Shown: positions 1 through 51,465 of the stretch, piece by piece
Layout of the letters: the number at the start of each line of letters is the position of its first letter
Position numbering within the stretch: the first letter of the stretch is position 1
From: a virus
Taxonomy: Duplodnaviria > Caudoviricetes
IMG/VR virus record: IMGVR_UViG_3300025128_000057
Span: 1-51,465 of that record
Strand: one strand, 5' to 3'
Length of the DNA stretch: 51,465 nt
Made by a program: the position numbers and the translations under genes
The notes under the pieces: model-generated
What the model was told of the DNA's origin: nothing
The model's input: the letters and a program-made list of their open reading frames with translations, nothing else
Database searches by the model: none

Positions 1-50
1 ATTAGGGTTTTCATTTGACTGGCTCCTTTGAGGTTTGCGTTTGCTGCCAT
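1..50 (-). CDS. 5' fragment of a gene running off the window (MAANANLKGASQ-MKTL...)
   Basis: Leaderless ATG at 50; in-frame SD (AAGGAG)-led ATG at 14; truncated by window edge. Confidence 0.55.
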   Translation of the reverse strand, partial: MAANANLKGASQMKTL

Positions 51-86
51 GACAATAACTATACACACTAGGGGAACCCCTAGCAA
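50..86 (-). promoter_or_regulatory. Family promoter P1 with palindromic operator
   Basis: Minus strand TTGCTA-17nt-TATAGT-7nt-ATGGCAGCAA; perfect palindrome CTAGGGGAACCCCTAG at 68-83. Confidence 0.85.
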
Positions 87-134
87 CCAAAAAGGGTAAA
101 AAGATGAGAATATTTGAGATTATTTTCTAGGCCC

Positions 135-178
135 AAAAAATGAAGATCCCGTGACCGGTCAGGGGCCACGGGACCTTC
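135..178 (-). terminator. Intrinsic terminator
   Basis: GAAGGTCCCGTGGCC-loop-GGTCACGGGATCTTC then ATTTTTT on minus strand; the right-end copy converts a G-U pair to A-U. Confidence 0.85.
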
Positions 179-180
179 TA

Positions 181-234
181 CTCGTTGGGAGTCAAGGAGG
201 GAGTTATGACAGCAACCGCCTCAACCAACGAGCG
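181..234 (-). ncRNA. Candidate 3'-UTR antisense RNA complementary to the shared early-mRNA leader
   Basis: Hairpin CTCGTTGG...CCAACGAG enclosing GCGGTTGCTGTCAT (anti-leader) and TCCCTCCTTGA (anti-SD); identical in both repeat copies. Confidence 0.6.
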
Positions 235-471
235 TTATGTTGTTCCCTGCACGATAGCAGGAACGTTCTCTTTCAGCCACTGGTCAGCGTGGCGCTGGAA
301 ACCTTCATCCATCATGTAACGCCAGATTGCTTCAGCGTCGTTACCGGCTCTCGTTAGCAGCGTTTCTACAAACTCATCGGGAAGCTGTAGTGAACCAAGC
401 CGGTTCACCAACGTAACTACCGCGGCTTGTTGACGCTTCGACAGATCAGTGATGCGATGAACTACCGTCAT
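235..471 (-). CDS. Hypothetical protein, 78 aa
   Basis: ORF conserved in second copy (50266-50502); 4-nt overlap with upstream gene. Confidence 0.8.
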   Translation of the reverse strand: MTVVHRITDLSKRQQAAVVTLVNRLGSLQLPDEFVETLLTRAGNDAEAIWRYMMDEGFQRHADQWLKENVPAIVQGTT

Positions 472-911
472 TCGATCACCAGCATTTCAAGCGTCGGCTC
501 AAACTCTTGGTCTGCTCTATCGCGTAGGCGTGGGTTCGTGAATCTGTCAACGAACTCGTCGCCGGTGCTGATTTCGCCGTTGTACTCAACCATCAGTTCA
601 TCAGGCATCTGCGTTCCGAACTTGCTGGTACGGGTAGTCCAGTAAACCTCTGGCGTTGGGTACTCAGGGTCAATTTCACTAATCCCGATTCCGAAGCCTT
701 TGTTGGTGCGGTCATCGCCTTGTAGTTCGTTGAAGATCATGCGAGTCAAATAATCTGGGTTGTTCCAAGCGTCACGGTTATCGTCAAGTGCTTTCGCAAG
801 TACCTGACAGATTTGGCTTCCTCTCCAATGTGTGTAAAAGAAGATGCTTGCTTCTCCGCTGGCTTCTCCGACTAGCGGTTGATTGATTTGGATGTTTCCT
901 CTATCACCCAT
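468..911 (-). CDS. Hypothetical phage protein (MGDRG...YTHWRG)
   Basis: ATG 911 with SD GAAAGGA; ORF-track extension to 986 runs through the tRNA-like element; conserved in second copy. Confidence 0.8.
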   Translation of the reverse strand: MGDRGNIQINQPLVGEASGEASIFFYTHWRGSQICQVLAKALDDNRDAWNNPDYLTRMIFNELQGDDRTNKGFGIGISEIDPEYPTPEVYWTTRTSKFGTQMPDELMVEYNGEISTGDEFVDRFTNPRLRDRADQEFEPTLEMLVIE

Positions 912-940
912 GACAGTCCTTTCTGTTGTTGTTGCTGTCG

Positions 941-1008
941 TACTGCGGAGAGGAATTGAACCTCTCACTTCCCCGAACGTCGGCAATTCGGAGGTAGCCT
1001 TTCGCAGC
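941..1008 (-). ncRNA. D-armless tRNA-like element 1
   Basis: Acceptor GCTGCGA/CCGCAGT (6 of 7 paired), T-arm AGAGG-TTCAATT-CCTCT, one central hairpin, discriminator A, then CGACAGCAAC; no CCA. Confidence 0.7.
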
Positions 1009-1023
1009 CCTACCCTGTGTGAA

Positions 1024-1344
1024 TCAGGCGTTCACCCCGTTCATCCGCTTCAAGAAGAATTCAGCGTCTAAAGATTGGACCACTAGGTCGTAGATGTCGT
1101 GCATTTCGCCAAACAACATTTTGGAAGCCAGAGCCTGAGCTTCAGCCATAGTCTTGAAGCTCTTGGAGTGGTCTAGTTCAGGGCAACTCACGACGAAAGA
1201 ATGTTCCTTCTCGCCAGTGCCTGCGGTAACGGTTACGCCTTCAATGGTGACGTTGAAATCAAGATTTGTGCGATTTCCTGTGAAACTTAGTTTGCGTGTT
1301 TCTGTATTCATTTCGGTTCCTCCTACGGTTCCGGTTGCTGTCAT
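1024..1344 (-). CDS. Hypothetical protein (starts 1344 leaderless, 1311 SD-led)
   Basis: First gene after P2; SD AGGAGG before 1311; conserved in second copy. Confidence 0.8.
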   Translation of the reverse strand: MTATGTVGGTEMNTETRKLSFTGNRTNLDFNVTIEGVTVTAGTGEKEHSFVVSCPELDHSKSFKTMAEAQALASKMLFGEMHDIYDLVVQSLDAEFFLKRMNGVNA

Positions 1345-1380
1345 GTAATGAACTATACACACTAGGGCGGCCCCTAGCAA
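1344..1380 (-). promoter_or_regulatory. Family promoter P2
   Basis: TTGCTA-17-TATAGT-7-ATGACAGCAACCG; operator CTAGGGCGGCCCCTAG 1362-1377. Confidence 0.85.
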
Positions 1381-1393
1381 CCTCATCCAGTAA

Positions 1394-1882
1394 TTAATTC
1401 GAAGATTTCCATTTACGGTCACCAGCACCCCCACGCAAACCAGCCTCCAACAAATATTGGCGCGTCTCCTCAGACTGAAATTCGGTTTCCTCAATATGAA
1501 TGTTCGTCGCCACCATGAAACCCTGCCTCGTTAGCACGTTCACGATCCCAGTGTTTCCCGGAGTTGTCTCACGCTCAACAGCGCGCCCCACCTCATCGTA
1601 AAGGTAAACCGCTAACCCTTGATCACGTAACTCACCTAAACGAGTACCAGCTTGGTTCGGTGAAATAGTGCGGCCAGCACCGTTCACAATATGTTCGCTC
1701 AACTCGTAAGCGGTCATGCCACGTTTCGGTTCACGAGCTAACGCTTTTATTGCTTGCGCTTTCTGGCCACCTGACTTGACGTTCCTCGCTGCGACTTGAC
1801 TCGTCTCCGGGTGATCGGCTCCGACTTTGCCGCCGACTTGGTCAGGGTTGAAGCCGAACAGGTTGTATTGCTCATTCGACAT
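1394..1882 (-). CDS. Putative winged-helix DNA-binding protein
   Basis: HPETSQVAA motif followed by MTAYELS...TRLGELRDQGL HTH-like segment. Confidence 0.55.
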   Translation of the reverse strand: MSNEQYNLFGFNPDQVGGKVGADHPETSQVAARNVKSGGQKAQAIKALAREPKRGMTAYELSEHIVNGAGRTISPNQAGTRLGELRDQGLAVYLYDEVGRAVERETTPGNTGIVNVLTRQGFMVATNIHIEETEFQSEETRQYLLEAGLRGGAGDRKWKSSN

Positions 1883-1991
1883 TTTGTTCTCGTTTCGCTT
1901 CGGCTGTTCGTAGCGCTCGTTCGACGTAAGGCATCAGGCGTTCCGGGTCAGCTTTCGCCCATTCCCTGAGGTGCTGTTCGTAGTCGTTCAT
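1872..1991 (-). CDS. Small hypothetical protein, 39 aa (MNDYEQHLREWAKADPERL...)
   Basis: Read manually; fills the gap, ATGA overlap with 1988-2281. Confidence 0.6.
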   Translation of the reverse strand: MNDYEQHLREWAKADPERLMPYVERALRTAEAKREQNVE

Positions 1992-2281
1992 ATCGCTGTG
2001 TCCCAGTCCGGGTGGTCTCCCGCGTGTTCGTAACCGGTTGCTTCTTCAAATCTTCTTTGACCGAGCGAGATTGCTAGGTCTTTGAAGGGGAGATTTGATT
2101 CTTGGTAAATCTCTTCAAAGGATTTTCCGGCGTCATGTAACTGCTGCACTTTTCGGACTATGGCTCTTATAGCGTTGCCATCTTTTCTTTCCAACGCCTC
2201 AGCCGTTTCCTTAATTTCCTTCCGTAGTGAGACAAGTTCAGGGATTGTCATGTCTGCGTGATTGCGCTCAAAGTCCACCAT
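1988..2281 (-). CDS. Hypothetical protein
   Basis: Operon packing, 1-nt overlap with upstream gene. Confidence 0.7.
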   Translation of the reverse strand: MVDFERNHADMTIPELVSLRKEIKETAEALERKDGNAIRAIVRKVQQLHDAGKSFEEIYQESNLPFKDLAISLGQRRFEEATGYEHAGDHPDWDTAI

Positions 2282-2499
2282 TATGCCTCCAGTTCCCAGC
2301 CGTAAGACTTCAAGCCGGTGCGATACTTAGCTACGGTTCCGGTGATGTCTCGTTTAGTGAGTGTCGTGTTCCATGCTTTGTTTTGAATCCGATTCCAGTG
2401 GTCTGTTTCGGTTCGTGATTTAGCTATTTCGTGTTCACGAAGTTTCCACTTATCTTCTAGGCGTTCGTGAATTTCGATAGGTACGAATGCTCTCATCAT
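2281..2499 (-). CDS. Hypothetical protein ending LKSYGWELEA
   Basis: Operon packing. Confidence 0.7.
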   Translation of the reverse strand: MMRAFVPIEIHERLEDKWKLREHEIAKSRTETDHWNRIQNKAWNTTLTKRDITGTVAKYRTGLKSYGWELEA

Positions 2500-2648
2500 G
2501 CTTCTAGCTCCCAGTCGTATGGCTTCAACTCTGTGCCGTGATGGACACGATCTAAAGCCAACTGCATTTCGGCTGCTCGCTGTTCGTCGCGCCGGTCCAG
2601 ATAAACACCGGCACCCATAAGACCGAAGATGAAGATTGCTTCAATCAT
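2496..2648 (-). CDS. Small membrane protein, 50 aa (MIEAIFIFGLMGAGVYL...LKPYDWELEA)
   Basis: Read manually; SD AGGAGG; ATGA overlap; hydrophobic N-terminus. Confidence 0.7.
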   Translation of the reverse strand: MIEAIFIFGLMGAGVYLDRRDEQRAAEMQLALDRVHHGTELKPYDWELEA

Positions 2649-2685
2649 TTTGACAGTTCCTCCTGTTTGGTTTTTGTTGCTGTCG

Positions 2686-2737
2686 TGCCCCGGTGCGGAA
2701 TCGAACCGCCGCTCGGGTAGGAGCGCCAGTCCGGGGC
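2686..2737 (-). ncRNA. D-armless tRNA-like element 2 (52 nt)
   Basis: Perfect acceptor GCCCCGG/CCGGGGC, T-arm GCGG-TTCGATT-CCGC, small hairpin GCTC/GAGC, discriminator A, then CGACAGCAAC. Confidence 0.72.
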
Positions 2738-2744
2738 GAGCCGC

Positions 2745-2996
2745 CTAGAGGCATCCCTTAAGAAGGCTGACGGTCCTTTCCACTTGGATCAGCGTTTCTC
2801 GCGCTTCGTCGGTGCGAGCCGATAAGCGAGTTCGTGCAAAGCGAGTCAGTCCATCACCGGTTTCGGCAAGTTCGGCTTCTAACCTAGCGAGACGAGCTTC
2901 AAGGAACCCCATCATCATGGCAGCGCTGATTTCGTGATCTTCGATTGTCTTGTTCATGACATTTCCTCCTGAGTTTGAGTTTCGGTTTGCTGTCAT
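2745..2996 (-). CDS. Hypothetical coiled-coil protein (starts 2996 leaderless, 2957 SD-led)
   Basis: First gene after P3; SD AGGAGG. Confidence 0.75.
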   Translation of the reverse strand: MTANRNSNSGGNVMNKTIEDHEISAAMMMGFLEARLARLEAELAETGDGLTRFARTRLSARTDEARETLIQVERTVSLLKGCL

Positions 2997-3031
2997 ATAA
3001 GAACTATACATACTAGGGGAACCCCTTGCAA
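2996..3031 (-). promoter_or_regulatory. Family promoter P3
   Basis: TTGCAA-17-TATAGT-6-ATGACAGCAA; operator CTAGGGGAACCCCTTG 3013-3028. Confidence 0.85.
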
Positions 3032-3061
3032 CCTAATTCAGTAAAAAGATTGAAAAAGTTT

Positions 3062-3433
3062 TCAGTCCCAAGAATTACTCAACAACCCAAGCGACTTCGC
3101 CACATCAGGATGACCATGAATCCAGTCATGGCAGCGACGGCAAACAGCGATCGTGTTATCTACGTCAAGGATTGAACCACCGGCTGACCTTTGTAACGGC
3201 TCATGGATATCAGTAGCGCGACCTTGGCAACGATCAGTTCGCCGTTTCTCCTGAGCGTATTCTGCGCCGAAATTGTTTTGGTGCCACATATAGATCGGTT
3301 CACCAGCTTCGCAGAAGGGTCGGACAGCGAGTTGCTCACGAACAAGATTTCGGCGTTGCCCTTGAATCTTCTGCCGTTTCTTCGACACTGACCTGAGTGG
3401 TGTCTTGCGTTGAATCGGGCCGCTACGTTTCAT
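3062..3433 (-). CDS. HNH endonuclease-like protein
   Basis: DIHE...RSAGG...NTIAVCRRCHDWIH; MKRSGPIQRKTPLR N-terminus. Confidence 0.75.
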   Translation of the reverse strand: MKRSGPIQRKTPLRSVSKKRQKIQGQRRNLVREQLAVRPFCEAGEPIYMWHQNNFGAEYAQEKRRTDRCQGRATDIHEPLQRSAGGSILDVDNTIAVCRRCHDWIHGHPDVAKSLGLLSNSWD

Positions 3434-4265
3434 TGGTTACATACCTATCAAGCGGATAGTTGTATTTGTGGTCTTCCCTCAGGTGAGGCGCTCGATCCGG
3501 TGCGATAACTTCATCGAACTCGTCAAGCACTCCGGGTATGTAGGTCCCGTCTTCGCCTTCTTCTGGGTCGTAATAGCCGAACAGTTCTTCTTCGGCTTTC
3601 GCTCGTGCTTCTTTTTCGTAAAGTTCGTATGTCACGAGGATCTTCAATTCGCGCTGCGCCATTAAAGACTGAATGAGCGGATCTACTTCTAGATCATCAT
3701 CATCGGTCGTGATTAGATAATCATCGTGATGGCGCGACAGTTTGCCTGTTTCCCAATTCCACGCGTAATGCTCGCCGTAGTCATGGACAAGGCCGGGTGT
3801 GACTTCTTCGTGCCAGTGGTTGTGGTGAGCGCGACAAAGCCAAGCCGTAGGCCAGTTGTGGTAGTCAGCAAAATAAGATTTAGGGCCAAAGTGGTGGTAT
3901 TCGATATCCGTGTTAGTGCATTGATTCTTTGTGTCAGCCCCGTGTGCGCATTGTCGTTCCTGCTGTGTTTCGTTTACCAACAACACGTCGTTCGCCCACG
4001 GAATATCCATTCGGATATCTTGTGCGTGCCAAACCAACAGATTCTTGATGTATTGACCGGTTCCGAAATACAAAAGTTTGCCGCACTCAGAACACTCTGG
4101 TCTGTTCTGTGTCGCTCCGTTACGAAGCAAACGCACTGTTAACACCGATGGCGCACCGTCGCATCTCTCACAAGTCGGAATTTTGTTGATGAAGTCTTCT
4201 TTGAATTGTTGTCCGGCTTCGGTTAAGTGAGGCAGTTCAGATCTCGTGTCGAATAGCTCAGTCAT
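3423..4265 (-). CDS. Hypothetical protein with CxxC pairs and HNH-like His cluster
   Basis: CERC, CSEC, EYHHFGP...WLCRAHHNHWH. Confidence 0.6.
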   Translation of the reverse strand: MTELFDTRSELPHLTEAGQQFKEDFINKIPTCERCDGAPSVLTVRLLRNGATQNRPECSECGKLLYFGTGQYIKNLLVWHAQDIRMDIPWANDVLLVNETQQERQCAHGADTKNQCTNTDIEYHHFGPKSYFADYHNWPTAWLCRAHHNHWHEEVTPGLVHDYGEHYAWNWETGKLSRHHDDYLITTDDDDLEVDPLIQSLMAQRELKILVTYELYEKEARAKAEEELFGYYDPEEGEDGTYIPGVLDEFDEVIAPDRAPHLREDHKYNYPLDRYVTNET

Positions 4266-4404
4266 TGGTTGCGTTTCCTTTCGTCATCCACGCTGTCGGG
4301 CAGATTTGGAGTTGATGACACGAACAGAATTGTTCGGCCAATAGTTCAGGGTGATCTTCTGTGAAAAGCGTTAACAAGGTTTTTGGGTCTGGTTTCTTCT
4401 TCAT
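4258..4404 (-). CDS. Small Cys-containing protein (MKKKPDPK...CSCHQLQICP)
   Basis: ATG 4404 overlaps upstream stop (ATGA). Confidence 0.55.
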   Translation of the reverse strand: MKKKPDPKTLLTLFTEDHPELLAEQFCSCHQLQICPTAWMTKGNATND

Positions 4405-4946
4405 GGTTGACACGTCCAGTAAAGCCACGAGTCGTTGCCGACTTTCCAAGCGTGATGCGCCATAGCGATGTTTGTTCGGGCAACAAAGATTCGGTCCCAC
4501 ACTTCAGGCGGCCACGCTTCTTCCCAAACATCATTCATCTGAAACAACCCTCTATCGATTGTTCCGTTCGTGTTCGGTTTACTGACTGCCCTCGGGTTCA
4601 TTCTCGATTCACAAGTAGCGACGGCGATGGCTTCCTCACAGTCCCATTCCCATTTCGGGTCACAGATCAACCGTTCCAACTCGGTGAGCGGTTCGTAACT
4701 TGCCAAAACAACTTTGATGGTTGTCGTTGGCATCGTCACCCACGGTTCAACGACCGTAGTGGTCGTAGGCGTTGCGATTGGGATGATTGCCACAGTTGTC
4801 GAAGGCGGTAATGCTATCGTCGTCACCACTGGGGCCGCTGTCGTGGGAATAACACCAGTAGCCACGGGACTTATGACCTGAGTCCTCTGGCCGCTAAACC
4901 CAAAAGCGAACACGACAAAGCACATGGCAGCGGCCACCAGTTTCAT
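4401..4946 (-). CDS. Secreted SLT/lysozyme-like lytic transglycosylase
   Basis: Signal-like MKLVAAAMCFVVFAFGF, Thr/Pro linker, CESRMNPRA (catalytic E) and GLFQ motifs. Confidence 0.8.
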   Translation of the reverse strand: MKLVAAAMCFVVFAFGFSGQRTQVISPVATGVIPTTAAPVVTTIALPPSTTVAIIPIATPTTTTVVEPWVTMPTTTIKVVLASYEPLTELERLICDPKWEWDCEEAIAVATCESRMNPRAVSKPNTNGTIDRGLFQMNDVWEEAWPPEVWDRIFVARTNIAMAHHAWKVGNDSWLYWTCQP

Positions 4947-5308
4947 GATCGTGGCTCGTATTCGCCGCTTGCCCATTGACCGTAGCTGTCCGGTAAACAA
5001 TCTTCGCATGGTCGAAAAGTATCAGTCTTCGTCTCAACGAAACCGGAGTCGCATTTCGGGCACGCTTCCATTCGGTCACGCCTCCCGATCAACGATTGTT
5101 TGCTTGCTTCCTTTTCAGCTAACGCCATGAACTCATCTAAAGATGGGAACTTCGCTCCCGTCCGGGCAACCGTAACAGCCGTTCGGCTGATCACGCTGAT
5201 TGGATGTTGGCTCCATGTGTCTAACCACAGGGTTCGCATTTGCTCCGACGCGTAACTGGTTGGGAACGCCCCAAGGAGCTTGTCGAAGGCTTTCTCAAAT
5301 TGATTCAT
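4943..5308 (-). CDS. Replication-region protein with C-terminal zinc ribbon
   Basis: FPSLDEF motif, CPKC...CEDC; SD GAGG. Confidence 0.6.
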   Translation of the reverse strand: MNQFEKAFDKLLGAFPTSYASEQMRTLWLDTWSQHPISVISRTAVTVARTGAKFPSLDEFMALAEKEASKQSLIGRRDRMEACPKCDSGFVETKTDTFRPCEDCLPDSYGQWASGEYEPRS

Positions 5309-5831
5309 GGCTACCGCCTCGCCCAATCTGTTTCATGCCTTCCATAAGTTCGTCAGGCATTTCAAGTGTCGGATCAGCTTGCTGAAGGCGTCGGCGGTCA
5401 TCACGCTCTTTCGCTGCGTTAAAGGCTTTCACGAAGTGGAACCGATCGTTATCGGGTCGCTCCGAACGACAGAGGTCTCCCCAGCCGCCGCAGGACTTCA
5501 TAGCAGCCTTGATTTCATCATTCAGGTCACCCGGCCCTCCATTAAAACCAACTCGCCTTATACGTTCGCACACAAGCTCCCATGCCTGTTCGCCTGTCAT
5601 GGCCTCAGGGTCATGGATTGCGGCTCGCCGGATAGTCGTGATCGCAGGGAAATAGGCTTGTTCCGTAAGGAGCGTATTCTTCGTTGCTTCCCAAGACCTT
5701 GGGTGAAGATCCCATAGCAAGTTGATGTATTCATCAATCTGAGGGTCAGTCAGTTCCCGGTTGTAAATTTCAGATAGCTCTGTGATCGCTATTGCCGCTG
5801 CCCGTCGCCCTTGCCGTTCTGTCTCGTTCAT
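5295..5831 (-). CDS. Putative replicative helicase loader/inhibitor (G39P-like)
   Basis: YFPAITTIR, EQAWELV...IRRVG, GGWGDLC; directly after initiator. Confidence 0.6.
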   Translation of the reverse strand: MNETERQGRRAAAIAITELSEIYNRELTDPQIDEYINLLWDLHPRSWEATKNTLLTEQAYFPAITTIRRAAIHDPEAMTGEQAWELVCERIRRVGFNGGPGDLNDEIKAAMKSCGGWGDLCRSERPDNDRFHFVKAFNAAKERDDRRRLQQADPTLEMPDELMEGMKQIGRGGSHESI

Positions 5832-6628
5832 AGTTCGCCCCGATCAACTTTGGCTTGCATTCGCTTAAAGGTTTTCTGGCCTGCTGACAACGGTTCGCTG
5901 CCAACGATCTCATCTTCCCAGCGTTTATCACGTACCCAGCGTTCAGGGTCTTGCCTGTATTGCTTCTCCCGTGACGCTGCATATTCCGTTGCCTTCGCAA
6001 TAACCAGTTCGGCCAGAGCCACATCCTTGATGTGTTTGGCCCAATGCTTTTGGGTGGCTGGCTTATTGACCTTCTTGCCATAAACATCCCAGAACTCATC
6101 AAACATTTCAGTGGCAAGTTGTTTCTCATCAACAAGTTCAATTTCGCCCGAATCAAAAAACTCCAGTATTTGAGTTCCTTTTTTATGAGTTTCTATTAAT
6201 GAGTTAATTGGGAGCGCGTTTTCACGCGCCTCGACCCGCGTGGTTTCACGCGCCTCGACCCGCGTGGTTTCGCGCTCCTCCCTTCGCGCGTTATCGCGCG
6301 CTTCCTCAACCACTTCTTTAGGGTAAAGAAGCTCGTACAGGTTGCTGGTCTGGCGTCCATCGTCATACTGAGATTGAACGATGAGCAAACCCTTTTCTTC
6401 TAGTTCAGCCCTCGCCCTGCGGAGTGTGCCTGAGTTGGTGCCTTCAGGTAGTAGTTCAAGTAATGAGCGGCTACTAGGAAAGCACTTGTTCGTTTTAGTG
6501 TTACGGAACTTTGCAAGAGCGATCCATAACCGTAGGGCGGTCGGTGACAATTTCACCTGTAGCAGGTCAACGGGTATGTGGATAGTGTTTGCATCCCACT
6601 TTGCCATTTTTGTGTTAGGCTGGTTCAT
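5828..6628 (-). CDS. Replication initiator (N-terminal HTH, C-terminal FDEFWDVY..K domain)
   Basis: LSPTALRLWIAL...CFPS...TLRRARAELEEKGL...QTSNLY; internal DNA repeats. Confidence 0.75.
   Translation of the reverse strand: MNQPNTKMAKWDANTIHIPVDLLQVKLSPTALRLWIALAKFRNTKTNKCFPSSRSLLELLPEGTNSGTLRRARAELEEKGLLIVQSQYDDGRQTSNLYELLYPKEVVEEARDNARREERETTRVEARETTRVEARENALPINSLIETHKKGTQILEFFDSGEIELVDEKQLATEMFDEFWDVYGKKVNKPATQKHWAKHIKDVALAELVIAKATEYAASREKQYRQDPERWVRDKRWEDEIVGSEPLSAGQKTFKRMQAKVDRGEL
6155..6302. repeat. Iteron-like repeats plus AT-rich tract (candidate origin)
   Basis: 24-bp TTTCACGCGCCTCGACCCGCGTGG twice plus degenerate CGCG units; AT-rich 6155-6210. Confidence 0.6.
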
Positions 6629-6662
6629 ACCAGCACTCCTTCCATAGTGTTGGTTTCATTGG

Positions 6663-6710
6663 ACTGAAAATGACCCACCCGAGACTCTCACCTCGGGTGG
6701 GCCTTTCAGT
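6663..6710 (-). terminator. Strong hairpin/terminator after DUF932-like gene
   Basis: CCCACCCGAG/CTCGGGTGGG stem followed by TCATTTT on minus strand. Confidence 0.6.
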
Positions 6711-6715
6711 TTAGC

Positions 6716-7750
6716 TCAGGCAGGGATTAGCTCGCGCCATGCCTTCTCAGTGAGGTTGCCTACACGGCCAACCGCTACCCGATCCATGAGCTTGTCGCCC
6801 TGAGCGGTAGCGTCACCTTGATTAGCGTGCTGCTCAATTTCGCTGATCGCTTGAACCAAGCCCCAACCGGTCATCCTTGCACTTGGCAGAATCGTTTCCG
6901 AATCCCTCCAGTTCGTCAGGATGGCTTCACGCTTGTTGCCACGCATCGTGATCGCTCGATCACTGAGCACCTTGCCAGCGTCATCCCGAAAGATTTGCTC
7001 GCCGTTCACAACTTCACCGTTCAATGGAACAAGTTTGTTCAAGATGATGTTTCCGCCTTCACGGGAAAGTGGGCGGTTCATCAAGACACCGATCTGCCGG
7101 TCCATTTCTTTGGCCCATTCAACCTGTAGGTGTAAGGCCTCTCGGGCAGCGTCGATACGGTTCCAGATGTTCGCGGTGTGCTTGAAGCTGAACACGCTTT
7201 TCGTGTTGTTGTTTTTGCCGTAGAAGGTTGTCGAAAGCGCATTGGTGCAGCTAGGCACCATCGCAGTCGAAGCGACCCTCAATGCCGTTGACCCGTCGAA
7301 TGAGTTAAGGAAACCCATGTACGGTTGAACGTCAGGCATGTTCTGCATCTCGTAAGGCAGTTTGCCGAACATGAAAGTTTGGGCACCGCCTTTACGTTTC
7401 CCGGCCCATTCAGGTGACCATCCGTCACCGACGAGAGCGTCCATCAATCCAACGACTTGCTCAGTCTGGATTACGTGGTAACCCTTTCCTACGATGCCGA
7501 GTATGTCTCCGGTTGTTTCGTTGACAGTTAAGCGACTGTCGGGCATTTCAACTTTACGGGGTAACCGTAAGGCTGGGTTGTTGCTCTCAGGGAGAGAAAC
7601 CTCAGCGACGTGCGGAACCTTAGCTACGGTGAAGTCAAGGCCAGCGACTTTGATCGCTTCGTTGATACCGAGGCCAGAGATGTCCTCTGCGTCGACCGAC
7701 TCCCAAGGCGCATGCCTGTGAGACGGGTTTCGGGTAATTTCTGTTGTCAT
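6716..7750 (-). CDS. DUF932/DUF945-family protein
   Basis: AGLDFTV, LGIVGKGY, NSFDGST, CTNAL, KHT, TGWGLVQAISE motifs. Confidence 0.8.
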   Translation of the reverse strand: MTTEITRNPSHRHAPWESVDAEDISGLGINEAIKVAGLDFTVAKVPHVAEVSLPESNNPALRLPRKVEMPDSRLTVNETTGDILGIVGKGYHVIQTEQVVGLMDALVGDGWSPEWAGKRKGGAQTFMFGKLPYEMQNMPDVQPYMGFLNSFDGSTALRVASTAMVPSCTNALSTTFYGKNNNTKSVFSFKHTANIWNRIDAAREALHLQVEWAKEMDRQIGVLMNRPLSREGGNIILNKLVPLNGEVVNGEQIFRDDAGKVLSDRAITMRGNKREAILTNWRDSETILPSARMTGWGLVQAISEIEQHANQGDATAQGDKLMDRVAVGRVGNLTEKAWRELIPA

Positions 7751-8499
7751 TGTGAATCCTCCGATTCGGTTGCTGTCACTTCATTATTACCGGTAGGGGC
7801 TACCCTGTCAAGTAAAGATGAGATAATAATTTCAAGTTCATCCTCGCTGACCGCTGAACTACCGTTCTCTCCCCACGCTTCAAGGGCTAATTCCTTATCC
7901 CCATTGGCCGCTTCAAGAACAAGGTGTTTCGCTTTCGCCGCCGAAACCAACGTGATCACATCACCTTCCGGCCCTACGTCTGCCCCTAGTTCCTCAGGCA
8001 CGTAACCAGCGCCAAGAACCACATCGCTAAACAGATTCCGGCACAGTTTGGACACAGCACGCCACGTCAACATTGATTCCTGATACTGCTTCCAATTCTT
8101 TTTGCCTGCGAGGCCAGCAGCTTCAGCATCATCCAACGTAAACGTCGCAGTGTGCTCATCACCAGTATCGCAGCGTTTACCAATCGCAGTAGCTGAACCA
8201 GCGCCATTCTCAATGGTGACTGAATGGCCAGCCTGACGCACAAGCCCGAGCATCGCTTCCGGCTTCATGGATGCGCTGCCTTCAATCACATGGAAGTTAC
8301 GCATAGATGCCATCACGTCCCAACCGAAAGCCCGTCCGGCTAGCCCAGCGGCGACGATGTCAGCTTCACGGTTACGGTAAGCAGCAGGAACGATCCGTGA
8401 ACTGGCGAGTACCGTAGCCTGCCGCATCACTAGATCGAAGTAGCGGCCATCATCGGCACGCGCTACCTGTCGTTCTTCAATGATTTCAATGTCGGTCAT
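7747..8499 (-). CDS. RecT-like single-strand annealing protein
   Basis: VPAAYR, FHVIEG, FTLDDAEAAGL, WKQYQESML..RA, Y.PEEL. Confidence 0.7.
   Translation of the reverse strand: MTDIEIIEERQVARADDGRYFDLVMRQATVLASSRIVPAAYRNREADIVAAGLAGRAFGWDVMASMRNFHVIEGSASMKPEAMLGLVRQAGHSVTIENGAGSATAIGKRCDTGDEHTATFTLDDAEAAGLAGKKNWKQYQESMLTWRAVSKLCRNLFSDVVLGAGYVPEELGADVGPEGDVITLVSAAKAKHLVLEAANGDKELALEAWGENGSSAVSEDELEIIISSLLDRVAPTGNNEVTATESEDSQ
7779..7811 (-). promoter_or_regulatory. Family promoter P4 inside the 3' end of the RecT-like gene
   Basis: TTGACA-17-AATAAT, operator GTAGGGGCTACCCTGT 7793-7808, then GTGACAGCAACCG. Confidence 0.65.
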
Positions 8500-9092
8500 A
8501 GCTTTGCCCCTTTCTGGACATCAAGACTGAACGACGCTTCTTTCTTACAGAACTCATCGTCATTCAAACCAAGTTTCTTCAACTCAGACCAGCGCGGCTC
8601 GAAGCGGAATGCCCTTTTGAATAAACGCAGTTTGGCTACGTCGTAATCAAGTAGCTCCCCATCACCATTTGGGTCAAGGCGAAAAACGGGGTTAGCGGTC
8701 AACCGTTCAACCGCCTCCGCTAATTCATCTCGCCGGATCTCGGTTCGCTTAACAGTGTGTTTAGGTGTGCAAACAACTTGCTCACCGTTATCACTTTCGA
8801 TGACGACGGGTAACGGTTTGTTGCCGTTCGCCTCGAACAGTCGTGAAGCGATACGGGTGCTGTAACCGGAAATGCTTTCCCGTAGTTTGCCGTTTGCTTG
8901 TTTCCACTTAGGAATCAGCCTTGCCGCAACACGGTCACTCATTTCAATATGGTGAGTTGCTTCAGCGAGGTGTCCCATCGCAGTTGTGATTGCATCCGCT
9001 ATCTCGTCGGCAGTCGCGTCATCCGCGATTCCATCGAGAGCGGCGGCTGCATCATGGACAGGTCGTAGTTGCGACCATTGCATATTTGCCAT
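8496..9092 (-). CDS. Hypothetical protein
   Basis: ATG 9092 with SD AAGGAGG. Confidence 0.7.
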   Translation of the reverse strand: MANMQWSQLRPVHDAAAALDGIADDATADEIADAITTAMGHLAEATHHIEMSDRVAARLIPKWKQANGKLRESISGYSTRIASRLFEANGNKPLPVVIESDNGEQVVCTPKHTVKRTEIRRDELAEAVERLTANPVFRLDPNGDGELLDYDVAKLRLFKRAFRFEPRWSELKKLGLNDDEFCKKEASFSLDVQKGAKL

Positions 9093-9119
9093 TGCTCCTC
9101 CTTGGAGATTGATTGATGT

Positions 9120-9178
9120 CTGATAACACCAGCCTGCCCACCGGGTGAGACACCCGATGAGCAGATAGTTGGCATCAG
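9120..9178 (-). other. Long intergenic RNA hairpin (possible processing site)
   Basis: 15-bp stem TCTGCTCATCGGGTG/CACCCGGTGGGCAGG with G-U pairs, plus outer CTGATG/TATCAG; no U-tract. Confidence 0.55.
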
Positions 9179-9654
9179 CCCCTATCCCAGCAGTCGCCCA
9201 CCTCCATCCAGTTGTCCACGGCGTACCCATCCGGAAGCGCAGCGACCCACTCTGAGCGAGTCATGTTGGTCACGTTGGTTGACAGCCCGATACGGTCTGC
9301 GAAGTGAAGGGTGTTAAGGCGCATCTTCCGATACACCAACTCGCCTTCGTGTTCTTCCCAGACGCCGACGCGATTGTCGTCACCGGTTGACAGGATGTGA
9401 TAGCGCTCCGCGACTTCGTACATATTGTCGGAAGTGATTTTGTTGATACCAAGGTTCGGCATCATCTGGATAACCGAAGTGGTTATCCGATGCTGGTTCC
9501 GTTGGTAATTGGTTGAGCCTTCAGTGAACACCTCCCCGTTTTGGCTTGGGTCGATGTACGTTTCAGCCAGAAGGCTGTCAGCGTTTCGACAATTTGCGAT
9601 GTTCCATGTGAGTGGCATATTTGAATCTCCGATTCTTGTTGCGATTACTGCCAT
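9175..9654 (-). CDS. Hypothetical protein (starts 9654 leaderless, 9618 SD-led)
   Basis: First gene after P5. Confidence 0.75.
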   Translation of the reverse strand: MAVIATRIGDSNMPLTWNIANCRNADSLLAETYIDPSQNGEVFTEGSTNYQRNQHRITTSVIQMMPNLGINKITSDNMYEVAERYHILSTGDDNRVGVWEEHEGELVYRKMRLNTLHFADRIGLSTNVTNMTRSEWVAALPDGYAVDNWMEVGDCWDRG

Positions 9655-9702
9655 GACTTCACTTTATCATGAATCACCACCGTTGTCAAGGGGTAGCCCT
9701 AA
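9654..9702 (-). promoter_or_regulatory. Leftward divergent promoter P5
   Basis: TTGACA-17-TAAAGT-6-ATGGCAGTAATCGC; operator CAAGGGGTAGCCCTAA 9687-9702 lies upstream of/over -35. Confidence 0.8.
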
Positions 9703-9749
9703 TAATATGGTCAAGGATTCTTGAAGAACAAAGTTTCTTGAACAAATAG

Positions 9750-9787
9750 TTGCTAGTGGGTCCCCTATCATATATAGTTCAGGTATG
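9750..9787 (+). promoter_or_regulatory. Rightward divergent promoter P6
   Basis: TTGCTA-17-TATAGT-6-ATGGCAGCAATC; operator CTAGTGGGTCCCCTAT 9753-9768. Confidence 0.85.
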
Positions 9788-10009
9788 GCAGCAATCACAA
9801 ACTCAAAAGGAGCTACCATGACCCACTCATTCGACCAGACCGACAGCTACGTCTTCGACGATCGGCATGTCGCCCAAGGCGGACTCGAAGGTTGGACCGC
9901 AACCTGCGGAGCCTGCGGCTACCAGATGGGCACCTCACTGAGCGACAAGCACTTCATTGTCAAAGACATGAACGATCACGTTCGCTACATGATTAAAGAG
10001 GGCCGATAA
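9785..10009 (+). CDS. Hypothetical protein (starts 9785 leaderless, 9818 SD-led)
   Basis: First gene after P6; CGAC motif. Confidence 0.75.
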   Translation: MAAITNSKGATMTHSFDQTDSYVFDDRHVAQGGLEGWTATCGACGYQMGTSLSDKHFIVKDMNDHVRYMIKEGR

Positions 10010-10261
10010 ATGGCAGTCGATTGGTCAGCTAAAGCGAAACTCACCAAGCTGCGTTTCGCCAGTGACATGCCGCAAGCGACACCACGAATAGTGAGTTGCC
10101 GTAACTGCGGTAAAGACGCACGAGCCGCAGGAACGCTTTACTGCGAAACCCATGCGGCAACTAAATCCACCACCGAGTTATTGGATGCCGGTGAGTATCA
10201 CGGTAACTGGCGAGTTGGTCGTAACCGTTTAGGTAATCCGGTCTGGGAGCGTGCGATATGA
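10010..10261 (+). CDS. Small zinc-finger-like protein
   Basis: CRNC...YCETH; abuts upstream stop. Confidence 0.65.
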   Translation: MAVDWSAKAKLTKLRFASDMPQATPRIVSCRNCGKDARAAGTLYCETHAATKSTTELLDAGEYHGNWRVGRNRLGNPVWERAI

Positions 10262-10551
10262 GCAGAGTAGGAACTCAATGCAAAACGCATCACGAGATTT
10301 CCGTAGGCGGCAAAAGGTCCGTCGTCATCAACGAGATCCTTGAAGAAGATGTTGATGGTGAATGGCTTTGGTACTTTCAAGTCATTGAATGTGAAGCGAA
10401 CAGATGGTACTCCGCTGAAACCCTCAACGAAGCAAAATGCCGAGCGGCAGATCTTGCGTTAGGTCTAGGTGTTAGCCGAGGTCGCTACCCATTCAAACTT
10501 GGTGAAGACCTTGAACAATGGGAAATAGAAATCTGGGGCAAAGAGTCATGA
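10258..10551 (+). CDS. Hypothetical protein
   Basis: ATGA overlap. Confidence 0.65.
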   Translation: MSRVGTQCKTHHEISVGGKRSVVINEILEEDVDGEWLWYFQVIECEANRWYSAETLNEAKCRAADLALGLGVSRGRYPFKLGEDLEQWEIEIWGKES

Positions 10552-10709
10552 GGTGTAAACGCTGTGACCGGCCCGTCCGCCTCGAATCAGAAATGTACGG
10601 GTTCGTCCGAACACAAAGCGGTCCACCTGATTGGCCTGTCCATATTTGGAACGGCCATGTGGATTGCAACAAAGCACCCACTGTTAAACAAGAAATGGAG
10701 AACGTATGA
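10548..10709 (+). CDS. Small Cys/His protein (MRCKRCDRP)
   Basis: ATGA overlaps on both sides. Confidence 0.6.
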   Translation: MRCKRCDRPVRLESEMYGFVRTQSGPPDWPVHIWNGHVDCNKAPTVKQEMENV

Positions 10710-10915
10710 GCATTACACAAACAGATGCCGGTAAACGCATGCAGGCGTATCACCCTCGCCGTAACGAAATGGTCGAATGCGACATTTTGGATGTGCAAGT
10801 AAGTGAGGAATTCAATGACGGGCCAGAAGTTTGGGTCTGTCAGATTAACGAAGTCGGGGGTCATGAATGGCCTCCAGAACTGGTCCGCAAACAATTACTA
10901 GAGGAGGTTGTTTAA
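10706..10915 (+). CDS. Hypothetical protein
   Basis: SD GGAG, ATGA overlap. Confidence 0.65.
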   Translation: MSITQTDAGKRMQAYHPRRNEMVECDILDVQVSEEFNDGPEVWVCQINEVGGHEWPPELVRKQLLEEVV

Positions 10916-10917
10916 CA

Positions 10918-11088
10918 ATGACAACAACAGATTGGTCAGAGATCACACACCTCGAAATAGAAGGCGATAACCCATTAGGGAATCACTGTTGGATTACTGC
11001 CGACTTGATGGCCCATTACGATCTCAAATCCGCCGAAGAACGACGTGACCAACTGGTTGCGAAGTTTCAAACAACAAAGGAGCCGTAA
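10918..11088 (+). CDS. Hypothetical protein (MTTTDWSE)
   Basis: SD GAGGAGG; fills operon gap. Confidence 0.6.
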   Translation: MTTTDWSEITHLEIEGDNPLGNHCWITADLMAHYDLKSAEERRDQLVAKFQTTKEP

Positions 11089-11496
11089 ATGGCGTTCGAT
11101 AACACAACAACAATCATCGGGAACGTGAGTATCCCACCAGAGTTGAAGTTTCTGAATGATGGAACTGCGCTATGCACGTTTAGTGTCGCGTGGAACCAGA
11201 AGAAACAAAACGCTGAGGACGTTGCCCACTATTTCAAGGTCACGGCTTGGCGTCAGCTAGCAGAGAATGTGGCTGAGTCCTTCAATAAGGGTGACCGAGT
11301 TTGGGTATTCGGTCGGCTTGATTTCTCTAGATGGGAACAAGACGGTCAGACTCGTAGCTCAGTTGAGGTGAGCGCTGAGGATGCTGGACTTTCGGTTCAG
11401 TGGAGGCCAGCTACGGTTGGTGAAGCGTCACAGCCAGCGCGTCGTGAAGCTCCAAAGATGCCTGAGCAGAATGTGCCAGACCATGAACCGTTCTAA
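11089..11496 (+). CDS. ssb: Single-stranded DNA-binding protein
   Basis: IIGN...PELKF, VTAWRQLAENVAES..KGDRV, C-terminal EPF. Confidence 0.92.
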   Translation: MAFDNTTTIIGNVSIPPELKFLNDGTALCTFSVAWNQKKQNAEDVAHYFKVTAWRQLAENVAESFNKGDRVWVFGRLDFSRWEQDGQTRSSVEVSAEDAGLSVQWRPATVGEASQPARREAPKMPEQNVPDHEPF

Positions 11497-11544
11497 ATGG
11501 GTAGGGGCCACCGCGTACCCCTTACCGTCTGTTATCATTACGGC

Positions 11545-11922
11545 ATGGCTAGTTACGTTCTCGAACTTCATGGCAACAGGCCGTGGACTAGTAACGCTGA
11601 ACGGTCGTGGCATCACATGAAACGGGCAGCGAAAGTCAAAGATCAACGGGAAGCGTTCGGCTGGTTAGCGAAAGCACACGAAGTGCCGAAACTGAAAGCG
11701 GTTGTTGTTCATGCGACACCGCTCGCTAAAGACCGGCGATGGAAACAGGATGTAGGTGGTTGTTTCCCTGCGGTGAAAGCTGCGATTGACGGTTTAGTTG
11801 ATCGAGGCGTTTTAGAAGATGACAACCCTACGTTCTTGAAGGCGTTGACGTTTTACCCAGCAGAAATCGGTGACGTTGATGGTTTACGGATTGAGCTTGT
11901 GGAGGTTGTGTCGTGTCAATGA
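11545..11922 (+). CDS. RusA-like Holliday junction resolvase
   Basis: D.....AVKAAIDGLVDRGVLEDD. Confidence 0.75.
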   Translation: MASYVLELHGNRPWTSNAERSWHHMKRAAKVKDQREAFGWLAKAHEVPKLKAVVVHATPLAKDRRWKQDVGGCFPAVKAAIDGLVDRGVLEDDNPTFLKALTFYPAEIGDVDGLRIELVEVVSCQ

Positions 11923-12257
11923 CAGAACCGATGTATCAGGTCAATGTTGAACAGAAACTGTTGGATCTTGGCGATCAACTCGAATACGAAGTTGAGCAGT
12001 ACGGTTTGTTGACGGTTGAGCGCGCTGAAGCTGAATCCGAATATAAACGCCAATACAACAGGGCGATCCTGCGTTTGAGTGAGGGAACGGTTGCGAAACA
12101 AACAGCGATCGCTCATTTGAAAGCAGCGAACGCCTATCACGCTTGGAAGATCGCGGAAGCGCAAGAGAAAGCAACGCAACAGAAACTGATTGCGGTACGT
12201 ACCCAGATTGAATCAGCACGCACTATCTCAGCGAACGTGCGAGCTTCAGGAGGTTGA
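11919..12257 (+). CDS. Helical hypothetical protein
   Basis: ATGA overlap; ends ARTISANVRA. Confidence 0.7.
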   Translation: MTEPMYQVNVEQKLLDLGDQLEYEVEQYGLLTVERAEAESEYKRQYNRAILRLSEGTVAKQTAIAHLKAANAYHAWKIAEAQEKATQQKLIAVRTQIESARTISANVRASGG

Positions 12258-12258
12258 A

Positions 12259-12498
12259 ATGAGTGACGACGAAGTTCAAGCGTTACTAGTTGAGGTGTCT
12301 CGGCAAACAATCGAGATTGATCATCACCGGAAACGTGTCACTGAGTTAGGTGAGTTACGGCGAAGTTTGTTCGCAGAACTACGCCAACGCAAGGTCACAA
12401 TTCCGACGATCGCTAAGGCGACAGGTTTACATAAGATGACAATTCAGCAAGACATGCAGCGTTTACGTAAGGCGAAGGATGTATCAAAGGATGCATGA
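12259..12498 (+). CDS. Small HTH protein
   Basis: TIPTIAKATGLHKMTIQQ; SD AGGAGG. Confidence 0.65.
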   Translation: MSDDEVQALLVEVSRQTIEIDHHRKRVTELGELRRSLFAELRQRKVTIPTIAKATGLHKMTIQQDMQRLRKAKDVSKDA

Positions 12499-12656
12499 AA
12501 CATGGATTGCAAAGTTTTCGTGAGTTGGGTTGCCGATGCGATGTTTGTTTGGCAGCGATGCTTCATTTCATGCGTTCAGGCCATTCATCAAACGTCAATG
12601 GTGAAGCGGATAGCTGGACACGTGAGGAGATCATCCGCTCTAACCAACGAAAATAG
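12495..12656 (+). CDS. Small HG...GCRCxxC protein, 53 aa
   Basis: Read manually: MKHGLQSFRELGCRCDVC; ATGA overlap. Confidence 0.65.
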   Translation: MKHGLQSFRELGCRCDVCLAAMLHFMRSGHSSNVNGEADSWTREEIIRSNQRK

Positions 12657-12676
12657 TTCTATCGTTTGCGACCGAA

Positions 12677-12952
12677 ATGTATATGGGACCAAACATATTG
12701 AAAGACTGGCGTCCCACCAGCCCTTTGCCGCAACAAATTCGCAGCGAAGCGCGGTGTGCCGGAGCGCCAATCGACTGGTTCTATCCAGACAAAGGGAAAT
12801 GGGCTATCGGCAGGCAACTGTGCCGGATGTGCCCGGTACAAGAGGAATGTTTGCAATATGCGTTGGATAACAAAATCCGACACGGAACTTGGGGCGGATA
12901 CACCTCCCGAGAACGCTACCGAATGGGAAAGCAACGGAATGACGGAACTTGA
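12677..12952 (+). CDS. whiB: WhiB-family transcription factor
   Basis: C...WFYP...CRMCPVQEECLQYAL...GTWGG..RER. Confidence 0.92.
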   Translation: MYMGPNILKDWRPTSPLPQQIRSEARCAGAPIDWFYPDKGKWAIGRQLCRMCPVQEECLQYALDNKIRHGTWGGYTSRERYRMGKQRNDGT

Positions 12953-13574
12953 AACTGAACTTGTGAGCGTGGAATCGGCTGTGTTGTCAACTCATCCTGA
13001 TAATGCTCGCCGTGGAAATGTTGATGCGATCAGAGAGTCGATACGCACGAACGGTTTTTATGGGGCGATCATCGCCCAGAAATCTACGGGCCACATCATT
13101 GTAGGTAACCACCGTTACACGGCTGCTGTGCAGGAGGGCATCACTGAGATCCCTGTTATTTGGCGTGATTGCACGGATGATGAGGCTCGGAAGTTGTTGC
13201 TAGTCGATAACCGTTCTAGTGACGCTGGTTCGTATGACGAGGAATCGTTACGTGATCTGCTTGCTTTGACCCTCGATTCGACTGGCGACCTGCTTGGCAC
13301 CGGTTACGAACAGGATGATCTTGAAGCGTTAATGTTTTCGCTTGAAATTAGTAGCACCGATTTCGGTGAGTTGTTGCCGGACGCTCTCACTCCAGATGAG
13401 GCGGCTGATAGTTATCAAGCTGCCGGTATACGTTCAATCATTTTGCCTTATGATCTTGATGACTACAACAGCATCGTAGAGATGTTCGAAAAGGCACGCT
13501 CCGGTTTAAGCGTTGACTCGAACGCTGACGTAGTTCGGGTGTTGTTGGCTGGTTACACAGATGCAAATAGTTGA
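12939..13574 (+). CDS. ParB/Srx N-terminal domain protein
   Basis: HPDNARRG...SIRTNGF...IIVGNHRYTAA...LLVDNR. Confidence 0.85.
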   Translation: MTELETELVSVESAVLSTHPDNARRGNVDAIRESIRTNGFYGAIIAQKSTGHIIVGNHRYTAAVQEGITEIPVIWRDCTDDEARKLLLVDNRSSDAGSYDEESLRDLLALTLDSTGDLLGTGYEQDDLEALMFSLEISSTDFGELLPDALTPDEAADSYQAAGIRSIILPYDLDDYNSIVEMFEKARSGLSVDSNADVVRVLLAGYTDANS

Positions 13575-14430
13575 GGTTGACCGTGTTGACTGGTCACCTG
13601 ATGAGAAGAACCAGCGCGTAGACGAACTCCCTGACGGTGTTCGCCTTATCGATGGTGACGCTGTTCTGGTTGACGGGGAACGGGAAACGGTTGCCGCTCA
13701 AATTATTGCTGGCCCTGAAAGTAGTGGCCGTCTAGCGTGGTTTGGTCGCGAGATGCACAGCAAACCAAAGGTATGGCACGATGATCGCCATACAGCGAAC
13801 GCTTCATCTCGGTTATCAGGCGTTCTTTACCCGAACAGGACGTTCGGGACAGCGGCACCGTCAGCTTTACGTCGCCGGTTTTGGTGTAGTGCGGCTACGT
13901 TCGATCAGCAGCACCCTAAGATCGCTGCGGAGTTACGGAATCTCGCGGTCGTGGCTTGGGAAACGTGCCAGAAGGTGATGCCTGAAGCGGCAGAACACAC
14001 AGCGGAAACGGTTTACCCCAAAATCCATGATGATTGGTTGCTGTTCGATGCGCCTTGGACAAGCGGAATCATCAATAAGAGCGCAGCTTTGCCATATCAC
14101 CGTGATTCAGGCAACATCAAGGGAGCTATTTCAGCGATGTGGGTTGTCCGTTCACGCATCAAGGGCGGCTATTTACATATCCCTGAATACAACGTCGCTT
14201 TCACTTGCCCAAACAAATCGTTACTCATGTTCGATGGGCAAAGCCTGTGGCATGGGGTAACACCATTCGAAACTGAGAGCCATCCTGAGGCTTTCCGGTT
14301 CAGCGTCGTGTATTACGCCAAGACTGGTTGCCAGAAATGCGGACCGGCCCATAGCGAAGCTGAACGAGCGCAACTGAAACGCACAGAAGAACACGAAACA
14401 CACCGTGACGAAATGATCGACAACTCATGA
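13561..14430 (+). CDS. TET/JBP-family 2-oxoglutarate Fe(II) dioxygenase
   Basis: WTSGIIN...PYHRDSGN (HxD), GGYL.IPEY, HGVTP, RFSVVYY. Confidence 0.8.
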   Translation: MQIVEVDRVDWSPDEKNQRVDELPDGVRLIDGDAVLVDGERETVAAQIIAGPESSGRLAWFGREMHSKPKVWHDDRHTANASSRLSGVLYPNRTFGTAAPSALRRRFWCSAATFDQQHPKIAAELRNLAVVAWETCQKVMPEAAEHTAETVYPKIHDDWLLFDAPWTSGIINKSAALPYHRDSGNIKGAISAMWVVRSRIKGGYLHIPEYNVAFTCPNKSLLMFDGQSLWHGVTPFETESHPEAFRFSVVYYAKTGCQKCGPAHSEAERAQLKRTEEHETHRDEMIDNS

Positions 14431-15410
14431 TGGCTGAAACGCATTTACGGTTCTTGGCTGACTTCACTCGATATGAGCGTGCTGTTGGTGGACCTGACCC
14501 ACATATGCGCATCGTTTGTGAAGGCATCATCGAACCTGAGTGGGCACCGGTGGATAAGGCGTGGATGATTGGCTGCTATCTTGCGCCATACAACGTGCCG
14601 ACTGGTGAAGTGATTTTCCATCACTGGCCTACCGCTAGTTCAGTGTTAAATAATCCTGATGGGTTGAAGCGTTGGATCAAAGAAGCATGGCCAGCGATGT
14701 CGCTACGTAGGGAACGCCGAGCGATACGCACCCCAGTGAAACTCGCTGACCATTTAATCAATTACGCAGAATGGTGTGTTGTTCGTTCAGGAAAGATTCA
14801 CGCCGAACTGGACGCTGATCGGGTTTGGCGCGAGTTGATGACAATTCAGGGAAACGGTCGTTACGCAACTATCAAAACGTATGAAGCGTTGCAGCGCGTA
14901 GGTGTTGTCGGTCCACCGTTCCCTGATATCCGACCGCATGGCGGCTGGTCACCGAGGGAAATGCTTGCGAAACTACACCCAGACGTTCAAGCTGCTTTGA
15001 ATGGCGGTAATACCGCTGTCCTCTGCCAGCTTGCTAACGACCGAGCCGAAATATCAAAAAAAGATCTTGAAGCTGAACTGTCAGACACCGTGGACTGGTA
15101 CACGATGGAAGTCGTGCTCTGCGAATATAAGCAGGCATGGGATGGCGGCCAATATCCGGGCAGAGCACATGACTCAGAACTAGGCCACATCATCAAAGTG
15201 GAACCCCAATGGCCTGACGTACCGTTCCGGTCCCTCGAAATCCGTTCCAACATGTTCCCCCATTTGGCTTTAGGGGAGCTAAACGGTTGGGAAGGTAGGC
15301 GTGATGGCTTAGGCGGTTGCCCTTCACAACACGGGTATATGTGGACAGACACACTGTACGAGTGGACACCTGAAATGGATTTATCAGACCCTGAAAAGAG
15401 GTCTAAATGA
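14427..15410 (+). CDS. aGPT-PPlase-like (amino acid:DNA transferase) base-modification enzyme
   Basis: GNGRY HhH-like segment and MEVVLCEYKQ...YPG motif; gene context. Confidence 0.65.
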   Translation: MMAETHLRFLADFTRYERAVGGPDPHMRIVCEGIIEPEWAPVDKAWMIGCYLAPYNVPTGEVIFHHWPTASSVLNNPDGLKRWIKEAWPAMSLRRERRAIRTPVKLADHLINYAEWCVVRSGKIHAELDADRVWRELMTIQGNGRYATIKTYEALQRVGVVGPPFPDIRPHGGWSPREMLAKLHPDVQAALNGGNTAVLCQLANDRAEISKKDLEAELSDTVDWYTMEVVLCEYKQAWDGGQYPGRAHDSELGHIIKVEPQWPDVPFRSLEIRSNMFPHLALGELNGWEGRRDGLGGCPSQHGYMWTDTLYEWTPEMDLSDPEKRSK

Positions 15411-16054
15411 TCTTGTATCAAGAAGCCCGTAACCAGTGGGCTGAGAATTTGCTTTATCGTGAAGCCGGTCCAGATATTGACTGTATACGTGAACAAAGAC
15501 GTGAGTATGGTTTGATTGATTGGGCTAACCATGACGTACTTGACCTCGGTGCGAACATCGGAGCGTTTGCACGTTTCGCAGTGATGCATGGCGCAGAGTT
15601 TGTGACTTGCGTCGAGCCTGATAAACGAAATATTGAAGTCTTCAAAGCAAACATGATGACTGACGTCATGTATCTGTATGAAGCTGCGGTCAACAATGAT
15701 GGGCAGTCAGGTGAGCTTTACCTCGCTAACAATGATCAACATTGGTCGCATACAACGGTCCCCTTACGTGGAAGGGAATCAGTTTCTGTTAATGGCGTCG
15801 CCTTGAAGAATTTGGTTTGGAATCAAACGGCAATCAAATGCGATATCGAAGGCGGCGAATACGGCCTCGACTGGTCGGTACTCGCTGATACCGAAGTTCG
15901 TACAGTGATTATGGAACTTCATTTAACGAAACGAGAGTGGCGTCGGGTTGAAGCACCCAAACTATTTGAGGCCTTCGCTGAGCTTGGCTTCACTATCAAT
16001 AACCCTGAAATACCTGAAAAGAGTTGGAACATGGTAAGGAGTTGGACCAGATGA
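15407..16054 (+). CDS. FkbM-family SAM methyltransferase
   Basis: VLDLGANIGAF, VEP, IKCDIEGGEY, MELH. Confidence 0.85.
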   Translation: MILYQEARNQWAENLLYREAGPDIDCIREQRREYGLIDWANHDVLDLGANIGAFARFAVMHGAEFVTCVEPDKRNIEVFKANMMTDVMYLYEAAVNNDGQSGELYLANNDQHWSHTTVPLRGRESVSVNGVALKNLVWNQTAIKCDIEGGEYGLDWSVLADTEVRTVIMELHLTKREWRRVEAPKLFEAFAELGFTINNPEIPEKSWNMVRSWTR

Positions 16055-16524
16055 AAATGTATTACTACGGACACAGCCTGTACACGAGAGGTAAACCACT
16101 ACCTCAGCACGTCGATTGGTTAAAGAAACACAACTTCCTTGTTGTCTCACTTTCACCGGCTTACCCGGAACACCTCGAAGCGTTAGGCGACAAATCAATC
16201 CACATTCCGTTACCAGACGGCAAACTCACCGACGAAGTGATCAAAGAAGTGACACGCGCCAAAGAACACGTCGTTGAGTACGCAAAAACAAACGAACCAG
16301 TCCTCACCCACTGCAACGCCGGACGTAACCGCGCAGCCCTAGTCACCGGCCTCGCATACGCCGATCTAGCCGAAACATCAGGCAACATTGCTTTAACCCA
16401 CGTAAGGCAGATACGACCCAACTCGCTAGCCAACGAAGAATTCGCTACCTACCTACAACATTACCGCCCATACCAAAACATCGCAGCGCTACACAAAGCA
16501 GGCGTCAAATTCACAAGCCTATGA
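16051..16524 (+). CDS. Dual-specificity/tyrosine phosphatase-fold protein
   Basis: HCNAGRNRA CX5R loop; PLPDG acid loop. Confidence 0.85.
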   Translation: MKMYYYGHSLYTRGKPLPQHVDWLKKHNFLVVSLSPAYPEHLEALGDKSIHIPLPDGKLTDEVIKEVTRAKEHVVEYAKTNEPVLTHCNAGRNRAALVTGLAYADLAETSGNIALTHVRQIRPNSLANEEFATYLQHYRPYQNIAALHKAGVKFTSL

Positions 16525-17090
16525 CAACAACCGTTTACTTAATCGGAGTACCGGGAGCCGGTAAATCAACCGCTCTCGCAGCAGCAATAGATCACCTCGG
16601 CTGGGATACACCCGAACTACGCACACAACCCTTCGCCCATTCATGGTATGAGCGACCCAACGCAGCGGTGCTAGGCAAACAGCGTTCCACATTCCCCGGC
16701 ACAGACACCCTCGCCTTAGGCGTCAACCCTAAAGCAATCCAATTCATCCAAACCACTGACGCAAAACTCGTACTAGGCGAAGGCGACCGTTTAGCCAACG
16801 TGAAGTTCCTCACCGCCGCAACCCAGACAGGGGAAACAGTGTTAATCAACCTTCACCTACCAGCCACTGTCGCATACCAGCGCATGCTCAACAGAGCCGA
16901 CAACCTCGACATACCACCACAGAAAGAATCATGGTGGAACGGTAGAGCCACCAAAACACACAACCTCAAACAACTCAAACTCCCCGGACTACGACACGAA
17001 ACAGTTAACGGCACCCAAACCGTAGAACACATCGCAGAACAAATAGCCGACATAATCGACTACGCCACACCCAAAACAACAAGAAAGTAA
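16521..17090 (+). CDS. P-loop nucleotide kinase
   Basis: GVPGAGKST, FPGTDTL, EGDRL. Confidence 0.8.
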   Translation: MTTTVYLIGVPGAGKSTALAAAIDHLGWDTPELRTQPFAHSWYERPNAAVLGKQRSTFPGTDTLALGVNPKAIQFIQTTDAKLVLGEGDRLANVKFLTAATQTGETVLINLHLPATVAYQRMLNRADNLDIPPQKESWWNGRATKTHNLKQLKLPGLRHETVNGTQTVEHIAEQIADIIDYATPKTTRK

Positions 17091-17116
17091 CTCCGGACAC
17101 TAAGCTCCGGACAAAT

Positions 17117-17680
17117 ATGGGACCACGACCAACAAACCTCACACCAGAAGTAGCCGCCAAATACCGGCAAGTCGTAAACATGCGCGTACAGGGAGCGACG
17201 TTCGATCAAATCGCTGACCGTGTTGGTTACGCCGGACGGCAGGGTGCTTATGATGCTTATCGTGCTGCGTTGAAGTGGTGGGGTAGAGATGGGGTTGAGG
17301 AGGCACGCCAGCTTGAATCGGAGCGGCTTGACCGTTTACATCAGTCAACGACGTTGATGTTGGAAGCTGCACAGCAGGAGTCGATTCAGGTTAGTTACGC
17401 TGCTGATGGAACTGAGATTCGTACGCCGACGTTTGCTCCTGAGGTTTTGGCTGCGGTGAATACGGCTGTGAATGTTTCTCGTCGCCGTTCTTCTTTGCTT
17501 GGTTTGGATGCACCGAAACAGGTTGAGGTTGCTGGTGCGGATGGTGGCCCGGTGGTCACGGACATCGGAGAGCTTCTGAGAGAGCGTATGGAGGCCGTTA
17601 AGCCCGGATCGACGGTAAATGCCACATTGGATACAACGGCATCTCAGAATGGCTTACATTCGGAGCAGGGTGATGGCTGA
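17117..17680 (+). CDS. terS: Terminase small subunit
   Basis: N-terminal HTH (TFDQIADRVGY), RRSSLLGLDAP, GADGGP; precedes terL. Confidence 0.75.
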   Translation: MGPRPTNLTPEVAAKYRQVVNMRVQGATFDQIADRVGYAGRQGAYDAYRAALKWWGRDGVEEARQLESERLDRLHQSTTLMLEAAQQESIQVSYAADGTEIRTPTFAPEVLAAVNTAVNVSRRRSSLLGLDAPKQVEVAGADGGPVVTDIGELLRERMEAVKPGSTVNATLDTTASQNGLHSEQGDG

Positions 17681-19004
17681 GGAATCTCTGTGGCAGTGTT
17701 TAATAACGGAGATGTCATATGAGGAACGCGAGAAAGTCATATCAGACTTCAATGATGAACACGCTCAGAGTTTCCTGCATTCATGGGGCGTGTATCGCAG
17801 GCCTTCGCAAGCAACCCCTGTAGGTGATTGGCGTGTTTGGCTGATTCTCGCTGGCCGTGGCTGGGGTAAGACCCGTACTGGTGCTGAATTCATCCGTGAA
17901 CAAGTAGATGCCGGAAACGCTGAACATATCGCCCTTGTCGGTCCGACCGCTGGTGACGTTAGGGACACCATGATTGAGGGTGAGTCCGGCCTTCTAGGTA
18001 TTTACCCTGCGAGCCAAAGACCGAAATACGAGCCATCGAAACGTAGGGTCACGTTCCATAACGGGGCAGTCGCTACAGCTTTCTCCGCTGATGAGCCTGA
18101 TCGTTTACGTGGACCTAACCATGATTTGGCGTGGGCTGATGAACTTGCCGCATGGAGGTATGCCGATGCGTGGGATATGTTGCAGTTCGGTTTACGTATA
18201 GGTAAACAACCCCGAACCGTAGTCACGACAACACCGAAACCCATCCCGATAGTGAAACGGCTAGTAGCGACTGATGATGGCACTGTCCACATCACGAAAG
18301 GCAGCACATTCGATAACTCCCTGAACCTTGCTGGCTCGTTCCTTGATGAAGTTACCGCACGCTATGAGGGGACAAGGTTGGGGCAGCAAGAACTTTACGC
18401 AGAAATCCTTGATGACGTTGAGGGCGCACTATGGGATCGTGACCAGATCGAGGAACACAGGGTTACCGTTCACCCACCGTTGAAACGCATCGTTGTTGGC
18501 GTTGATCCTTCTGCTGGGTCGAAAGCTACGAGCGATGAGACAGGCATCGTGGTAGTTGGCCTTGGTGAGAACGGTGAAGGCTACGTGCTTGATGACGTTT
18601 CGCTTCGTGGAACACCTAACGACTGGGGCCGTGCGGCGGTAGCTGCCTACCACAAGTTCAGCGCTGACAGGATCGTCGCAGAATCCAACCAAGGCGGAGA
18701 AATGGTTTCGCACACGCTGAGAACAGTTGACGAGAACGTGCCTATCAAACTGGTTCACGCGTCGAAAGGGAAACGAACAAGAGCGGAACCAGTGTCAGCG
18801 CTATATGAACAAGGCAGAATCCACCATCATGGCTTTCACGCTAATCTTGAAGATCAAATGTGTAGCTGGGTTCCTGATTTCTCGGATTCACCTGACAGGG
18901 TAGATGCGTTGGTTTGGGGATTAACTGAACTGATGTTGGGGCATAAGCAACAGCCAGTAGTTGCACCGACCGGCATTACTGGCGCTAGCCAGTGGAGGTT
19001 GTGA
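17673..19004 (+). CDS. terL: Terminase large subunit
   Basis: AGRGWGKT Walker A, LRGP, WADE, TTTP, GVDP, SPDRVDA. Confidence 0.95.
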   Translation: MAEESLWQCLITEMSYEEREKVISDFNDEHAQSFLHSWGVYRRPSQATPVGDWRVWLILAGRGWGKTRTGAEFIREQVDAGNAEHIALVGPTAGDVRDTMIEGESGLLGIYPASQRPKYEPSKRRVTFHNGAVATAFSADEPDRLRGPNHDLAWADELAAWRYADAWDMLQFGLRIGKQPRTVVTTTPKPIPIVKRLVATDDGTVHITKGSTFDNSLNLAGSFLDEVTARYEGTRLGQQELYAEILDDVEGALWDRDQIEEHRVTVHPPLKRIVVGVDPSAGSKATSDETGIVVVGLGENGEGYVLDDVSLRGTPNDWGRAAVAAYHKFSADRIVAESNQGGEMVSHTLRTVDENVPIKLVHASKGKRTRAEPVSALYEQGRIHHHGFHANLEDQMCSWVPDFSDSPDRVDALVWGLTELMLGHKQQPVVAPTGITGASQWRL

Positions 19005-19168
19005 TGGATCAGGCTGAATGGTTGGAGTACGGAATGGCAAATGGTTTCTGTACGCCTCCGTATTGCGATAACCATGACGGATATCACGCTGAGGATTGGG
19101 GTTTAATCCAAGATCTTCAGGGGCAGTATGGCGATGATTTCTGTTTGTCTGTTGTTCGAGTGAAATAG
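19004..19168 (+). CDS. Small Cys/His protein, 54 aa (MDQAEWLEYG...FCTPPYCDNHDG)
   Basis: Read manually; SD GGAGG; 1-nt overlap with terL stop. Confidence 0.7.
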   Translation: MDQAEWLEYGMANGFCTPPYCDNHDGYHAEDWGLIQDLQGQYGDDFCLSVVRVK

Positions 19169-19237
19169 TTCTTCTTGTTAAGAAGGTCGGCTATTTGCGG
19201 TAGAGGGAAAAGATTCTCAAATAATCCGTAAATAAGG

Positions 19238-19276
19238 TTGCTAGGGTGTCCCCTAGTAGGTATAGTTATTCTCATG
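19238..19276 (+). promoter_or_regulatory. Family promoter P7
   Basis: TTGCTA-17-TATAGT-7-ATGGCAGCAA; operator CTAGGGTGTCCCCTAG 19241-19256. Confidence 0.85.
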
Positions 19277-19522
19277 GCAGCAAACGAAACCTCAAATCAA
19301 GGAGCCAGCCAAATGAACACCTCAGTAACCACAACCCTAACGCTAGTAGAAGATCTAAGAGAAGGAGACGTTTGCAGATTCATCGGCACCGACGCGACCG
19401 TCGCAACCCTTACAAGAAGCAGCGACAGGTTGACCGTAACCTTCGAGTCCGGTGTTGAGACAAGTTTCTGGTTCCAAGAAGGTGTCTTTAACTTGTGTGA
19501 AGTTGTGGAGGCTGCTGTTTGA
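19274..19522 (+). CDS. Cassette gene, hypothetical (starts 19274 leaderless, 19313 SD-led)
   Basis: Own promoter and terminator. Confidence 0.75.
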   Translation: MAANETSNQGASQMNTSVTTTLTLVEDLREGDVCRFIGTDATVATLTRSSDRLTVTFESGVETSFWFQEGVFNLCEVVEAAV

Positions 19523-19548
19523 GACCTAGCCGAAACTAATCAACGATT

Positions 19549-19578
19549 GAGCCGCCCTTCGGGGCGGTTCTTTCTTTT
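19549..19578 (+). terminator. Intrinsic terminator
   Basis: GAGCCGCCC-TTCG-GGGCGGTTC-TTTCTTTT. Confidence 0.9.
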
Positions 19579-19657
19579 GTGACGGTTCCGTAACGCTACA
19601 CAATGAGTTACGCTTGAAGGTATAGGGTCGTAACAATTCCGTAACGGAGGTTGTCAC

Positions 19658-20986
19658 ATGGCTGACGACGGCTATCAGCGCACAATCGGTAAAGCGAAAC
19701 CATCCTCGACTGATTTCATGGAGGTTGGGACCTCTGGTCTTGTCCAGTACGGCGGAAAGATTCAAGAGGATTTCCTACGGCAGCTACAAGGCAGGCAAGG
19801 TGTAGCTAACTACCGGGAAATGGCTGACAACGATCCTGTAGTTGGCGCGATCCTCCATGCAGTCGAAATGATGATGCGCAGTGTTGACTGGTCCGTTGAT
19901 GCGTCCGATGTTGATGATGAGCAAGCCGTAGCGTACGCATCGTTCATCGCTGAATGCATGCAGGACATGACGCAAAGCTGGGAAGACACAATCTCGGCAA
20001 TCCTTTCGTTCCTGACTTACGGCTTTTCTGTTCACGAGATTGTGTACAAGAGGCGTCAAGGCGAGCACGGTGACGCCCCATCGAAATACAGTGACGGCCT
20101 GATCGGCTGGAAGAAACTCCCGATCCGGGGGCAGTCCACCATTTATGAATGGGATATCGACGCTAATGGCGGTATCAACGGTGTCGTTCAAGAACAGTTC
20201 CTCGGCGACACGTTCGGCAGAGACAATGTTCATATCCAGATTGAGAAGCTGCTCCTGTTCAGAACTTCAACGAAATACAACAACCCGCGTGGCCGTTCCG
20301 TATTACGAAACGCCTTCCTGCCTTGGTATTTCAAATCAAAGATCCAAGAGATCGAAGCAATCGGTATCGAACGTGATCTGGCTGGTATGCCTGTCGCTTA
20401 TGTGCCGCCACAACTGTTGAGTGATAACGCTACGCAAGCTGAATCGTCAGCGCTTAATGCGATCAAAGAACTCGTCAGAAACATCAAACGTGATGAGCAG
20501 GAAGGCATTGTCTTTCCCCTTGCCTACGACCCAGACACAGGCCAACCGGCCTACGACCTGAAACTGTTATCGACAGGTGGCCGTCGCCAGTTCGACACGA
20601 ACGCCATTATTCAGCGGTATGACCAGCGTATTGCCATGACGCTCTTAGCTGATTTTGTTTTGCTTGGCCACCAAGCAACGGGTACGCAGGCTTTATCAGT
20701 ATCTAAGGTTCAGTTGTTCGTTGATTCGTTGACAGCGTGGCTGAGCGCGATCGCTGAGGTGTTTAACTCTCACGGCATTCCACGGCTAATGCGGTTGAAT
20801 GGTTTTGACACAATGAAGATGCCACGACTCAATTTCTCACCGCCACGGAACGTGGACCTTGGCGAACTGGGAGAATTCATCGCCCAACTCGCTGGGGCCG
20901 GAGCACCGCTGTTCCCAGACGAGAACCTCGAAAGCTACCTACGGGAAACGGCTGGACTGCCTCGCCCAATGGCTGAGGAAGTGTGA
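19658..20986 (+). CDS. Portal protein
   Basis: 442 aa after terL; YGFSVHEIVY, NPRGRSVLR, IERDLAGMP. Confidence 0.85.
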   Translation: MADDGYQRTIGKAKPSSTDFMEVGTSGLVQYGGKIQEDFLRQLQGRQGVANYREMADNDPVVGAILHAVEMMMRSVDWSVDASDVDDEQAVAYASFIAECMQDMTQSWEDTISAILSFLTYGFSVHEIVYKRRQGEHGDAPSKYSDGLIGWKKLPIRGQSTIYEWDIDANGGINGVVQEQFLGDTFGRDNVHIQIEKLLLFRTSTKYNNPRGRSVLRNAFLPWYFKSKIQEIEAIGIERDLAGMPVAYVPPQLLSDNATQAESSALNAIKELVRNIKRDEQEGIVFPLAYDPDTGQPAYDLKLLSTGGRRQFDTNAIIQRYDQRIAMTLLADFVLLGHQATGTQALSVSKVQLFVDSLTAWLSAIAEVFNSHGIPRLMRLNGFDTMKMPRLNFSPPRNVDLGELGEFIAQLAGAGAPLFPDENLESYLRETAGLPRPMAEEV

Positions 20987-22182
20987 TCCACAACACTGGT
21001 TGTAGTTGCTGTTCTAAGTCGCCTCGTTCAGCTATCGGCGTAACGTCAGGTGTACGTAAAGCGAAACGCATACCGGTCACTTCGCCGCAGAAACGCACTA
21101 GGAGCCAGCCCGGATTCAGGCCAGCCGGAAAACCAAGGCTCAACAAGTTCGAGAAACAAGTTGTTGATCTCATGGATGAGGCTTGGGCTTCTGTGCCTGA
21201 GGAAGCAATCGAACAGATGTGGGTTGATCCGGGAGGCGGCACATCTGGGTTAGCGTTAGCGGTTCATTTCGCTGCGTATGAACAGCCACTGCAAACTATT
21301 TTGCAGAACCAGATCAACCAGTCAGGCAACTCAATGTTCAACGAGATTGGGCGTGACGTGAAAGCTGAGTGGGAGAGCCTCACTAAAGAAGTGAAGATCG
21401 GCTTTCCGATTGAACAAGCGGACGGCAGCACCCGAACCATTTACCAGAGTTACGCTTTCAATGAAGCAAGCCCAACGGCAACGCAATACGCAGCACAGAA
21501 CTCAATCAAAATGATTAGGGACTTGACAACCTCAACTCAGGTTGGTGTGCAGCAAGTTATCCTGTCGTCGTTCACTGATGGGTTGACGCGTGGGCAGACA
21601 ACCAAACCGTTGATCGTGTTGCTGCAAGACAGCATCGCCCCGAATGTTGCGCCGAGGCGTGCGCTGTTTGATTTGTTTGGTTCCGCTACGAATGGTTTGA
21701 CTGAGCGATACGCAGTTGCTGTTTATCATCGGGCCGAGAAACTGATGGAAGCTAACCCGAACGCCACGCTCTCAACATTGAGGCAGCGAATCAACACGTA
21801 CGGCGCACGTTTACGGCGATCAAGAGCACGCACGATCGCACGTACCGAGATTATGCGTGCCTCAAACTTTGGTCGCCTTGAAGCAATGGAGCAGGCAGCT
21901 AATCAGGGTTTAGTGAATCCGGCGACGGCACGTAAGCAGTGGTCTACGTCTCGGTTTGATGTTTGTGAGGTTTGTGTTCCGTTGAATGGGCAGACGCAGC
22001 CGCTTCGTGGGGGTTTGTTTCTTGCCGGTAATGGTTGGACTGGCCCTTCACCGCCAGCGCATCCGAATTGTCGTTGTGTGGTGCGGATGTTGCCTGCCCC
22101 GAATATGTATGGGACTCCGTTGCCGACTAGTTCTCGGGTTTCGGGTTTGGGGCTGCGTTCGCCTCAGTTTCCTGCTATCTAA
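20983..22182 (+). CDS. Minor head morphogenesis protein (Mu gpF/SPP1 gp7-like)
   Basis: RARTIARTE, C..C..LNG, PPAHPNCRC. Confidence 0.85.
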   Translation: MIHNTGCSCCSKSPRSAIGVTSGVRKAKRIPVTSPQKRTRSQPGFRPAGKPRLNKFEKQVVDLMDEAWASVPEEAIEQMWVDPGGGTSGLALAVHFAAYEQPLQTILQNQINQSGNSMFNEIGRDVKAEWESLTKEVKIGFPIEQADGSTRTIYQSYAFNEASPTATQYAAQNSIKMIRDLTTSTQVGVQQVILSSFTDGLTRGQTTKPLIVLLQDSIAPNVAPRRALFDLFGSATNGLTERYAVAVYHRAEKLMEANPNATLSTLRQRINTYGARLRRSRARTIARTEIMRASNFGRLEAMEQAANQGLVNPATARKQWSTSRFDVCEVCVPLNGQTQPLRGGLFLAGNGWTGPSPPAHPNCRCVVRMLPAPNMYGTPLPTSSRVSGLGLRSPQFPAI

Positions 22183-22210
22183 AATATTTCAACAAATGTG
22201 ACAAATAAGG

Positions 22211-22249
22211 TTGCAAGGGGTGTCCCTACACCGTATAGTTATTACTATG
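22211..22249 (+). promoter_or_regulatory. Family promoter P8
   Basis: TTGCAA-17-TATAGT-7-ATGACAGCAACC; operator CAAGGGGTGTCCCTAC 22214-22229. Confidence 0.85.
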
Positions 22250-22549
22250 ACAGCAACCACAAAAATCACCAAATCCGGTCCGGGTAACTACATCCTCACC
22301 AGCGGCGAAGAAACCGAAAAGACATTCGGTGACGAGACGTACATGCAATCTGCTTACGAGTTGCAAATCACTAAGATGGACATTCATCGCTGCTTCGCTG
22401 ATTGGCGCATCGGAACTTGGGCAGTCGAAATCGTAAGGAACAACGGCTACTACGCACCCGAACTAACCGACTTTGAATTCAAGACCTATCGCGAAGCCAA
22501 AGCATACGCCCAACAGCTACTCGGCTGGATAACAGAAGGGGCGGTCTGA
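22247..22549 (+). CDS. Cassette gene, leaderless hypothetical
   Basis: ATG 7 nt after -10; FKTYREAKAYA motif. Confidence 0.75.
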   Translation: MTATTKITKSGPGNYILTSGEETEKTFGDETYMQSAYELQITKMDIHRCFADWRIGTWAVEIVRNNGYYAPELTDFEFKTYREAKAYAQQLLGWITEGAV

Positions 22550-22890
22550 TGAATATCTTTGAGAAGCTCACTGAAGACGGCCTGCTCGTAGCGTTACCCC
22601 CATCAACGCTAGTCAACGAACTTGACTGGCTCGAAATGACCCGGACCGACCGGAGCGGTAAGCGCTACCGCCACTACTACCGGGTATGGGATTTCCCTTG
22701 GGGTAAGAAACCTATGCAAAGCCAGTTCAGTGTCCAGTTTCAGGGCTGGAGAAATCTAGCTAACGGAACTTTCGCTGAGTTCGCTGCTGATTTCGAGTTT
22801 ATGACGCTTCCCCGAGCCAACGATGACGGCTCGCTCAATAGAGCGCAGTGTGGGATCACGCGTATTTACCGAATGTCGGACGGGTGCTAA
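22549..22890 (+). CDS. Hypothetical protein
   Basis: 1-nt overlap with upstream gene. Confidence 0.65.
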   Translation: MNIFEKLTEDGLLVALPPSTLVNELDWLEMTRTDRSGKRYRHYYRVWDFPWGKKPMQSQFSVQFQGWRNLANGTFAEFAADFEFMTLPRANDDGSLNRAQCGITRIYRMSDGC

Positions 22891-22954
22891 CCTGATTCAA
22901 ACAACTGAACGGCTCCGCTGACCCGAATCGCGTCGAGCCAAACAGGAGGAACTC

Positions 22955-23149
22955 ATGTCATCATTATCGGAAACTCTTAGCCGAATCGCTAACCAAGCTG
23001 ATTCCGCTGCGGCAGAAGCTCAGGCGTCCGCTATCAACGGAACGCCAGCAAAGTATTGTTCGGCGCTTGGGCGAACTATCGAGGATCTGCTTGGGGAAAT
23101 ACGAACCAAGCTGTCCACTAAGGAGTTATCGCATCCAAGTGAACCGTAG
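22955..23149 (+). CDS. Hypothetical protein
   Basis: SD AGGAGG. Confidence 0.6.
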   Translation: MSSLSETLSRIANQADSAAAEAQASAINGTPAKYCSALGRTIEDLLGEIRTKLSTKELSHPSEP

Positions 23150-23272
23150 AGCGCAGGGCAATCAGCTTCATGTTTCATGGTTTCGCAACACCAGACGCAG
23201 CTTATTGTCATACCCGTAGGCTAGTCTTGACGATGTAGTAGTGACCTTCAGTGTCCGAAGCAGGAGAGATCC

Positions 23273-23716
23273 ATGTCGGACGCCGATGATTTGGTTGCCA
23301 AGATTAGAGCCATAGCCGATGAAGTCGAAGGCACAGCTACGTCAGTAACAGAACGTGCTCAGGCAGCAGTAGACAAAGCCGAGCAAGCTGTATCTAAGTT
23401 CAGAGCGGCGCTTCAGTCGGTCATGGACAACATCGCTTGGATCGCTGGGTTACCAGCAGTGTTAGGTGGTGGCTTCGGTTTCTTGAAGTCGAATGCGGAT
23501 GACACAGCAGCGGCTGACTGGCAAATGGAACAATTAACTGAACGTGTCGCTGAGTTAGAGTCATCGAACAATTTGCTTGGCGGCGATACGAAAAACTTTT
23601 CACTGAACTTGGGCGACGCTCCGGGCGGCAGCATGACCGCAGCATTGGTTTTCGTAATCCTTGGCGCTCTGATCTGTGGAGCAGTCATTTGGCAACAAAG
23701 AAGGCGACGGCGTTAA
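23273..23716 (+). CDS. Two-TM membrane protein
   Basis: Two hydrophobic segments, terminal RRRRR; SD AGGAG. Confidence 0.7.
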   Translation: MSDADDLVAKIRAIADEVEGTATSVTERAQAAVDKAEQAVSKFRAALQSVMDNIAWIAGLPAVLGGGFGFLKSNADDTAAADWQMEQLTERVAELESSNNLLGGDTKNFSLNLGDAPGGSMTAALVFVILGALICGAVIWQQRRRRR

Positions 23717-26700
23717 GCCGTGTCATAGGTGCCCTGCTTGGGGCAGCAGTCTTAGTAACCGGTTGCAGCGGTGGAACTTCGCCGCGTCCTGAAACGAGTA
23801 CGCAACAAACAGCGCAAGCGATCACGGTTGACACAACACCGCCAGTAGAAACTGGGTTGGAAGTTAGCCAAGTAGTCACATTGGATTACCAACCAAACGA
23901 TGACGGGTTCGGTTTCGCTAACTACGGAGGCGGAAACGCTCCTGCTGCTTTAACTGTGAACCTTGCTCGCCGCTTGTATGGAGATGCTCAGGTTTGCGCG
24001 TCGGTGAGCGCTGATGATGAATGCACACCGCAGCCCGTGATCTTGCAGTTGATTGATCAAGCGAACCGGGCGATGGCCGGTGGGCTTTGTGAAGGGTTCG
24101 CTGTCCTGTCCCTACGCTTATATCAGGAGGGTGCGACAACGAGCTTGCTAGGGCAGGAAGCGCTTGTTGCTGCGTTGGAGCAAGGCGACCCTCGTGTGGC
24201 CGCAGAGTTGGCGTTCTGGTTTGTTACACAGTTCGCCTCGGAGACGCAAGCTGCCGCAGCGTTTTATCGAGAACAAAGCCCTAGTGAAATCGTCGCAACG
24301 CTTGCCGACGACTTTGCTAATCCGCTTACGAGCGCTGGTTACACGCTTGGTTTGTATTCTGCGGAAGGTGGGCACGCTGTAACTCCTTACGCAGTTGAAG
24401 CGGTGGACGGCGGTTCCCGTATTTACATTTACGATTCTAACTGGCCTAACGAGACACGCTGGATCGATGTTGTGGACAACGTGTGGACCTATGCGCTAGC
24501 TGCAACAAACCCAACAGAAACAGCCTCTGCATGGACGGGCAGCACAGGAACACTTGAACTGACACCGATGGCTTCACGGCAACCACCGTTTGCTTGTGCG
24601 TTCTGCCCTCAACCTGACGGCACGAAATCGATGACGCTACTCACAGCGGCAGGGTCGAACGATACGCAGCTTGCTTTACAGGTCACCGATGATCAAGGGA
24701 ACCGGCTTGGTGTGTTTGACGGTGAACTCGTCAACGAAATCCCGGGTTCTGTTTATCGGTATATAGCGACATCGAACACGGCTGATCCGGTAATGATCCT
24801 GTTGCCTGCTTCTGTGGAGAACTACACGGCGGATGTTGCGACGGTTGGCCCTCAGGCTGTCAATGAGGACGGTTCTTCAGTGGAAGAAACTGGGGCCGTA
24901 TCGATCTTTGTTGCTCAGGATGGGGCAGCGGCACGGGTTGAAACATCGATCGCCGACGTAACAGACGAAGCGGACGATGAACCCGTGCTCGCCGTCAGCG
25001 AAGACGCAGGCTACGAAGTCAACGACCTTGAAGAAGCCGCTATCGACATAGCCGACCAGAACGTGGCGGTGAGCGTCACAATCCAAGACGACCAAGAACT
25101 AGCGTTCCAGTTCACGCCCCCACCAGCGCCTGTAGGAACGCCTGACAGCAGCGAAACACCAGACACGGGTGACAATACCCCAGAATCACCCGAACCCGTT
25201 ACAGCGCCACAGATCATGCTCTCAATCGCAACTGACGACGGTGAACAGGTAGCAGAGATCGAAATCATCCAAACCGAGGACAGTGAAGCACCTGAAGAAA
25301 TCGTCATCGAAATCGATGAGGAGGGCGAAGTTGAACTGGTTGTTGAAGAAATTGAGGCGCGTCCTGCGACGATTGTGGCTGAGTTACGAGAGTTGGTGGA
25401 AGAACGCCTAGAAGCCGACCCTGAACAACAAGACGACTGGTTCGTAGCACCAGATGAGAGTGAGGGCGAACCGTTCATCCTTGACCTTGAAGACGACTTC
25501 TGGGATGAAGAAGTTTGGGAAGAAGACTGGCACGAAGAAGACGATGACTGGGTATGGGTCGAATCAGACGACTTTGTTGAATGGGTCGAAGAAGAAGGCG
25601 ACGACAGTTTCCTCGCCGCGATTGTTGACGACACATTTATCGAAGAAATGGAGGAACTCATCACACGTACCGAAGATCGGATCGATGAGCTACCCGACCG
25701 TATCGAAGGTGAGTGGGGTGATGACGGGTTCGTAGTCGAAATCGTGATCGTTGAAGAAGACGACGAAGTGTTAATCGTTATCGAAGATCCGTTGCCACCA
25801 ATCGAGGAACGGCCCGAAGACCCAGAAGACGACACGCATACCCCCAATATAGATCCACCTGACATGACGATGCCTGATTGGTTGATACCAGACGACGACG
25901 GCGAAATCTGGTGGGATGACGACGACGACTGGGGAGGCGGCGGCGATGTTGATGACGGGATGTGGCTCGATATCCCTGACATCACGTTGCCTGAATGGAA
26001 CACTGATGATGACGACGATTGGCCCGATGATGCACCTGACCTCAACGACATCCCAGACGAAACCAACGGAACTGACACCGATGACTCTGATGACCAAGAT
26101 CAAGATGATGACGATCAACCGGATACAGGCACGCAGGTGGGAGAAGGCCCAGAGCCGCCGGAACCACCCGACGAAGTGGATTCCGATGACGACCTATCTG
26201 GAGGAGAACCCGGAGATGACACACCTGACGCCCCAGTAATCGAAGATCCTCCGCCACCACCTCCGCAACCTTCTTGGAGCGGTGGACAAGACTCGTATTT
26301 AGAAACACTGCCCGATGAAACCAGCACAGCAACAGACACGACAACAACAACGAACGTCACCTCAGCGCTTGGTTTCAATTCGAGTGATGGCTACTGGTAT
26401 CAAACAGTCACTACAGCGACGACGGTTACGGAAACAGAAACCGTTAGCACTATTTCTGCCACAAGACTCCGCACCTATTCATGGTCCTGTTACGACGACG
26501 GACTTGGGAACAGTTCATGCGATGACGCAACCAGTTACAGCAACACGCAATCCACCACAGCCGTCGCTGATCCGACCGTCGTCGATACCACCACAACTTC
26601 AGTTATCACAACGATTCCGGCTAGCTGTTCGCAAGGCGGCTGGACTGGGTTCGGTGACTGGTGCATTGTCGGCGGCTGCTCAGTTTGTAATTCGAGTACG

Positions 26701-27231
26701 CCACAAACTCCGGCGAACCGTAACCAGCGAGACATAATCCAGTTCACAGTTCCCGATGATCCTGACGTGGTAGGGGAAACACGTCGAATCGTGATTGAAG
26801 CTGAAACGAATCTGCGACGTGACCAGTTCGGCCAAAACAATCAGCACGCCGACCCGTACGTCTACCTGTACAACGACACAGACGCCGACGTGGGTGACCA
26901 CACTGGCGACACTGACGAATACACCCGTGGCACGCTGATCGATCAGGACGACGACGGAGGCCGAGACTGTTCCGTTGGCGGTGACTCATGGAATTGCGCT
27001 AGTCCACCAGCCGATGCTGAGGACGAAGCTGAGTTCCCGAACGACACGATTGTTGGATACTCAACGCCACGACCAGTTATCCAGAACGTACAAAACCAGT
27101 GGGACGCTGAGATCGACCGATTAATGGAACCCGGCGACTACGCTGTTGAAGCAACTGTCTACAACGCTGCAAATGCTGGCTGGTATCGCTTAACTATTAG
27201 CGATGAGACAGTGGAAAGCGATGGTTCCTGA
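23689..27231 (+). CDS. Very large acidic lipoprotein, putative Cys-His-Asp domain and PPC-like C-terminus
   Basis: Lipobox LVTG-C; GGLCEGF...GHAVTPY...IYIYDSN; D/E/W/P-rich middle; DPYVYLY...DQDDDGG...PGDY. Confidence 0.7.
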   Translation: MATKKATALSRVIGALLGAAVLVTGCSGGTSPRPETSTQQTAQAITVDTTPPVETGLEVSQVVTLDYQPNDDGFGFANYGGGNAPAALTVNLARRLYGDAQVCASVSADDECTPQPVILQLIDQANRAMAGGLCEGFAVLSLRLYQEGATTSLLGQEALVAALEQGDPRVAAELAFWFVTQFASETQAAAAFYREQSPSEIVATLADDFANPLTSAGYTLGLYSAEGGHAVTPYAVEAVDGGSRIYIYDSNWPNETRWIDVVDNVWTYALAATNPTETASAWTGSTGTLELTPMASRQPPFACAFCPQPDGTKSMTLLTAAGSNDTQLALQVTDDQGNRLGVFDGELVNEIPGSVYRYIATSNTADPVMILLPASVENYTADVATVGPQAVNEDGSSVEETGAVSIFVAQDGAAARVETSIADVTDEADDEPVLAVSEDAGYEVNDLEEAAIDIADQNVAVSVTIQDDQELAFQFTPPPAPVGTPDSSETPDTGDNTPESPEPVTAPQIMLSIATDDGEQVAEIEIIQTEDSEAPEEIVIEIDEEGEVELVVEEIEARPATIVAELRELVEERLEADPEQQDDWFVAPDESEGEPFILDLEDDFWDEEVWEEDWHEEDDDWVWVESDDFVEWVEEEGDDSFLAAIVDDTFIEEMEELITRTEDRIDELPDRIEGEWGDDGFVVEIVIVEEDDEVLIVIEDPLPPIEERPEDPEDDTHTPNIDPPDMTMPDWLIPDDDGEIWWDDDDDWGGGGDVDDGMWLDIPDITLPEWNTDDDDDWPDDAPDLNDIPDETNGTDTDDSDDQDQDDDDQPDTGTQVGEGPEPPEPPDEVDSDDDLSGGEPGDDTPDAPVIEDPPPPPPQPSWSGGQDSYLETLPDETSTATDTTTTTNVTSALGFNSSDGYWYQTVTTATTVTETETVSTISATRLRTYSWSCYDDGLGNSSCDDATSYSNTQSTTAVADPTVVDTTTTSVITTIPASCSQGGWTGFGDWCIVGGCSVCNSSTPQTPANRNQRDIIQFTVPDDPDVVGETRRIVIEAETNLRRDQFGQNNQHADPYVYLYNDTDADVGDHTGDTDEYTRGTLIDQDDDGGRDCSVGGDSWNCASPPADAEDEAEFPNDTIVGYSTPRPVIQNVQNQWDAEIDRLMEPGDYAVEATVYNAANAGWYRLTISDETVESDGS

Positions 27232-27581
27232 TGTACGAATACGCAGCGACAGTAGATCGAGTTGTTGACGGCGACACAGTTGACGTAACACTTGACCTTG
27301 GTTTCTCAATTCAATATCAAGCCCGTGTTCGTTTGCTTGGCATCAACACGCCTGAAAGCAGGACACGCGACAAAGCAGAGAAAGCGCGTGGCCTCGCTGC
27401 GAAAGATTACGTTGTGGATTGGTGCGCTGCTCAGGAAGCGATCAGAATCGCAACGAGTCTCGATAAGCGAGGCAAGTTCGGGCGAGTCCTTGGCCGTGTT
27501 ATCGGTGATGACGATGGCTGCTTGAATGATGTGCTAGTTGATGTGGGCCACGCTGAGGTTTATGACGGTGGCAAAAGATGA
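27231..27581 (+). CDS. Thermonuclease (SNase-like)
   Basis: VVDGDTVDV, RLLGINTPE, GKFGRVL. Confidence 0.9.
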   Translation: MYEYAATVDRVVDGDTVDVTLDLGFSIQYQARVRLLGINTPESRTRDKAEKARGLAAKDYVVDWCAAQEAIRIATSLDKRGKFGRVLGRVIGDDDGCLNDVLVDVGHAEVYDGGKR

Positions 27582-27820
27582 CCGATGCTATCGCTGCAAT
27601 CGGAGCGGTCACCGCAGCGATAGTCACAGGTGCGTTTACGTTGTTGGCGTCAGCGATGCGACGGGAGAATAATCAGTCCCACGCTGAAAACACCGTAATC
27701 CTGCGGTCGATTGACGAGCGAACACAGCGGCTTGATGAACGCACCGATGCTCATGGTGTGTGGATGGCACGTCACGCTGACTGGCACGCCAACAAAGGCG
27801 ATTCAATTCCGCAGCCTTAA
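27578..27820 (+). CDS. Small membrane protein
   Basis: N-terminal TM then coiled coil; ATGA overlap. Confidence 0.65.
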   Translation: MTDAIAAIGAVTAAIVTGAFTLLASAMRRENNQSHAENTVILRSIDERTQRLDERTDAHGVWMARHADWHANKGDSIPQP

Positions 27821-28098
27821 CCTCGTGGCGGAAGGTGGTGGATTGTGGCGTCTTGATCGGCAGGCGCGTCGTCAACTAGTTCGTTGATGATTTGTTCGGT
27901 GTGGTGATCGCTGCCTGATGGAGTTAACTGGTCATCTAAATGATCTTGTAAACACAGGTAGCAGATCAGTCTGCCGAACACCGATATTTCGATACCTCTC
28001 GGCAGGTCACGTTCTTCTAGGCAATCCGCGCAAGGTTCTTGGGCTGTTCGTTCGGGTGGCAGGAAGTCACCCATGCCGGGTAGGTCGTAATCGCTCAT
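27817..28098 (-). CDS. Cassette gene with CxxC pairs
   Basis: CADC...CYLC; ATGA overlap. Confidence 0.6.
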   Translation of the reverse strand: MSDYDLPGMGDFLPPERTAQEPCADCLEERDLPRGIEISVFGRLICYLCLQDHLDDQLTPSGSDHHTEQIINELVDDAPADQDATIHHLPPRG

Positions 28099-28442
28099 GA
28101 GAAGTAAAGGCTATAGGTGCGGCCATTGTCGGGACGGTTATCGGTGACGCTGACAAGCTCATCAGTCATGTAGACATCAATGTCTGGCCGATTGTTCTTG
28201 AATGCTTGTTCGGCGATCAACTCGAAGATTTTGTTGGCGATGCGCTTGATGTTGGTAGCGGCTCGCTTCGCATCATTGATGCTGTCACCGTTTGCGTAGT
28301 TACATGCACCGTCAGCGTAGTAGTAGGTGCCTAAGCAGCCGCAAGCGCAGCCACGTTCACCTGAGTAGGCCTGAACTGTGTTGTTGATCATGGTTTCTTT
28401 GAGATTCATGACATTCCCTTCCTGAGTTTGAGTTGCTGTCAT
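28095..28442 (-). CDS. Cassette gene (starts 28442 leaderless, 28409 SD-led), GCACGC motif
   Basis: First gene after P9; YSGERGCACGCLGTY. Confidence 0.75.
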   Translation of the reverse strand: MTATQTQEGNVMNLKETMINNTVQAYSGERGCACGCLGTYYYADGACNYANGDSINDAKRAATNIKRIANKIFELIAEQAFKNNRPDIDVYMTDELVSVTDNRPDNGRTYSLYFS

Positions 28443-28477
28443 AAGATAATCATACACACTAGGGGCCACCCTAGCAA
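28442..28477 (-). promoter_or_regulatory. Family promoter P9
   Basis: TTGCTA-17-TATGAT-6-ATGACAGCAAC; operator CTAGGGGCCACCCTAG 28459-28474. Confidence 0.85.
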
Positions 28478-28522
28478 CCTAAGATGGGAATTATTTTGAT
28501 GTTTATAGATTAAGCTCAAACT

Positions 28523-30415
28523 ATGGTTGCCGTCCCTGCGTACATTTCAGCGAACGCAAGACGAGCGCTGGACAACATTGACCGTAAAGGTGACGGTGTC
28601 ACAGACAAGACCCTCCGTGAAGCACGTCTCCTAGCGCAAGGTGAAGCGAGCGAAAACAAGATCATGCGAATGGCTGCTTGGTTCGCTCGTCACAAATCAG
28701 ACTTACAGTCCCCGAGCGCTGCTGCTTATTTGAGTGGTGATGGGAAGATGACTGCCGGACAATGGGCATGGCTCGCATGGGGTGGAGATCTGGCAGCAAG
28801 TAATCGGATGCGCGCTATGGAATGGGCCGAACGCAAACGAGATCAGTTAAACAAACAGTTAAGCCCATCAGTTACGGCTGGGCTTGAACGCAAAGTTGAG
28901 GAACACAACAAGAAGCATGGGGATAACCCGAAGAAACGGGTGAACCTCAGAATGCTTTCCGCCGTGTTTCGCCGTGGCGTTGGCGCATACAACACGAACC
29001 CCGGATCCGTACGGCCAAATGTGTCGTCATCAGACCAATGGGCATATGCCCGAGTCAACGCTTTTTTGCAAGCTGTTCGCACCGGTAGCTTCCCGAGGGC
29101 TAAGTTTGATACTGACCTGTTACCTGAGGGGCATTCATTGTCAACCCGTAAACGACTAGCCACCTTGTTCAATAAACAGGAAACCAAAAGGGAAGACGGC
29201 GAAGATTTCCCGGAAGAAGCCTTTGCCTACGTTCCTGATCCTGAAAAGGTATCTACATGGAAGCTGCGATTGTGGGACAGCCTTACTGAGCGAACCACAG
29301 CAGCACAAGTAGGGCGAGCATTAGCAGCGCTCGGTCCCGGCGGTTTCCGTGGTAACCGTGTACAAATACCTGCTGAAGATCTACCCGGCGTTAAACGAAA
29401 AGTATTGGAGGCGTGGCGCATGACACACCCAGACGCAACAACCGACGAAGAACCCGAAGTCCTAAAAGGATACGGGTACTACGACGAAAACAAAGATTAC
29501 GGCAGCACGGCTAGCGGTGAAGACGCTATGACGCATTTGTTGATGGCGTATCGTTTGATGCTTGATCATCCGGAGTGCGCTCCAGTGTTACAGCCGTTGA
29601 TGGAAGTGATCCACATGAAGGAAGCAATCATGTTGGAACACGCTGACGAAACACACATCGTTGTGGATGTTGAGATGGGTGACGATGACGAACGGGAACA
29701 AATGATTTACCGTCAGTCCACCCGGAAAGTAGTACGTCAAGAAGATGGTCAGTTTTGTGTTTATTCTGAAACGGGACGCTCATTTGGCTGTTACGGCACC
29801 AAAGATCAAGCTGACGCTCGGTTAGCGCAAATTGAATCTTTCGCTGACCGGCGTGTGACTTACGCTGCTGACAAAGAACTCAATGATTGGCATGATTCGT
29901 TGCACACGCAGAAAGTGGTGACCGATGGCATGGTCATATGCCATGACATCATTGAAGAAGAACTCGAAGCACGTAAAAGTACTTTAGAGATGGTCAAAGC
30001 TATGACTGGCACAGTCCCGGTAACTAAAGCGGACGAGCAGCGTTTTACCCTCGGCCCTGTTTACGTACCCGGCGTAGAAGATGCCCACGGTGAATTTACT
30101 GACAAAGAAACTTTGCAAAAAGCCTTATGGGATTGGATGCGTGCCGGTGATCGAACCATTTACCTCCAGCACTCAGAAAAACCTGCTGGTGAAATGGTCG
30201 AAATGTTGACGTGGCCTATGCCGATTGAAACGGCGTTAGCTGTGCCCGGACAAGGCATCACGAAGTATGCGTTCCCTCCTGACACTCCATTTATGGGTGT
30301 GGTTTGGGAGCCTTGGGCTTGGAAAATGGTCAAAGCTGGTGAGTTACGTGGCTACTCAATAGGCGGTAAAGCGCAGCGAATGGAAGCTGATCTTCCAGAA
30401 TTGGTAACCGTCTGA
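28523..30415 (+). CDS. Multidomain head protein with C-terminal XkdF-like prohead protease
   Basis: FTLGPVYVP..DAHGE...LQH...W..VKAGELRGYSIGG. Confidence 0.75.
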   Translation: MVAVPAYISANARRALDNIDRKGDGVTDKTLREARLLAQGEASENKIMRMAAWFARHKSDLQSPSAAAYLSGDGKMTAGQWAWLAWGGDLAASNRMRAMEWAERKRDQLNKQLSPSVTAGLERKVEEHNKKHGDNPKKRVNLRMLSAVFRRGVGAYNTNPGSVRPNVSSSDQWAYARVNAFLQAVRTGSFPRAKFDTDLLPEGHSLSTRKRLATLFNKQETKREDGEDFPEEAFAYVPDPEKVSTWKLRLWDSLTERTTAAQVGRALAALGPGGFRGNRVQIPAEDLPGVKRKVLEAWRMTHPDATTDEEPEVLKGYGYYDENKDYGSTASGEDAMTHLLMAYRLMLDHPECAPVLQPLMEVIHMKEAIMLEHADETHIVVDVEMGDDDEREQMIYRQSTRKVVRQEDGQFCVYSETGRSFGCYGTKDQADARLAQIESFADRRVTYAADKELNDWHDSLHTQKVVTDGMVICHDIIEEELEARKSTLEMVKAMTGTVPVTKADEQRFTLGPVYVPGVEDAHGEFTDKETLQKALWDWMRAGDRTIYLQHSEKPAGEMVEMLTWPMPIETALAVPGQGITKYAFPPDTPFMGVVWEPWAWKMVKAGELRGYSIGGKAQRMEADLPELVTV

Positions 30416-30479
30416 AACAAAGATGCATAGATTTAGGTAGTAGTTGGGACTACTATGCGTCATGTCTGCATCGGGAGGC

Positions 30480-31205
30480 ATGATGGCGAAATCGACCAAG
30501 CTGACTGAACTCACCATTAAAGAAACATCAGGCGTGGATCATCCCGCGCATCTGCATGAAGGCTGGCTGGTGATGAAGTCTGAAGACGATCTCGACATTT
30601 CTCTCGATCAGGTAATTAATCCCGACTCACAGGAGAACACTGTGGAACTCAATGCCACTCCAGAAGTCGAGGACGTAATTGAAGAAGCAACTGAAGTTGA
30701 AGCTGCCCCAGAAATGGCGACAGAAGCAACTCCGGTAGCCGCATCAGTTGACGGCCCCGATCACACAGAGGTGCAGAAGGAACTTACAGACCTGCGGAAA
30801 CAACTCGATATGGCTAAAGAAGCCCACCGTGAACTCGTAGAGGAACGGGAACTGGAAAAGGCAGCTACCGCTGCTCACCAGTGGGCAATTCTTCCCGGCT
30901 TAAATCCAGTTGATTTCGCCAAGGTACTTGTACGCCTTCGCGCCACCGACCAAGAGGTTGCTAAAGAAATAGAAGCAGTCCTCAGCGCATCAAGCGTTGC
31001 TCTTTCCGAGGCCGGTGTGTTCACCGAGCTTGGAGCCGAGGGCGACGAAGATGGAGCGATGGATGCTTATGGCCGAATCGAGAAGGCAGCGCAAGCCCTT
31101 CTTGATAACGGCGAAGTGACCTCCATAGCTAAAGGAATCAGCGTCGTAGCTGAACGGAATCCTTCGCTTTACAACGACTACATCAACGAAAGGGCCGGTA
31201 GCTGA
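30480..31205 (+). CDS. Scaffold-like head protein
   Basis: ETSGVDHPA N-terminus, acidic coiled coil, NPSLY; SD GGAGG. Confidence 0.65.
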   Translation: MMAKSTKLTELTIKETSGVDHPAHLHEGWLVMKSEDDLDISLDQVINPDSQENTVELNATPEVEDVIEEATEVEAAPEMATEATPVAASVDGPDHTEVQKELTDLRKQLDMAKEAHRELVEERELEKAATAAHQWAILPGLNPVDFAKVLVRLRATDQEVAKEIEAVLSASSVALSEAGVFTELGAEGDEDGAMDAYGRIEKAAQALLDNGEVTSIAKGISVVAERNPSLYNDYINERAGS

Positions 31206-31207
31206 TC

Positions 31208-31600
31208 ATGGCTGCATACACAGAAGGCCAGATGAAGATCGGTACGCTGAAAGCTGCCGCAGACCTGTCAGCAAAGCAGTATCACATCGTGAAACTCGCT
31301 TCCGCCACGACAGTCAATGTCTGCTCGGCGATCACCGACATACCAATCGGCGTCTTGCTCAACAAACCAGAATCTGGCGAAGTTGCAGAAATCTGCTTCA
31401 TCGGCGTTACCAAGATCATTGCTGACGGCACTGTTGCCGCTGGCGCTAACATTGGTACGTCTGCTGATGGTCAAGCTGATTCAATCGCTGCTGGAAGTGA
31501 CACCACGGTTCGTCTCATTGGGACGGCCATCGGAGCAGCTTCCGCAGGTGAAACCTTCACCGCTCTTATCAACTGTGCCGGCGCTGGCCGAGCGGCTTAG
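31208..31600 (+). CDS. Capsid cement/decoration protein (DUF2190-like)
   Basis: IGVLLNKP..GE, Ala/Gly-rich; precedes MCP. Confidence 0.7.
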   Translation: MAAYTEGQMKIGTLKAAADLSAKQYHIVKLASATTVNVCSAITDIPIGVLLNKPESGEVAEICFIGVTKIIADGTVAAGANIGTSADGQADSIAAGSDTTVRLIGTAIGAASAGETFTALINCAGAGRAA

Positions 31601-31614
31601 GAAGGATTACTTAA

Positions 31615-32565
31615 ATGCCACAACCAACAGTAAGTGACGTACACGTAGACGCGATCCTGACAAATATGTCAGTCGCCTACATGCAGGAAAGCTTCGCATT
31701 CGTAGCTTCCCGTGCGTTCCCACAGGTAAACGTCCAGAAGCAGTCAGACAAGTACTTCACGTACTCGCAAGCTGACTTTTTCCGTGATCAGGTTCAACTA
31801 CGTGCAGACGGAACACAATCCGCCGGTACCGGTTACAGCCTGTCCACTGAGACATACTCTGCTGAGGTTTACGCACTACACAAAGACATCGGTGACCAAG
31901 TACGCGCCAACTCGGACGCACCACTTGACCCAGACATGGACGCCACTCGCTTCCTGACCCAGCAAATGCTGATTCGTCAAGAAGTTGAATGGGCATCAGC
32001 CGCTTTCACAACCGGCATCTGGGGCAGCGATGTAACACCGGGCACCCTTTGGAGTGCCGCCAACTCCACACCGATTGCGGATGTCGAAACTGGCAAGAAC
32101 ACTGTGCTCACAAACACTGGTTACGTGCCAAACACGTTAATCATGAGCTACAAGGTGTTCTCTGCTTTGATGGACAACGCAGACATCGTGGACCGTATCA
32201 AATACACCTCACAAGAATCAGTAACCGAGGATCTCCTCGCACGCTTGTTCAACGTGGATCGTGTCTTGATTATGGCTGGCACCTACAACACCGCTGCTGA
32301 AGGAGCTACCGCTTCTTACAGCCAGATCGGTGACAGGGATGCCCTCCTTTGCTACACGCCTGCCAATCCCGGCCTCATGGTCCCCTCTGCGGGGTACACA
32401 ATGGTTTGGAGTGGTTTGAGCGCTGGCTTGGGCACCTCATCTGCGATTAGTCGCTTCCGTATGGAAGCCGAAAAGGCTGACCGCATTGAAATTGAAGCGG
32501 CTTGGGATACCAAGATTGTTTCTTCAGCGCTTGGGTACTTCCTGAGCAACTGTGTAGCAGCGTAA
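31615..32565 (+). CDS. Major capsid protein
   Basis: 316 aa; HVDAILTNMSVAY...FP.V.V; position; downstream hairpin. Confidence 0.85.
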   Translation: MPQPTVSDVHVDAILTNMSVAYMQESFAFVASRAFPQVNVQKQSDKYFTYSQADFFRDQVQLRADGTQSAGTGYSLSTETYSAEVYALHKDIGDQVRANSDAPLDPDMDATRFLTQQMLIRQEVEWASAAFTTGIWGSDVTPGTLWSAANSTPIADVETGKNTVLTNTGYVPNTLIMSYKVFSALMDNADIVDRIKYTSQESVTEDLLARLFNVDRVLIMAGTYNTAAEGATASYSQIGDRDALLCYTPANPGLMVPSAGYTMVWSGLSAGLGTSSAISRFRMEAEKADRIEIEAAWDTKIVSSALGYFLSNCVAA

Positions 32566-32590
32566 ACCCACCTTTACGCATAAACACACC

Positions 32591-32625
32591 AGAGGGTCGG
32601 GTCGGCACTTCCGACCCGGCCCTCT
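32591..32625 (+). terminator. Hairpin after MCP (terminator or stabiliser)
   Basis: AGAGGGTCGGGTCGG-CACTT-CCGACCCGGCCCTCT. Confidence 0.65.
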
Positions 32626-32645
32626 AACTCTTTCTAAGGACGCAC

Positions 32646-33017
32646 ATGGCAAGGATTGTTCCGCCGTACGCAGCGAGGAAACAACACTTCGTTAATGAGG
32701 TAGTAGTAACGAGGAACAGCGCCCTTTTCATGGGTGGCTGTTTCACTTGCGGTACCGGCGGCTTCACTTTGGACAGTGCTACAGAAGGTGTGCTCAATAC
32801 GAGCACTCTTGGTGGGACCGGATCAGTAGTGGTAAAAGCGTTCAACGGTGTTGATAACACTGGAACACTGATCTATCAGCAAGCTATAGCGGAAGATGCG
32901 TCTGAGAACATTAACTATGATAGTGGCGTGGCCTGTCCCGATGGCTTATATCTCGAAGTGCTTGAAAGCGGCGCTGGAAATCAAACGGGCACAATTCTTG
33001 CCCACTGGAACGATTAA
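32646..33017 (+). CDS. Virion-region beta protein, paralog 1
   Basis: FMGGCFT...GTLIYQ...GVACPDGLY. Confidence 0.7.
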   Translation: MARIVPPYAARKQHFVNEVVVTRNSALFMGGCFTCGTGGFTLDSATEGVLNTSTLGGTGSVVVKAFNGVDNTGTLIYQQAIAEDASENINYDSGVACPDGLYLEVLESGAGNQTGTILAHWND

Positions 33018-33026
33018 GGAACGATC

Positions 33027-33326
33027 ATGGGTGCAATCCCTCCACCATACGCGGCGACCATCGAAGCGGTCGCAGATGCGTCAAAAGTAATCGTAAACGG
33101 CGACGCCATATTCTTTGGCGGCTGTTTTACTTCGACTGGCGCTAAGACGATAAAGATTTATGACAACGGCTCCGCAGCTTCTGGCACCTTGATCTATCAG
33201 GTCACGTTGGCTGCTGACGAATCAGCTAACTACAGAGTTGCTGGCGGTATTGCTTGCACTAACGGTATCTATGTTTCTTTAAGTGGCGCAGGAACCCACG
33301 TCGGCTCTGTGTTCTATGCAACATGA
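33027..33326 (+). CDS. Virion-region beta protein, paralog 2
   Basis: FFGGCFT...GTLIYQ...GIACTNGIY. Confidence 0.7.
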   Translation: MGAIPPPYAATIEAVADASKVIVNGDAIFFGGCFTSTGAKTIKIYDNGSAASGTLIYQVTLAADESANYRVAGGIACTNGIYVSLSGAGTHVGSVFYAT

Positions 33327-33799
33327 CTTGGACCTACTCAGGTGATCCGGCGACGAATGCGCGTGATGCGGTTCGGTTCCTAACCGGAGACACCGACACA
33401 AACGATCAACTCGTAAACGATGAGGAAATAGCGTGGACCAATAATCAGGTCACTGGTTCTGACACGGCCACAACGGCTCTCTACGAAGTCTCGTATCGGG
33501 TGATGGTTGCCATAGCCTCAAAGTTCAGTCGTCTCGCAGATCAAGCCGTGGGCGATCTGAAGGTTGATATGTTCCAGAAAGCGACGAACGCTCGGGAACA
33601 AGCGAAACTTTTGTACGCTCAGGCCTCACGGGAAGGCAACACGCCTACTCCATACGCCGGCGGCATCAGTGTCTCTGACAAGGAGATTGATGAGGACAAC
33701 AGCGACATTGTTCAGCCGTACTTCTCGCGTGGTCAGTGGACTAACAGCAGAGGCGGCGCTAACGATGTGATCGCTAACTTTGGAGCCGGAGCGGACTGA
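33323..33799 (+). CDS. Head-tail adaptor
   Basis: MTWTYSGDP...DAVRFLTGDTD...DEEI. Confidence 0.75.
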   Translation: MTWTYSGDPATNARDAVRFLTGDTDTNDQLVNDEEIAWTNNQVTGSDTATTALYEVSYRVMVAIASKFSRLADQAVGDLKVDMFQKATNAREQAKLLYAQASREGNTPTPYAGGISVSDKEIDEDNSDIVQPYFSRGQWTNSRGGANDVIANFGAGAD

Positions 33800-34167
33800 T
33801 GGCTTCGCAGTCGCAGCAGTTCATGACTGACCTGAAGGTCAACATGACGCCGGACACGGTGTCGATCCGTACGACTTCCACGGTGAACAGCTACGGCGAA
33901 CGCACCTACAGTGGTGGAGCTACAACCTACGACGCTTATATCATTAGGGTTGAAGAAGCGCGAAGGACAGCAGACGAAAATCTGAGTGATGTTGATTACA
34001 TCGCTTATATTCCGAACGCCACCATAGCTGTAGACATCACGAGTCAAATAACTTTGCCTGCGCCGATCTCCGAAACACGACCGATTGTGAGGGTGAACAC
34101 GAAACGTGATCCCCTCGGTCAGGTAGCGCAGGTTATCTATGTTGGCTCGAAATCAAAGCGAGGCTGA
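33799..34167 (+). CDS. Head closure protein (putative)
   Basis: Synteny; NSYGE motif. Confidence 0.6.
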   Translation: MASQSQQFMTDLKVNMTPDTVSIRTTSTVNSYGERTYSGGATTYDAYIIRVEEARRTADENLSDVDYIAYIPNATIAVDITSQITLPAPISETRPIVRVNTKRDPLGQVAQVIYVGSKSKRG

Positions 34168-34170
34168 CAA

Positions 34171-34554
34171 GTGGCTGGGAAAGATTTCGACAACCTAGAC
34201 AACGTGTTTAAGCAGATAGGAATTGACGCGCGCCTTTCCCTTTCAGCAGCCTTGTTTGCTTCAGCAGTAGACGTGGCAAATAAGGCAGACACTCTTGTCC
34301 CTGTTGATGAAGGCATCCTCAGAGCTTCACAATCGATTACGCCACCAAAAACTCTCGGCACAAATCCGACAGCACGCATCACTTATGGAGGGCCATCAGC
34401 GCCATACGCTTTGGTGCAGCACGAACGGCTTGATTACGATCACCCTAAAGGTGGGCAAGCAAAGTATTTGGAAGAACCGTTCCTAGAAGAAGTAGGTGCA
34501 TGGCCAACTCGGTTCTCAGCACGACTCAAATTAGCAAGTAGATACCTGAGGTAA
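34171..34554 (+). CDS. HK97 gp10-like neck/tail completion protein
   Basis: VPVDEGILRAS, YALVQHE, GQAKYLE. Confidence 0.8.
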   Translation: MAGKDFDNLDNVFKQIGIDARLSLSAALFASAVDVANKADTLVPVDEGILRASQSITPPKTLGTNPTARITYGGPSAPYALVQHERLDYDHPKGGQAKYLEEPFLEEVGAWPTRFSARLKLASRYLR

Positions 34555-34557
34555 TCA

Positions 34558-34965
34558 ATGGCGTTCCTACCTGAAATCGGCACATACCTAGCAGCGACCG
34601 TGACTGACACCACACTCACGCTTGGAACGAACCTGTTTCTTGGGCGGCTTCCAGATACACCTGATACCTGCGTTGCACTGTTCGAGACTGGTGGGTTAAT
34701 CCCAGAAGAAACAATGGGTGGTTCATCGCTACCTGCTTACACTCAGCCGAGATGCCAGATTCTGGTGCGAGCCGCTGATTACGCTAGCGCCTCGTCGCTC
34801 GCTGAGGATTGCTTTAAGAAGGTGACGTTGATCGACAACGAAGCATTATCAGGAGTGCGCTATTTGCGTGCTGCTGGAATTCAATCACCGTTCTACCTTG
34901 AACGTGACGGACAGGAACGGGTGGTTTTCGTATGCAACTACCAGACCCAAAGAGTCCTGACGTAG
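34558..34965 (+). CDS. Tail terminator (minor capsid 3-like)
   Basis: LFLGRLPDTPD, QILVR, synteny. Confidence 0.7.
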   Translation: MAFLPEIGTYLAATVTDTTLTLGTNLFLGRLPDTPDTCVALFETGGLIPEETMGGSSLPAYTQPRCQILVRAADYASASSLAEDCFKKVTLIDNEALSGVRYLRAAGIQSPFYLERDGQERVVFVCNYQTQRVLT

Positions 34966-35123
34966 CGGATGCGTATGGCGAGATTCGTCGTACGCCTGAG
35001 CATCAACGTGAAACTCGTACCGAGGTTCGTTGCGGTAACTGCGTGAAGAAACTTGCGTTGATGGTTACAGCCCCTTGGCGGATTCAATGCCCACGCTGCA
35101 AACAGATCAACGAATCTGGCTAG
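34932..35123 (+). CDS. Mu Com-like zinc-ribbon protein (start uncertain)
   Basis: VRCGNCVKKLA...IQCPRCKQIN. Confidence 0.7.
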   Translation: MQLPDPKSPDVADAYGEIRRTPEHQRETRTEVRCGNCVKKLALMVTAPWRIQCPRCKQINESG

Positions 35124-35238
35124 GCACCCGGTGCTTATTTCTGTCAAGCAACATAGATAGCTGCTCGCATGCGAAACTGCTGCTGGACTTCCGAGGTGAT
35201 TCAAGCACGGGCCTGCCTTTCGCCTCGGAGGTCCAAGT

Positions 35239-35273
35239 AAAAAGCAAAAGAGCCGCCTCCGTAGAGGCGACCC
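35239..35273 (-). terminator. Intrinsic terminator of cassette
   Basis: GGGTCGCCTC-TACG-GAGGCGGCTC-TTTTGCTTTTT on minus strand. Confidence 0.85.
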
Positions 35274-35285
35274 CTCAGCTTAGGT

Positions 35286-35699
35286 TTAGAGAACTACTAC
35301 GAACTCTTGAACGAAAGTTGATGCAACGGGCATGCAAGAGTAAACGCTTTCACCTGTTTCGACGTTGAAGAATTCCCGTGGGGGTTCTTGACCGCATGGG
35401 TAGCTTGCGGCTGCGTGCCAGTCTTTGCAATCGCACTTGACGCAACGTGCATCGTCGCCGTCGAAAGCGAAGCGGTGAGTGTCGAAATGTTCACGTGATT
35501 CAGCGGCGGTGCCGTCAAATTCGATTGGGCGAGTGCCGCAGGTTTCAGCTAGCAGTTCTTGGCCGGGACGTGAGCAGAGGTACATATTCCAAGCTATTTC
35601 TGGCATGGGTGAAGGGTCAGTGGTGAATGCTTGACGGGTTCGTCCAGTGTCATCCACAACCTTCATTTGTTGTTTTTCGGTTAGATCGGCAAACTTCAT
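35286..35699 (-). CDS. Cassette gene, hypothetical with Cys cluster
   Basis: SD AGGAG; CVKCDC...YPCG..PPR. Confidence 0.75.
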   Translation of the reverse strand: MKFADLTEKQQMKVVDDTGRTRQAFTTDPSPMPEIAWNMYLCSRPGQELLAETCGTRPIEFDGTAAESREHFDTHRFAFDGDDARCVKCDCKDWHAAASYPCGQEPPREFFNVETGESVYSCMPVASTFVQEFVVVL

Positions 35700-35788
35700 G
35701 TGATTTCTCCTATTGTTCGGGTCACCCACAGAATCAAGTCGAACCAGATGCTCTGGTGAACTTTGACTGAGGTGATGATTGCTGCCAT
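35696..35788 (-). CDS. Leaderless 30-aa peptide (MAAIITSVKVHQSIWFDLILWVTRTIGEIT)
   Basis: ATG 6 nt after -10 of P10; ATGA overlap with next gene. Confidence 0.55.
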   Translation of the reverse strand: MAAIITSVKVHQSIWFDLILWVTRTIGEIT

Positions 35789-35823
35789 ATAATAATTATG
35801 CCTGCTAGGGGTCCCCCTGTCAA
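35788..35823 (-). promoter_or_regulatory. Family promoter P10
   Basis: TTGACA-17-CATAAT-6-ATGGCAGCAATC; operator CTAGGGGTCCCCCTGT 35805-35820. Confidence 0.85.
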
Positions 35824-35898
35824 GTCAATCAAGTAAAAAGCTCAAAATAATTTGAACGTACGCAAGCAGCACAAACGCATGGACTACACTCGCCAGCA

Positions 35899-35930
35899 GT
35901 GACCCCTGTGTCCAGTGCCCAATCGTGGCC
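35899..35930 (+). promoter_or_regulatory. GTGNCC repeat cluster in tail-operon leader
   Basis: GTGACC-cct-GTGTCC-a-GTGCCC-aatc-GTGGCC; GTGACC/GTGTCC pair recurs at 23241 and 37358. Confidence 0.5.
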
Positions 35931-35965
35931 GGTCCTTTGGCCGCGCCATTCCCAGAAGGAGCGCG

Positions 35966-36163
35966 ATGACAAAGTACAAAGTGACCGGTGGAGATGACGG
36001 CCAATCTGGGATTGAGTTCTCAGGTAAGCGTTACGAAGCTGGCCAAACTGTGGAGATGCCACCGAAGAAGGCCGAATGGCTTATCGAGATCGGCATTCTT
36101 GAAGTAGCTGGCAAAGCAGCTTCTGAATCAAAGATCGAAACACCGAAAGCTGAGGACGCATAA
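35966..36163 (+). CDS. Small tail-region protein
   Basis: SD AAGGAG; KRYEAGQTV...WLIEIG. Confidence 0.7.
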   Translation: MTKYKVTGGDDGQSGIEFSGKRYEAGQTVEMPPKKAEWLIEIGILEVAGKAASESKIETPKAEDA

Positions 36164-36918
36164 TGCCTACCTTCATTCACGGCAAAGGGACCAAAACCTA
36201 CATTGATGAGTTCGACCTGAGCGATTATTTCAATGCTGCGGACAGTACCTTCTCAGTAGAGACAGCGGATATTACTTCTTTCGGAGCCTCATCAAGATCT
36301 TTCCTTCCCGGATTACAGACTGCCACGATGGGCCTCACTGGTTTATGGTCCGCCGATACTGACGGGTCAGACGAAGAACTCAACGCTCTGTTAGCTAACG
36401 CAACCAGCCCACTGTCAACAGTAGCGATACAAGCTGGAACGATTGGCAACAAAGCAATCCTGATGCAATCAGACGAACTGACTTACAACATTTCGTCACC
36501 AGTATCAGATGTCGTGTCAGTCAGCGCAGATTTCCAAGCAACAACCGATGGCACAACGAACCTGACATATTCAGGTCAAAGTGGAGTGCAGCTAACAACT
36601 GGAGCTTCATTAGCCTTTGGTGCCCTTGGCAATCTGGCAGGAGTTGATAACGCAGCGTCAAGCGCCAACGGCGGTTTCGCAATTCTTCACGTTCCCACCA
36701 ACTCGATTGGTGGCGGCGTAACAACAATCAAGGTTCAGCACTCGGCAGACGACTCTACCTACGCTGACCTGATTACGTTCTCAACGGTTGCGGCTTCCAC
36801 CAAAACCTCTGAGTTAAAGGCGGTCTCTGGGACCGTCAACCGATACATCCGTGCCACGGCCTCAACCGCTGGCTCATCCGGGGCGATAACTTACATGTTG
36901 TCGTTCGCTAGGTTCTGA
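36163..36918 (+). CDS. Tail tube-like protein with C-terminal extra domain
   Basis: MPTFIHGK...ETADITSFG..SRSFLPGL. Confidence 0.7.
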   Translation: MPTFIHGKGTKTYIDEFDLSDYFNAADSTFSVETADITSFGASSRSFLPGLQTATMGLTGLWSADTDGSDEELNALLANATSPLSTVAIQAGTIGNKAILMQSDELTYNISSPVSDVVSVSADFQATTDGTTNLTYSGQSGVQLTTGASLAFGALGNLAGVDNAASSANGGFAILHVPTNSIGGGVTTIKVQHSADDSTYADLITFSTVAASTKTSELKAVSGTVNRYIRATASTAGSSGAITYMLSFARF

Positions 36919-36930
36919 GGAGGACCATAA

Positions 36931-37341
36931 ATGCCTACATTCGTACACGGTAAAAGTGTTGACTTTGCTCTCGATGACACGGGAGGCACGAGCCGCAACA
37001 TTTCCGACACTCTAAATTCTGTTGACTTCCCCGAAGTTACGGAGACAGCTGATACCACCGCATTTGGTTCAAGCAGCCGTTCATTCATCGTTGGTTTGGA
37101 GAGCGCTACGTTCTCAATCAGTGGACTCTGGGACGCAACTGTTGACGGTTACATGAAAGGCGGCACAGAGCCAGCCTCACGTTCGTTTATTTACGGTCCT
37201 GCTGGATCAACTGGCGGCAACGTGAAATACACCGGCGAAGCGATCATGACGAACTATTCGATCTCATCGCCTGTCGGTGACGTAGTCACTTACTCGGCTG
37301 ACCTTCAGGTCACCGGTGCGGTAACTCGCGGAACATACTGA
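36931..37341 (+). CDS. Major tail tube protein
   Basis: MPTFVHGK...ETADTTAFG...YSADLQVTGAVTRGT. Confidence 0.8.
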   Translation: MPTFVHGKSVDFALDDTGGTSRNISDTLNSVDFPEVTETADTTAFGSSSRSFIVGLESATFSISGLWDATVDGYMKGGTEPASRSFIYGPAGSTGGNVKYTGEAIMTNYSISSPVGDVVTYSADLQVTGAVTRGTY

Positions 37342-37366
37342 TCCCAACAAACAAGGAGTGACCTAA

Positions 37367-37798
37367 GTGTCCAGACTTGCAGAACAAATAAGAGCCGCCC
37401 ACGATGTGAGCGCAGACCTATACGAGATCCCTGAATGGGATGTCACATTGGAACTGCGTTCTATGTCGGCACGACAGCGAGCAGCGTTTGCTTCAAACGT
37501 TGACTTTACTGCCGACGGCAGCGTACAAATGGATGCGAACCGCGTTGAACTGATGTGGGGTTCGGTTATCCAAGCATGCTGTTTCGATCCAGATAACGGC
37601 GAAAAAGTGTTTTCTGAAGAAGATATTGAATGGGTAATGGAAGAAAAAAATGCCAACGTAGTTGATTCGTTGGCGAACGCTTGCCTAGCGGTGTCCGGTA
37701 TGGGCGCAGACAGCGATGGTGACGCGGGAAAAGATTCCTCGGATTCCCAGACTCCAGAGGACGAGTTGCCCCTGAGCGACGCTTCTACTTCCAGTTAG
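37367..37798 (+). CDS. Tail assembly chaperone (gpG-like)
   Basis: IPEWDV..ELRSMS; precedes TMP; GTG start with SD AAGGAG. Confidence 0.8.
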   Translation: MSRLAEQIRAAHDVSADLYEIPEWDVTLELRSMSARQRAAFASNVDFTADGSVQMDANRVELMWGSVIQACCFDPDNGEKVFSEEDIEWVMEEKNANVVDSLANACLAVSGMGADSDGDAGKDSSDSQTPEDELPLSDASTSS

Positions 37799-37944
37799 CA
37801 AGAGAGCTTGGTATGACCGTTAGTGAACTCCTAGACCGGATGACTGCGAGTGAACTAACGGAATGGGCTGCCTTGTATTCGTTGGAGAACAGCGAACGAG
37901 AGCAGGCGCAGAATCGCGCCCGAAATAAAGCGAGGATGGGCTAA
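37726..37944 (+). CDS. -1 frameshift extension of chaperone (gpGT-like)
   Basis: Slippery G GGA AAA 37726-37732; -1 frame reads ERRFYFQLARELGMTVSELLDRMTASELTEW to TAA 37944. Confidence 0.8.
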   Translation, partial: GKRFLGFPDSRGRVAPERRFYFQLARELGMTVSELLDRMTASELTEWAALYSLENSEREQAQNRARNKARMG

Positions 37945-40900
37945 TGGCTGACCAAGTTGTTAGTTCAGTATCCGTTGATTTCAATGCGAAAGATGGTGTC
38001 ACTGGCACCATCAATCGGATGCGTGGGCAGTTCAAGACCCTACGCAAAGATATAGACGGCACGTCAGCTAAGTTTAAGAAACTTGGCGATTCGGCAATGG
38101 CTGTTGGCAAACAAATGTCAATGAGGATGACGTTGCCGATAGTTGCTGCTGGCGGCGCATCAATCAAAATGGCTTCAGATTTTGAGTCATCAATGACGAA
38201 AATCCAAAGTTTGGTTGGTCGCTCAGAGCAAGAAGTTAAAGGCTTAACTGAGAGCGTATTGAAGCTGTCGGGTGAAACGGCAAGAGCGCCACAAGAACTG
38301 GCTGACGCTATGTTCTTCATTACCTCAGCAGGTATCGAAGGCGCTGACGCCGCAAGCGTGTTGGAAGCCTCTGCGAAAGCAGCAGCGGTTGGGTTAGGTG
38401 AAGCGGCAACCATCGCTGATCTTGCTACGTCCGCCATGAATGCTTATGGCAAAGAGAACCTCGGAGCGAGCGACGCTACTGACGTAATGGTCGCAGCGGT
38501 GCGTGAAGGTAAACTCGAAGCCTCAGAACTTGCTGGATCAATGGGGCGTGTGCTCCCAGTCGCGTCAGCGATGGGTGTCAGCTTCAACGAAGTCGGTGCA
38601 GCATTCGCAGCGCTATCACGTACTGGTACCAACGCAGCAGAAGCAGCCACACAAGTTCGTGGCATCATGACTTCTTTATTGAAACCGACTCAGCAAGCTG
38701 AAGAAGCGCTGGCAGAGATGGGCCTCTCATCTGAAGGGTTACGTAAACAGATCGCAGATGAAGGGTTGCTTTCTACTCTCCAGACGTTGGCGACGGAGTT
38801 TGATGGTAACGCTGCTGCTTCGGCATCAGTGTTCGGTAACGTGCGCGCCCTTTCAGGTGTTATGGACTTGATGGGTAAAAACGTGGCTGGTACTGAAGCC
38901 ATTTTTGAGAGCATGAACAACACGCTCGGTGCCACTGATAAAGCGTTTGCTGTTACGGCAGAAACCACTGAATTCAAGATGAATCAAGCTATATCCGATT
39001 TTAAGGTGGCGATGATTGCGGTAGGGCAGGAGATCATCCCTGTCGTGTTACCAATGATTCAGAAGTTCGCAGAATTTGTTACCAAGGTTGTTAAAGCGTT
39101 TAGTGATTTACCCGGACCAGTAAAAACAGCAGTCGTAGTATTCGGTGGGTTGTTGGCGGTTGCTGGGCCGCTTCTCATTGCTGCTGGTGCAATGGTTAAA
39201 GCCTTTCTCGCCATTAAGGTTGCAATGGCTGGGATGCTTGGCCCCATCGGGTTAGGGATTGCCGCTGTCGGGTTACTTACGGTTGCAATCGTCAAACTTA
39301 CGGGTGCGGATAAAGAAGCCGAGACACGACAGCAAGCGTTAAATGAGCAACTGAAAGCTGCTGGCGATCCTTTACAAATGGTTCAGGAGCGTACGGCTGC
39401 GCTTACCGAAGAATACGAAAGGCTTGCTGGTACAACCCAAACGGTTGATGAGGGTATTGAAAAGCTCAACGGATCGAATGTTCTGTTGGGTGAGTTGATT
39501 GCTCGGGATGTTGCCCCTGAGTTTGAGAATCTTGATATCCGTATGCACGATGTCAACCGCACTGTTCGCACAGGTACGGACGAATATCAGCGCCTAGCTG
39601 GTCGTGCAAAAGTGCTTAGGGGCGACAACGCTCGTTTGGCTGACGTGCTCGAAGATGTTGACGAGTTCACATTAAAAGTAACGGGTTCGATGGCGAAGAA
39701 GCTGCGTGCTGGGGAACTGGACTCTGAACAAGTCGCTGAAATGCTTATTGCGTTAGACGAAACGGCTGACGCTTACGACGACAACAACGAGAAACTTGAC
39801 GAGCAAGCGAAGAAGTTCCTTACCAATAAAGACAACGCTGCCAAATATGCTCGGATGGTTGGTGTTGAGGTATTCGACTCGCTAGTTGATACGGCAAAGC
39901 TAACTGGTGAATGGAACCATGCGCAAGACGAGTTAAACAGAACTATCGCCAATGCCACTACTGACTACGCAATTATGGCGGATGGCATTAACGCTCTTGC
40001 GAGGGAAACCGAAGTAACAACCGATGCAGTAGCGGCGCAAGCAAAACAAGTAGAGAACGTCCGCTTGACATGGGAAGAACTACGGGATGCTGCCGAAGGG
40101 CGAGCGCTGTTCTTCACTTTGGCGCTTGACACCGCTGGCCTGTATGAGCAGTTGAACGAAGCGATGAACGCCATTATTGATGTCGGTTCGCTTATGCCGG
40201 GTGGTGACTCAGCGGCACTTGATACACAGCTTGCAATCTCTCGCCGTATTTCGGCAAAGCTCGTGGACACGAAAGCCGCTGATCGTAGAACAATGTCGTC
40301 GGCAGCTAAGGCTGCTACAGCGGAGTTTGAAAACTTTATTAAAAACACAACAAGTCTTGGTAGCTCTGTACTAACAGATTCGTTTGCTGAAGCGATTGTG
40401 GGATCACCAGAGCAAATCGGTAAAGCATTCGACAAGCTCTTTGATGATGCGTTCGATACGGGAATGACGCAAATCCCACAACTGCGCTCCACATTCGAGA
40501 AAGCCATTGAACAAAAAGGTGGCTTAATAAATCTCGCGAATATTCGCACCAAGCTAACCGAGGATCTTGTTACTGCTGAAGATCGGTTAGCACAAGCAAT
40601 CCAGAATCAAGCATCGGCGCAAAGCCGTGTCAATTCGTTAATGGATCAACGCTCACAGACAGCACAAAAAACTGCGTCAGCGTTTGGGTTTACGTTCGGG
40701 GAAACCCCCGGCGCTAATGCGAGCGGACGAGCCAAACAACTGCTCGCTCAATACACAGCGTTTCAGCTTAACCTTACCAAGCTCCGTGACCGTGGTTTCC
40801 CTGTAGACATAATCAGTCAAGTCATCGGGCTTGGTGCTTTTGAAGGCAACCAGACAGCACAAGCGCTCTTGGCGATGGGCGACACTGATTTCGGTGAGTT

Positions 40901-41714
40901 TGTAAGTTCGCTTGCTGGGATTAGCCGGATCGGTGCTGCAATCGGAAATCTGCAAGCTGGCATGATGTTCGACTCTGCGATTACCGGAGCAAACGATCAG
41001 CTTGGAGCAGCGACAAGTGGTGTTAGCGCTGCTCAGTTAGGAGTAACACAAGCAAATCTAGCTTTGGGTGAAAACGCTCAATCCATGACGCTTCTCGCTC
41101 GGGTGATGCAGGAAGATTTTGCTGGTGGAATCAAAGACTTCATCACCACGCTTGGTCCTTTGCCTGACAATCTTGATCGAGTTTTCGAGTTATTTATTGC
41201 GAAGTTTAACGCTTTAACTGAAGGCCAGTCACGAGGCATTTTCGACGTGTTGCAGAACCCTGCGATGGGGACTGTGCCTTCAATGATGCGACAGATGGCT
41301 AAATCATCAACAGGTATCGCAGGTATAAACAGCGGCGGTGGCGGTGGCGCTGGTGGTGGCGGTGGGCCTGCGCCGGGATCAAGATCTAACCCGATAGCGA
41401 TTGTTCCTATTGCTGCGCCTTCCGCAGCGATGTCAGCGCTGATTGACGCTGGGTCTTTAGACACTATTCAAAGCGTGCGACAACGCGATGCGATGCGGAA
41501 ACAAGGCGCAGGCTTTGCTTTTGCTGACGCTGGGTCAATGGGCCTGATGAGCGGCAGTGGCCGAGGCGGTACTACCGTAGATGCTTTGCCGGGTGGCGTT
41601 GTTATCAATGTTCAAGGCTCAGTTGTTACCGAGAAAGAACTACTCGAAACAATCCGCCAAGGAGCGTTGGAGATGCAGCGTTCAGGTAAATCGTGGTCAG
41701 TGGATGTGTTGTAA
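37944..41714 (+). CDS. Tape measure protein
   Basis: 1256 aa, Ala-rich helical, TP901-type core, hydrophobic middle segment. Confidence 0.92.
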   Translation: MADQVVSSVSVDFNAKDGVTGTINRMRGQFKTLRKDIDGTSAKFKKLGDSAMAVGKQMSMRMTLPIVAAGGASIKMASDFESSMTKIQSLVGRSEQEVKGLTESVLKLSGETARAPQELADAMFFITSAGIEGADAASVLEASAKAAAVGLGEAATIADLATSAMNAYGKENLGASDATDVMVAAVREGKLEASELAGSMGRVLPVASAMGVSFNEVGAAFAALSRTGTNAAEAATQVRGIMTSLLKPTQQAEEALAEMGLSSEGLRKQIADEGLLSTLQTLATEFDGNAAASASVFGNVRALSGVMDLMGKNVAGTEAIFESMNNTLGATDKAFAVTAETTEFKMNQAISDFKVAMIAVGQEIIPVVLPMIQKFAEFVTKVVKAFSDLPGPVKTAVVVFGGLLAVAGPLLIAAGAMVKAFLAIKVAMAGMLGPIGLGIAAVGLLTVAIVKLTGADKEAETRQQALNEQLKAAGDPLQMVQERTAALTEEYERLAGTTQTVDEGIEKLNGSNVLLGELIARDVAPEFENLDIRMHDVNRTVRTGTDEYQRLAGRAKVLRGDNARLADVLEDVDEFTLKVTGSMAKKLRAGELDSEQVAEMLIALDETADAYDDNNEKLDEQAKKFLTNKDNAAKYARMVGVEVFDSLVDTAKLTGEWNHAQDELNRTIANATTDYAIMADGINALARETEVTTDAVAAQAKQVENVRLTWEELRDAAEGRALFFTLALDTAGLYEQLNEAMNAIIDVGSLMPGGDSAALDTQLAISRRISAKLVDTKAADRRTMSSAAKAATAEFENFIKNTTSLGSSVLTDSFAEAIVGSPEQIGKAFDKLFDDAFDTGMTQIPQLRSTFEKAIEQKGGLINLANIRTKLTEDLVTAEDRLAQAIQNQASAQSRVNSLMDQRSQTAQKTASAFGFTFGETPGANASGRAKQLLAQYTAFQLNLTKLRDRGFPVDIISQVIGLGAFEGNQTAQALLAMGDTDFGEFVSSLAGISRIGAAIGNLQAGMMFDSAITGANDQLGAATSGVSAAQLGVTQANLALGENAQSMTLLARVMQEDFAGGIKDFITTLGPLPDNLDRVFELFIAKFNALTEGQSRGIFDVLQNPAMGTVPSMMRQMAKSSTGIAGINSGGGGGAGGGGGPAPGSRSNPIAIVPIAAPSAAMSALIDAGSLDTIQSVRQRDAMRKQGAGFAFADAGSMGLMSGSGRGGTTVDALPGGVVINVQGSVVTEKELLETIRQGALEMQRSGKSWSVDVL

Positions 41715-42950
41715 ATGGCGACCGCTGCGACAGTCAAAGTAGTTGTCAGGTTCTCTACTAGCGCCTCGTTCGGTCCGCCTCTTGTATTGAATGACGCATC
41801 AACACCTCTTGATACTGGTGTGCTGGCTGATTCAACTGTCACGATCCTTGATCTCACTAGCAACGTTCAAAATATTTCTATTAGCCGTGGCCGATCCAGA
41901 GTCCTAGACACTTTTGAAGGCGGGGTCGCCACAATTTCTTGTATCGATACGACAGGCGTTCTTGACCCTGACAACGGTACGTACGCTAACGAAATTAAAC
42001 CGATGATTCAGGTGGTGATCTCTGCCACGCATGGCGGCACAGAACGCTTCCTGTTCAGCGGATATATCGAAGCATGGAACTACACCTATCAGCAAGATAT
42101 TGACGCCTCCTACGTGACGATCAATGCTGTAGATGGTGAACGTATTCTGAACTTGGCGAACGTCAGCACCGTGGCAGGGCAAGCAGCCGGTCAAGATACT
42201 GGTACACGCATCAACAAAATCTTGAACACAGTCGGTTGGCCTAGCTCGGAGCGTTCTATTGATACGGGCGACACAACTTGTCAAGCAGATCCGGGTACCG
42301 CTCGTTCTGCTTTGACGGCGATTAGGACTTGCGCTACTACTGAGATTGGTGGGTTCTATTTAGATTCTGACGGCAAAACAAAGTTTGTGAGCCGAGAAAA
42401 CACGATCAAAGCGTTGGCTACTACACCGACACAGTTCAACGACACAGGCACACAAATTCCTTATGTTTCACTTGATTTCAATACTGATGACACGGTGTTG
42501 GCTAACAAGATCAGTGTGACTCGTACTGGTGGAACAACTCAAACCGCTTCCGATGCGACATCAATCAGCACCTATTTTGAGCGCAACCTTGTCCGCAATA
42601 ATTTGTTGATGGAAACAGATTCTGTTGCCCTCGATTACGCAAACGCAGTGTTAGCAACTCGTAAGGATGCTGATTTGCGTATCAAAGGAATCACTATCGA
42701 TTCAACCGCTGATGTGACTGCAACTGTGAACGCTGCGTTGGATACGGATTTCTTTCAACCGATTCAAGTGACCAGAGCACAACCGGGCGGCGGAACTATT
42801 ACGCGTAACCTGACAGTTCAAGGCATACGGCATAATATTACGACTACAAGATTTCTGACAACGTTCAATACGGCTGAACCTCTGGTGACAGGATTCATTC
42901 TGAACGACTCACAATATGGCGTGCTCGATACGAGTGCGCTGGGATATTAA
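41715..42950 (+). CDS. Baseplate hub/minor tail protein
   Basis: Follows TMP; ISRGR, FSGYI, GFILND..YGVL. Confidence 0.7.
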   Translation: MATAATVKVVVRFSTSASFGPPLVLNDASTPLDTGVLADSTVTILDLTSNVQNISISRGRSRVLDTFEGGVATISCIDTTGVLDPDNGTYANEIKPMIQVVISATHGGTERFLFSGYIEAWNYTYQQDIDASYVTINAVDGERILNLANVSTVAGQAAGQDTGTRINKILNTVGWPSSERSIDTGDTTCQADPGTARSALTAIRTCATTEIGGFYLDSDGKTKFVSRENTIKALATTPTQFNDTGTQIPYVSLDFNTDDTVLANKISVTRTGGTTQTASDATSISTYFERNLVRNNLLMETDSVALDYANAVLATRKDADLRIKGITIDSTADVTATVNAALDTDFFQPIQVTRAQPGGGTITRNLTVQGIRHNITTTRFLTTFNTAEPLVTGFILNDSQYGVLDTSALGY

Positions 42951-42959
42951 GGAGAAAAT

Positions 42960-43601
42960 ATGGCTGCACCTCTCGGTTGGAAGGATTTCGCTTCCGGTGA
43001 CGTTTTAACTGCCGCCGACATGGACGGCTATGTGATGGCGCAAATTATTGCAGTTTTCGCTGACGCTACCGCTCGTGATGCTGCTATCACTTCGCCACAA
43101 GAAGGGCAGCACGCGTGGCTTAAGTCAGACAACAGCCTGTATTTTTACACCGGATCTGCATGGGAGGCTTCGCCTGTTGGCGATATTACGGGAGTCACGG
43201 CTGGCACTGCCATGAGCGGAGGTGGCGCCAGTGGAGCGATTACGGTAAATGTTGACGTGCAATCGGCAAGTGTTGTGACCGCTACTACCTCGGATTATCT
43301 ACTGATTCAAGATGTCACGGACAACACAACCAAGAAGGCTTTGGCTTCTGATATTGCGGCTGCTGGTTCGATCACCTCAATCACTACGGCTTCTAACTCG
43401 GGTTTGGCTGGCGGCACGTCAAGCGGCGCCGCCACGTTGACCGCTGACGCAAACAACCTAAGCACGGCAACAGCGGTCGCTACGGACTACGTGATCATTG
43501 AAGACGTGACAGACAACTCCACAAAGAAAGCATTGATCAGTGATATCACGGCGCTGGTCCCACCATCAGATCCAATTCCGCTTATTCTGGCTCTTAGTTA
43601 A
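42960..43601 (+). CDS. Minor tail/fibre-base protein
   Basis: F.SGDVLTAA, FADATARDAA, repeated DY..I.DVTDN.TKKAL. Confidence 0.7.
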   Translation: MAAPLGWKDFASGDVLTAADMDGYVMAQIIAVFADATARDAAITSPQEGQHAWLKSDNSLYFYTGSAWEASPVGDITGVTAGTAMSGGGASGAITVNVDVQSASVVTATTSDYLLIQDVTDNTTKKALASDIAAAGSITSITTASNSGLAGGTSSGAATLTADANNLSTATAVATDYVIIEDVTDNSTKKALISDITALVPPSDPIPLILALS

Positions 43602-43610
43602 GGAACAAAA

Positions 43611-43937
43611 ATGGCAAATACGTTTAAGAACAAAGGCGCAGCTTTAACCAACTCGCTAGTGACTTATTACACCGCACCGGGTGGTACCACTTCGATTGTG
43701 TTGCTAGCTCAACTCACGAATGTGGACAACACAGGAGCGCAAGCTGGAACGGTGTGCTGGTACGACTCATCGGCAAGCGCAAAATATGATCTTGTGAAAG
43801 CTCTGTCGGTACCATCAAACGCTGCTGTTGGTGTGATAGCAGGCAAACTTGTGTTGGAGCCGGGGGACTACATTCAAGCCTCCTCCACCGCCAGTAGCCT
43901 CTTGGAGCTGTCACTTTCCGTTTTGGAAATTACCTGA
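43611..43937 (+). CDS. Tail-associated beta protein
   Basis: MANTFKN...YTAP...KLVLEPGD...SVLEIT. Confidence 0.7.
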   Translation: MANTFKNKGAALTNSLVTYYTAPGGTTSIVLLAQLTNVDNTGAQAGTVCWYDSSASAKYDLVKALSVPSNAAVGVIAGKLVLEPGDYIQASSTASSLLELSLSVLEIT

Positions 43938-44614
43938 TGCCAACTGGTTACGAGTCGGGCAAAACGTGGTCACCGATTGGCGCACAACCAGCGGTTTCTA
44001 CTTCTGCCGCGTCTCGTGTTTGGACTATGAATGAGGTTGCTTCTTATGTGAGCGCTGGCACTTGGCCACCAGTTTTAGAGTTTGTATTTGATCCTATTGC
44101 TACTCACACTTTTGATGGCAGCACTGCCTCATATACTTTTACGTCTATTCCTCAGACCTACGCTGACTTGCGTCTCATTACAAAAACAGCAGTAAGCGGT
44201 TCACATAGCAACGACTACCATGTTGCTGTTCAAATTAACGGTGACACGGGTAGCAACTATCGCTACTACTACTCGTATATTTACTCGTATAGCACTCAGT
44301 CGTCTGGCGGTTCGGGAGCTAGTCGGTGGCTCGTCGGGATGAACTTTGGTTCAACTACGTTGCCATACACTTGCATCATGGACATGCCTGATTATTCTTC
44401 TAGCGATAACGTGCCTGCTTTCACGTCACGGTACGGTCAAACTTCGCTCGACACCGGAACTAATGCTTACAACAGAACCGGGTGGGCGTCAGGATCTTTT
44501 GAAGGAACGATTGCAGCGGTAACGAGTCTGACGGTGGGAACGATGGGGTACGGCAGTTCAAATTATCCAAACGGGACGACCGCCACGTTGTATGGCATGG
44601 GAACGGCAAGCTGA
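43937..44614 (+). CDS. Tail-tip paralog A1
   Basis: TSAASRVW...WP; FTSIPQTYADL; NGDTGSNY; LYG. Confidence 0.7.
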   Translation: MPTGYESGKTWSPIGAQPAVSTSAASRVWTMNEVASYVSAGTWPPVLEFVFDPIATHTFDGSTASYTFTSIPQTYADLRLITKTAVSGSHSNDYHVAVQINGDTGSNYRYYYSYIYSYSTQSSGGSGASRWLVGMNFGSTTLPYTCIMDMPDYSSSDNVPAFTSRYGQTSLDTGTNAYNRTGWASGSFEGTIAAVTSLTVGTMGYGSSNYPNGTTATLYGMGTAS

Positions 44615-45180
44615 TGGCTGTAGGTGACCAACTCCAATTTGTTGGCGAAGTTCAAGGCGATGGCAGCGCTAACAGTCTTACTATTTCAGACATTCCTACT
44701 GACAGTCAGTCGTTTATTTTGACGGGCATTGCTGCTCATGTTCACTCCAGTTACAGCAGCGACCTAGTAGTACGATTCAATAACGACTCCAATACTCGCT
44801 ACAGGTGGACTCAATACCTGTCTAGTTGGGGCGGTAATCCTGCTGTGGGTCAATACCAGACTTCTTACATAACCATTGTGGCAGTGCCACCTAACACTTT
44901 GAACTCTGGAAAAGCTCGATCATGGTTCTACGCAGAGTTTTGGAACCTGTCTCAGAAAAGTACTTCTCCGGGGTCACCATCGATGATGGCTGAGGTCGGC
45001 GGCAAAAACAACACTACTGGTGACACGCCTTACAGCGGTATGCAGGGTTGCGGTTCGTACGTGTATTCAGATGGCGCACCAACCGGCACCGATGTGACCA
45101 GTCTTACTTTTACTCTCACGGCAGGTGGAGCGTTTACCGCTGAATCTAAATTACGTCTATACAAAAGGCCGACATCGTAA
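44614..45180 (+). CDS. Tail-tip paralog B1
   Basis: ISDIP, RFNNDS, DVTSL, LY. Confidence 0.7.
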   Translation: MAVGDQLQFVGEVQGDGSANSLTISDIPTDSQSFILTGIAAHVHSSYSSDLVVRFNNDSNTRYRWTQYLSSWGGNPAVGQYQTSYITIVAVPPNTLNSGKARSWFYAEFWNLSQKSTSPGSPSMMAEVGGKNNTTGDTPYSGMQGCGSYVYSDGAPTGTDVTSLTFTLTAGGAFTAESKLRLYKRPTS

Positions 45181-45737
45181 TGGCTTCAACATATGAACTT
45201 CTTGGTGTTGCGACTGCTGATGGCAGTAGCCCAACCTCGCTGACTGTCGGAAGTATTCCCCAAACTTTTAAGGATCTGGAAATTATTGCGCTTCTTCAAG
45301 GCGTTACAACTAGCAACTTCGGCACCGAGGTTAAATTCCGTATTAACGGTCAAAGTGGTGGATATTACAACTACGGGCGCTATCGGAACTTAGGCAACGC
45401 ATCGGCCCCCACCTCAACACTCAGTGGCGACGACGGCATAGCTGTGACCGAAGGAGTGGGTGGGGGCACCGAGTCTTATAACTACTCAGCGACCTTAAAC
45501 AAGCTCTATATAGCTGGCTATACCGAAGCGTCAGGTGGCACACCAGAAACGGGTTTCACCTGCGGCACTCTAGTCTCATCAATGTTCTATGAAACTGGCT
45601 ACACAATGGAAGTGAATAACTGTCACTGGACGACAATAAATGCTGCCTGCGATCCAGTGACACAAATCTCGGCGCATACCACTATTGGTCTAATAGAAAA
45701 TTCTATCCTTGCCGTCTATGGAATTAGTAGGAGTTAA
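45180..45737 (+). CDS. Tail-tip paralog C1
   Basis: TADGSS, SIPQTFKDLEII, VYGI. Confidence 0.7.
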   Translation: MASTYELLGVATADGSSPTSLTVGSIPQTFKDLEIIALLQGVTTSNFGTEVKFRINGQSGGYYNYGRYRNLGNASAPTSTLSGDDGIAVTEGVGGGTESYNYSATLNKLYIAGYTEASGGTPETGFTCGTLVSSMFYETGYTMEVNNCHWTTINAACDPVTQISAHTTIGLIENSILAVYGISRS

Positions 45738-45739
45738 TT

Positions 45740-45958
45740 ATGGCAACCGTTATCGAATTTAATTGTGCAACTGGCAAGCAAACTTCACGGGAAGAAACCA
45801 GCGAAGAAAAAACGCAACGAGAAACCGATGCAGCGAACTTCAAAACCCAACGTGAAGCTGACGAAGCTGCTGAAGCTAAACGGGTAGCAGACAAGGCTTC
45901 AGGTGATGCGAAGCTGAAAGAGCTTGGTTTAACTGATGACGAGATTGCTGCACGATGA
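45740..45958 (+). CDS. Small chaperone-like protein D1
   Basis: NCATG...KASGDAKLKELGLTDDEIAAR. Confidence 0.7.
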   Translation: MATVIEFNCATGKQTSREETSEEKTQRETDAANFKTQREADEAAEAKRVADKASGDAKLKELGLTDDEIAAR

Positions 45959-46602
45959 GTTATGGCGTCAATGGGGGTGTGATTGGGCCAGAAAATGCGC
46001 CCACGACTTCTGCTGCTTCTGGCGTGTGGTCCTTAGGTGAACTGGCCGAAGCGGAACGTGACAGCCTATGGCCGGCCCCTTTCACTTCCCAATATGAATA
46101 CATAGCTGGCCATACGTTTGATGGATCAACCAGTAGCTACGAATTTACGAGCATTCCGCAGACCTATAACAGTTTAAGAATCGTTGCTACCGAGCTTGGG
46201 CAAAGCTCAAACATCGCCAGTCCTCGCATCCAATTAAACGGTGATACAGGGGCTTATTACGGATTTGCTTGGACTGGTTCTCACGGAGGAAGCATTACAA
46301 GCAGATTTGGTGGTCAGACAGGTCAAACCAGTATCGGCACTTATGACACGAACGAGGCCAGTACGCCGTCGGCACGGGAAATATTGCTTGACGGATACAC
46401 GCTTTCCAACATGGTAAGTCCAGTTCAATACCAGTTTGCGACTTGTGCCACTTCAGGAACCTCGAATATGTCAGCGAACTCAGCAGCAGCAGTGTTGCTA
46501 AACGGAACCGCAGCGATCACATCTCTCAAATATTTTGATCTCACCGGCTACACATTTGCTTCTGGTTCAACAATTCAGCTTTTCGGATTTAAGGACGCAT
46601 AG
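45955..46602 (+). CDS. Tail-tip paralog A2
   Basis: TSAASGVW...WP; HTFDGST; FTSIPQTY; NGDTG. Confidence 0.7.
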   Translation: MSYGVNGGVIGPENAPTTSAASGVWSLGELAEAERDSLWPAPFTSQYEYIAGHTFDGSTSSYEFTSIPQTYNSLRIVATELGQSSNIASPRIQLNGDTGAYYGFAWTGSHGGSITSRFGGQTGQTSIGTYDTNEASTPSAREILLDGYTLSNMVSPVQYQFATCATSGTSNMSANSAAAVLLNGTAAITSLKYFDLTGYTFASGSTIQLFGFKDA

Positions 46603-46604
46603 CG

Positions 46605-47135
46605 ATGGAACACATTGGCTCAGTTAGCGGCACCGGATCAGCGGCAACAATATCGCTGACAAGCATCCCGAACACGTACAACTCTCTTGTCCTCAAAGGC
46701 GTAGGGCACAGCACAAATACAGGTATAAATTCTGCCAATATTCGTTTCAACAGCGATTCAAACAGCAACTACGACTTCAACCGTGGTGGCCGTTACGACA
46801 ACGCAAACCTTGCTTTTCAAAGCGAAAACCAAACTGCTGCCAACTTCGCATATCTTCCCAACGCTAGTGACAACGTGGGAACAATGCTGATGCAACTTGA
46901 AATGAACATTTGGTCTTATCAAAAAGCTTCCACTCGTCCCGGTCGTGTTTGTTTCATGTGTCAAGCCAACTACCATTATTCGGGCACTAAACAAATCAAC
47001 TTCTTGTACACCGGCTGGTTTGACGGCAGCGGACCGGGCAACGCCGATGATGTGACCTCAATTCAGTTAGACATGGTGACAGGGAACTGGGGATCAAACA
47101 CCAAGTTTGATTTGTACGGAAGGGTGGACTCGTAA
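46605..47135 (+). CDS. Tail-tip paralog B2
   Basis: LTSIPNTY, RFNSDS, DVTSI, LYG. Confidence 0.7.
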   Translation: MEHIGSVSGTGSAATISLTSIPNTYNSLVLKGVGHSTNTGINSANIRFNSDSNSNYDFNRGGRYDNANLAFQSENQTAANFAYLPNASDNVGTMLMQLEMNIWSYQKASTRPGRVCFMCQANYHYSGTKQINFLYTGWFDGSGPGNADDVTSIQLDMVTGNWGSNTKFDLYGRVDS

Positions 47136-47137
47136 CG

Positions 47138-47656
47138 ATGGCGACAGCGACTTACAAATTTCTTGGGAAAGTCACAGCCGATGGTTCGTCAACAGTAATG
47201 ACTCTTTCAGGCATTCCACAAACACATCGAGATATTGAGATCATTTTTCAAGCAAAAACTGGTACGTCAAATGGAGCGGCTGGTGCTGACATCACTTTGA
47301 ATGGCGACACTGGATCGAACTACAGACAAAATGGTTGGGGCATAAACGGAACAACTCAATTAGGTAACGCTCAGGCCACTACTCATTTTGACATTAACTA
47401 CGGTTCAGGTCCGGGTACGGGTTCGGAAATGATGGGGTGGTGTCGAATGTATTTACTGAACTACGCCAACGCTGTTGACCATCCGGGCTGGTACATGAAC
47501 TCCAGTTGGGATAACTACACGACTGGCGCTCAGTGGTGGAGTGGCGCTCTTTATAACCCTTCAAGCGCAGCGGCGATTACCTCAGTGACATGGACCGCTG
47601 TTTACACACTTGAAGCAAATTGTTCAATCGCTGCGTACGGAATTGACTACAGCTAG
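47138..47656 (+). CDS. Tail-tip paralog C2
   Basis: TADGSS, GIPQTHRDIEII, NGDTGSNY, AYGI. Confidence 0.7.
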   Translation: MATATYKFLGKVTADGSSTVMTLSGIPQTHRDIEIIFQAKTGTSNGAAGADITLNGDTGSNYRQNGWGINGTTQLGNAQATTHFDINYGSGPGTGSEMMGWCRMYLLNYANAVDHPGWYMNSSWDNYTTGAQWWSGALYNPSSAAAITSVTWTAVYTLEANCSIAAYGIDYS

Positions 47657-47664
47657 GAGTTGTA

Positions 47665-47883
47665 ATGACAAAAATAGTTGAAATGAATTGTGAGACAGGT
47701 GTTGAAACTGTCCGTGATATGACGGACGAGGAAGAAACCGCGCATGCCACAATGCTGACGGCACACAACGAGCAAGTTGCTGCTGAACAAGCAGAAGCAG
47801 ATGCTAAAGCAGCAGCGAAAGCATCAGGTGACGCAAAGCTGAAAGAGCTTGGTTTAACTGACGAAGAAATTGCTGCTCGCTAG
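47665..47883 (+). CDS. Small chaperone-like protein D2
   Basis: NCETG...KASGDAKLKELGLTDEEIAAR. Confidence 0.7.
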   Translation: MTKIVEMNCETGVETVRDMTDEEETAHATMLTAHNEQVAAEQAEADAKAAAKASGDAKLKELGLTDEEIAAR

Positions 47884-47892
47884 GAGAAGCTA

Positions 47893-49020
47893 ATGGCGAA
47901 CGTTCTGGAAGTGTTGCAAGCCGCCGGTTTGGATGTTGAGGCGGAACCGGGTTGGGAAACACGGCGCGGTTCTAAGTATTCGTTTGATCACAGGCCGGGT
48001 GGCACGTTGGGGATGATTGTGCATCACACGGCTGCTGGCGGTTCAGCGGACATGCCGTGTCGCAACATCTGTGTGAACGGTCGATCAGATTTGAAGGGAC
48101 CGCTCGTTCAGTTCCTCCTCGGTCGATCCGGCAAACTGCTGTTGATCTCACAGAACCGTTGTAACCATGCTGGTCGTGGCTCATCCGAAGTCATCAAAGA
48201 CTTAGAAGCGAGCCGGGACATCACAACAGAGTTCGATGCTGGGCAAAGTGCATACAACGCACGCAACTTCGGTCGGGACAACGACTACCGCAAGGCTAAT
48301 GGCCGGTTCTGGGGTGTCGAAGTTGAGAACAACGGTATTGGTGAGGAATATTCCCAAGCCCAAATCAAAGCGCTAGTGAAACTTTGCGCTGCCATGTGTA
48401 AATGGCAAGGCTGGAATCACAACCGAATCATTCATCATCGTGAGTGGACTAGTCGTAAATACGACATGAGCTATACCGGGCCGTTGCGCGAGTACGTGCA
48501 GAAGATGATGGTTTCCAGCCAGTGGCGTGTACCCAAGAGTGCGGTCCAGAGTGGCACCACTCCGCCTGTAACGCCCCCTAAGCGATCCGCAGTGTTGAAA
48601 CAGGGAAGCGTGGGGGAAGAAGTTAAAGAGCTTCAGCAGGCGCTCTCAAAGCTCGGGTACCGAGTTGAGGTAACCGGCGATTTCGACACCGCTACTCATT
48701 ACGGGGTTGTCAGGTTCCAACGTAAACACCGATTGACGATTGACGGCATCGTTGGGCCTCAAACTTTGAGCAAGATTCGCTCTACACAGAAGCGACCATC
48801 AGTCACAACTGAAGTGCGCGAGTTTCCCGGCACGCTCATTAAGCGAGGTAGCCGTGGCCCGGATGTAAGATGGGTGCAACAACATATAGGAGTCAAGCTG
48901 ATTGATGGCGTGTTCGGTCGGGGAACCGAGCGTGCTGTAAAAGATTTCCAGAAGCGTCGTCGCCTGAAGGCGGACGGCATTATCGGTCGTCAAACTTGGT
49001 CGGCCATCCATAACGCATAG
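47893..49020 (+). CDS. Endolysin: amidase_2 plus two peptidoglycan-binding domains
   Basis: IVHHTA, NHAG, GVEVEN, HREW..RK.D; two DGI.G..T repeats. Confidence 0.9.
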   Translation: MANVLEVLQAAGLDVEAEPGWETRRGSKYSFDHRPGGTLGMIVHHTAAGGSADMPCRNICVNGRSDLKGPLVQFLLGRSGKLLLISQNRCNHAGRGSSEVIKDLEASRDITTEFDAGQSAYNARNFGRDNDYRKANGRFWGVEVENNGIGEEYSQAQIKALVKLCAAMCKWQGWNHNRIIHHREWTSRKYDMSYTGPLREYVQKMMVSSQWRVPKSAVQSGTTPPVTPPKRSAVLKQGSVGEEVKELQQALSKLGYRVEVTGDFDTATHYGVVRFQRKHRLTIDGIVGPQTLSKIRSTQKRPSVTTEVREFPGTLIKRGSRGPDVRWVQQHIGVKLIDGVFGRGTERAVKDFQKRRRLKADGIIGRQTWSAIHNA

Positions 49021-49028
49021 GAGTAACA

Positions 49029-49241
49029 ATGTTCAATAAAGTATTTCTCACGGACCTCGCAGAGCGAGCAGTATCAACTGCGCTTCAAGCATGGGCAGCG
49101 GCTTTCGCAGTTCCCGGTCCTGACGTTCTAGACTCAATCAAGATTGGTGCTGTCGCCGGTTTGGTTTCAGTCGCTAAAGCAATATCGGCTCGCAAAGTCG
49201 GTGACGACTCTGCATCTATAGCAAGGGTAAGTGAACAGTAA
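49029..49241 (+). CDS. Holin (r1t-like)
   Basis: DLAERAVSTALQ, two hydrophobic segments, VGD..SAS; follows endolysin. Confidence 0.75.
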   Translation: MFNKVFLTDLAERAVSTALQAWAAAFAVPGPDVLDSIKIGAVAGLVSVAKAISARKVGDDSASIARVSEQ

Positions 49242-49242
49242 A

Positions 49243-49557
49243 ATGAGTGACGCGTGGCTTAGTCCAACAAACAATTCCAATAAACGATCTATCCGTGAAG
49301 TTCAAATGGCTTTAGGTTTGCATGCTGATGGGCAATATGGCCCTCGGCTTGTTGCTGCTGTTTCTGAATTTCAGGCGACGAATGATTTAGTTGCCGATGG
49401 ATTGGTTGGCCCGTTGACGTGGGCTGCGCTCAATGGTGAGAAGCCGAAAGCTAAGAAGAAGGCTCCAGCCAAGAAGAAGGCTGAACCGAAAGAAGCCGAA
49501 GCGAAAGCACCAGCGAAAAAGAAAGCACCAGCCAAAAAGAAAGCTGCCGCAAAATAG
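49243..49557 (+). CDS. Peptidoglycan-binding domain with Lys/Ala-rich tail
   Basis: ADGQYGP...ADGLVGPLTWAAL then PAKKKA repeats; alternative GTG start 49231. Confidence 0.75.
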   Translation: MSDAWLSPTNNSNKRSIREVQMALGLHADGQYGPRLVAAVSEFQATNDLVADGLVGPLTWAALNGEKPKAKKKAPAKKKAEPKEAEAKAPAKKKAPAKKKAAAK

Positions 49558-49584
49558 AAAGAACCGCCCCCGAAGGAGCGGCCC
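49551..49584 (-). terminator. Intrinsic terminator
   Basis: GGGCCGCTCC-TTCG-GGGGCGGTTC-TTTCTATTTT on minus strand; resembles 19549 terminator. Confidence 0.85.
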
Positions 49585-49596
49585 CTCTACTTAGAT

Positions 49597-50091
49597 TTAG
49601 TAGTCGTAGGTGCTTCCACGAAGGTCAGCGCGAACGAGGTTCTCGCTGTACAGGCTGTCCTTGACCTTGATGCCGTTGTCGATGAACGCATCTCGAAGCC
49701 GGTATGAACCACTAGCGTGGTCGAACTTGTTCAGTTCAACGTGCATGCCAAGGTTTTCCAAGACGAAGATCGGTGCGTCGTATTCGTGCGCTGTTTTCTC
49801 AGTCTGGTATCCGTTGCGATTTACGGTTTCAACAGCGAAGCTCGTGCTGCTATCGCCGAGGGCGTAGTTGAATTCAAAGTAGTGGCAGCTAACGGCGCTG
49901 CAAGCGGTCCATGCTGGGCGACCGGCTCCGGGGAGAACGGTCAAGTTTCCGGTTCCTCCGCACTGGTCGTTCTGGACGATCAGGTGAGCTAGTTCCGCTG
50001 GGTCTACTTTGCGAGCGGTCTTGCTGGCGGTGCTGTAGTTAGGGATAGTGTTCATTTCGTTGGCTCCTTTGAGGTTTGGGGTTGCTGCCAT
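49597..50091 (-). CDS. Hypothetical protein (starts 50091 leaderless, 50055 SD-led)
   Basis: First gene after P11. Confidence 0.75.
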   Translation of the reverse strand: MAATPNLKGANEMNTIPNYSTASKTARKVDPAELAHLIVQNDQCGGTGNLTVLPGAGRPAWTACSAVSCHYFEFNYALGDSSTSFAVETVNRNGYQTEKTAHEYDAPIFVLENLGMHVELNKFDHASGSYRLRDAFIDNGIKVKDSLYSENLVRADLRGSTYDY

Positions 50092-50127
50092 GACAATAAC
50101 TATACACACTAGGGGGACCCCTTGCAA
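50091..50127 (-). promoter_or_regulatory. Family promoter P11 (homolog of P1)
   Basis: TTGCAA-17-TATAGT-7-ATGGCAGCAACC; operator 50109-50124. Confidence 0.85.
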
Positions 50128-50165
50128 CCAAAACAGGAGAATATTTGAGATTAATTTCTAAGCCC

Positions 50166-50265
50166 AAAAAATGAAGATCCCGTGACCGGTCAGGGGCCAC
50201 GGGATCTTCTACTCGTTGGGAGTCAAGGAGGGAGTTATGACAGCAACCGCCTCAACCAACGAGCG
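50166..50265 (-). ncRNA. Second copy of antisense hairpin plus terminator
   Basis: One substitution relative to 135-234. Confidence 0.6.
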
Positions 50266-50502
50266 TTATGTTGTTTCCTGCACGATAGCAGGAACGTTCT
50301 CCTTCAGCCACTCATCAGCGTGGCGTGCGAAACCCGCGTCCATCATGTAACGCCAGATCGCTTCCGCATCATTACCTGATCTCCGTAGCAGCGTTTCCAC
50401 AAACTCATCAGGAAGCTGTAACGAGGCAAGCCGGTTCACTAACGTGACTACCGCAGCTTGCTGACGCTTCGGCAGGTCAGTGATGCGATGAATCACCGTC
50501 AC
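50266..50502 (-). CDS. Hypothetical protein, variant of 235-471
   Basis: 69/78 aa identical. Confidence 0.8.
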   Translation of the reverse strand: MTVIHRITDLPKRQQAAVVTLVNRLASLQLPDEFVETLLRRSGNDAEAIWRYMMDAGFARHADEWLKENVPAIVQETT

Positions 50503-50942
50503 TCGATCACCAGCATTTCAAGCGTCGGCTCAAATTCATGGCCTGCCCTCGTGCGTTCCGCTGTTCGAAGTTTAAGATCAATGAACTCGTCGCCGGTCAT
50601 CAGGTCGCCGTTGTATTGGACCATCAGTTCATCAGCCATCTGCGTACCGAACTTGCTGGTACGGGTAGTCCAGTAAACCTCTGGCGTTGGGTGCTCAGGG
50701 TCAATCTCGCAGGTGCCGATTCCGAAGCCTTTGTTGCTGCGATCGTCGCCTTGAAGTTCGTTGAAGATCATCCGTGACAAGTAGTCCGGGTTGTTCCAAG
50801 CGTCACGGTTATCGTCAAGCGCTTTCGCTAAGACTTGGCAAATTTCGCTGCCGCGCCAGTGCGTATAGAAGTAGATATCTGATTCGCCGCTGACTTGTCC
50901 GACTAGCGGTTGATTGATTTGGATGTTTCCTCTATCACCCAT
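50499..50942 (-). CDS. Hypothetical protein, variant of 468-911
   Basis: Same length and motifs; divergent near C-terminus. Confidence 0.8.
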   Translation of the reverse strand: MGDRGNIQINQPLVGQVSGESDIYFYTHWRGSEICQVLAKALDDNRDAWNNPDYLSRMIFNELQGDDRSNKGFGIGTCEIDPEHPTPEVYWTTRTSKFGTQMADELMVQYNGDLMTGDEFIDLKLRTAERTRAGHEFEPTLEMLVIE

Positions 50943-50971
50943 GACAGTCCTTTCTGTTGTTGTTGCTGTCG

Positions 50972-51031
50972 TACTGCGGAGAGGAATTGAACCTCTCACT
51001 TCCCCGAACTTCGGAGGTAGCCTTTCGCAGC
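50972..51031 (-). ncRNA. tRNA-like element 1, variant lacking 8 nt of the central loop
   Basis: Acceptor and T-arm identical to 941-1008. Confidence 0.7.
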
Positions 51032-51046
51032 CCTACCCTGTGTGAA

Positions 51047-51367
51047 TCAGGCGTTCACCTCGTTCATGCGATCCAAGAAGCATTGAGCTTCTTCAGAGTG
51101 GACCACTAGGTTGTAGATGTCGTGCATTTCGCCAAACAACATTTTGGTAGCCAGAGCCTGAGCTTCAGCCATAGTCTTGAAGCTCTTGGAATGGCCTAGT
51201 TCAGGGCAACTCACGACGAAAGAATATTCTTTCTCGCCAGTGTCTGCGGTAACGGTTACGCCTTCAATGATGACGTTCAAATCAATGTTTGTCCGATTGC
51301 CTGTGAAACTTAGTTTGCGTGTTTCTGTATTCATTTCGGTTCCTCCTGAGGTTCCGGTTGCTGTCAT
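51047..51367 (-). CDS. Hypothetical protein, variant of 1024-1344
   Basis: Starts 51367/51334. Confidence 0.8.
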   Translation of the reverse strand: MTATGTSGGTEMNTETRKLSFTGNRTNIDLNVIIEGVTVTADTGEKEYSFVVSCPELGHSKSFKTMAEAQALATKMLFGEMHDIYNLVVHSEEAQCFLDRMNEVNA

Positions 51368-51403
51368 GTAATGAACTATACACACTAGGGCGGCCCCTAG
51401 CAA
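51367..51403 (-). promoter_or_regulatory. Family promoter P12 (copy of P2)
   Basis: Identical to 1344-1380. Confidence 0.85.
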
Positions 51404-51465
51404 CCTCATCCAGTAATTAATTCGAAGATTTCCATTTACGGTCACCAGCACCCCCACGCAAACCA

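Follow-up and report, generated by a model that had tools for sequence, protein, structure and literature searches.

A portable phage expression cassette with a predicted 5'-terminal AUG in frame with an SD-led start codon

The genome of an uncultured siphovirus-like phage, roughly 50 kb long (record IMGVR_UViG_3300025128_000057, whose whole 51,465 nt were analysed and are called the window in what follows), contains about ten copies of one portable expression cassette. Its parts are a promoter, an operator-like palindrome between the -35 and -10 boxes, an ATG at the predicted transcription start (+1), a conserved ATGRCAGCAA and an A/C-rich, T-poor stretch. At the sequence level, a 5'-terminal AUG followed by a downstream SD-led start is found at seven independent sites of the window, and in ten further clusters of leaders from relatives. 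The reading that we favour, with a probability of about 0.6, is that the two AUGs are kept in one frame so that two ribosome entry routes would give the same protein.

The repeated promoter is of the sigma70 type, TTGCTA-17-TATAGT. Eight start pairs had been listed in a preliminary description of the sequence, and all eight are indeed ATG/ATG on the given strand, with offsets of 36, 33, 39, 36, 33, 39, 33 and 36 nt. Among them the -35 box varies between TTGCTA, TTGCAA and TTGACA, and the -10 box between TATAGT, TAAAGT and TATGAT, with 17 nt between the boxes; no stop codon separates the paired ATGs, and the ORFs that open at the first ATG, 74-164 codons long, share their stop with those of the second. 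The full 32-nt promoter word has five matches with at most three mismatches, against none in 100 shuffles. In copies P1-P7, 9-11 of the 12 promoter positions agree with the sigma70-type consensus and the spacer is 17 nt, and a regular expression recovers the same type at P8, P9, P11 and P12. The upstream ATG lies 6-7 nt past the -10 box in ten of eleven window copies, the exception being P4, and this distance is 5 nt in one relative; the ATG is therefore at the predicted +1, promoter geometry alone placing the putative first nucleotide of the transcript at its A. Position -1 is a pyrimidine in every window copy. The leaders are 69% A+C and 10% T, and GGAG or GGAGG stands 6-9 nt upstream of the second ATG in all window copies. 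The copies are listed in Table 1.

Table 1. Cassette copies, control leaders and an additional promoter in the window
Feature	Position	Strand	Description
P1 cassette	12..86	-	-35/-10 at 86-58; ATG 50 (predicted +1), A/C-rich leader, SD, ATG 14; 36 nt, in frame
Internal control 1	909..1013	-	tRNA-like element without D arm; A/C-rich leader opening ACG; SD; ATG 911; 30 nt
P2 cassette	1309..1380	-	ATG 1344, SD-led ATG 1311; 33 nt, in frame
Internal control 2	2646..2760	-	tRNA-like element; leader opening ACG; SD; ATG 2648; 38 nt, not 3n
P3 cassette	2955..3031	-	ATG 2996, SD-led ATG 2957; 39 nt, in frame
P4	7748..7811	-	TTGACA-17-AATAAT; GTG 7778 in place of ATG, 3 nt past -10 box
P5 cassette	9616..9689	-	TTGACA-17-TAAAGT; ATG 9654, SD-led ATG 9618; 36 nt, in frame; divergent from P6
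Extra sigma70-like promoter	9683..9711	+	TTGTCA-17-TATGGT, upstream of P6, without ATG at +1
P6 cassette	9750..9820	+	ATG 9785, SD-led ATG 9818; 33 nt, in frame
P7 cassette	19238..19315	+	between terminase and portal; ATG 19274, SD-led ATG 19313; 39 nt, in frame
P8	22211..22549	+	same promoter; ATG 22247 opens 100-codon gene directly; without SD-led start
P9 cassette	28407..28477	-	-10 TATGAT; ATG 28442, SD-led ATG 28409; 33 nt, in frame
P10	35696..35823	-	TTGACA...CATAAT; ATG 35788; 30-codon leaderless ORF, TGA overlaps ATG 35699
P11	50053..50127	-	variant copy of P1; ATG 50091 / 50055; 36 nt, in frame; first gene 152 aa
P12	51332..51403	-	variant copy of P2; ATG 51367 / 51334; 33 nt, in frame

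The window ends in a direct repeat (1-1424 versus 50041-51465, 85-92% identical): because the two ends of the record overlap, P1 and P11 are one site, and so are P2 and P12. Copy P12 was missing from the earlier list. The gene of P1 extends past the left edge of the window, the first gene of P2 (95 aa) has no family match, and a terminator-like hairpin (19549-19570) follows the small gene of P7. As had been described, P8 has the leaderless start only, and at both P4 and P10 a leader ORF ends in an ATGA overlap with the next gene, which after P10 is 35699-35286 (-); the leader ORF of P4, however, opens with GTG rather than ATG. Its leader of 29 nt holds a 10-codon GTG frame whose TGA overlaps ATG 7750, and since the -10 box ends just 3 nt before the GTG, the transcript probably starts within the leader. 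As for the extra promoter at 9683, a transcript from it would have the first ATG of P6 internal.

The evidence for a constraint on frame comes from the comparison of leaders that carry a 5' ATG with leaders that do not. When the window and its relatives are pooled, 14 of 17 clusters of ATG-type leaders are in frame, with lengths of 30, 33, 36 and 39 nt, two have a 5' frame that stops exactly on the start codon, and one conflicts; against an expectation of 1/3 the binomial p is 4.7e-5, an upper bound on significance, as clusters share ancestry. Other clustering thresholds give 12-18 in frame of 15-21. It had been proposed that random frames in the leaders of relatives would speak against the idea, and this is mostly not what is seen: in the ten clusters without a window member, seven are in frame, two end on the start codon and one conflicts (p=0.02, again with shared ancestry). 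The out-of-frame case, L114/L115, has a 32-nt leader with a 30-codon overlapping ORF. Stop/start overlaps (ATGA or TGATG) occur at P4, P10, L303 (29 nt) and L299/L309 (41 nt).

Control leaders belong to the same family but start with NCG and follow a tRNA or a tRNA-like element; two of them are in the window, and internal control 1 has a variant copy at 50940-51040. Only 5 of 13 control clusters are in phase, with lengths of 28, 30, 33, 34, 36, 37, 38 and 40 nt, and they differ from the ATG-type leaders by Fisher's test (p only 0.018, for clusters that share ancestry). Frame is thus kept in ATG-type leaders and drifts in leaders without a 5' ATG, which speaks for ribosomes that start at the 5' ATG and translate on through the SD-led one, and lends partial support to the earlier suggestion that first genes are built for both initiation modes. 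In separating SD-led from leaderless-only copies an SD was required by construction, so that retention of the SD lies outside what these counts measure.

Leaders that open with GTG are in phase in two of four clusters, and those of L117, L203 and L294 are out of frame at 31 nt. If the host initiates at a 5' GTG as mycobacteria do, these leaders weigh against the model. The best cultured relatives of the portal and capsid are from Arthrobacter phages (45-48% identity), with Roseobacter and Pseudomonas phages next (37-46%); this likeness to Arthrobacter phages is the sole pointer to an actinobacterial host, and may be taken as a hint. In a search of genome contigs the matches were confined to Firmicutes prophages and did not exceed 50% identity, and scans of 40 window proteins against Pfam or PHROGs gave no WhiB domain.

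Genes that carry the cassette but no SD point to the use of its ATG. A search for the cassette pattern gave 53 distinct sites, of which 16 are leaderless-only ORFs of at least 41 codons without an SD-led start, three of these being evident chance hits. The protein of P8 and its L324 orthologue share 88% identity that begins at residue 1: judging by such positions, the same cassette drives SD-less genes, with a conserved protein that starts at the cassette ATG. Where both starts are present, the proteins of L299 and L294 are 79% identical from the SD-led Met, although the leader of L299 is of the ATG type (33 nt) and that of L294 of the GTG type (31 nt); by this comparison the conserved protein begins at the SD-led ATG.

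How much the window itself contributes to the frame argument depends on how its leaders are related. The preliminary description spoke of different spacer sequences and computed a chance of (1/3)^7, about 1 in 2200; the spacers are in fact paralogues that align with one another, and the odds are consequently too strong, since they overstate independence. In optimal pairwise alignments, P1 and P7 are set apart by two gaps, of 1 and 4 nt, and one mismatch, and P3 and P9 by gaps of 7 and 1 nt and one mismatch: these two pairs would differ by compensating indels, which supports selection on frame. However, MAFFT aligns P1 and P7 with one 3-nt gap and about five mismatches (counted by hand), and the compensating reading thus depends on the alignment. 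For the M(A/T)A-type tag mentioned earlier, a function finds no backing: substitutions among P1, P11 and the copy of a relative lack third-position bias, each of the four codons that differ between P1 and P11 encodes another residue, and one gene has differing leaders. The extension peptide, as far as its sequence can tell, gives no sign of selection.

A mechanism that would account for these observations is the following. Placed directly on a gene, as at P8 and in many genes of the relatives, the cassette would yield a leaderless mRNA and a protein from its own ATG. Placed ahead of a gene with its own SD and ATG, it would send ribosomes loaded at the 5' AUG through the SD-led AUG, and selection would then hold the two AUGs in one frame, or have the 5' frame end exactly at the start codon. 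Either entry would give one and the same protein, longer by 10-12 N-terminal residues in the case of the 5' AUG, and in-frame traffic from the 5' AUG would avoid out-of-frame passage over the ribosome-binding site. On transcripts from upstream promoters or from tRNA-type processing, the SD-led start would be the sole usable one. That both starts are used, and that read-through explains their common frame, we infer from sequence.

Frame could also have been inherited without selection, if a unit reaching from the -35 box to the SD-led ATG, with an ancestral spacing of 3n, had been copied within the genome and between phages, and had changed length by slippage of 5-6-nt CAAAC-like repeats. The leaders are clearly paralogous, the same leader is found before different genes (L288/P3, L291/P1, L301/P2, L299/P6), and the net 6 nt between P3 and P9 resembles the loss of a repeat unit. 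However, within the same family the control leaders vary in length nucleotide by nucleotide from 28 to 40 nt, so mutational input is not confined to multiples of three; taken singly, the gaps of the optimal pairwise alignments measure 1, 4, 7 and 1 nt, and 3n results only when those of a pair are added up, and the same four lengths recur across the 14 in-frame clusters. We hold simple inheritance to be improbable. Even less credence goes to the idea that the first ATG is untranslated, CATGRCAGCAA, as a stretch near the promoter or among the first to be transcribed, being retained for the sake of transcription or RNA stability, and the frame relation arising by chance in a small sample. This idea draws on the conservation of RCAGCAA after tRNA or tRNA-like elements with no ATG ahead, which implies a role independent of the ATG, and on P4, where RCAGCAA is kept along with a GTG that the transcript probably does not include; it has to face long conserved SD-less ORFs that begin exactly at this ATG, including the 88%-identical protein, and a frame bias specific to ATG-bearing leaders.

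A third alternative assigns a single start to each class of transcript: the 5' AUG alone would serve promoter-proximal mRNA, and the SD-led start would serve read-through or processed transcripts, or be a relic, with no isoforms from the same mRNA. Many cassette-driven genes lack any SD, and in some leaderless-only copies, such as L203 and L296, an in-frame ATG follows after about 9-10 codons with no GGAG ahead of it, which would fit an SD lost by decay; read-through transcripts are permitted by the promoter at 9683 (+) and, ahead of P2, P3 and P7, by the lack of terminator-like hairpins. Against this stand the GGAG or GGAGG found before every second ATG of the window, and the tRNA-type leaders, in which the same initiation region appears to work alone. 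An exposed SD-AUG on a leaderless mRNA would be expected to recruit 30S subunits too and, by analogy, the E. coli 5'-uAUG mRNAs described in passages of PMC4965119 use both starts. On balance this division of labour seems rather unlikely.

Beyond the preferred reading, in which two in-frame entry routes give one protein, a wider one can be tentatively put forward; with all its parts taken jointly it is possible, though well short of probable. A common A/C-rich leader (RCAGCAA...SD...AUG) would be made by either of two modules: a promoter module that starts the RNA on AUG, giving leaderless entry in frame with the SD start, or a tRNA or tRNA-like module that is removed by tRNA-processing enzymes, leaving SD entry only. 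The two modules would be swapped by recombination inside the shared leader. If true, any small accessory gene (moron) could be expressed from its own promoter and from read-through transcripts, and obligatory dual-mode initiation would have left the in-frame rule as its visible trace.

Phage lambda cI is transcribed leaderless from one promoter and leadered from another, and both transcript classes use the same AUG. The present genes are alike in that a phage gene is predicted to have two transcript classes, leaderless and SD-leadered, and unlike in that two AUGs, 10-13 codons apart, are kept in frame. In the relevant passages of PMC4965119, cI serves as a leaderless control. The A/C-rich leaders also recall CA repeats, which enhance leadered and leaderless translation when downstream of the start codon (Martin-Farmer and Janssen 1999, as summarised in part of the review PMC9031893); that enhancer was established by experiments on synthetic repeats in E. 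coli, and the resemblance of the phage leaders is in composition only.

The closest parallels are in E. coli and in mycobacteria, and our verdict is that the pattern would be a stereotyped phage form of the known "5'-uAUG plus SD" mRNA. According to passages of Beck, Fleming and Janssen (2016, PMC4965119), an E. coli mRNA that has both an AUG at its 5' end and an SD is active in both modes, the 5'-uAUG binding 70S ribosomes and being translated. A 5'-terminal AUG and a conventional SD leader and start would likewise share one mRNA in the phage, and some E. coli 5' ORFs have the ATGA overlap with the gene that is seen at P4, P10 and L303. The E. coli 5' ORFs are short and have their own stops, no in-frame N-terminal extension being described in those passages; the phage differs by a stereotyped, repeated cassette, by mostly in-frame fusion, and by comparative evidence that frame is maintained.

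In mycobacteria, the leaderless "isoform ORFs" treated in parts of Smith et al. (2022, PMC9094748) and Shell et al. (2015, PMC4633059) have an RTG at the transcription start, in frame with the annotated leadered start and sharing its stop; a 5' ATG suffices for initiation, and a 5' GTG initiates as well (PMC4633059). An N-terminally extended form is predicted here in the same way. In these accounts the mycobacterial cases are scattered over the chromosome, and many are regarded as mis-annotation or noise, whereas in the phage a strong SD precedes the second start, at which the conserved protein begins, and the distance between the starts is held within narrow limits, 30-39 nt; copies of the GTG type lack the frame constraint, while the mycobacterial 5' GTG initiates. 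For these phages, an SD alone is insufficient to assign start codons, and the family offers a compact set of reporter-ready cassettes. Work on E. coli 5'-uAUG mRNAs and on mycobacterial "pervasive translation" has raised the question of whether an AUG at the 5' end of an SD-leadered mRNA has a function or is noise. In the phage family one leader is found either with a 5' AUG or lacking it, a natural experiment in which a length of 3n is kept only in the AUG-bearing copies: this would be evolutionary evidence that such 5' AUGs are translated often enough for selection to act.

Eleven copies of the promoter cassette in the window carry an ATG at the predicted start of transcription. The copies are labelled P1 to P12, and P11 and P12, at the right end, are variants of P1 and P2 at the left. 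The -10 hexamer, mostly TATAGT, lies 6 or 7 nt before each first ATG, the -35 box (TTGCTA, TTGCAA or TTGACA) lies 17 nt 5' of that hexamer, and the base preceding the ATG is a pyrimidine: together these features make the A of the first ATG the expected start position of a sigma70-type promoter. A 32-nt promoter word has five matches with at most 3 mismatches in the window, and none in 100 shuffles. The motif RCAGCAA is conserved directly after the first ATG. In most copies the -35/-10 spacer is filled by a 16-nt palindrome, CTAGGGGnnCCCCTAG, that resembles an operator, to which a regulator of the phage or the host would bind; the window also encodes an HTH_36 protein.

The preliminary description listed eight start pairs, each joining the first ATG to a second one led by a Shine-Dalgarno (SD) sequence, with offsets of 36, 33, 39, 36, 33, 39, 33 and 36 nt. 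All eight are ATG...ATG on the strand indicated, with the frame open between them. P8 has, as reported there, only the leaderless start. An ATGA overlap between a leader ORF and the next gene had been claimed for both P4 and P10; it holds for P10, whose ORF has 30 codons, and for the 10-codon frame of P4, though this opens with GTG where the other copies have ATG. Since the -10 box of P4 ends merely 3 nt before that GTG, its RNA probably starts within the leader. The leaders are 69% A+C and 10% T, and those of P1 and P7 fold no better than shuffles (z-scores -0.33 and +0.90).

The window, about 50% G+C, takes in a complete IMG/VR virus record (51,465 bases). PHROGs and Pfam identify its main structural and lysis genes (see table), an SSB and a DUF932 protein, and give no family for any of the first genes behind the cassettes. 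The two ends of the record form a direct repeat of 85-92% identity (first 1,424 and last 1,425 bases, offsets 50023-50041 nt), and in the related contig L291 each repeated feature is present once only, in unchanged order. It is thus simplest to regard the record as a circular or permuted genome of about 50 kb, with an overlap assembled from two variants; P1 and P11 are one site seen twice, and so are P2 and P12. Megablast of window 1-20000 against a collection of cultured phages gave no match. At protein level the nearest cultured phages are those of Arthrobacter, with 45-48% identity in portal and capsid; phages of Roseobacter, Microbacterium and Pseudomonas come next. A portal scan of genome_contigs matched Firmicutes prophages alone, none above 50% identity. 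The structural genes lean slightly toward actinophages. A run of genes of DNA-hypermodification type lies directly 5' of the terminase. In the structural region, an ORF of 1,052-1,180 aa matched neither PHROGs nor Pfam at the thresholds applied. The terminase-portal gap, which in loci L113-L127 of relatives is the region 5' of the portal, is a hot spot for the insertion of small genes. In the window, one plus-strand gene lies there, served by a cassette promoter and a terminator of its own. Among relatives the small genes in this gap differ, and part of them are on the minus strand; each comes with a separate cassette or tRNA-like element. In some relatives the gap has no such gene.

Coordinates of features in the window
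Feature	Position	Strand	Remark
Direct repeat	1-1424; 50041-51465		the two ends of the record
First ATG of cassette copies	50; 1344; 2996; 9654; 9785; 19274; 22247; 28442; 35788; 50091; 51367		eleven copies
Spacer palindrome, examples	62-77	-
Spacer palindrome, examples	19244-19259	+
37-codon ORF	206-319; 50237-50350	+	antisense to end of gene 235-471 (copy at 206-319)
tRNA-type leader with candidate pairing	909-941; 2646-2686	-	GACAG with CTGTC/CTGTT
ATG behind tRNA-type leader	911
ATG behind tRNA-type leader	2648		leader 38 nt (script)
tRNA-like element	941-1013; 2684-2760; 50970-51040	-	inside operons
HTH_36 protein	5828-6628	-
DNA-hypermodification-type run	12858-17090	+	ParB_N, Tet/JBP 2OG-Fe dioxygenase, FkbM methyltransferase, dual-specificity phosphatase, P-loop nucleotide kinase 3; amino acid:DNA transferase weak, below Pfam's cut-off
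Large terminase	17619-19004		PHROGs/Pfam
Terminase-portal gap	19004-19658
Portal	19658-20986		PHROGs/Pfam
Head-morphogenesis protein			PHROGs/Pfam
P8 region	22200-22320		compared with L298 and L295
Structural-region ORF	23689-27231	+
Major capsid protein	31615-32565		PHROGs/Pfam
P10 ORF	35696-35788	-	next gene 35699-35286
Endolysin	47893-49020		PHROGs/Pfam

A portal search yielded 80 related loci. The best full-length relative, genome G001 (portal 81% identical), has no promoter cassette: the same regular expression gives 0 sigma70-like matches there, and TGRCAGCAA has 2 hits only. The cassette is therefore lineage-specific, and G001 can be used only for the control on tRNA-type leaders described below. 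Pattern scans that define the promoter and the first ten leader bases, leaving the downstream part unconstrained, returned 10 stretches from viral_contigs and 26 from metagenome_contigs. A looser first pattern gave 112 stretches in viral_contigs, of which 2 passed the -35/-10 filter, none with the palindrome; a scan for the -35 variant TTGACAGGG gave 2 stretches, both unrelated; and a scan for leader plus GGAGG, free of the -35 constraint, gave 35, namely the L114, L115, L118 and L127 contigs again and otherwise sites with neither the cassette -35 box nor the palindrome. Two sites from this last scan stayed outside the counts: L364, which is sigma70-like and in frame at 36 nt, and L358, at 31 nt and lacking a recognisable -35.

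The agreement in frame had been given odds of (1/3)^7 on seven independent cases. The seven draws are not independent: the leaders align with one another, and in relatives one and the same leader is found before different genes. Consequently, independent tests were sought. A script classed 53 distinct cassette-pattern sites in the window and the relatives' loci: in 23 rows the two starts are in frame, in 3 the stop of the 5' ORF overlaps the start codon (coupled), 3 are in conflict, 16 are leaderless-only, and 8 are short or unclear. These 8 were left out of the counts; among them are the 30-codon ORFs of P10 type, in which the start is farther off than the 75 nt searched. P1, P4 and a GTG copy in L113, missed by the regular expression, were added by hand before clustering, in which copies of the same length with at most 4 differences were merged. 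The first clustering gave 16 clusters of ATG-type leaders, those that open with ATG: 13 in frame, 2 coupled, and one conflicting (L114/L115, 32 nt), the sole ATG-type leader to break the rule. An additional in-frame cluster found later, L329 (36 nt), brings the total to 14 of 17; a binomial test against 1/3 gives 4.7e-5, for clusters that share ancestry. The clusters that have no copy in the window are in frame in 7 cases of 10 (p=0.02), and changing the clustering threshold leaves 12-18 of 15-21 in frame, a stable result. ATG-type leaders in relatives mostly keep the frame. Compensating indels are a further possible reading of the leaders, one that depends on the alignment. Optimal pairwise alignment gives gaps of 1 and 4 nt and one mismatch for P1 and P7, and gaps of 7 and 1 nt and one mismatch for P3 and P9, multiples of three in sum only; in the MAFFT multiple alignment, P7 has one 3-nt gap and about five mismatches, as counted in that alignment.

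A control is available where the A/C-rich leader lies directly 3' of a tRNA-like element, its SD unchanged and the bases before the start codon often unchanged as well. This tRNA-type leader opens with ACG or GCG, which leaves no 5' AUG to read it from, and occurs at two sites in the window, in a variant copy at its right end, and in many relatives. The elements lie inside operons, also in L057, L113, L296, L319, L320 and L324, and consist of an acceptor-like stem and a canonical T arm, with the D arm absent and the conserved leader NCGACAGCAA, SD and ATG following directly 3'. ARAGORN passes over these elements that lack a D arm, and in several relatives it calls a tRNA-Trp gene, tRNA-Trp(CCA), at the same position; in the window, ARAGORN gives 0 tRNAs and Rfam, at gathering threshold, 0 matches. 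The arrangement suggests that tRNA-processing enzymes may cut the polycistronic RNA, setting the 5' end of the downstream message. The control set, 26 rows minus 9 that have no SD-led start and minus L312, a chance hit, forms 13 clusters with leaders of 28, 30, 30, 33, 34, 34, 34, 36, 36, 37, 38, 38 and 40 nt, of which 5 are in phase, the level expected by chance. Fisher's exact test of 14/17 versus 5/13 gives p=0.018, again for clusters that share ancestry. GTG-type leaders, which open with GTG, form 4 clusters, 2 of them in phase, and one homologous group of leaders has lengths 30 (ATG), 30 (GTG), 31 (GTG), 31 (GTG) and 32 (ATG) nt. Single-base indels therefore arise and persist in this leader family, rarely with ATG at its head.

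In 11 of the 13 tRNA-type clusters, GACAG at the 5' end can pair with CTGTC or CTGTT right before the start codon, so that the SD would be looped. Analogous pairs are TGACA...TGTCA in P3 and P9, and TGGC...GCCA in P1, P7 and P11. The pairs are invariant within each leader type, so that the pairing is a candidate structure only.

That the first ATG can serve as a start codon is indicated by genes that have the same promoter and no SD-led start, in which a long ORF opens exactly at the first ATG: these are the leaderless-only rows, among which L304, L305 and L308 are evident chance hits, and further cases were seen in a later scan. The P8 protein is 88% identical from residue 1 to its orthologue in L324, where the promoter copy has diverged. 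L298 and L295 have the P8 promoter and about the first nine codons in common, followed by unrelated genes, so that the exchange boundary of the module can fall inside N-terminal coding sequence. The P10 ORF, leaderless and with a hydrophobic core, recurs in L204, L289, L315 and L320; its final codons contain the SD of the next gene, and its stop overlaps that gene's start. A genuine small protein is probably made from it, with translational coupling to that gene. Another small ORF, of 37 codons, opens on the opposite strand with the start sequence of the first ATG, ATGACAGCAACC. It lies directly after a terminator hairpin, has a strong SD (AAGGAGGG) 5' of it, and is conserved in both end copies.

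The second ATG has GGAG or GGAGG 6-9 nt 5' of it in all window copies, and tRNA-type leaders rely on the same initiation region alone. The gene found in L299/L309 and its homologue in L294 are 79% identical, both from the methionine of the second ATG, and one has an ATG-type leader of 33 nt, the other a GTG-type leader of 31 nt: what is conserved in the protein therefore excludes the N-terminal extension. In agreement with this, P1 and P11 differ in four codons, and each difference changes the residue.

The most likely model for these observations is as follows. The cassette RNA would begin on AUG, and ribosomes loading there would read through the SD and the second AUG. Since an out-of-frame pair would yield a junk product and send traffic across the ribosome-binding site, selection would keep the frame, or end the 5' ORF exactly at the start codon. 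The SD-led start would be needed for transcripts that begin elsewhere than at the cassette; such transcripts are plausible because no terminator-like hairpin was found before P2, P3 or P7, a second promoter, with no ATG, lies 5' of P6, and tRNA-type processing would leave the same leader minus its AUG. We infer the transcription start, the use of both starts and the read-through rationale from sequence, and in a host that, like mycobacteria, initiates on 5' GUG, the GTG-type exceptions would speak against the model.

Parts of this model have known counterparts. In E. coli, according to PMC4965119, mRNAs with a 5'-terminal AUG and an SD-led start work in both modes, and some 5' ORFs finish in an ATGA overlap. 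According to PMC4633059 and PMC9094748, leaderless initiation in mycobacteria requires a 5' ATG or GTG, which also suffices for it, and in-frame "isoform ORFs" that are leaderless are common. In their A/C richness the leaders are similar to CA-rich enhancers that, downstream of a start codon, promote both leaderless and leadered translation in E. coli, as a review describes (PMC9031893). A literature search over openly accessible main texts found no account of such a phage cassette; Table S2 of PMC4965119 and the ORF tables of PMC9094748 may list in-frame 5' AUG cases. Compared with the E. coli and mycobacterial cases, the present one involves a mobile cassette of stereotyped form that a single phage genome repeats about ten times, an in-frame fusion within a narrow window of 30-39 nt, and a matched control showing that the frame is maintained.

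What the first reader, a model, noticed from the sequence alone, without database searches (positions are those of the whole stretch)
135..234. Candidate master antisense RNA that reads the 5' end of every family-promoter transcript
Seen: on the minus (transcribed) strand, between the stop of 235-471 and the terminator, is the hairpin CTCGTTGG-TTGAGGCGGTTGCTGTCATAACTCCCTCCTTGACTC-CCAACGAG. GCGGUUGCUGUCAU is the reverse complement of ATGACAGCAACCGC, the leader shared by promoters P1-P12. Every leader deviation in positions 1-10 is A>G or C>T, so still pairs by G-U wobble; the most divergent leader (P5, ATGGCAGTAATCGC) pairs over 14 nt with three wobbles. The adjacent UCCCUCCUUGA is anti-SD (P7 leader has TCAAGGAG). 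The 100-nt element differs by one base between the two repeat copies (a G-U to A-U change in the terminator stem) while the flanking CDSs carry many changes. Inference: a 3'-UTR-derived trans-acting RNA that masks both the leaderless AUG and the downstream SD of early mRNAs, giving negative feedback or early shut-off. The two pairings are not colinear, so simultaneous binding would loop the target's free 5' end. I know of no description of such a phage-wide leader/anti-leader system.
Basis: partly seen in the sequence, partly recalled or inferred. Interest (0 to 1): 0.92.

Follow-up and report, generated by a model that had tools for sequence, protein, structure and literature searches.

The report
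Phage anti-leader RNA hairpin
A small, strongly conserved RNA hairpin at the end of one early operon of a marine phage shows in its loop the mirror image of the short tag that begins nearly all of the phage's messenger RNAs, so it probably acts as one antisense RNA that can touch all of them at once.

Summary
On the minus strand, 181-232 forms an 8-bp hairpin with a 36-nt loop. It lies between the stop of gene 235-471 and an intrinsic terminator (178-142). The first 20 loop bases are the reverse complement of the leader that starts 12 promoter transcripts.

- **Conservation:** the element recurs after the same 78-aa gene in every related contig with downstream sequence. There are 15 distinct versions. 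Nine outer-stem sequences differ yet stay paired, with compensatory changes in 7 of 8 pairs. The loop core is invariant.
- **Co-variation:** each of three full genomes' anti-leader fits its own leaders best.
- **Substitution pattern:** leader changes in the core are only those that keep G-U wobble (14 of 14).
- **Processed ends:** the same leader also follows tRNA-like structures inside operons, so it seems to mark mRNA 5' ends.
- **Rejected:** the plus-strand ORF is not conserved.

Best reading (confidence 0.5): a 3'-UTR antisense RNA whose loop pairs with free mRNA 5' ends, as in IS10 RNA-OUT/RNA-IN, but in trans and on many targets.

Not supported: use of the anti-SD part, and an actinobacterial host. 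Whether it represses or protects is unknown.

No RNA data cover the element. Nested-fold energetics favour pairing in only one of three genomes.

The parts
181..232 (-). Anti-leader hairpin: 8-bp outer stem (232-225 with 188-181) around a 36-nt loop.
   Evidence: A covariance model finds it in 17 loci. The outer stem shows compensatory change in 7 of 8 pairs, and 91.6% of cells are paired.
205..224 (-). Anti-leader proper: the first 20 loop bases. They are G/U-rich and are the reverse complement of the leader (core 209-216) and of a second leader block.
   Evidence: The core is invariant in 15 of 15 rows of A2 and A4.
189..204 (-). Pyrimidine-rich, anti-SD-like 3' half of the loop. It can pair with the loop's first six bases (inner helix).
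   Evidence: inner helix 83% paired; 27 G-U against 2 A-C cells. It is not used in any best duplex with a leader.
135..178 (-). Intrinsic terminator (stem-loop 178-142) and its T run.
   Evidence: Covaries in relatives: 11 of 14 pairs show compensatory change.
235..471 (-). 78-aa gene of unknown function that precedes the element in all relatives.
   Evidence: No Pfam or PHROG family.
50212..50263 (-). Second copy of the hairpin, inside the diverged end repeat.
50173..50209 (-). Terminator of the second copy.
1331..1344 (-). Leader of the promoter that drives the element's own operon (13 of 14 identical to the anti-leader complement).
37..50 (-). Leader of the next promoter downstream.
2983..2996 (-). 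Promoter-linked leader.
7766..7779 (-). Promoter-linked leader (GTG form).
9641..9654 (-). Promoter-linked leader, the most diverged (three wobble changes).
9785..9798 (+). Promoter-linked leader.
19274..19287 (+). Promoter-linked leader.
22247..22260 (+). Promoter-linked leader with no SD (leaderless gene start).
28429..28442 (-). Promoter-linked leader.
35775..35788 (-). Promoter-linked leader with no SD.
942..1008 (-). tRNA-like structure inside the operon. Its 3' end lies 3 nt from a leader core (938-931).
   Evidence: ARAGORN calls no tRNA.
2687..2737 (-). Second tRNA-like structure, followed by a leader core (2683-2676).

Best explanation
The 3' untranslated end of the small early operon (promoter at about 1380, genes 1344-1024, 911-468 and 471-235, minus strand) carries a closed hairpin followed by an intrinsic terminator. 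The hairpin loop presents a G/U-rich 'anti-leader'.

This RNA may act as the mRNA tail or as a cut-off hairpin-plus-terminator fragment. Either way it pairs in trans with the free 5' ends of the phage's own mRNAs. All of those begin with the same short leader, whether the 5' end is made by transcription initiation at the family promoters or by cutting behind tRNA-like structures.

Pairing would start between the apical loop bases and the extreme 5' end of the target. It would then wind onward toward the SD. That is the geometry known from IS10 RNA-OUT/RNA-IN, in which a free end is needed to wind into a closed loop. The result would be a genome-wide change in translation or stability of leader-bearing mRNAs.

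Shown: the structure, its conservation, the complementarity, and its co-variation with the leaders.

Inferred: that the two RNAs meet, that the RNA acts in trans, and the sign of the effect. I lean slightly to repression, because the duplex reaches the edge of the SD and, in this clade, covers a 5' AUG.
For: 1. **Conserved structure.**
   - 16 of 16 metagenome loci with downstream sequence have hairpin, anti-leader and terminator after the 78-aa gene (2 further loci end too early). So do 3 further viral records.
   - The covariance model gives 17 hits with E at or below 1.1e-13.
   - Outer stem: 7 of 8 pairs show changes on both sides and 91.6% of cells are paired. 0 of 500 shuffles reach the covariation score, and slid controls give 38-53% paired. 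There are nine different 5'-arm sequences.
2. **Strand.** G-U cells outnumber A-C cells 27:2 in the inner helix and 15:3 in the terminator. The fold therefore belongs to the transcribed strand.
3. **Complementarity.** There are 24 leader-like sites against 5.46 expected. 11 of the 15 leaders are among the 40 best sites of 25,720 windows for the 20-nt probe.
4. **Co-variation.** In a 3x3 table of anti-leader against leader sets (15, 10 and 12 leaders), the own-genome value is the lowest in every row and column. GUC goes with G-leaders and GUU with A-leaders; AUG against UCG before the core changes on both sides.
5. **Substitution pattern.**
   - In core positions 1-7 there are 14 wobble-keeping changes and 0 others.
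   - In the flanks the counts are 18 wobble-type against 131 others.
   - The anti-leader core is 7 of 8 G or U.
6. **Leader at mRNA ends.** It sits 6-9 nt after the -10 box. It also sits 3 nt after the 3' end of tRNA-like structures at 11 distinct junctions.
7. **Accessibility.** Apical loop bases are predicted unpaired, at probability 0.8-0.9.
8. **Local conservation.** 1 difference in 131-244 against 33 in 245-471 between the two copies. A strain contig in run X2 shows no listed difference between 175 and 244 (that table is cut, with 55 further differences not shown).
Against: - No RNA evidence: the one RNA run with this phage has two 151-nt contigs elsewhere and none on the element.
- With nested folds only, the net gain of duplex over hairpin is -7.0 kcal/mol in the window (shuffled leaders -0.5). 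It is only -0.6 in both G001 and G002, no better than shuffled (-0.9, -1.3). That program cannot model loop-to-end kissing.
- The G/U-rich probe is promiscuous: 27 of the top 40 sites are neither leaders nor self, and they have equal energies.
- Leaders were picked by their motif, so their fit to the core is partly by construction; only the flanks and cross-genome values are informative.
- The lineages are few (about 9 stem types, 2 leader types), so co-variation rests on few events. All wobble-keeping changes are also transitions, which are commoner anyway.
- In L078 the anti-leader base next to the core would face an A-A mismatch.
- No internal promoter for a separate small RNA was found in 235-471.
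- The pyrimidine half of the loop is conserved but unexplained by this model.
Confidence: 0.5

Rival explanations
1. Cis fold-back. The anti-leader pairs only with the leader of its own roughly 1.2-kb operon transcript. This joins the 5' and 3' ends to autoregulate or stabilise that one mRNA. The leader on other transcripts would serve another purpose, such as a translation enhancer.
For: The operon that ends in the element always starts with a leader-bearing promoter and holds a tRNA-like-plus-leader junction. In the second copy, the own-operon leader is the best partner of all, at -30.0 kcal/mol. Pairing within one molecule is kinetically favoured (inference).
Against: Own-operon leaders are not the best partners in copy 1 (-24.6; three others are better), in G001 (-24.2 against -27.7) or in G002 (-23.1 against -24.0). 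The anti-leader matches the consensus of all leaders and carries wobble-capable bases at the positions where the leaders vary.
Confidence: 0.15
2. A structural 3'-end element, either a stability or processing hairpin or a protein-binding site. Its loop looks like an anti-leader only because it arose by inverted duplication of a leader; pairing plays no part.
For: The anti-leader complement equals the own-operon leader of copy 2 apart from a 3-nt gap, as an inverted duplicate would. Net pairing energy is near zero in two genomes. The conserved pyrimidine run and inner helix have no role in the pairing model.
Against: A mere relic would not keep an invariant loop core across 15 versions while the stem sequence turns over. 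Nor would it follow the leaders' changes.
Confidence: 0.12
3. DNA-level site. The asymmetric word is an operator for a phage or host DNA-binding protein at +1 of the promoters, with the 3' copy as a further, reversed site (stoperator-like).
For: The motif lies at the promoter start region with fixed orientation. Co-variation of all copies with a protein's specificity would look the same as what is seen. Transitions are often tolerated by proteins.
Against: A covarying stem and strand-specific G-U pairs are not explained by duplex DNA. The motif also follows tRNA-like structures inside operons, without any promoter. The 3' copy is always between a stop codon and a terminator.
Confidence: 0.08
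4. Decoy or mimic. The leader normally pairs with a host RNA (for instance a ribosomal RNA segment) or binds a host factor, and the hairpin copies that partner in order to titrate it or compete with it.
For: The leader is C/A-rich and lies upstream of the SD, like known enhancers (recalled). The loop also holds an anti-SD-like run resembling a 16S 3' end (the resemblance is recalled).
Against: The host is unknown and no host sequence was compared. The loop varies among close phages in step with the leaders, which a fixed host partner would not require.
Confidence: 0.06
5. The plus strand encodes a small protein (206-319) with its own SD and ATG.
For: On the plus strand, an SD-like run lies 5 nt before the ATG at 206, followed by an open frame of 38 codons.
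Against: The start is ATG only in part of the family; it is TTG in L004/L070/L072/L074 and TCG in G001. The frame stops after 8 codons in L003 and after 2 in G002. No plus-strand family promoter lies upstream: the only plus-strand match there is a weak 9-of-12 consensus site at 114-141. The frame is antisense to a conserved gene.
Confidence: 0.02

Closest known systems
IS10/Tn10 RNA-OUT and RNA-IN antisense pair
   Same: A stem-loop antisense RNA that is complementary to the 5' end and translation start region of its target and blocks ribosome binding (PMC5006887, passages read). Pairing starts between the target's 5' end and the antisense loop (Kittle et al. 1989, recalled, not seen here).
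   Different: RNA-OUT is made from the opposite strand of its single target and is perfectly complementary over 35 nt. Here the RNA is encoded elsewhere, sits in a 3' UTR, matches 10-20 nt, and faces about 15 targets.
3'-UTR-derived trans-acting small RNAs of bacteria, and small RNAs acting on phage mRNAs
   Same: A seed upstream of the mRNA's own terminator hairpin, on the sense strand, acting on other mRNAs. A host 3'UTR small RNA acting on a phage mRNA is in print (PMC13250501, search listing and start of abstract only).
   Different: Known cases target a few unrelated mRNAs through evolved seeds. Here the targets share one built-in tag at their 5' ends, and both partners belong to the phage.
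Start-associated sequences (SAS/ESAS) of Cluster K mycobacteriophages
   Same: A 13-bp oriented word before many early genes, often with a promoter carrying an inverted repeat. [quoted passage not shown] In Adephagia I find that lone reversed copy in the apical loop of a strong sense-strand hairpin in a non-coding gap.
   Different: SAS includes the SD and lies 3-9 bp from the start codon, not at the mRNA 5' end, and its sequence is unrelated. In Ekdilam the SAS is kept (16 copies) but the hairpin loop has drifted, so the parallel is partial.
c4 antisense RNA of phages P1 and P7
   Same: A phage antisense RNA cut out of the same transcript that it controls, acting on more than one complementary site (review PMC12197685, passages; its RNase P processing is recalled).
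   Different: c4 lies upstream of its targets within one operon and controls immunity. It does not address a genome-wide leader.
Stoperators of Cluster A mycobacteriophages
   Same: Many copies of an asymmetric 13-bp word whose orientation follows transcription (named in PMC3203893, passage; details recalled).
   Different: Stoperators are duplex-DNA sites for the repressor. Here there are a covarying RNA stem and strand-specific G-U pairs, and the odd copy is reversed.

Membership tests
Trans-acting / 3'-UTR-derived base-pairing small RNA | Lies on the sense strand between a stop codon and the mRNA's intrinsic terminator. | tested here: met
Trans-acting / 3'-UTR-derived base-pairing small RNA | Conserved seed complementary to its target mRNAs. 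| tested here: met
Trans-acting / 3'-UTR-derived base-pairing small RNA | A stable separate RNA species, from an internal promoter or from processing. | not testable with these tools
   No promoter-like site in 235-471 on the minus strand. The RNA run gives contigs only, none on the element.
Trans-acting / 3'-UTR-derived base-pairing small RNA | Changes expression of targets when supplied in trans. | not testable with these tools
   Needs reporters or infection experiments.
IS10 RNA-OUT type antisense control | A hairpin loop complementary to the 5' terminus of the target. | tested here: met
   Best duplexes start at target base 1 or 2 in 37 of 37 leaders. Apical bases are predicted unpaired.
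IS10 RNA-OUT type antisense control | Encoded on the opposite strand of its target (cis-antisense). | tested here: not met
   Targets lie at 15 other places in the window.
IS10 RNA-OUT type antisense control | The duplex covers the ribosome binding site. | tested here: inconclusive
   Predicted duplexes end at or just before the SD, and the pyrimidine run is not used.
Duplex-DNA operator / stoperator | A dispersed asymmetric word whose orientation follows transcription. | tested here: met
Duplex-DNA operator / stoperator | No need for a single-strand fold; bound by a repressor. | tested here: not met
   The stem covaries and G-U pairs are strand-specific. Protein binding is not testable here.
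Cluster K SAS | The 13-bp SAS word, including the SD, 3-9 bp before the start codon. | tested here: not met
   The leader is a different word that lies 15-30 nt before the start, separate from the SD.
Any Rfam family | A match at the gathering score. | tested here: not met
   0 matches in the window. At E up to 1 in 1-3100 there is one chance-level match elsewhere.
Small protein gene on the plus strand | Start codon and frame conserved in relatives. | tested here: not met

The most novel reading that the evidence does not exclude
This phage family may run a 'tagged messenger' system. Every mRNA, whether started at a promoter or cut free behind a tRNA-like punctuation mark, would begin with the same 8-14-nt tag. 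A single G/U-rich loop RNA encoded in one 3' UTR would read that tag through wobble-tolerant pairing with the free 5' end, giving the phage one knob for all its messages.

The lone reversed SAS copy in a hairpin loop of Cluster K1 mycobacteriophages hints that 'dispersed start tag plus one hairpin-displayed anti-tag' is a recurring phage design that has not been recognised.
Probability: 0.3. Interest if true: 0.88.

Novelty: new variant of a known kind. Interest (0 to 1): 0.72.

Why it matters
If the pairing is real, one small RNA would address the 5' ends of most phage transcripts. That would be post-transcriptional control at the scale of a whole genome, and no such mode came up in the searches made here.

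- It would explain why the phage keeps an identical tag at mRNA 5' ends, including ends apparently made by cutting behind tRNA-like structures. That in turn would be a bacterial-virus version of tRNA punctuation.
- It suggests a concrete, testable function for the long-unexplained SAS words of Cluster K mycobacteriophages.
- It offers a compact, orthogonal tag/anti-tag pair for synthetic control of many genes at once.

Tried and rejected
Searches that led nowhere:
- Nucleotide searches of the phage collection found no relative.
- TerL protein hits are all below 60% identity and span many hosts.
- Rfam gave nothing usable.
- ARAGORN found no tRNA in the window or in 12 related loci.
- The 16-letter loop word in viral contigs gave 59 stretches. 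Only 3 are true relatives; 56 are unrelated, mostly coding, contexts.
- Genome contigs holds no relative of the 78-aa protein.
- The 147-aa neighbour, used as a single query, found nothing.
- Whole metagenome records could not be searched (error), so leader sets for those phages rest on 3-kb flanks.

Analyses that did not help:
- The whole-loop genome scan with long windows was uninformative, because large internal loops inflate the energies. It was replaced.
- RNA runs: X1 holds two 151-nt contigs (908-1058 and 1196-1345) and none on the element. X2 is of unknown kind. Neither counts as evidence of expression of the element.
- The 78-aa protein has no Pfam or PHROG family and no Atlas hit. 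The AlphaFold model has mean pLDDT 63.5 and pTM 0.33, too weak for a fold search, so none was run.

Ideas dropped:
- An external guide sequence for RNase P: no conserved RCCA follows the pairing region in the rows.
- A read-through hairpin with the next promoter's leader: the next promoter follows the terminator in only some relatives.
- A 6S-like template RNA: not tested, and the hairpin is far smaller.
- A colinear SD-plus-ATG-plus-leader target elsewhere in the window: none found.

Supplementary files of the Cluster K papers (site lists for Adephagia, Angelica and CrimD) were not seen.

Full report
**What the window is.** The window is a complete IMG/VR virus record of 51,465 bp with 51% G+C. 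Its two ends carry a diverged direct repeat of about 1.4 kb, 85-92% identical. No cultured phage is close. Nucleotide searches found nothing. The large terminase is at most 57% identical to those of phages of Microcystis, Brevundimonas, a Rhodobacteraceae strain and others. Relatives come from IMG/VR and from metagenome contigs, and the one RNA run that holds part of it is labelled seawater.

**The element.** On the minus strand, gene 471-235 (78 aa) stops at 237-235.
- Two bases later an 8-bp stem (232-225 with 188-181) closes a 36-nt loop.
- After a short gap comes a 15-pair terminator (178-142) with a T run.
- The hairpin alone folds at -17.4 kcal/mol (z = -2.42; 5 of 200 shuffles as good). 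Together with the terminator it folds at -48.1 kcal/mol (z = -6.06; 0 of 200).
- The first 20 loop bases are the reverse complement of the word that follows the phage's promoters.

**The leaders.**
- The promoter family has a -35 box, a G/C palindrome in the spacer and a -10 box. The conserved word follows 6-7 nt later.
- I count 12 promoter-linked leaders in the window.
- The exact 14-mer occurs only in the element. At up to 3 mismatches there are 24 sites against 5.46 +/- 2.00 expected (0 of 100 shuffles).
- Three further leaders are not behind promoters. Each lies 3 nt behind the 3' end of a tRNA-like structure inside an operon.
- ARAGORN calls no tRNA in the window or in 12 related loci.
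- Across the family I found 11 distinct junctions of this kind, all with the same spacing.
- The leader therefore seems to mark mRNA 5' ends, both primary and processed. The cutting itself is inferred.

**Conservation.**
- The 78-aa protein finds 3 viral records and 18 metagenome loci. Two loci end before the downstream region.
- The other 16 all show stop codon, hairpin, anti-leader and terminator. Several are identical or come from the same record.
- A covariance model built on 15 sequences gives 17 hits with E at or below 1.1e-13 in 20 sources. The 16 weaker hits are terminators read on the other strand, or chance-level matches.
- For the pair counts I used 15 distinct rows. I left out L004, L080 and L064/L066/L088/L089, and never entered L076, L077, L079 or L081. 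These are duplicates, the same records, or genome pieces without the element.
- Outer stem: 8 pairs, 7 with changes on both sides, 91.6% of cells paired.
- Whole structure: 0 of 500 shuffles reach the covariation score, and slid partners give 38-53% paired.
- The alignment was fitted to the model and leans towards it. The nine different arm sequences can, however, be read directly.
- The loop core is invariant.
- G-U cells outnumber A-C cells 27:2 in the inner helix and 15:3 in the terminator. The fold belongs to the transcribed strand, not to the opposite strand or to duplex DNA.
- Between the window's two copies there is 1 difference in 131-244 and 33 in 245-471.

**Leader and anti-leader change together.** I fetched two further full records, G001 (49.5 kb) and G002 (44.4 kb).
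- G001 leaders have no ATG; most read TCG before the core, and so does the complement of G001's loop.
- G002 and its kin have A instead of G before the core, and their loops have U instead of C at the facing position.
- Predicted duplex energies for three loops against three leader sets (15, 10 and 12 leaders) are lowest on the diagonal in every row and column: -23.1, -23.2 and -21.8 kcal/mol, against -18.3 to -22.5 off the diagonal.
- Within the leader core (positions 1-7), all 14 deviations from the anti-leader complement are A>G or C>T, which keep a G-U pair. At position 8 there are 3 such changes and 5 others. In the flanks there are 18 and 131.
- Seven of the eight core bases of the anti-leader are G or U, the bases that tolerate such changes.

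Caveats on this co-variation:
- Leaders were chosen by motif.
- Paralogous promoters are not independent.
- Wobble-keeping changes are also transitions.
- The family has few deep lineages.
- L078 is a partial exception.

**How pairing would run.**
- In 37 of 37 leaders the best duplex uses only the first ~21 loop bases and starts at target base 1 or 2.
- In many leaders it continues, after a 3-5-nt bulge, onto a second leader block just before the SD.
- The pyrimidine, anti-SD-like half of the loop is never used. It may instead form the inner helix with the loop's first six bases (83% paired).
- The apical six to eight bases are predicted unpaired.
- A loop that must form more than a few pairs with a partner needs that partner's free end to wind in. 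This fits the leader's place at the very 5' end, and it is the logic described for IS10 RNA-OUT/RNA-IN. The complementarity and ribosome block are in PMC5006887 (passages). The loop-to-5'-end start is recalled from Kittle et al. 1989.

**Against.**
- Nested-fold cofolding gives a net gain of -7.0 kcal/mol in the window (shuffled leaders -0.5). It gives only -0.6 in both G001 and G002, no better than shuffled. The program cannot model pairing inside a closed loop.
- A genome-wide scan with the 20-nt probe puts 11 of 15 leaders among the top 40 of 25,720 windows. Twenty-seven other sites score as well. Specificity would therefore have to come from accessibility at 5' ends.
- No RNA data cover the element.

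**Rivals.**
- The plus-strand ORF is rejected. Its start is ATG, TTG or TCG in different relatives, and the frame stops after 2-8 codons in some.
- A duplex-DNA operator does not explain the covarying stem, the G-U bias, or the promoter-less copies behind tRNA-like structures.
- A fold-back within the own transcript, a structural element of leader origin, and a decoy of a host partner all remain possible.

**Literature.**
- Six full-text searches found no description of such a system.
- The nearest printed analogue is the SAS/ESAS system of Cluster K mycobacteriophages, whose role is still called unknown (PMC3203893 and PMC11373665, passages only).
- Following their remark on a single reversed site, I found by k-mer counting 15 forward SAS copies and 1 reversed copy in the right half of Adephagia. 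The reversed copy sits in the apical loop of a strong sense-strand hairpin in a non-coding gap.
- 142 phage records hold that region.
- Of 7 diverse ones, all 7 keep a hairpin, 4 keep the anti-SAS loop with changed but paired stems, and 3 have drifted loops. One of the three is Ekdilam, which still has 16 SAS copies. The parallel is suggestive, not established.

**Verdict.** The antisense relation is supported by comparative evidence, while the mechanism and its sign are inferred. I rate it a new variant of a known kind (a trans-acting antisense RNA), notable for addressing a genome-wide 5' tag.

Noticed in passing
window 942-1008 (-), 2687-2737 (-), second copy about 50973-51035 (-); G001 near 32036 (+); G002 near 39926 and 41588 (+); L067, L068, L076, L078, L081: tRNA-like structures (acceptor-like stem, T arm with the usual T loop, odd or missing other arms) sit between genes inside operons. 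They are not called as tRNAs. Each is followed after 3 nt by the leader core, then an SD and a start codon. There are 11 distinct junctions. This looks like tRNA-style punctuation that would give the downstream mRNA the same 5' tag as primary transcripts.
   Followed up: partly
window leaders at 47, 1341, 2993, 9651, 9788, 19277, 22250, 28439, 35785, 50088, 51364: In this clade the transcript would begin with ATG. In 11 of 11 ATG leaders that ATG is open in frame into the gene. In 9 of them it is in frame with a second, SD-led ATG 10-13 codons later, so two start sites could give two protein forms. The one GTG leader (7776) stops after 10 codons at a TGA overlapping the real ATG. G001 and G002 leaders have no ATG.
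   Followed up: partly
window 1-1434 and 50031-51465: The two ends are a direct repeat that is only 85-92% identical, and related full contigs are 44-50 kb. This looks like a circular or terminally redundant genome whose assembly closed on a second strain, rather than a true duplication. Run X2 shows several strain variants of this stretch.
   Followed up: partly
window promoters, e.g. 88-51 (-), 1382-1345 (-), 19236-19273 (+): All family promoters carry a G/C palindrome (TAGGGG..CCCCTA type) in the spacer between -35 and -10, a likely operator for an unknown dimeric regulator. The seven bases around the -35 box are the reverse complement of part of the leader, so each promoter is itself bracketed by a short inverted repeat.
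   Followed up: no
L005 3240-3254 (G001 record): In G001 the 78-aa gene's frame runs through the 5' arm of the hairpin and stops at a TGA formed by the first loop bases (read). In the window the stop is 2 nt before the stem. Terminating ribosomes would therefore open the hairpin, which could couple the anti-leader's availability to translation of the upstream gene.
   Followed up: no
L091 28648-28710 (Mycobacterium phage Adephagia, record about 58647-58709) and L092-L097: The single reversed SAS copy of Cluster K1 mycobacteriophages sits in the apical loop of a conserved sense-strand hairpin, in the gap between genes 92 and 93, next to another strong hairpin. 4 of 7 diverse phages keep the anti-SAS loop; 3 do not.
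   Followed up: partly
window 908-1058 and 1196-1345: A seawater metatranscriptome run holds two 151-nt contigs at 99% or more identity. One ends at 1345, one base from the predicted transcript start at 1344. It is a single low-depth contig, so this is a hint only.
   Followed up: no

What the first reader, a model, noticed from the sequence alone, without database searches (positions are those of the whole stretch)
941..2737. D-armless tRNA mimics placed immediately before the shared leader inside operons
Seen: two intergenic elements of different sequence (941-1008, 68 nt; 2686-2737, 52 nt) fold as acceptor stem plus T-arm with a TTCRATT loop closed by G-C, keep a GG in the linker where the D-loop GG would be, and lack a D-arm and CCA. 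Both continue with the identical ACGACAGCAACAA, then an SD and ATG. Each lies after the first gene of a family-promoter operon. Established: RNase P and RNase Z recognise the acceptor/T-arm half, as with t-elements and mascRNA. Inference: host tRNA-processing enzymes cut here and give the downstream cistrons a new 5' end (C)GACAGCAAC matching the promoter leaders, placing them under the same anti-leader control or stabilisation.
Basis: partly seen in the sequence, partly recalled or inferred. Interest (0 to 1): 0.88.

Follow-up and report, generated by a model that had tools for sequence, protein, structure and literature searches.

The report
tRNA-like punctuation marks in phage operons
An uncultured marine phage and its relatives place small tRNA look-alikes between genes, each joined at a fixed spot to the same short leader that starts its promoter transcripts, which suggests the phage borrows the host's tRNA-trimming enzymes to cut its operons into messages with uniform starts.

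Summary
On the minus strand, 1008..941 (68 nt) and 2737..2686 (52 nt) each have a 6-7 bp acceptor stem, a variable middle hairpin and a T arm (GGTTCRATTCC). A discriminator A follows, then the identical CGACAGCAACAA, an SD and ATG. A third copy lies at 51031..50972. ARAGORN and Rfam call none of them tRNA.

Pattern scans found the same syntax on 37 further viral or metagenome loci and in none of 112 bacterial-genome hits. At least seven sequence-unrelated types exist. They range from a tRNA-Trp that passes Rfam to minimal forms with UUCG or GNRA tetraloops where the anticodon loop would be. Acceptor and T stems covary: 11 of 12 pairs across types show changes on both sides. The element-leader junction is invariant. 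Between the window's two diverged copies, element plus leader is 89/89 identical while the flanking genes are 86-92% identical.

Best reading (about 0.55): these are t-element-like signals for host RNase P and RNase Z. They would cut out the first, probably leaderless, cistron and give the downstream message a promoter-like 5' end. Cleavage itself is untested, because no RNA data were available. A conserved 3'-UTR stem-loop displays the complement of the leader. This is a new variant of a known kind.

The parts
941..1008 (-). tRNA-like element E1 (type A), 68 nt: acceptor stem, long middle arm with a variable apical loop, T arm with loop UUCAAUU, discriminator A941
   Evidence: MFE -27.3 kcal/mol, z -2.67, three-way junction; 88.6 bits with model R1
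912..940 (-). Leader after E1: CGACAGCAAC, CA-rich stretch, SD AAAGGA, and CUGUC directly before ATG 911
2686..2737 (-). tRNA-like element E2 (type B), 52 nt: 7-bp acceptor stem, 5-bp middle hairpin, 4-bp T arm with loop UUCGAUU, discriminator A2686
   Evidence: 41.1 bits
2649..2685 (-). Leader after E2: CGACAGCAACAAAAACC, SD AGGAGG, and CUGUC before ATG 2648
50972..51031 (-). tRNA-like element E3 (type A), 60 nt. It is the E1 sequence with an 8-nt shorter middle loop and lies in the diverged right-end copy of the left end.
   Evidence: (97 bits)
50943..50971 (-). Leader after E3, identical to the leader after E1
1312..1380 (-). Family promoter (TTGCTA, GGGG..CCCTAG spacer palindrome, TATAGT) and 5' end AUGACAGCAACC of the operon that holds E1. 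The first ORF ends at 1024.
2958..3031 (-). Family promoter and 5' end AUGACAGCAAAC of the operon that holds E2. The first ORF ends at 2745.
51334..51403 (-). Family promoter and 5' end of the operon that holds E3
181..233 (-). 3'-UTR stem-loop whose apical loop carries the invariant GGUUGCUGUC (217..208), the complement of the leader GACAGCAACC
135..178 (-). Intrinsic terminator that ends the E1 operon, directly after the anti-leader stem-loop
   Evidence: stem with compensatory changes, followed by a T run
50166..50264 (-). Second copy of the anti-leader stem-loop plus terminator, at the end of the E3 operon
   Evidence: 98/99 identical to the left copy

Best explanation
E1, E2 and E3 are tRNA-like punctuation elements, the phage counterparts of plant-mitochondrial t-elements. 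They are transcribed inside early operons, directly after the first short cistron.

Each folds into the coaxial acceptor/T-arm stack with a T-loop elbow. That stack is what host RNase P and RNase Z measure.
- RNase P would cut 5' of G1 and release the first cistron.
- RNase Z would cut after the discriminator A. The downstream message would then begin with C+GACAGCAAC, essentially the same 5' tag as every promoter transcript of the phage.

That 5' tag can pair with CUGUC next to the start codon. It is also complementary to a conserved loop in the operon's own 3' UTR. Processed and primary messages would therefore share the same 5'-end-dependent stability or translation control.

Shown here: the structure, its conservation, the covariation, the invariant junction and the position in the operon.

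Inferred: that cleavage occurs, which enzyme makes which cut, and what the tag does. A sub-variant is that only RNase P cuts, leaving the element as a 5' cap on the downstream mRNA.
For: (1) One architecture, many sequences. At least seven types (A-G, plus a B' variant) share these parts: a 6-7 bp acceptor stem, a 4-5 bp stem with a 7-nt loop stacked on it, a discriminator A or G, and then the leader.

(2) Covariation.
- Type A: 4 of 12 pairs changed on both sides, matched by 0/500 shuffles. 90.2% of cells paired, against 35.6-63.6% when the partner columns are slid.
- Type B: 5 of 16 pairs changed on both sides; 95.8% paired against 39.6-54.9% slid.
- Across types, on a model-fitted alignment: 11 of 12 pairs changed on both sides, 102 compensatory cells against 31.5 in shuffles, and 89.5% paired against 40.2-52.5% slid.

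(3) These are not decoding tRNAs.
- The middle hairpin carries UUCG, GCAA or GAAA tetraloops or loops of varying length.
- ARAGORN and Rfam do not call them.
- Yet the same slot in relatives holds a tRNA-Trp(CCA). ARAGORN calls it in 6 loci, and one copy scores 40 bits against the Rfam cut-off of 29.

(4) tRNA-specific sequence is kept.
- The T-loop UUCRAUU is conserved.
- The linker GG is invariant in both window types.

(5) The junction is fixed.
- With the gap left free (6-20 nt), all 10 of 10 leader-like hits have gap 12.
- One further family member with a 4-bp T stem has gap 11.
- The discriminator-C-GACAGCAA join is therefore constant.

(6) Purifying selection. Element plus leader is 89/89 identical between the window's two copies, apart from an 8-nt loop indel. 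The three flanking genes are 92.0, 86.2 and 86.1% identical.

(7) Position.
- In 10 of 35 contexts a strictly defined family promoter lies 186-534 nt upstream. In 9 of those 10, a single ORF starts at the 5' ATG and ends just before the element.
- With a looser promoter pattern, about 17 contexts look like true family promoters by eye.

(8) Same tag on primary transcripts. All 10 window promoters found by the scan are followed by (A/G)UG(A/G)CAGCAA. In relative G001, 7 of the 8 promoters found are followed by AACAGCAA (the eighth by AUGGCAGCAG), while its 2 elements are followed by CGACAGCAAC.

(9) Precedent. t-elements with the GGTTCRANYCC motif define mRNA ends through RNase Z and RNase P (PMC1920247, passages read). 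RNase P also processes phage C4 and M3 RNAs and polycistronic mRNAs (PMC11143913, passages read).
Against: - There is no RNA evidence at all. No processed end has been seen.
- The host is unknown, so whether it has RNase Z and CCA-less tRNA genes is unknown.
- E2's MFE is a rod without the T arm. In type B the T stem shows no change on both sides, and the rod's extra pairs are not excluded.
- A7.C66 is mismatched in all 11 type A sequences.
- Types F and G have non-canonical loops, TGCAACT and AGCGAGA. The T-loop sequence is therefore not essential to whatever the function is.
- The 5' GACAG/CUGUC stem is weak: -4.1 and -4.4 kcal/mol, z about -0.4.
- A predicted RNase Z product starts 1 nt before GACAGCAAC, whereas promoter RNAs start 2 nt before it, so the ends are similar but not identical.
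- The family was collected with patterns that fix the T loop and the leader. Their co-occurrence is partly by ascertainment. Only positions outside the pattern, and the gap scan, are free of this.
- The cross-type alignment was fitted to the model's structure, which leans toward pairing.
Confidence: 0.55

Rival explanations
1. The element is an uncleaved cis-acting structure. A compact, stable fold in front of the ribosome-binding site would insulate the unstructured CA-rich leader from upstream sequence, block 3'-to-5' or 5'-to-3' decay, or uncouple translation of cistron 2 from cistron 1. No tRNA enzyme would be involved.
For: - The elements always sit directly before a CA-rich leader, SD and ATG.
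- Types F and G keep the shape but not the T-loop sequence.
- E2 can also fold as a simple rod.
Against: - A mere stable hairpin would not need the 7+5 bp stacked geometry, a 7-nt loop reading UUCRAUU, an invariant linker GG and a purine discriminator across unrelated types.
- It would not be interchangeable with a true tRNA-Trp in the same slot.
- It would not need a join to the leader fixed to the nucleotide.
Confidence: 0.15
2. The released small RNA is the point. The elements would be non-decoding tRNA mimics, matured by host enzymes and perhaps given CCA. They would act in trans, for example as decoys for host tRNA-targeting defence nucleases or acceptor-end-modifying toxins, or as sponges for tRNA-binding factors. 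The mRNA cut would be a by-product.
For: - The acceptor/T-arm half is conserved while the anticodon arm is discarded.
- Several different types are kept per phage lineage: two types in the window, in G001 and in L164.
- The elements are expressed from strong early promoters.
Against: - This does not explain the invariant join to the leader.
- It does not explain the strict placement after the first cistron.
- No defence or anti-defence context was identified. The neighbouring early proteins have no Pfam match, 0 of 10.
- It is compatible with, and not exclusive of, the processing model.
Confidence: 0.12
3. The elements are decaying tRNA genes, pseudo-tRNAs carried along with no present function.
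For: There is a gradient from a bona fide tRNA-Trp (40 bits) through a sub-threshold form (27.6 bits to tRNA-Sec) to forms that no model recognises.
Against: - Compensatory changes keep the stems paired.
- There are 0 substitutions in 89 nt where the neighbouring genes differ by 8-14%.
- Tetraloop-capped replacements of the anticodon arm look remodelled rather than eroded.
Confidence: 0.06
4. This is a DNA-level feature. The conserved leader, with or without the element, would be a recombination linker at mosaic module borders, or a repeated protein-binding site of the stoperator or start-associated-sequence kind known from actinophages. It would not be an RNA signal.
For: - In one DNA run a contig is identical to the window over 1427-2687. 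Exactly at the element/leader border it continues into a different (type F) element.
- The same leader precedes unrelated genes.
- The motif is repeated in one orientation at every promoter.
Against: - A DNA site would not require RNA-type covariation, including G-U pairs, in the adjacent element.
- It would not require a join to the end of an acceptor stem.
- Module exchange at conserved sequence is an expected side effect of any conserved motif.
- No binding protein has been identified.
Confidence: 0.07
5. The elements are remnants of attP sites, that is, 3' parts of host tRNA genes used for integration.
For: The only support is that phage att cores often copy tRNA 3' halves (recalled general knowledge).
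Against: - There is no tyrosine or serine integrase in the record, which is rated 100% complete (controls rang in 14/14 and 12/14 genomes).
- The elements contain both acceptor strands.
- There are three copies of two types, all sense to transcription and all between cistrons.
- None of the 112 hits in 185,579 bacterial and archaeal genomes shows the full syntax.
Confidence: 0.01

Closest known systems
t-elements of plant mitochondria (Forner et al. 2007, PMC1920247; passages read)
   Same: - Non-canonical tRNA-like folds that keep the acceptor stem and a T arm with GGTTCRANYCC.
- They lie next to mRNAs in polycistronic transcripts.
- Element borders define mRNA 5' ends (RNase Z) and 3' ends (RNase P).
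- The released element can receive non-encoded C/CCA.
   Different: - Here the setting is a bacteriophage genome, with bacterial enzymes.
- Several unrelated sequence types are interchangeable in one slot.
- Each is joined at a fixed nucleotide to a leader that copies the promoter-transcript 5' end.
- Each sits systematically after the first cistron.
- No ends have been mapped here.
Mitochondrial tRNA punctuation and the MALAT1 mascRNA
   Same: tRNA or tRNA-like folds are used as cut marks by RNase P and RNase Z to separate RNAs made from one transcript.
   Different: Those use full tRNAs (animal mitochondria) or a single 3'-end element (mascRNA). Neither is found in bacteria or phages, and neither has a coupled leader motif.
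RNase P-processed phage RNAs: P1/P7 C4 antisense RNA and phage M3 RNA (listed among RNase P substrates in PMC11143913; passages read)
   Same: A phage transcript carries a tRNA-like substrate for host RNase P inside an operon transcript.
   Different: C4 is itself the antisense regulator. Here the elements have no evident target, and the candidate antisense loop is a separate 3'-UTR stem-loop. Both ends of the element are proposed to be cut.
tRNA genes embedded in phage or bacterial operons, such as T4 tRNA clusters and E. coli tRNA-tufB co-transcripts (recalled)
   Same: The type C relatives carry a tRNA-Trp in the very slot that E1 and E2 occupy. Maturation of that tRNA necessarily cuts the mRNA.
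   Different: E1-E3 have no anticodon loop and no D arm, and no tRNA finder calls them. What is retained is only the half that the processing enzymes read.
Start-associated sequences of Cluster K mycobacteriophages (PMC3203893, seen only in the search listing) and Cluster A stoperators (recalled)
   Same: A short asymmetric motif is repeated in one orientation in front of many genes of an actinophage-like genome.
   Different: Those motifs are not attached to tRNA-like folds. SAS overlaps the SD, whereas the motif here lies at the presumed RNA 5' end, upstream of the SD.

Membership tests
Canonical tRNA (Rfam RF00005 / ARAGORN) | Cloverleaf that scores at or above the curated threshold, or is called by a tRNA finder | tested here: not met
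   ARAGORN finds 0 genes in the window. Rfam finds 0 matches at gathering score. There is no tRNA match at E<=10 over 880-2800.
Canonical tRNA (Rfam RF00005 / ARAGORN) | D arm, and a 7-nt anticodon loop on a 5-bp stem | tested here: not met
   There is a 4-5 nt linker where the D arm would be. Middle-hairpin loops are 6, 7-9 or 3 nt long, and relatives have UUCG, GCAA or GAAA tetraloops.
t-element-like tRNA mimic (processing signal) | Acceptor stem stacked on a T arm that carries GGTTCRANYCC | tested here: met
   Sequence. Covariation of both stems in type A and across types. For E2 (type B) the T stem is inconclusive, because the rod alternative is not excluded.
t-element-like tRNA mimic (processing signal) | Lies inside a longer transcript next to a coding region | tested here: met
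   The elements lie 7-15 nt after a stop codon and 29-37 nt before the next ATG, on the same strand. There is no promoter or terminator between them and the upstream family promoter.
t-element-like tRNA mimic (processing signal) | RNA ends coincide with the element borders | not testable with these tools
   No RNA run was listed. Only DNA contigs could be laid.
t-element-like tRNA mimic (processing signal) | Cleaved by RNase P and RNase Z | not testable with these tools
   This needs an in vitro or in vivo assay.
tmRNA tRNA-like domain | tRNA-like domain joined to an mRNA-like tag reading frame, called by ARAGORN or Rfam | tested here: not met
   There is no tmRNA call. The only match in the window is a 15-nt T-arm match at 11.7 bits against a cut-off of 70. 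Relative type D scores 20 bits against 47. The acceptor stems show no G3.U70 pair.
attP / tRNA-gene fragment of an integrating phage | An integrase gene is present in the phage | tested here: not met
   PF00589 and PF00239 give 0 matches in the 51,465-bp record.
attP / tRNA-gene fragment of an integrating phage | Sequence identity to a host tRNA gene 3' part | tested here: inconclusive
   None of the 112 genome contigs pattern hits had the family syntax. The pattern required the leader, however, so plain host tRNAs similar to the elements were not searched for.
Stoperator / start-associated-sequence type repeated motif | A short asymmetric motif repeated in one orientation before many genes | tested here: met
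   GACAGCAAC with up to 1 mismatch gives 40 matches against 16.0 expected, matched by 0/100 shuffles. It is present at every family promoter and after each element.
Stoperator / start-associated-sequence type repeated motif | Bound by a phage repressor or other protein at the DNA level | not testable with these tools
   No candidate binding protein was identified.

The most novel reading that the evidence does not exclude
The phage would run a genome-wide system that standardises RNA 5' ends. Every early message would carry the same 5' tag, ACAGCAAC, whether it is made at a promoter or carved out of an operon by host RNase P and RNase Z at a stripped-down tRNA mimic. That tag would be read by a conserved loop (GGUUGCUGUC) in a 3'-UTR-derived RNA. 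One small antisense RNA could then tune the stability or translation of all early messages at once. The tRNA mimics would be interchangeable cassettes, evolved from a real tRNA-Trp, and would also mark the borders at which gene modules are swapped between phages.
Probability: 0.25. Interest if true: 0.9.

Novelty: new variant of a known kind. Interest (0 to 1): 0.78.

Why it matters
tRNA punctuation is textbook for mitochondria. tRNA-like cut marks are known from plant organelles and one human lncRNA. I found no description of bacteriophages using degenerate, non-decoding tRNA mimics as operon punctuation in five full-text searches.

If the elements are cleaved, several things follow:
- Phages would be shown to exploit two essential, hard-to-mutate host enzymes to set cistron-specific mRNA ends.
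- It would explain why some phage 'tRNA-like' sequences escape tRNA finders.
- It would provide natural minimal substrates of 50-68 nt, in several types, for bacterial RNase P and RNase Z.
- It would give a natural counterpart of the engineered tRNA-spaced polycistrons used in synthetic biology.
- Together with the shared 5' tag, the probable leaderless first cistrons and the anti-leader loop, it would make a compact and testable model of post-transcriptional control in an uncultured marine phage group.

Tried and rejected
- Expression data: the look-up of sequencing runs listed no RNA holder, so processed ends could not be examined.
- Read laying on four DNA runs gave contigs only. It reported no joints and no molecule ends.
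- Megablast of 1-4200 against cultured phages gave no match.
- The search for related loci with the single protein 911..468 found no relative.
- Pfam on the ten early proteins around the elements gave 0 families, so the genes being separated have no known function.
- Rfam gave chance-level matches only. Plastid-ycf2 at 21.3 bits against a cut-off of 65.7 lies on the antisense strand of E1. The others were mir-23 and snoR1.
- A reading frame through the leader from ACG was considered. 13 of 32 leaders are in frame, which is about the random third, so this was rejected.
- A stable 5' hairpin was considered. The GACAG/CUGUC complementarity recurs in 28 of 35 leaders, but its folding energy is not better than that of shuffles. 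It is kept only as a weak or dynamic pairing.
- Scan for the type A 5' half without a leader: only the two loci already known.
- Scan for the type B core without a leader: 32 loci. Most are ordinary tRNAs or coding sequence; three are new B' elements.
- Host assignment remains unresolved.
  - The capsid's nearest cultured relatives are Arthrobacter phages at 47.6% identity and Roseobacter phages at 45.9%.
  - The endolysin has Amidase_2 plus two PG_binding_1 domains.
  - An actinobacterial host is suggested but not shown.
Full report
WHAT IS THERE.

The window is a complete-looking IMG/VR virus record of 51,465 bp. It is a siphovirus with terminase, portal, major capsid, tape measure and endolysin genes. 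Its sequence is found in marine metagenome DNA runs.

Genes in 1-9700 run on the minus strand.

E1 (1008..941, 68 nt):
- acceptor GCUGCG(A)/(C)CGCAGU
- a long middle arm
- T arm with loop UUCAAUU
- discriminator A

E2 (2737..2686, 52 nt):
- a perfect 7-bp acceptor stem
- linker ACUGG
- a 5-bp hairpin
- a 4-bp T arm with loop UUCGAUU
- discriminator A

Both are followed by the identical CGACAGCAACAA, a CA-rich stretch, an SD and ATG.

A third element, E3 (51031..50972), lies in the right end of the window. That end is a diverged copy of the left end.

ARAGORN finds no tRNA. Rfam finds nothing at gathering score and no tRNA match even at E<=10.

IS IT MORE THAN CHANCE?

- The exact T-arm 11-mer occurs three times in the window, only in these elements.
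- A generic acceptor/T-arm descriptor gives 4 hits against 0.76 expected.
- E1 folds as the proposed three-way junction (-27.3 kcal/mol, z -2.67).
- E2's single-sequence optimum is instead a rod that consumes the T arm.

The main evidence is comparative. Scans used a pattern that fixes part of the T loop and CGACAGCAA at the tRNA spacing. They returned 13 viral, 112 bacterial-genome and 118 (capped) metagenome stretches.

Of 258 matches examined, 38 passed a filter that required a T stem, an acceptor complement, a CA-rich leader, an SD and a start codon. None of the 38 came from the bacterial genomes. The rejected matches were ordinary host tRNAs or coding sequence.

With a few members that my filter had missed, the family holds 30 distinct elements and 35 distinct leaders on 38 loci. 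Some loci are the same contig held in two collections.

A FAMILY OF UNRELATED SEQUENCES WITH ONE SHAPE.

| Type | Members and features |
|---|---|
| A | E1 and E3; 11 distinct sequences |
| B | E2; 9 distinct sequences |
| C | 70 nt, UUCCAAA loop; called tRNA-Trp(CCA) by ARAGORN in 6 of 8 loci; one copy scores 40 bits against the Rfam tRNA cut-off of 29 |
| D | 90 nt; weak match to the tmRNA tRNA-like domain |
| E | about 50 nt |
| F | T-like loop UGCAACU |
| G | T-like loop AGCGAGA |
| B' | Type B variant followed by a different CA-rich leader |

The middle hairpin is capped by UUCG, GCAA or GAAA tetraloops or by loops of varying size. It is therefore not an anticodon arm.

Covariation was counted on sequence-only MAFFT alignments.
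- Type A: 4 of 12 pairs changed on both sides; 90.2% of cells paired, against 35.6-63.6% for slid partners.
- Type B: 5 of 16 pairs changed on both sides; 95.8% paired against 39.6-54.9%. These changes lie in the acceptor stem and the middle hairpin. The 4-bp T stem shows only G-C to G-U changes, and a rod alternative cannot be excluded.

A covariance model built from type A finds exactly three matches in the window, at 97, 88.6 and 41.1 bits. At lower scores it also recovers the other types. On that model-fitted alignment, 11 of 12 pairs changed on both sides and 89.5% of cells are paired, against 40.2-52.5% for slid partners. This alignment leans toward the structure by construction.

THE JUNCTION AND THE LEADER.

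The gap between the T loop and GACAGCAA was left free at 6-20 nt in a further scan, which gave 84 distinct hits. All 10 leader-like hits have the tRNA spacing. One further member with a 4-bp T stem keeps the same discriminator-C-GACAGCAA join.

The same core begins the promoter transcripts.
- Every family promoter in the window has the same layout: TTGCWA, a GGGG..CCCTAG spacer palindrome, TATAGT. It is followed 6-7 nt later by (A/G)UG(A/G)CAGCAA.
- Some relatives have ACG, CUG or UUG in place of AUG.
- In relative G001, 7 of the 8 promoters found give AACAGCAA, while its two elements give CGACAGCAAC.

In 28 of 35 leaders, CUGU(C/U) or UGUCA abuts the start codon and can pair with the 5' GACAG. 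The stem is weak, at about -4 kcal/mol and z about -0.4.

SELECTION AND POSITION.

Between the two diverged copies in the window, identities are as follows.

| Region | Identity |
|---|---|
| Element plus leader | 89/89, plus an 8-nt loop indel |
| Flanking gene 1311..1024 | 92.0% |
| Flanking gene 911..468 | 86.2% |
| Flanking gene 471..235 | 86.1% |
| 3'-UTR anti-leader and terminator | 98/99 |

A strictly defined family promoter lies 186-534 nt upstream in 10 of 35 contexts. In 9 of those 10, a single ORF starts at the 5' ATG and ends just before the element. A looser pattern matched in 26 of 35 contexts, of which about 17 look like true family promoters by eye. Several other contexts are cut off by contig ends.

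The elements are therefore typically the first thing after the first cistron.

WHAT IT MOST LIKELY DOES.

The conserved parts are the ones that RNase P and RNase Z read on a tRNA:
- the 12-bp stacked helix
- the 7-nt T loop
- the linker GG that could form the elbow
- a purine discriminator
- no CCA

The dispensable parts are the ones used for decoding. A real tRNA-Trp can occupy the same slot.

The closest precedent is the plant-mitochondrial t-element. There, elements found with the same GGTTCRANYCC motif coincide with mapped mRNA ends, which were assigned to RNase Z and RNase P (PMC1920247, passages read). RNase P also cuts phage C4 and M3 RNAs and some polycistronic mRNAs (PMC11143913, passages read).

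I therefore read the elements as processing punctuation.
- RNase P would release cistron 1.
- RNase Z would create a downstream mRNA that starts C-GACAGCAAC.

Cleavage is an inference. No RNA data exist for this phage.

It also remains open whether the purpose is differential stability of cistron 1 against the rest, creation of the tagged 5' end, or release of the small RNA.

THE ANTI-LEADER.

A stem-loop lies at the end of the E1 operon, and of its copy. Its stem covaries in relatives, and its apical loop carries the invariant GGUUGCUGUC, the complement of the leader GACAGCAACC. An intrinsic terminator follows directly. The consensus fold has 31 pairs, 8 of them with compensatory changes.

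ALTERNATIVES.

There is no integrase, both acceptor strands are present, and no host copy with the syntax was found.
- An uncleaved structural insulator remains possible. So does a trans-acting decoy RNA, and so does a DNA-level module border or binding site.
- The module-border reading has some support. One contig in a DNA run is identical to the window over 1427-2687 and then switches to a type F element, exactly at the element/leader border.

NOVELTY.

Five full-text searches found no report of tRNA-like punctuation in phage operons. The library lacks most subscription journals, and supplementary files were not consulted. The principle is known from organelles; the phage setting, the cassette-like diversity, the fixed coupling to a promoter-like 5' tag and the anti-leader are new.

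Noticed in passing
window 181-233 (-) and 135-178 (-); second copy about 50166-50264 (-): A 3'-UTR stem-loop with a covarying stem and an invariant apical GGUUGCUGUC, the complement of the shared leader. An intrinsic terminator follows directly. It is conserved in L005, L164, L238, L242 and L246. The ATG that faces it on the plus strand is not conserved in relatives (TTA, TGT or TTC instead), so it is not a plus-strand gene start.
   Followed up: partly
window promoters, with -35 boxes starting (minus strand) at 86, 1380, 3031, 7811, about 9690, 28477, 35823, 50127 and 51403, and (plus strand) at 9750, 19238 and 22211: An ATG or GTG lies 5-7 nt after the -10 box. Of 14 promoter leaders that have an SD-led ATG, the script flagged 11 as in frame and open. 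Two more are in frame once the second ATG of AATGTCATG is taken. Four further leaders run straight into an ORF. These are probably leaderless mRNAs, which hints at an actinobacterial host. Relative G001 lacks the ATG.
   Followed up: partly
window 1-1433 versus about 50030-51465: The two ends of the record are diverged copies, 90.7% identical overall. This is either a real duplication or a circularly permuted genome assembled across two strain variants. E3 may therefore be the allele of E1 in a second strain rather than a third element of one genome.
   Followed up: partly
window 2686/2687, compared with a contig of run X4: A DNA contig identical to the window over 1427-2687 continues into a type F tRNA-like element instead of E2, so the swap junction lies exactly at the element/leader border. 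Other X4 contigs carry E1 with the 8-nt loop deletion, a T-loop A-to-G change (957) and a linker-arm change (996). L164 has a type D element, with the same leader, at the position of E2.
   Followed up: partly
window 12756-15410 (+): ParB_N (12756-13574), a Tet/JBP 2OG-Fe dioxygenase (13561-14430) and an amino-acid:DNA-transferase-like protein (14427-15410; 24.6 bits, just under the 26.2 cut-off) lie side by side. This is a likely thymidine hypermodification module.
   Followed up: no
window 47893-49020 (+): The endolysin has Amidase_2 plus two PG_binding_1 domains. Together with a capsid nearest to those of Arthrobacter phages (47.6%), this fits a Gram-positive or actinobacterial marine host. 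The host was not determined.
   Followed up: no
L338:681-742, L352:1-61, L353:704-764: Type B' elements (acceptor GCUCCGG) are followed by a different CA-rich leader, CGAACAAAAAACC. The tRNA-like element is therefore older or wider than the ACAGCAAC tag. Promoters of this group were not on the short contigs.
   Followed up: no
window 47319 (-): This is the fourth hit of my generic acceptor/T-arm descriptor. It lies antisense within late genes and has no leader, so it is probably chance.
   Followed up: no
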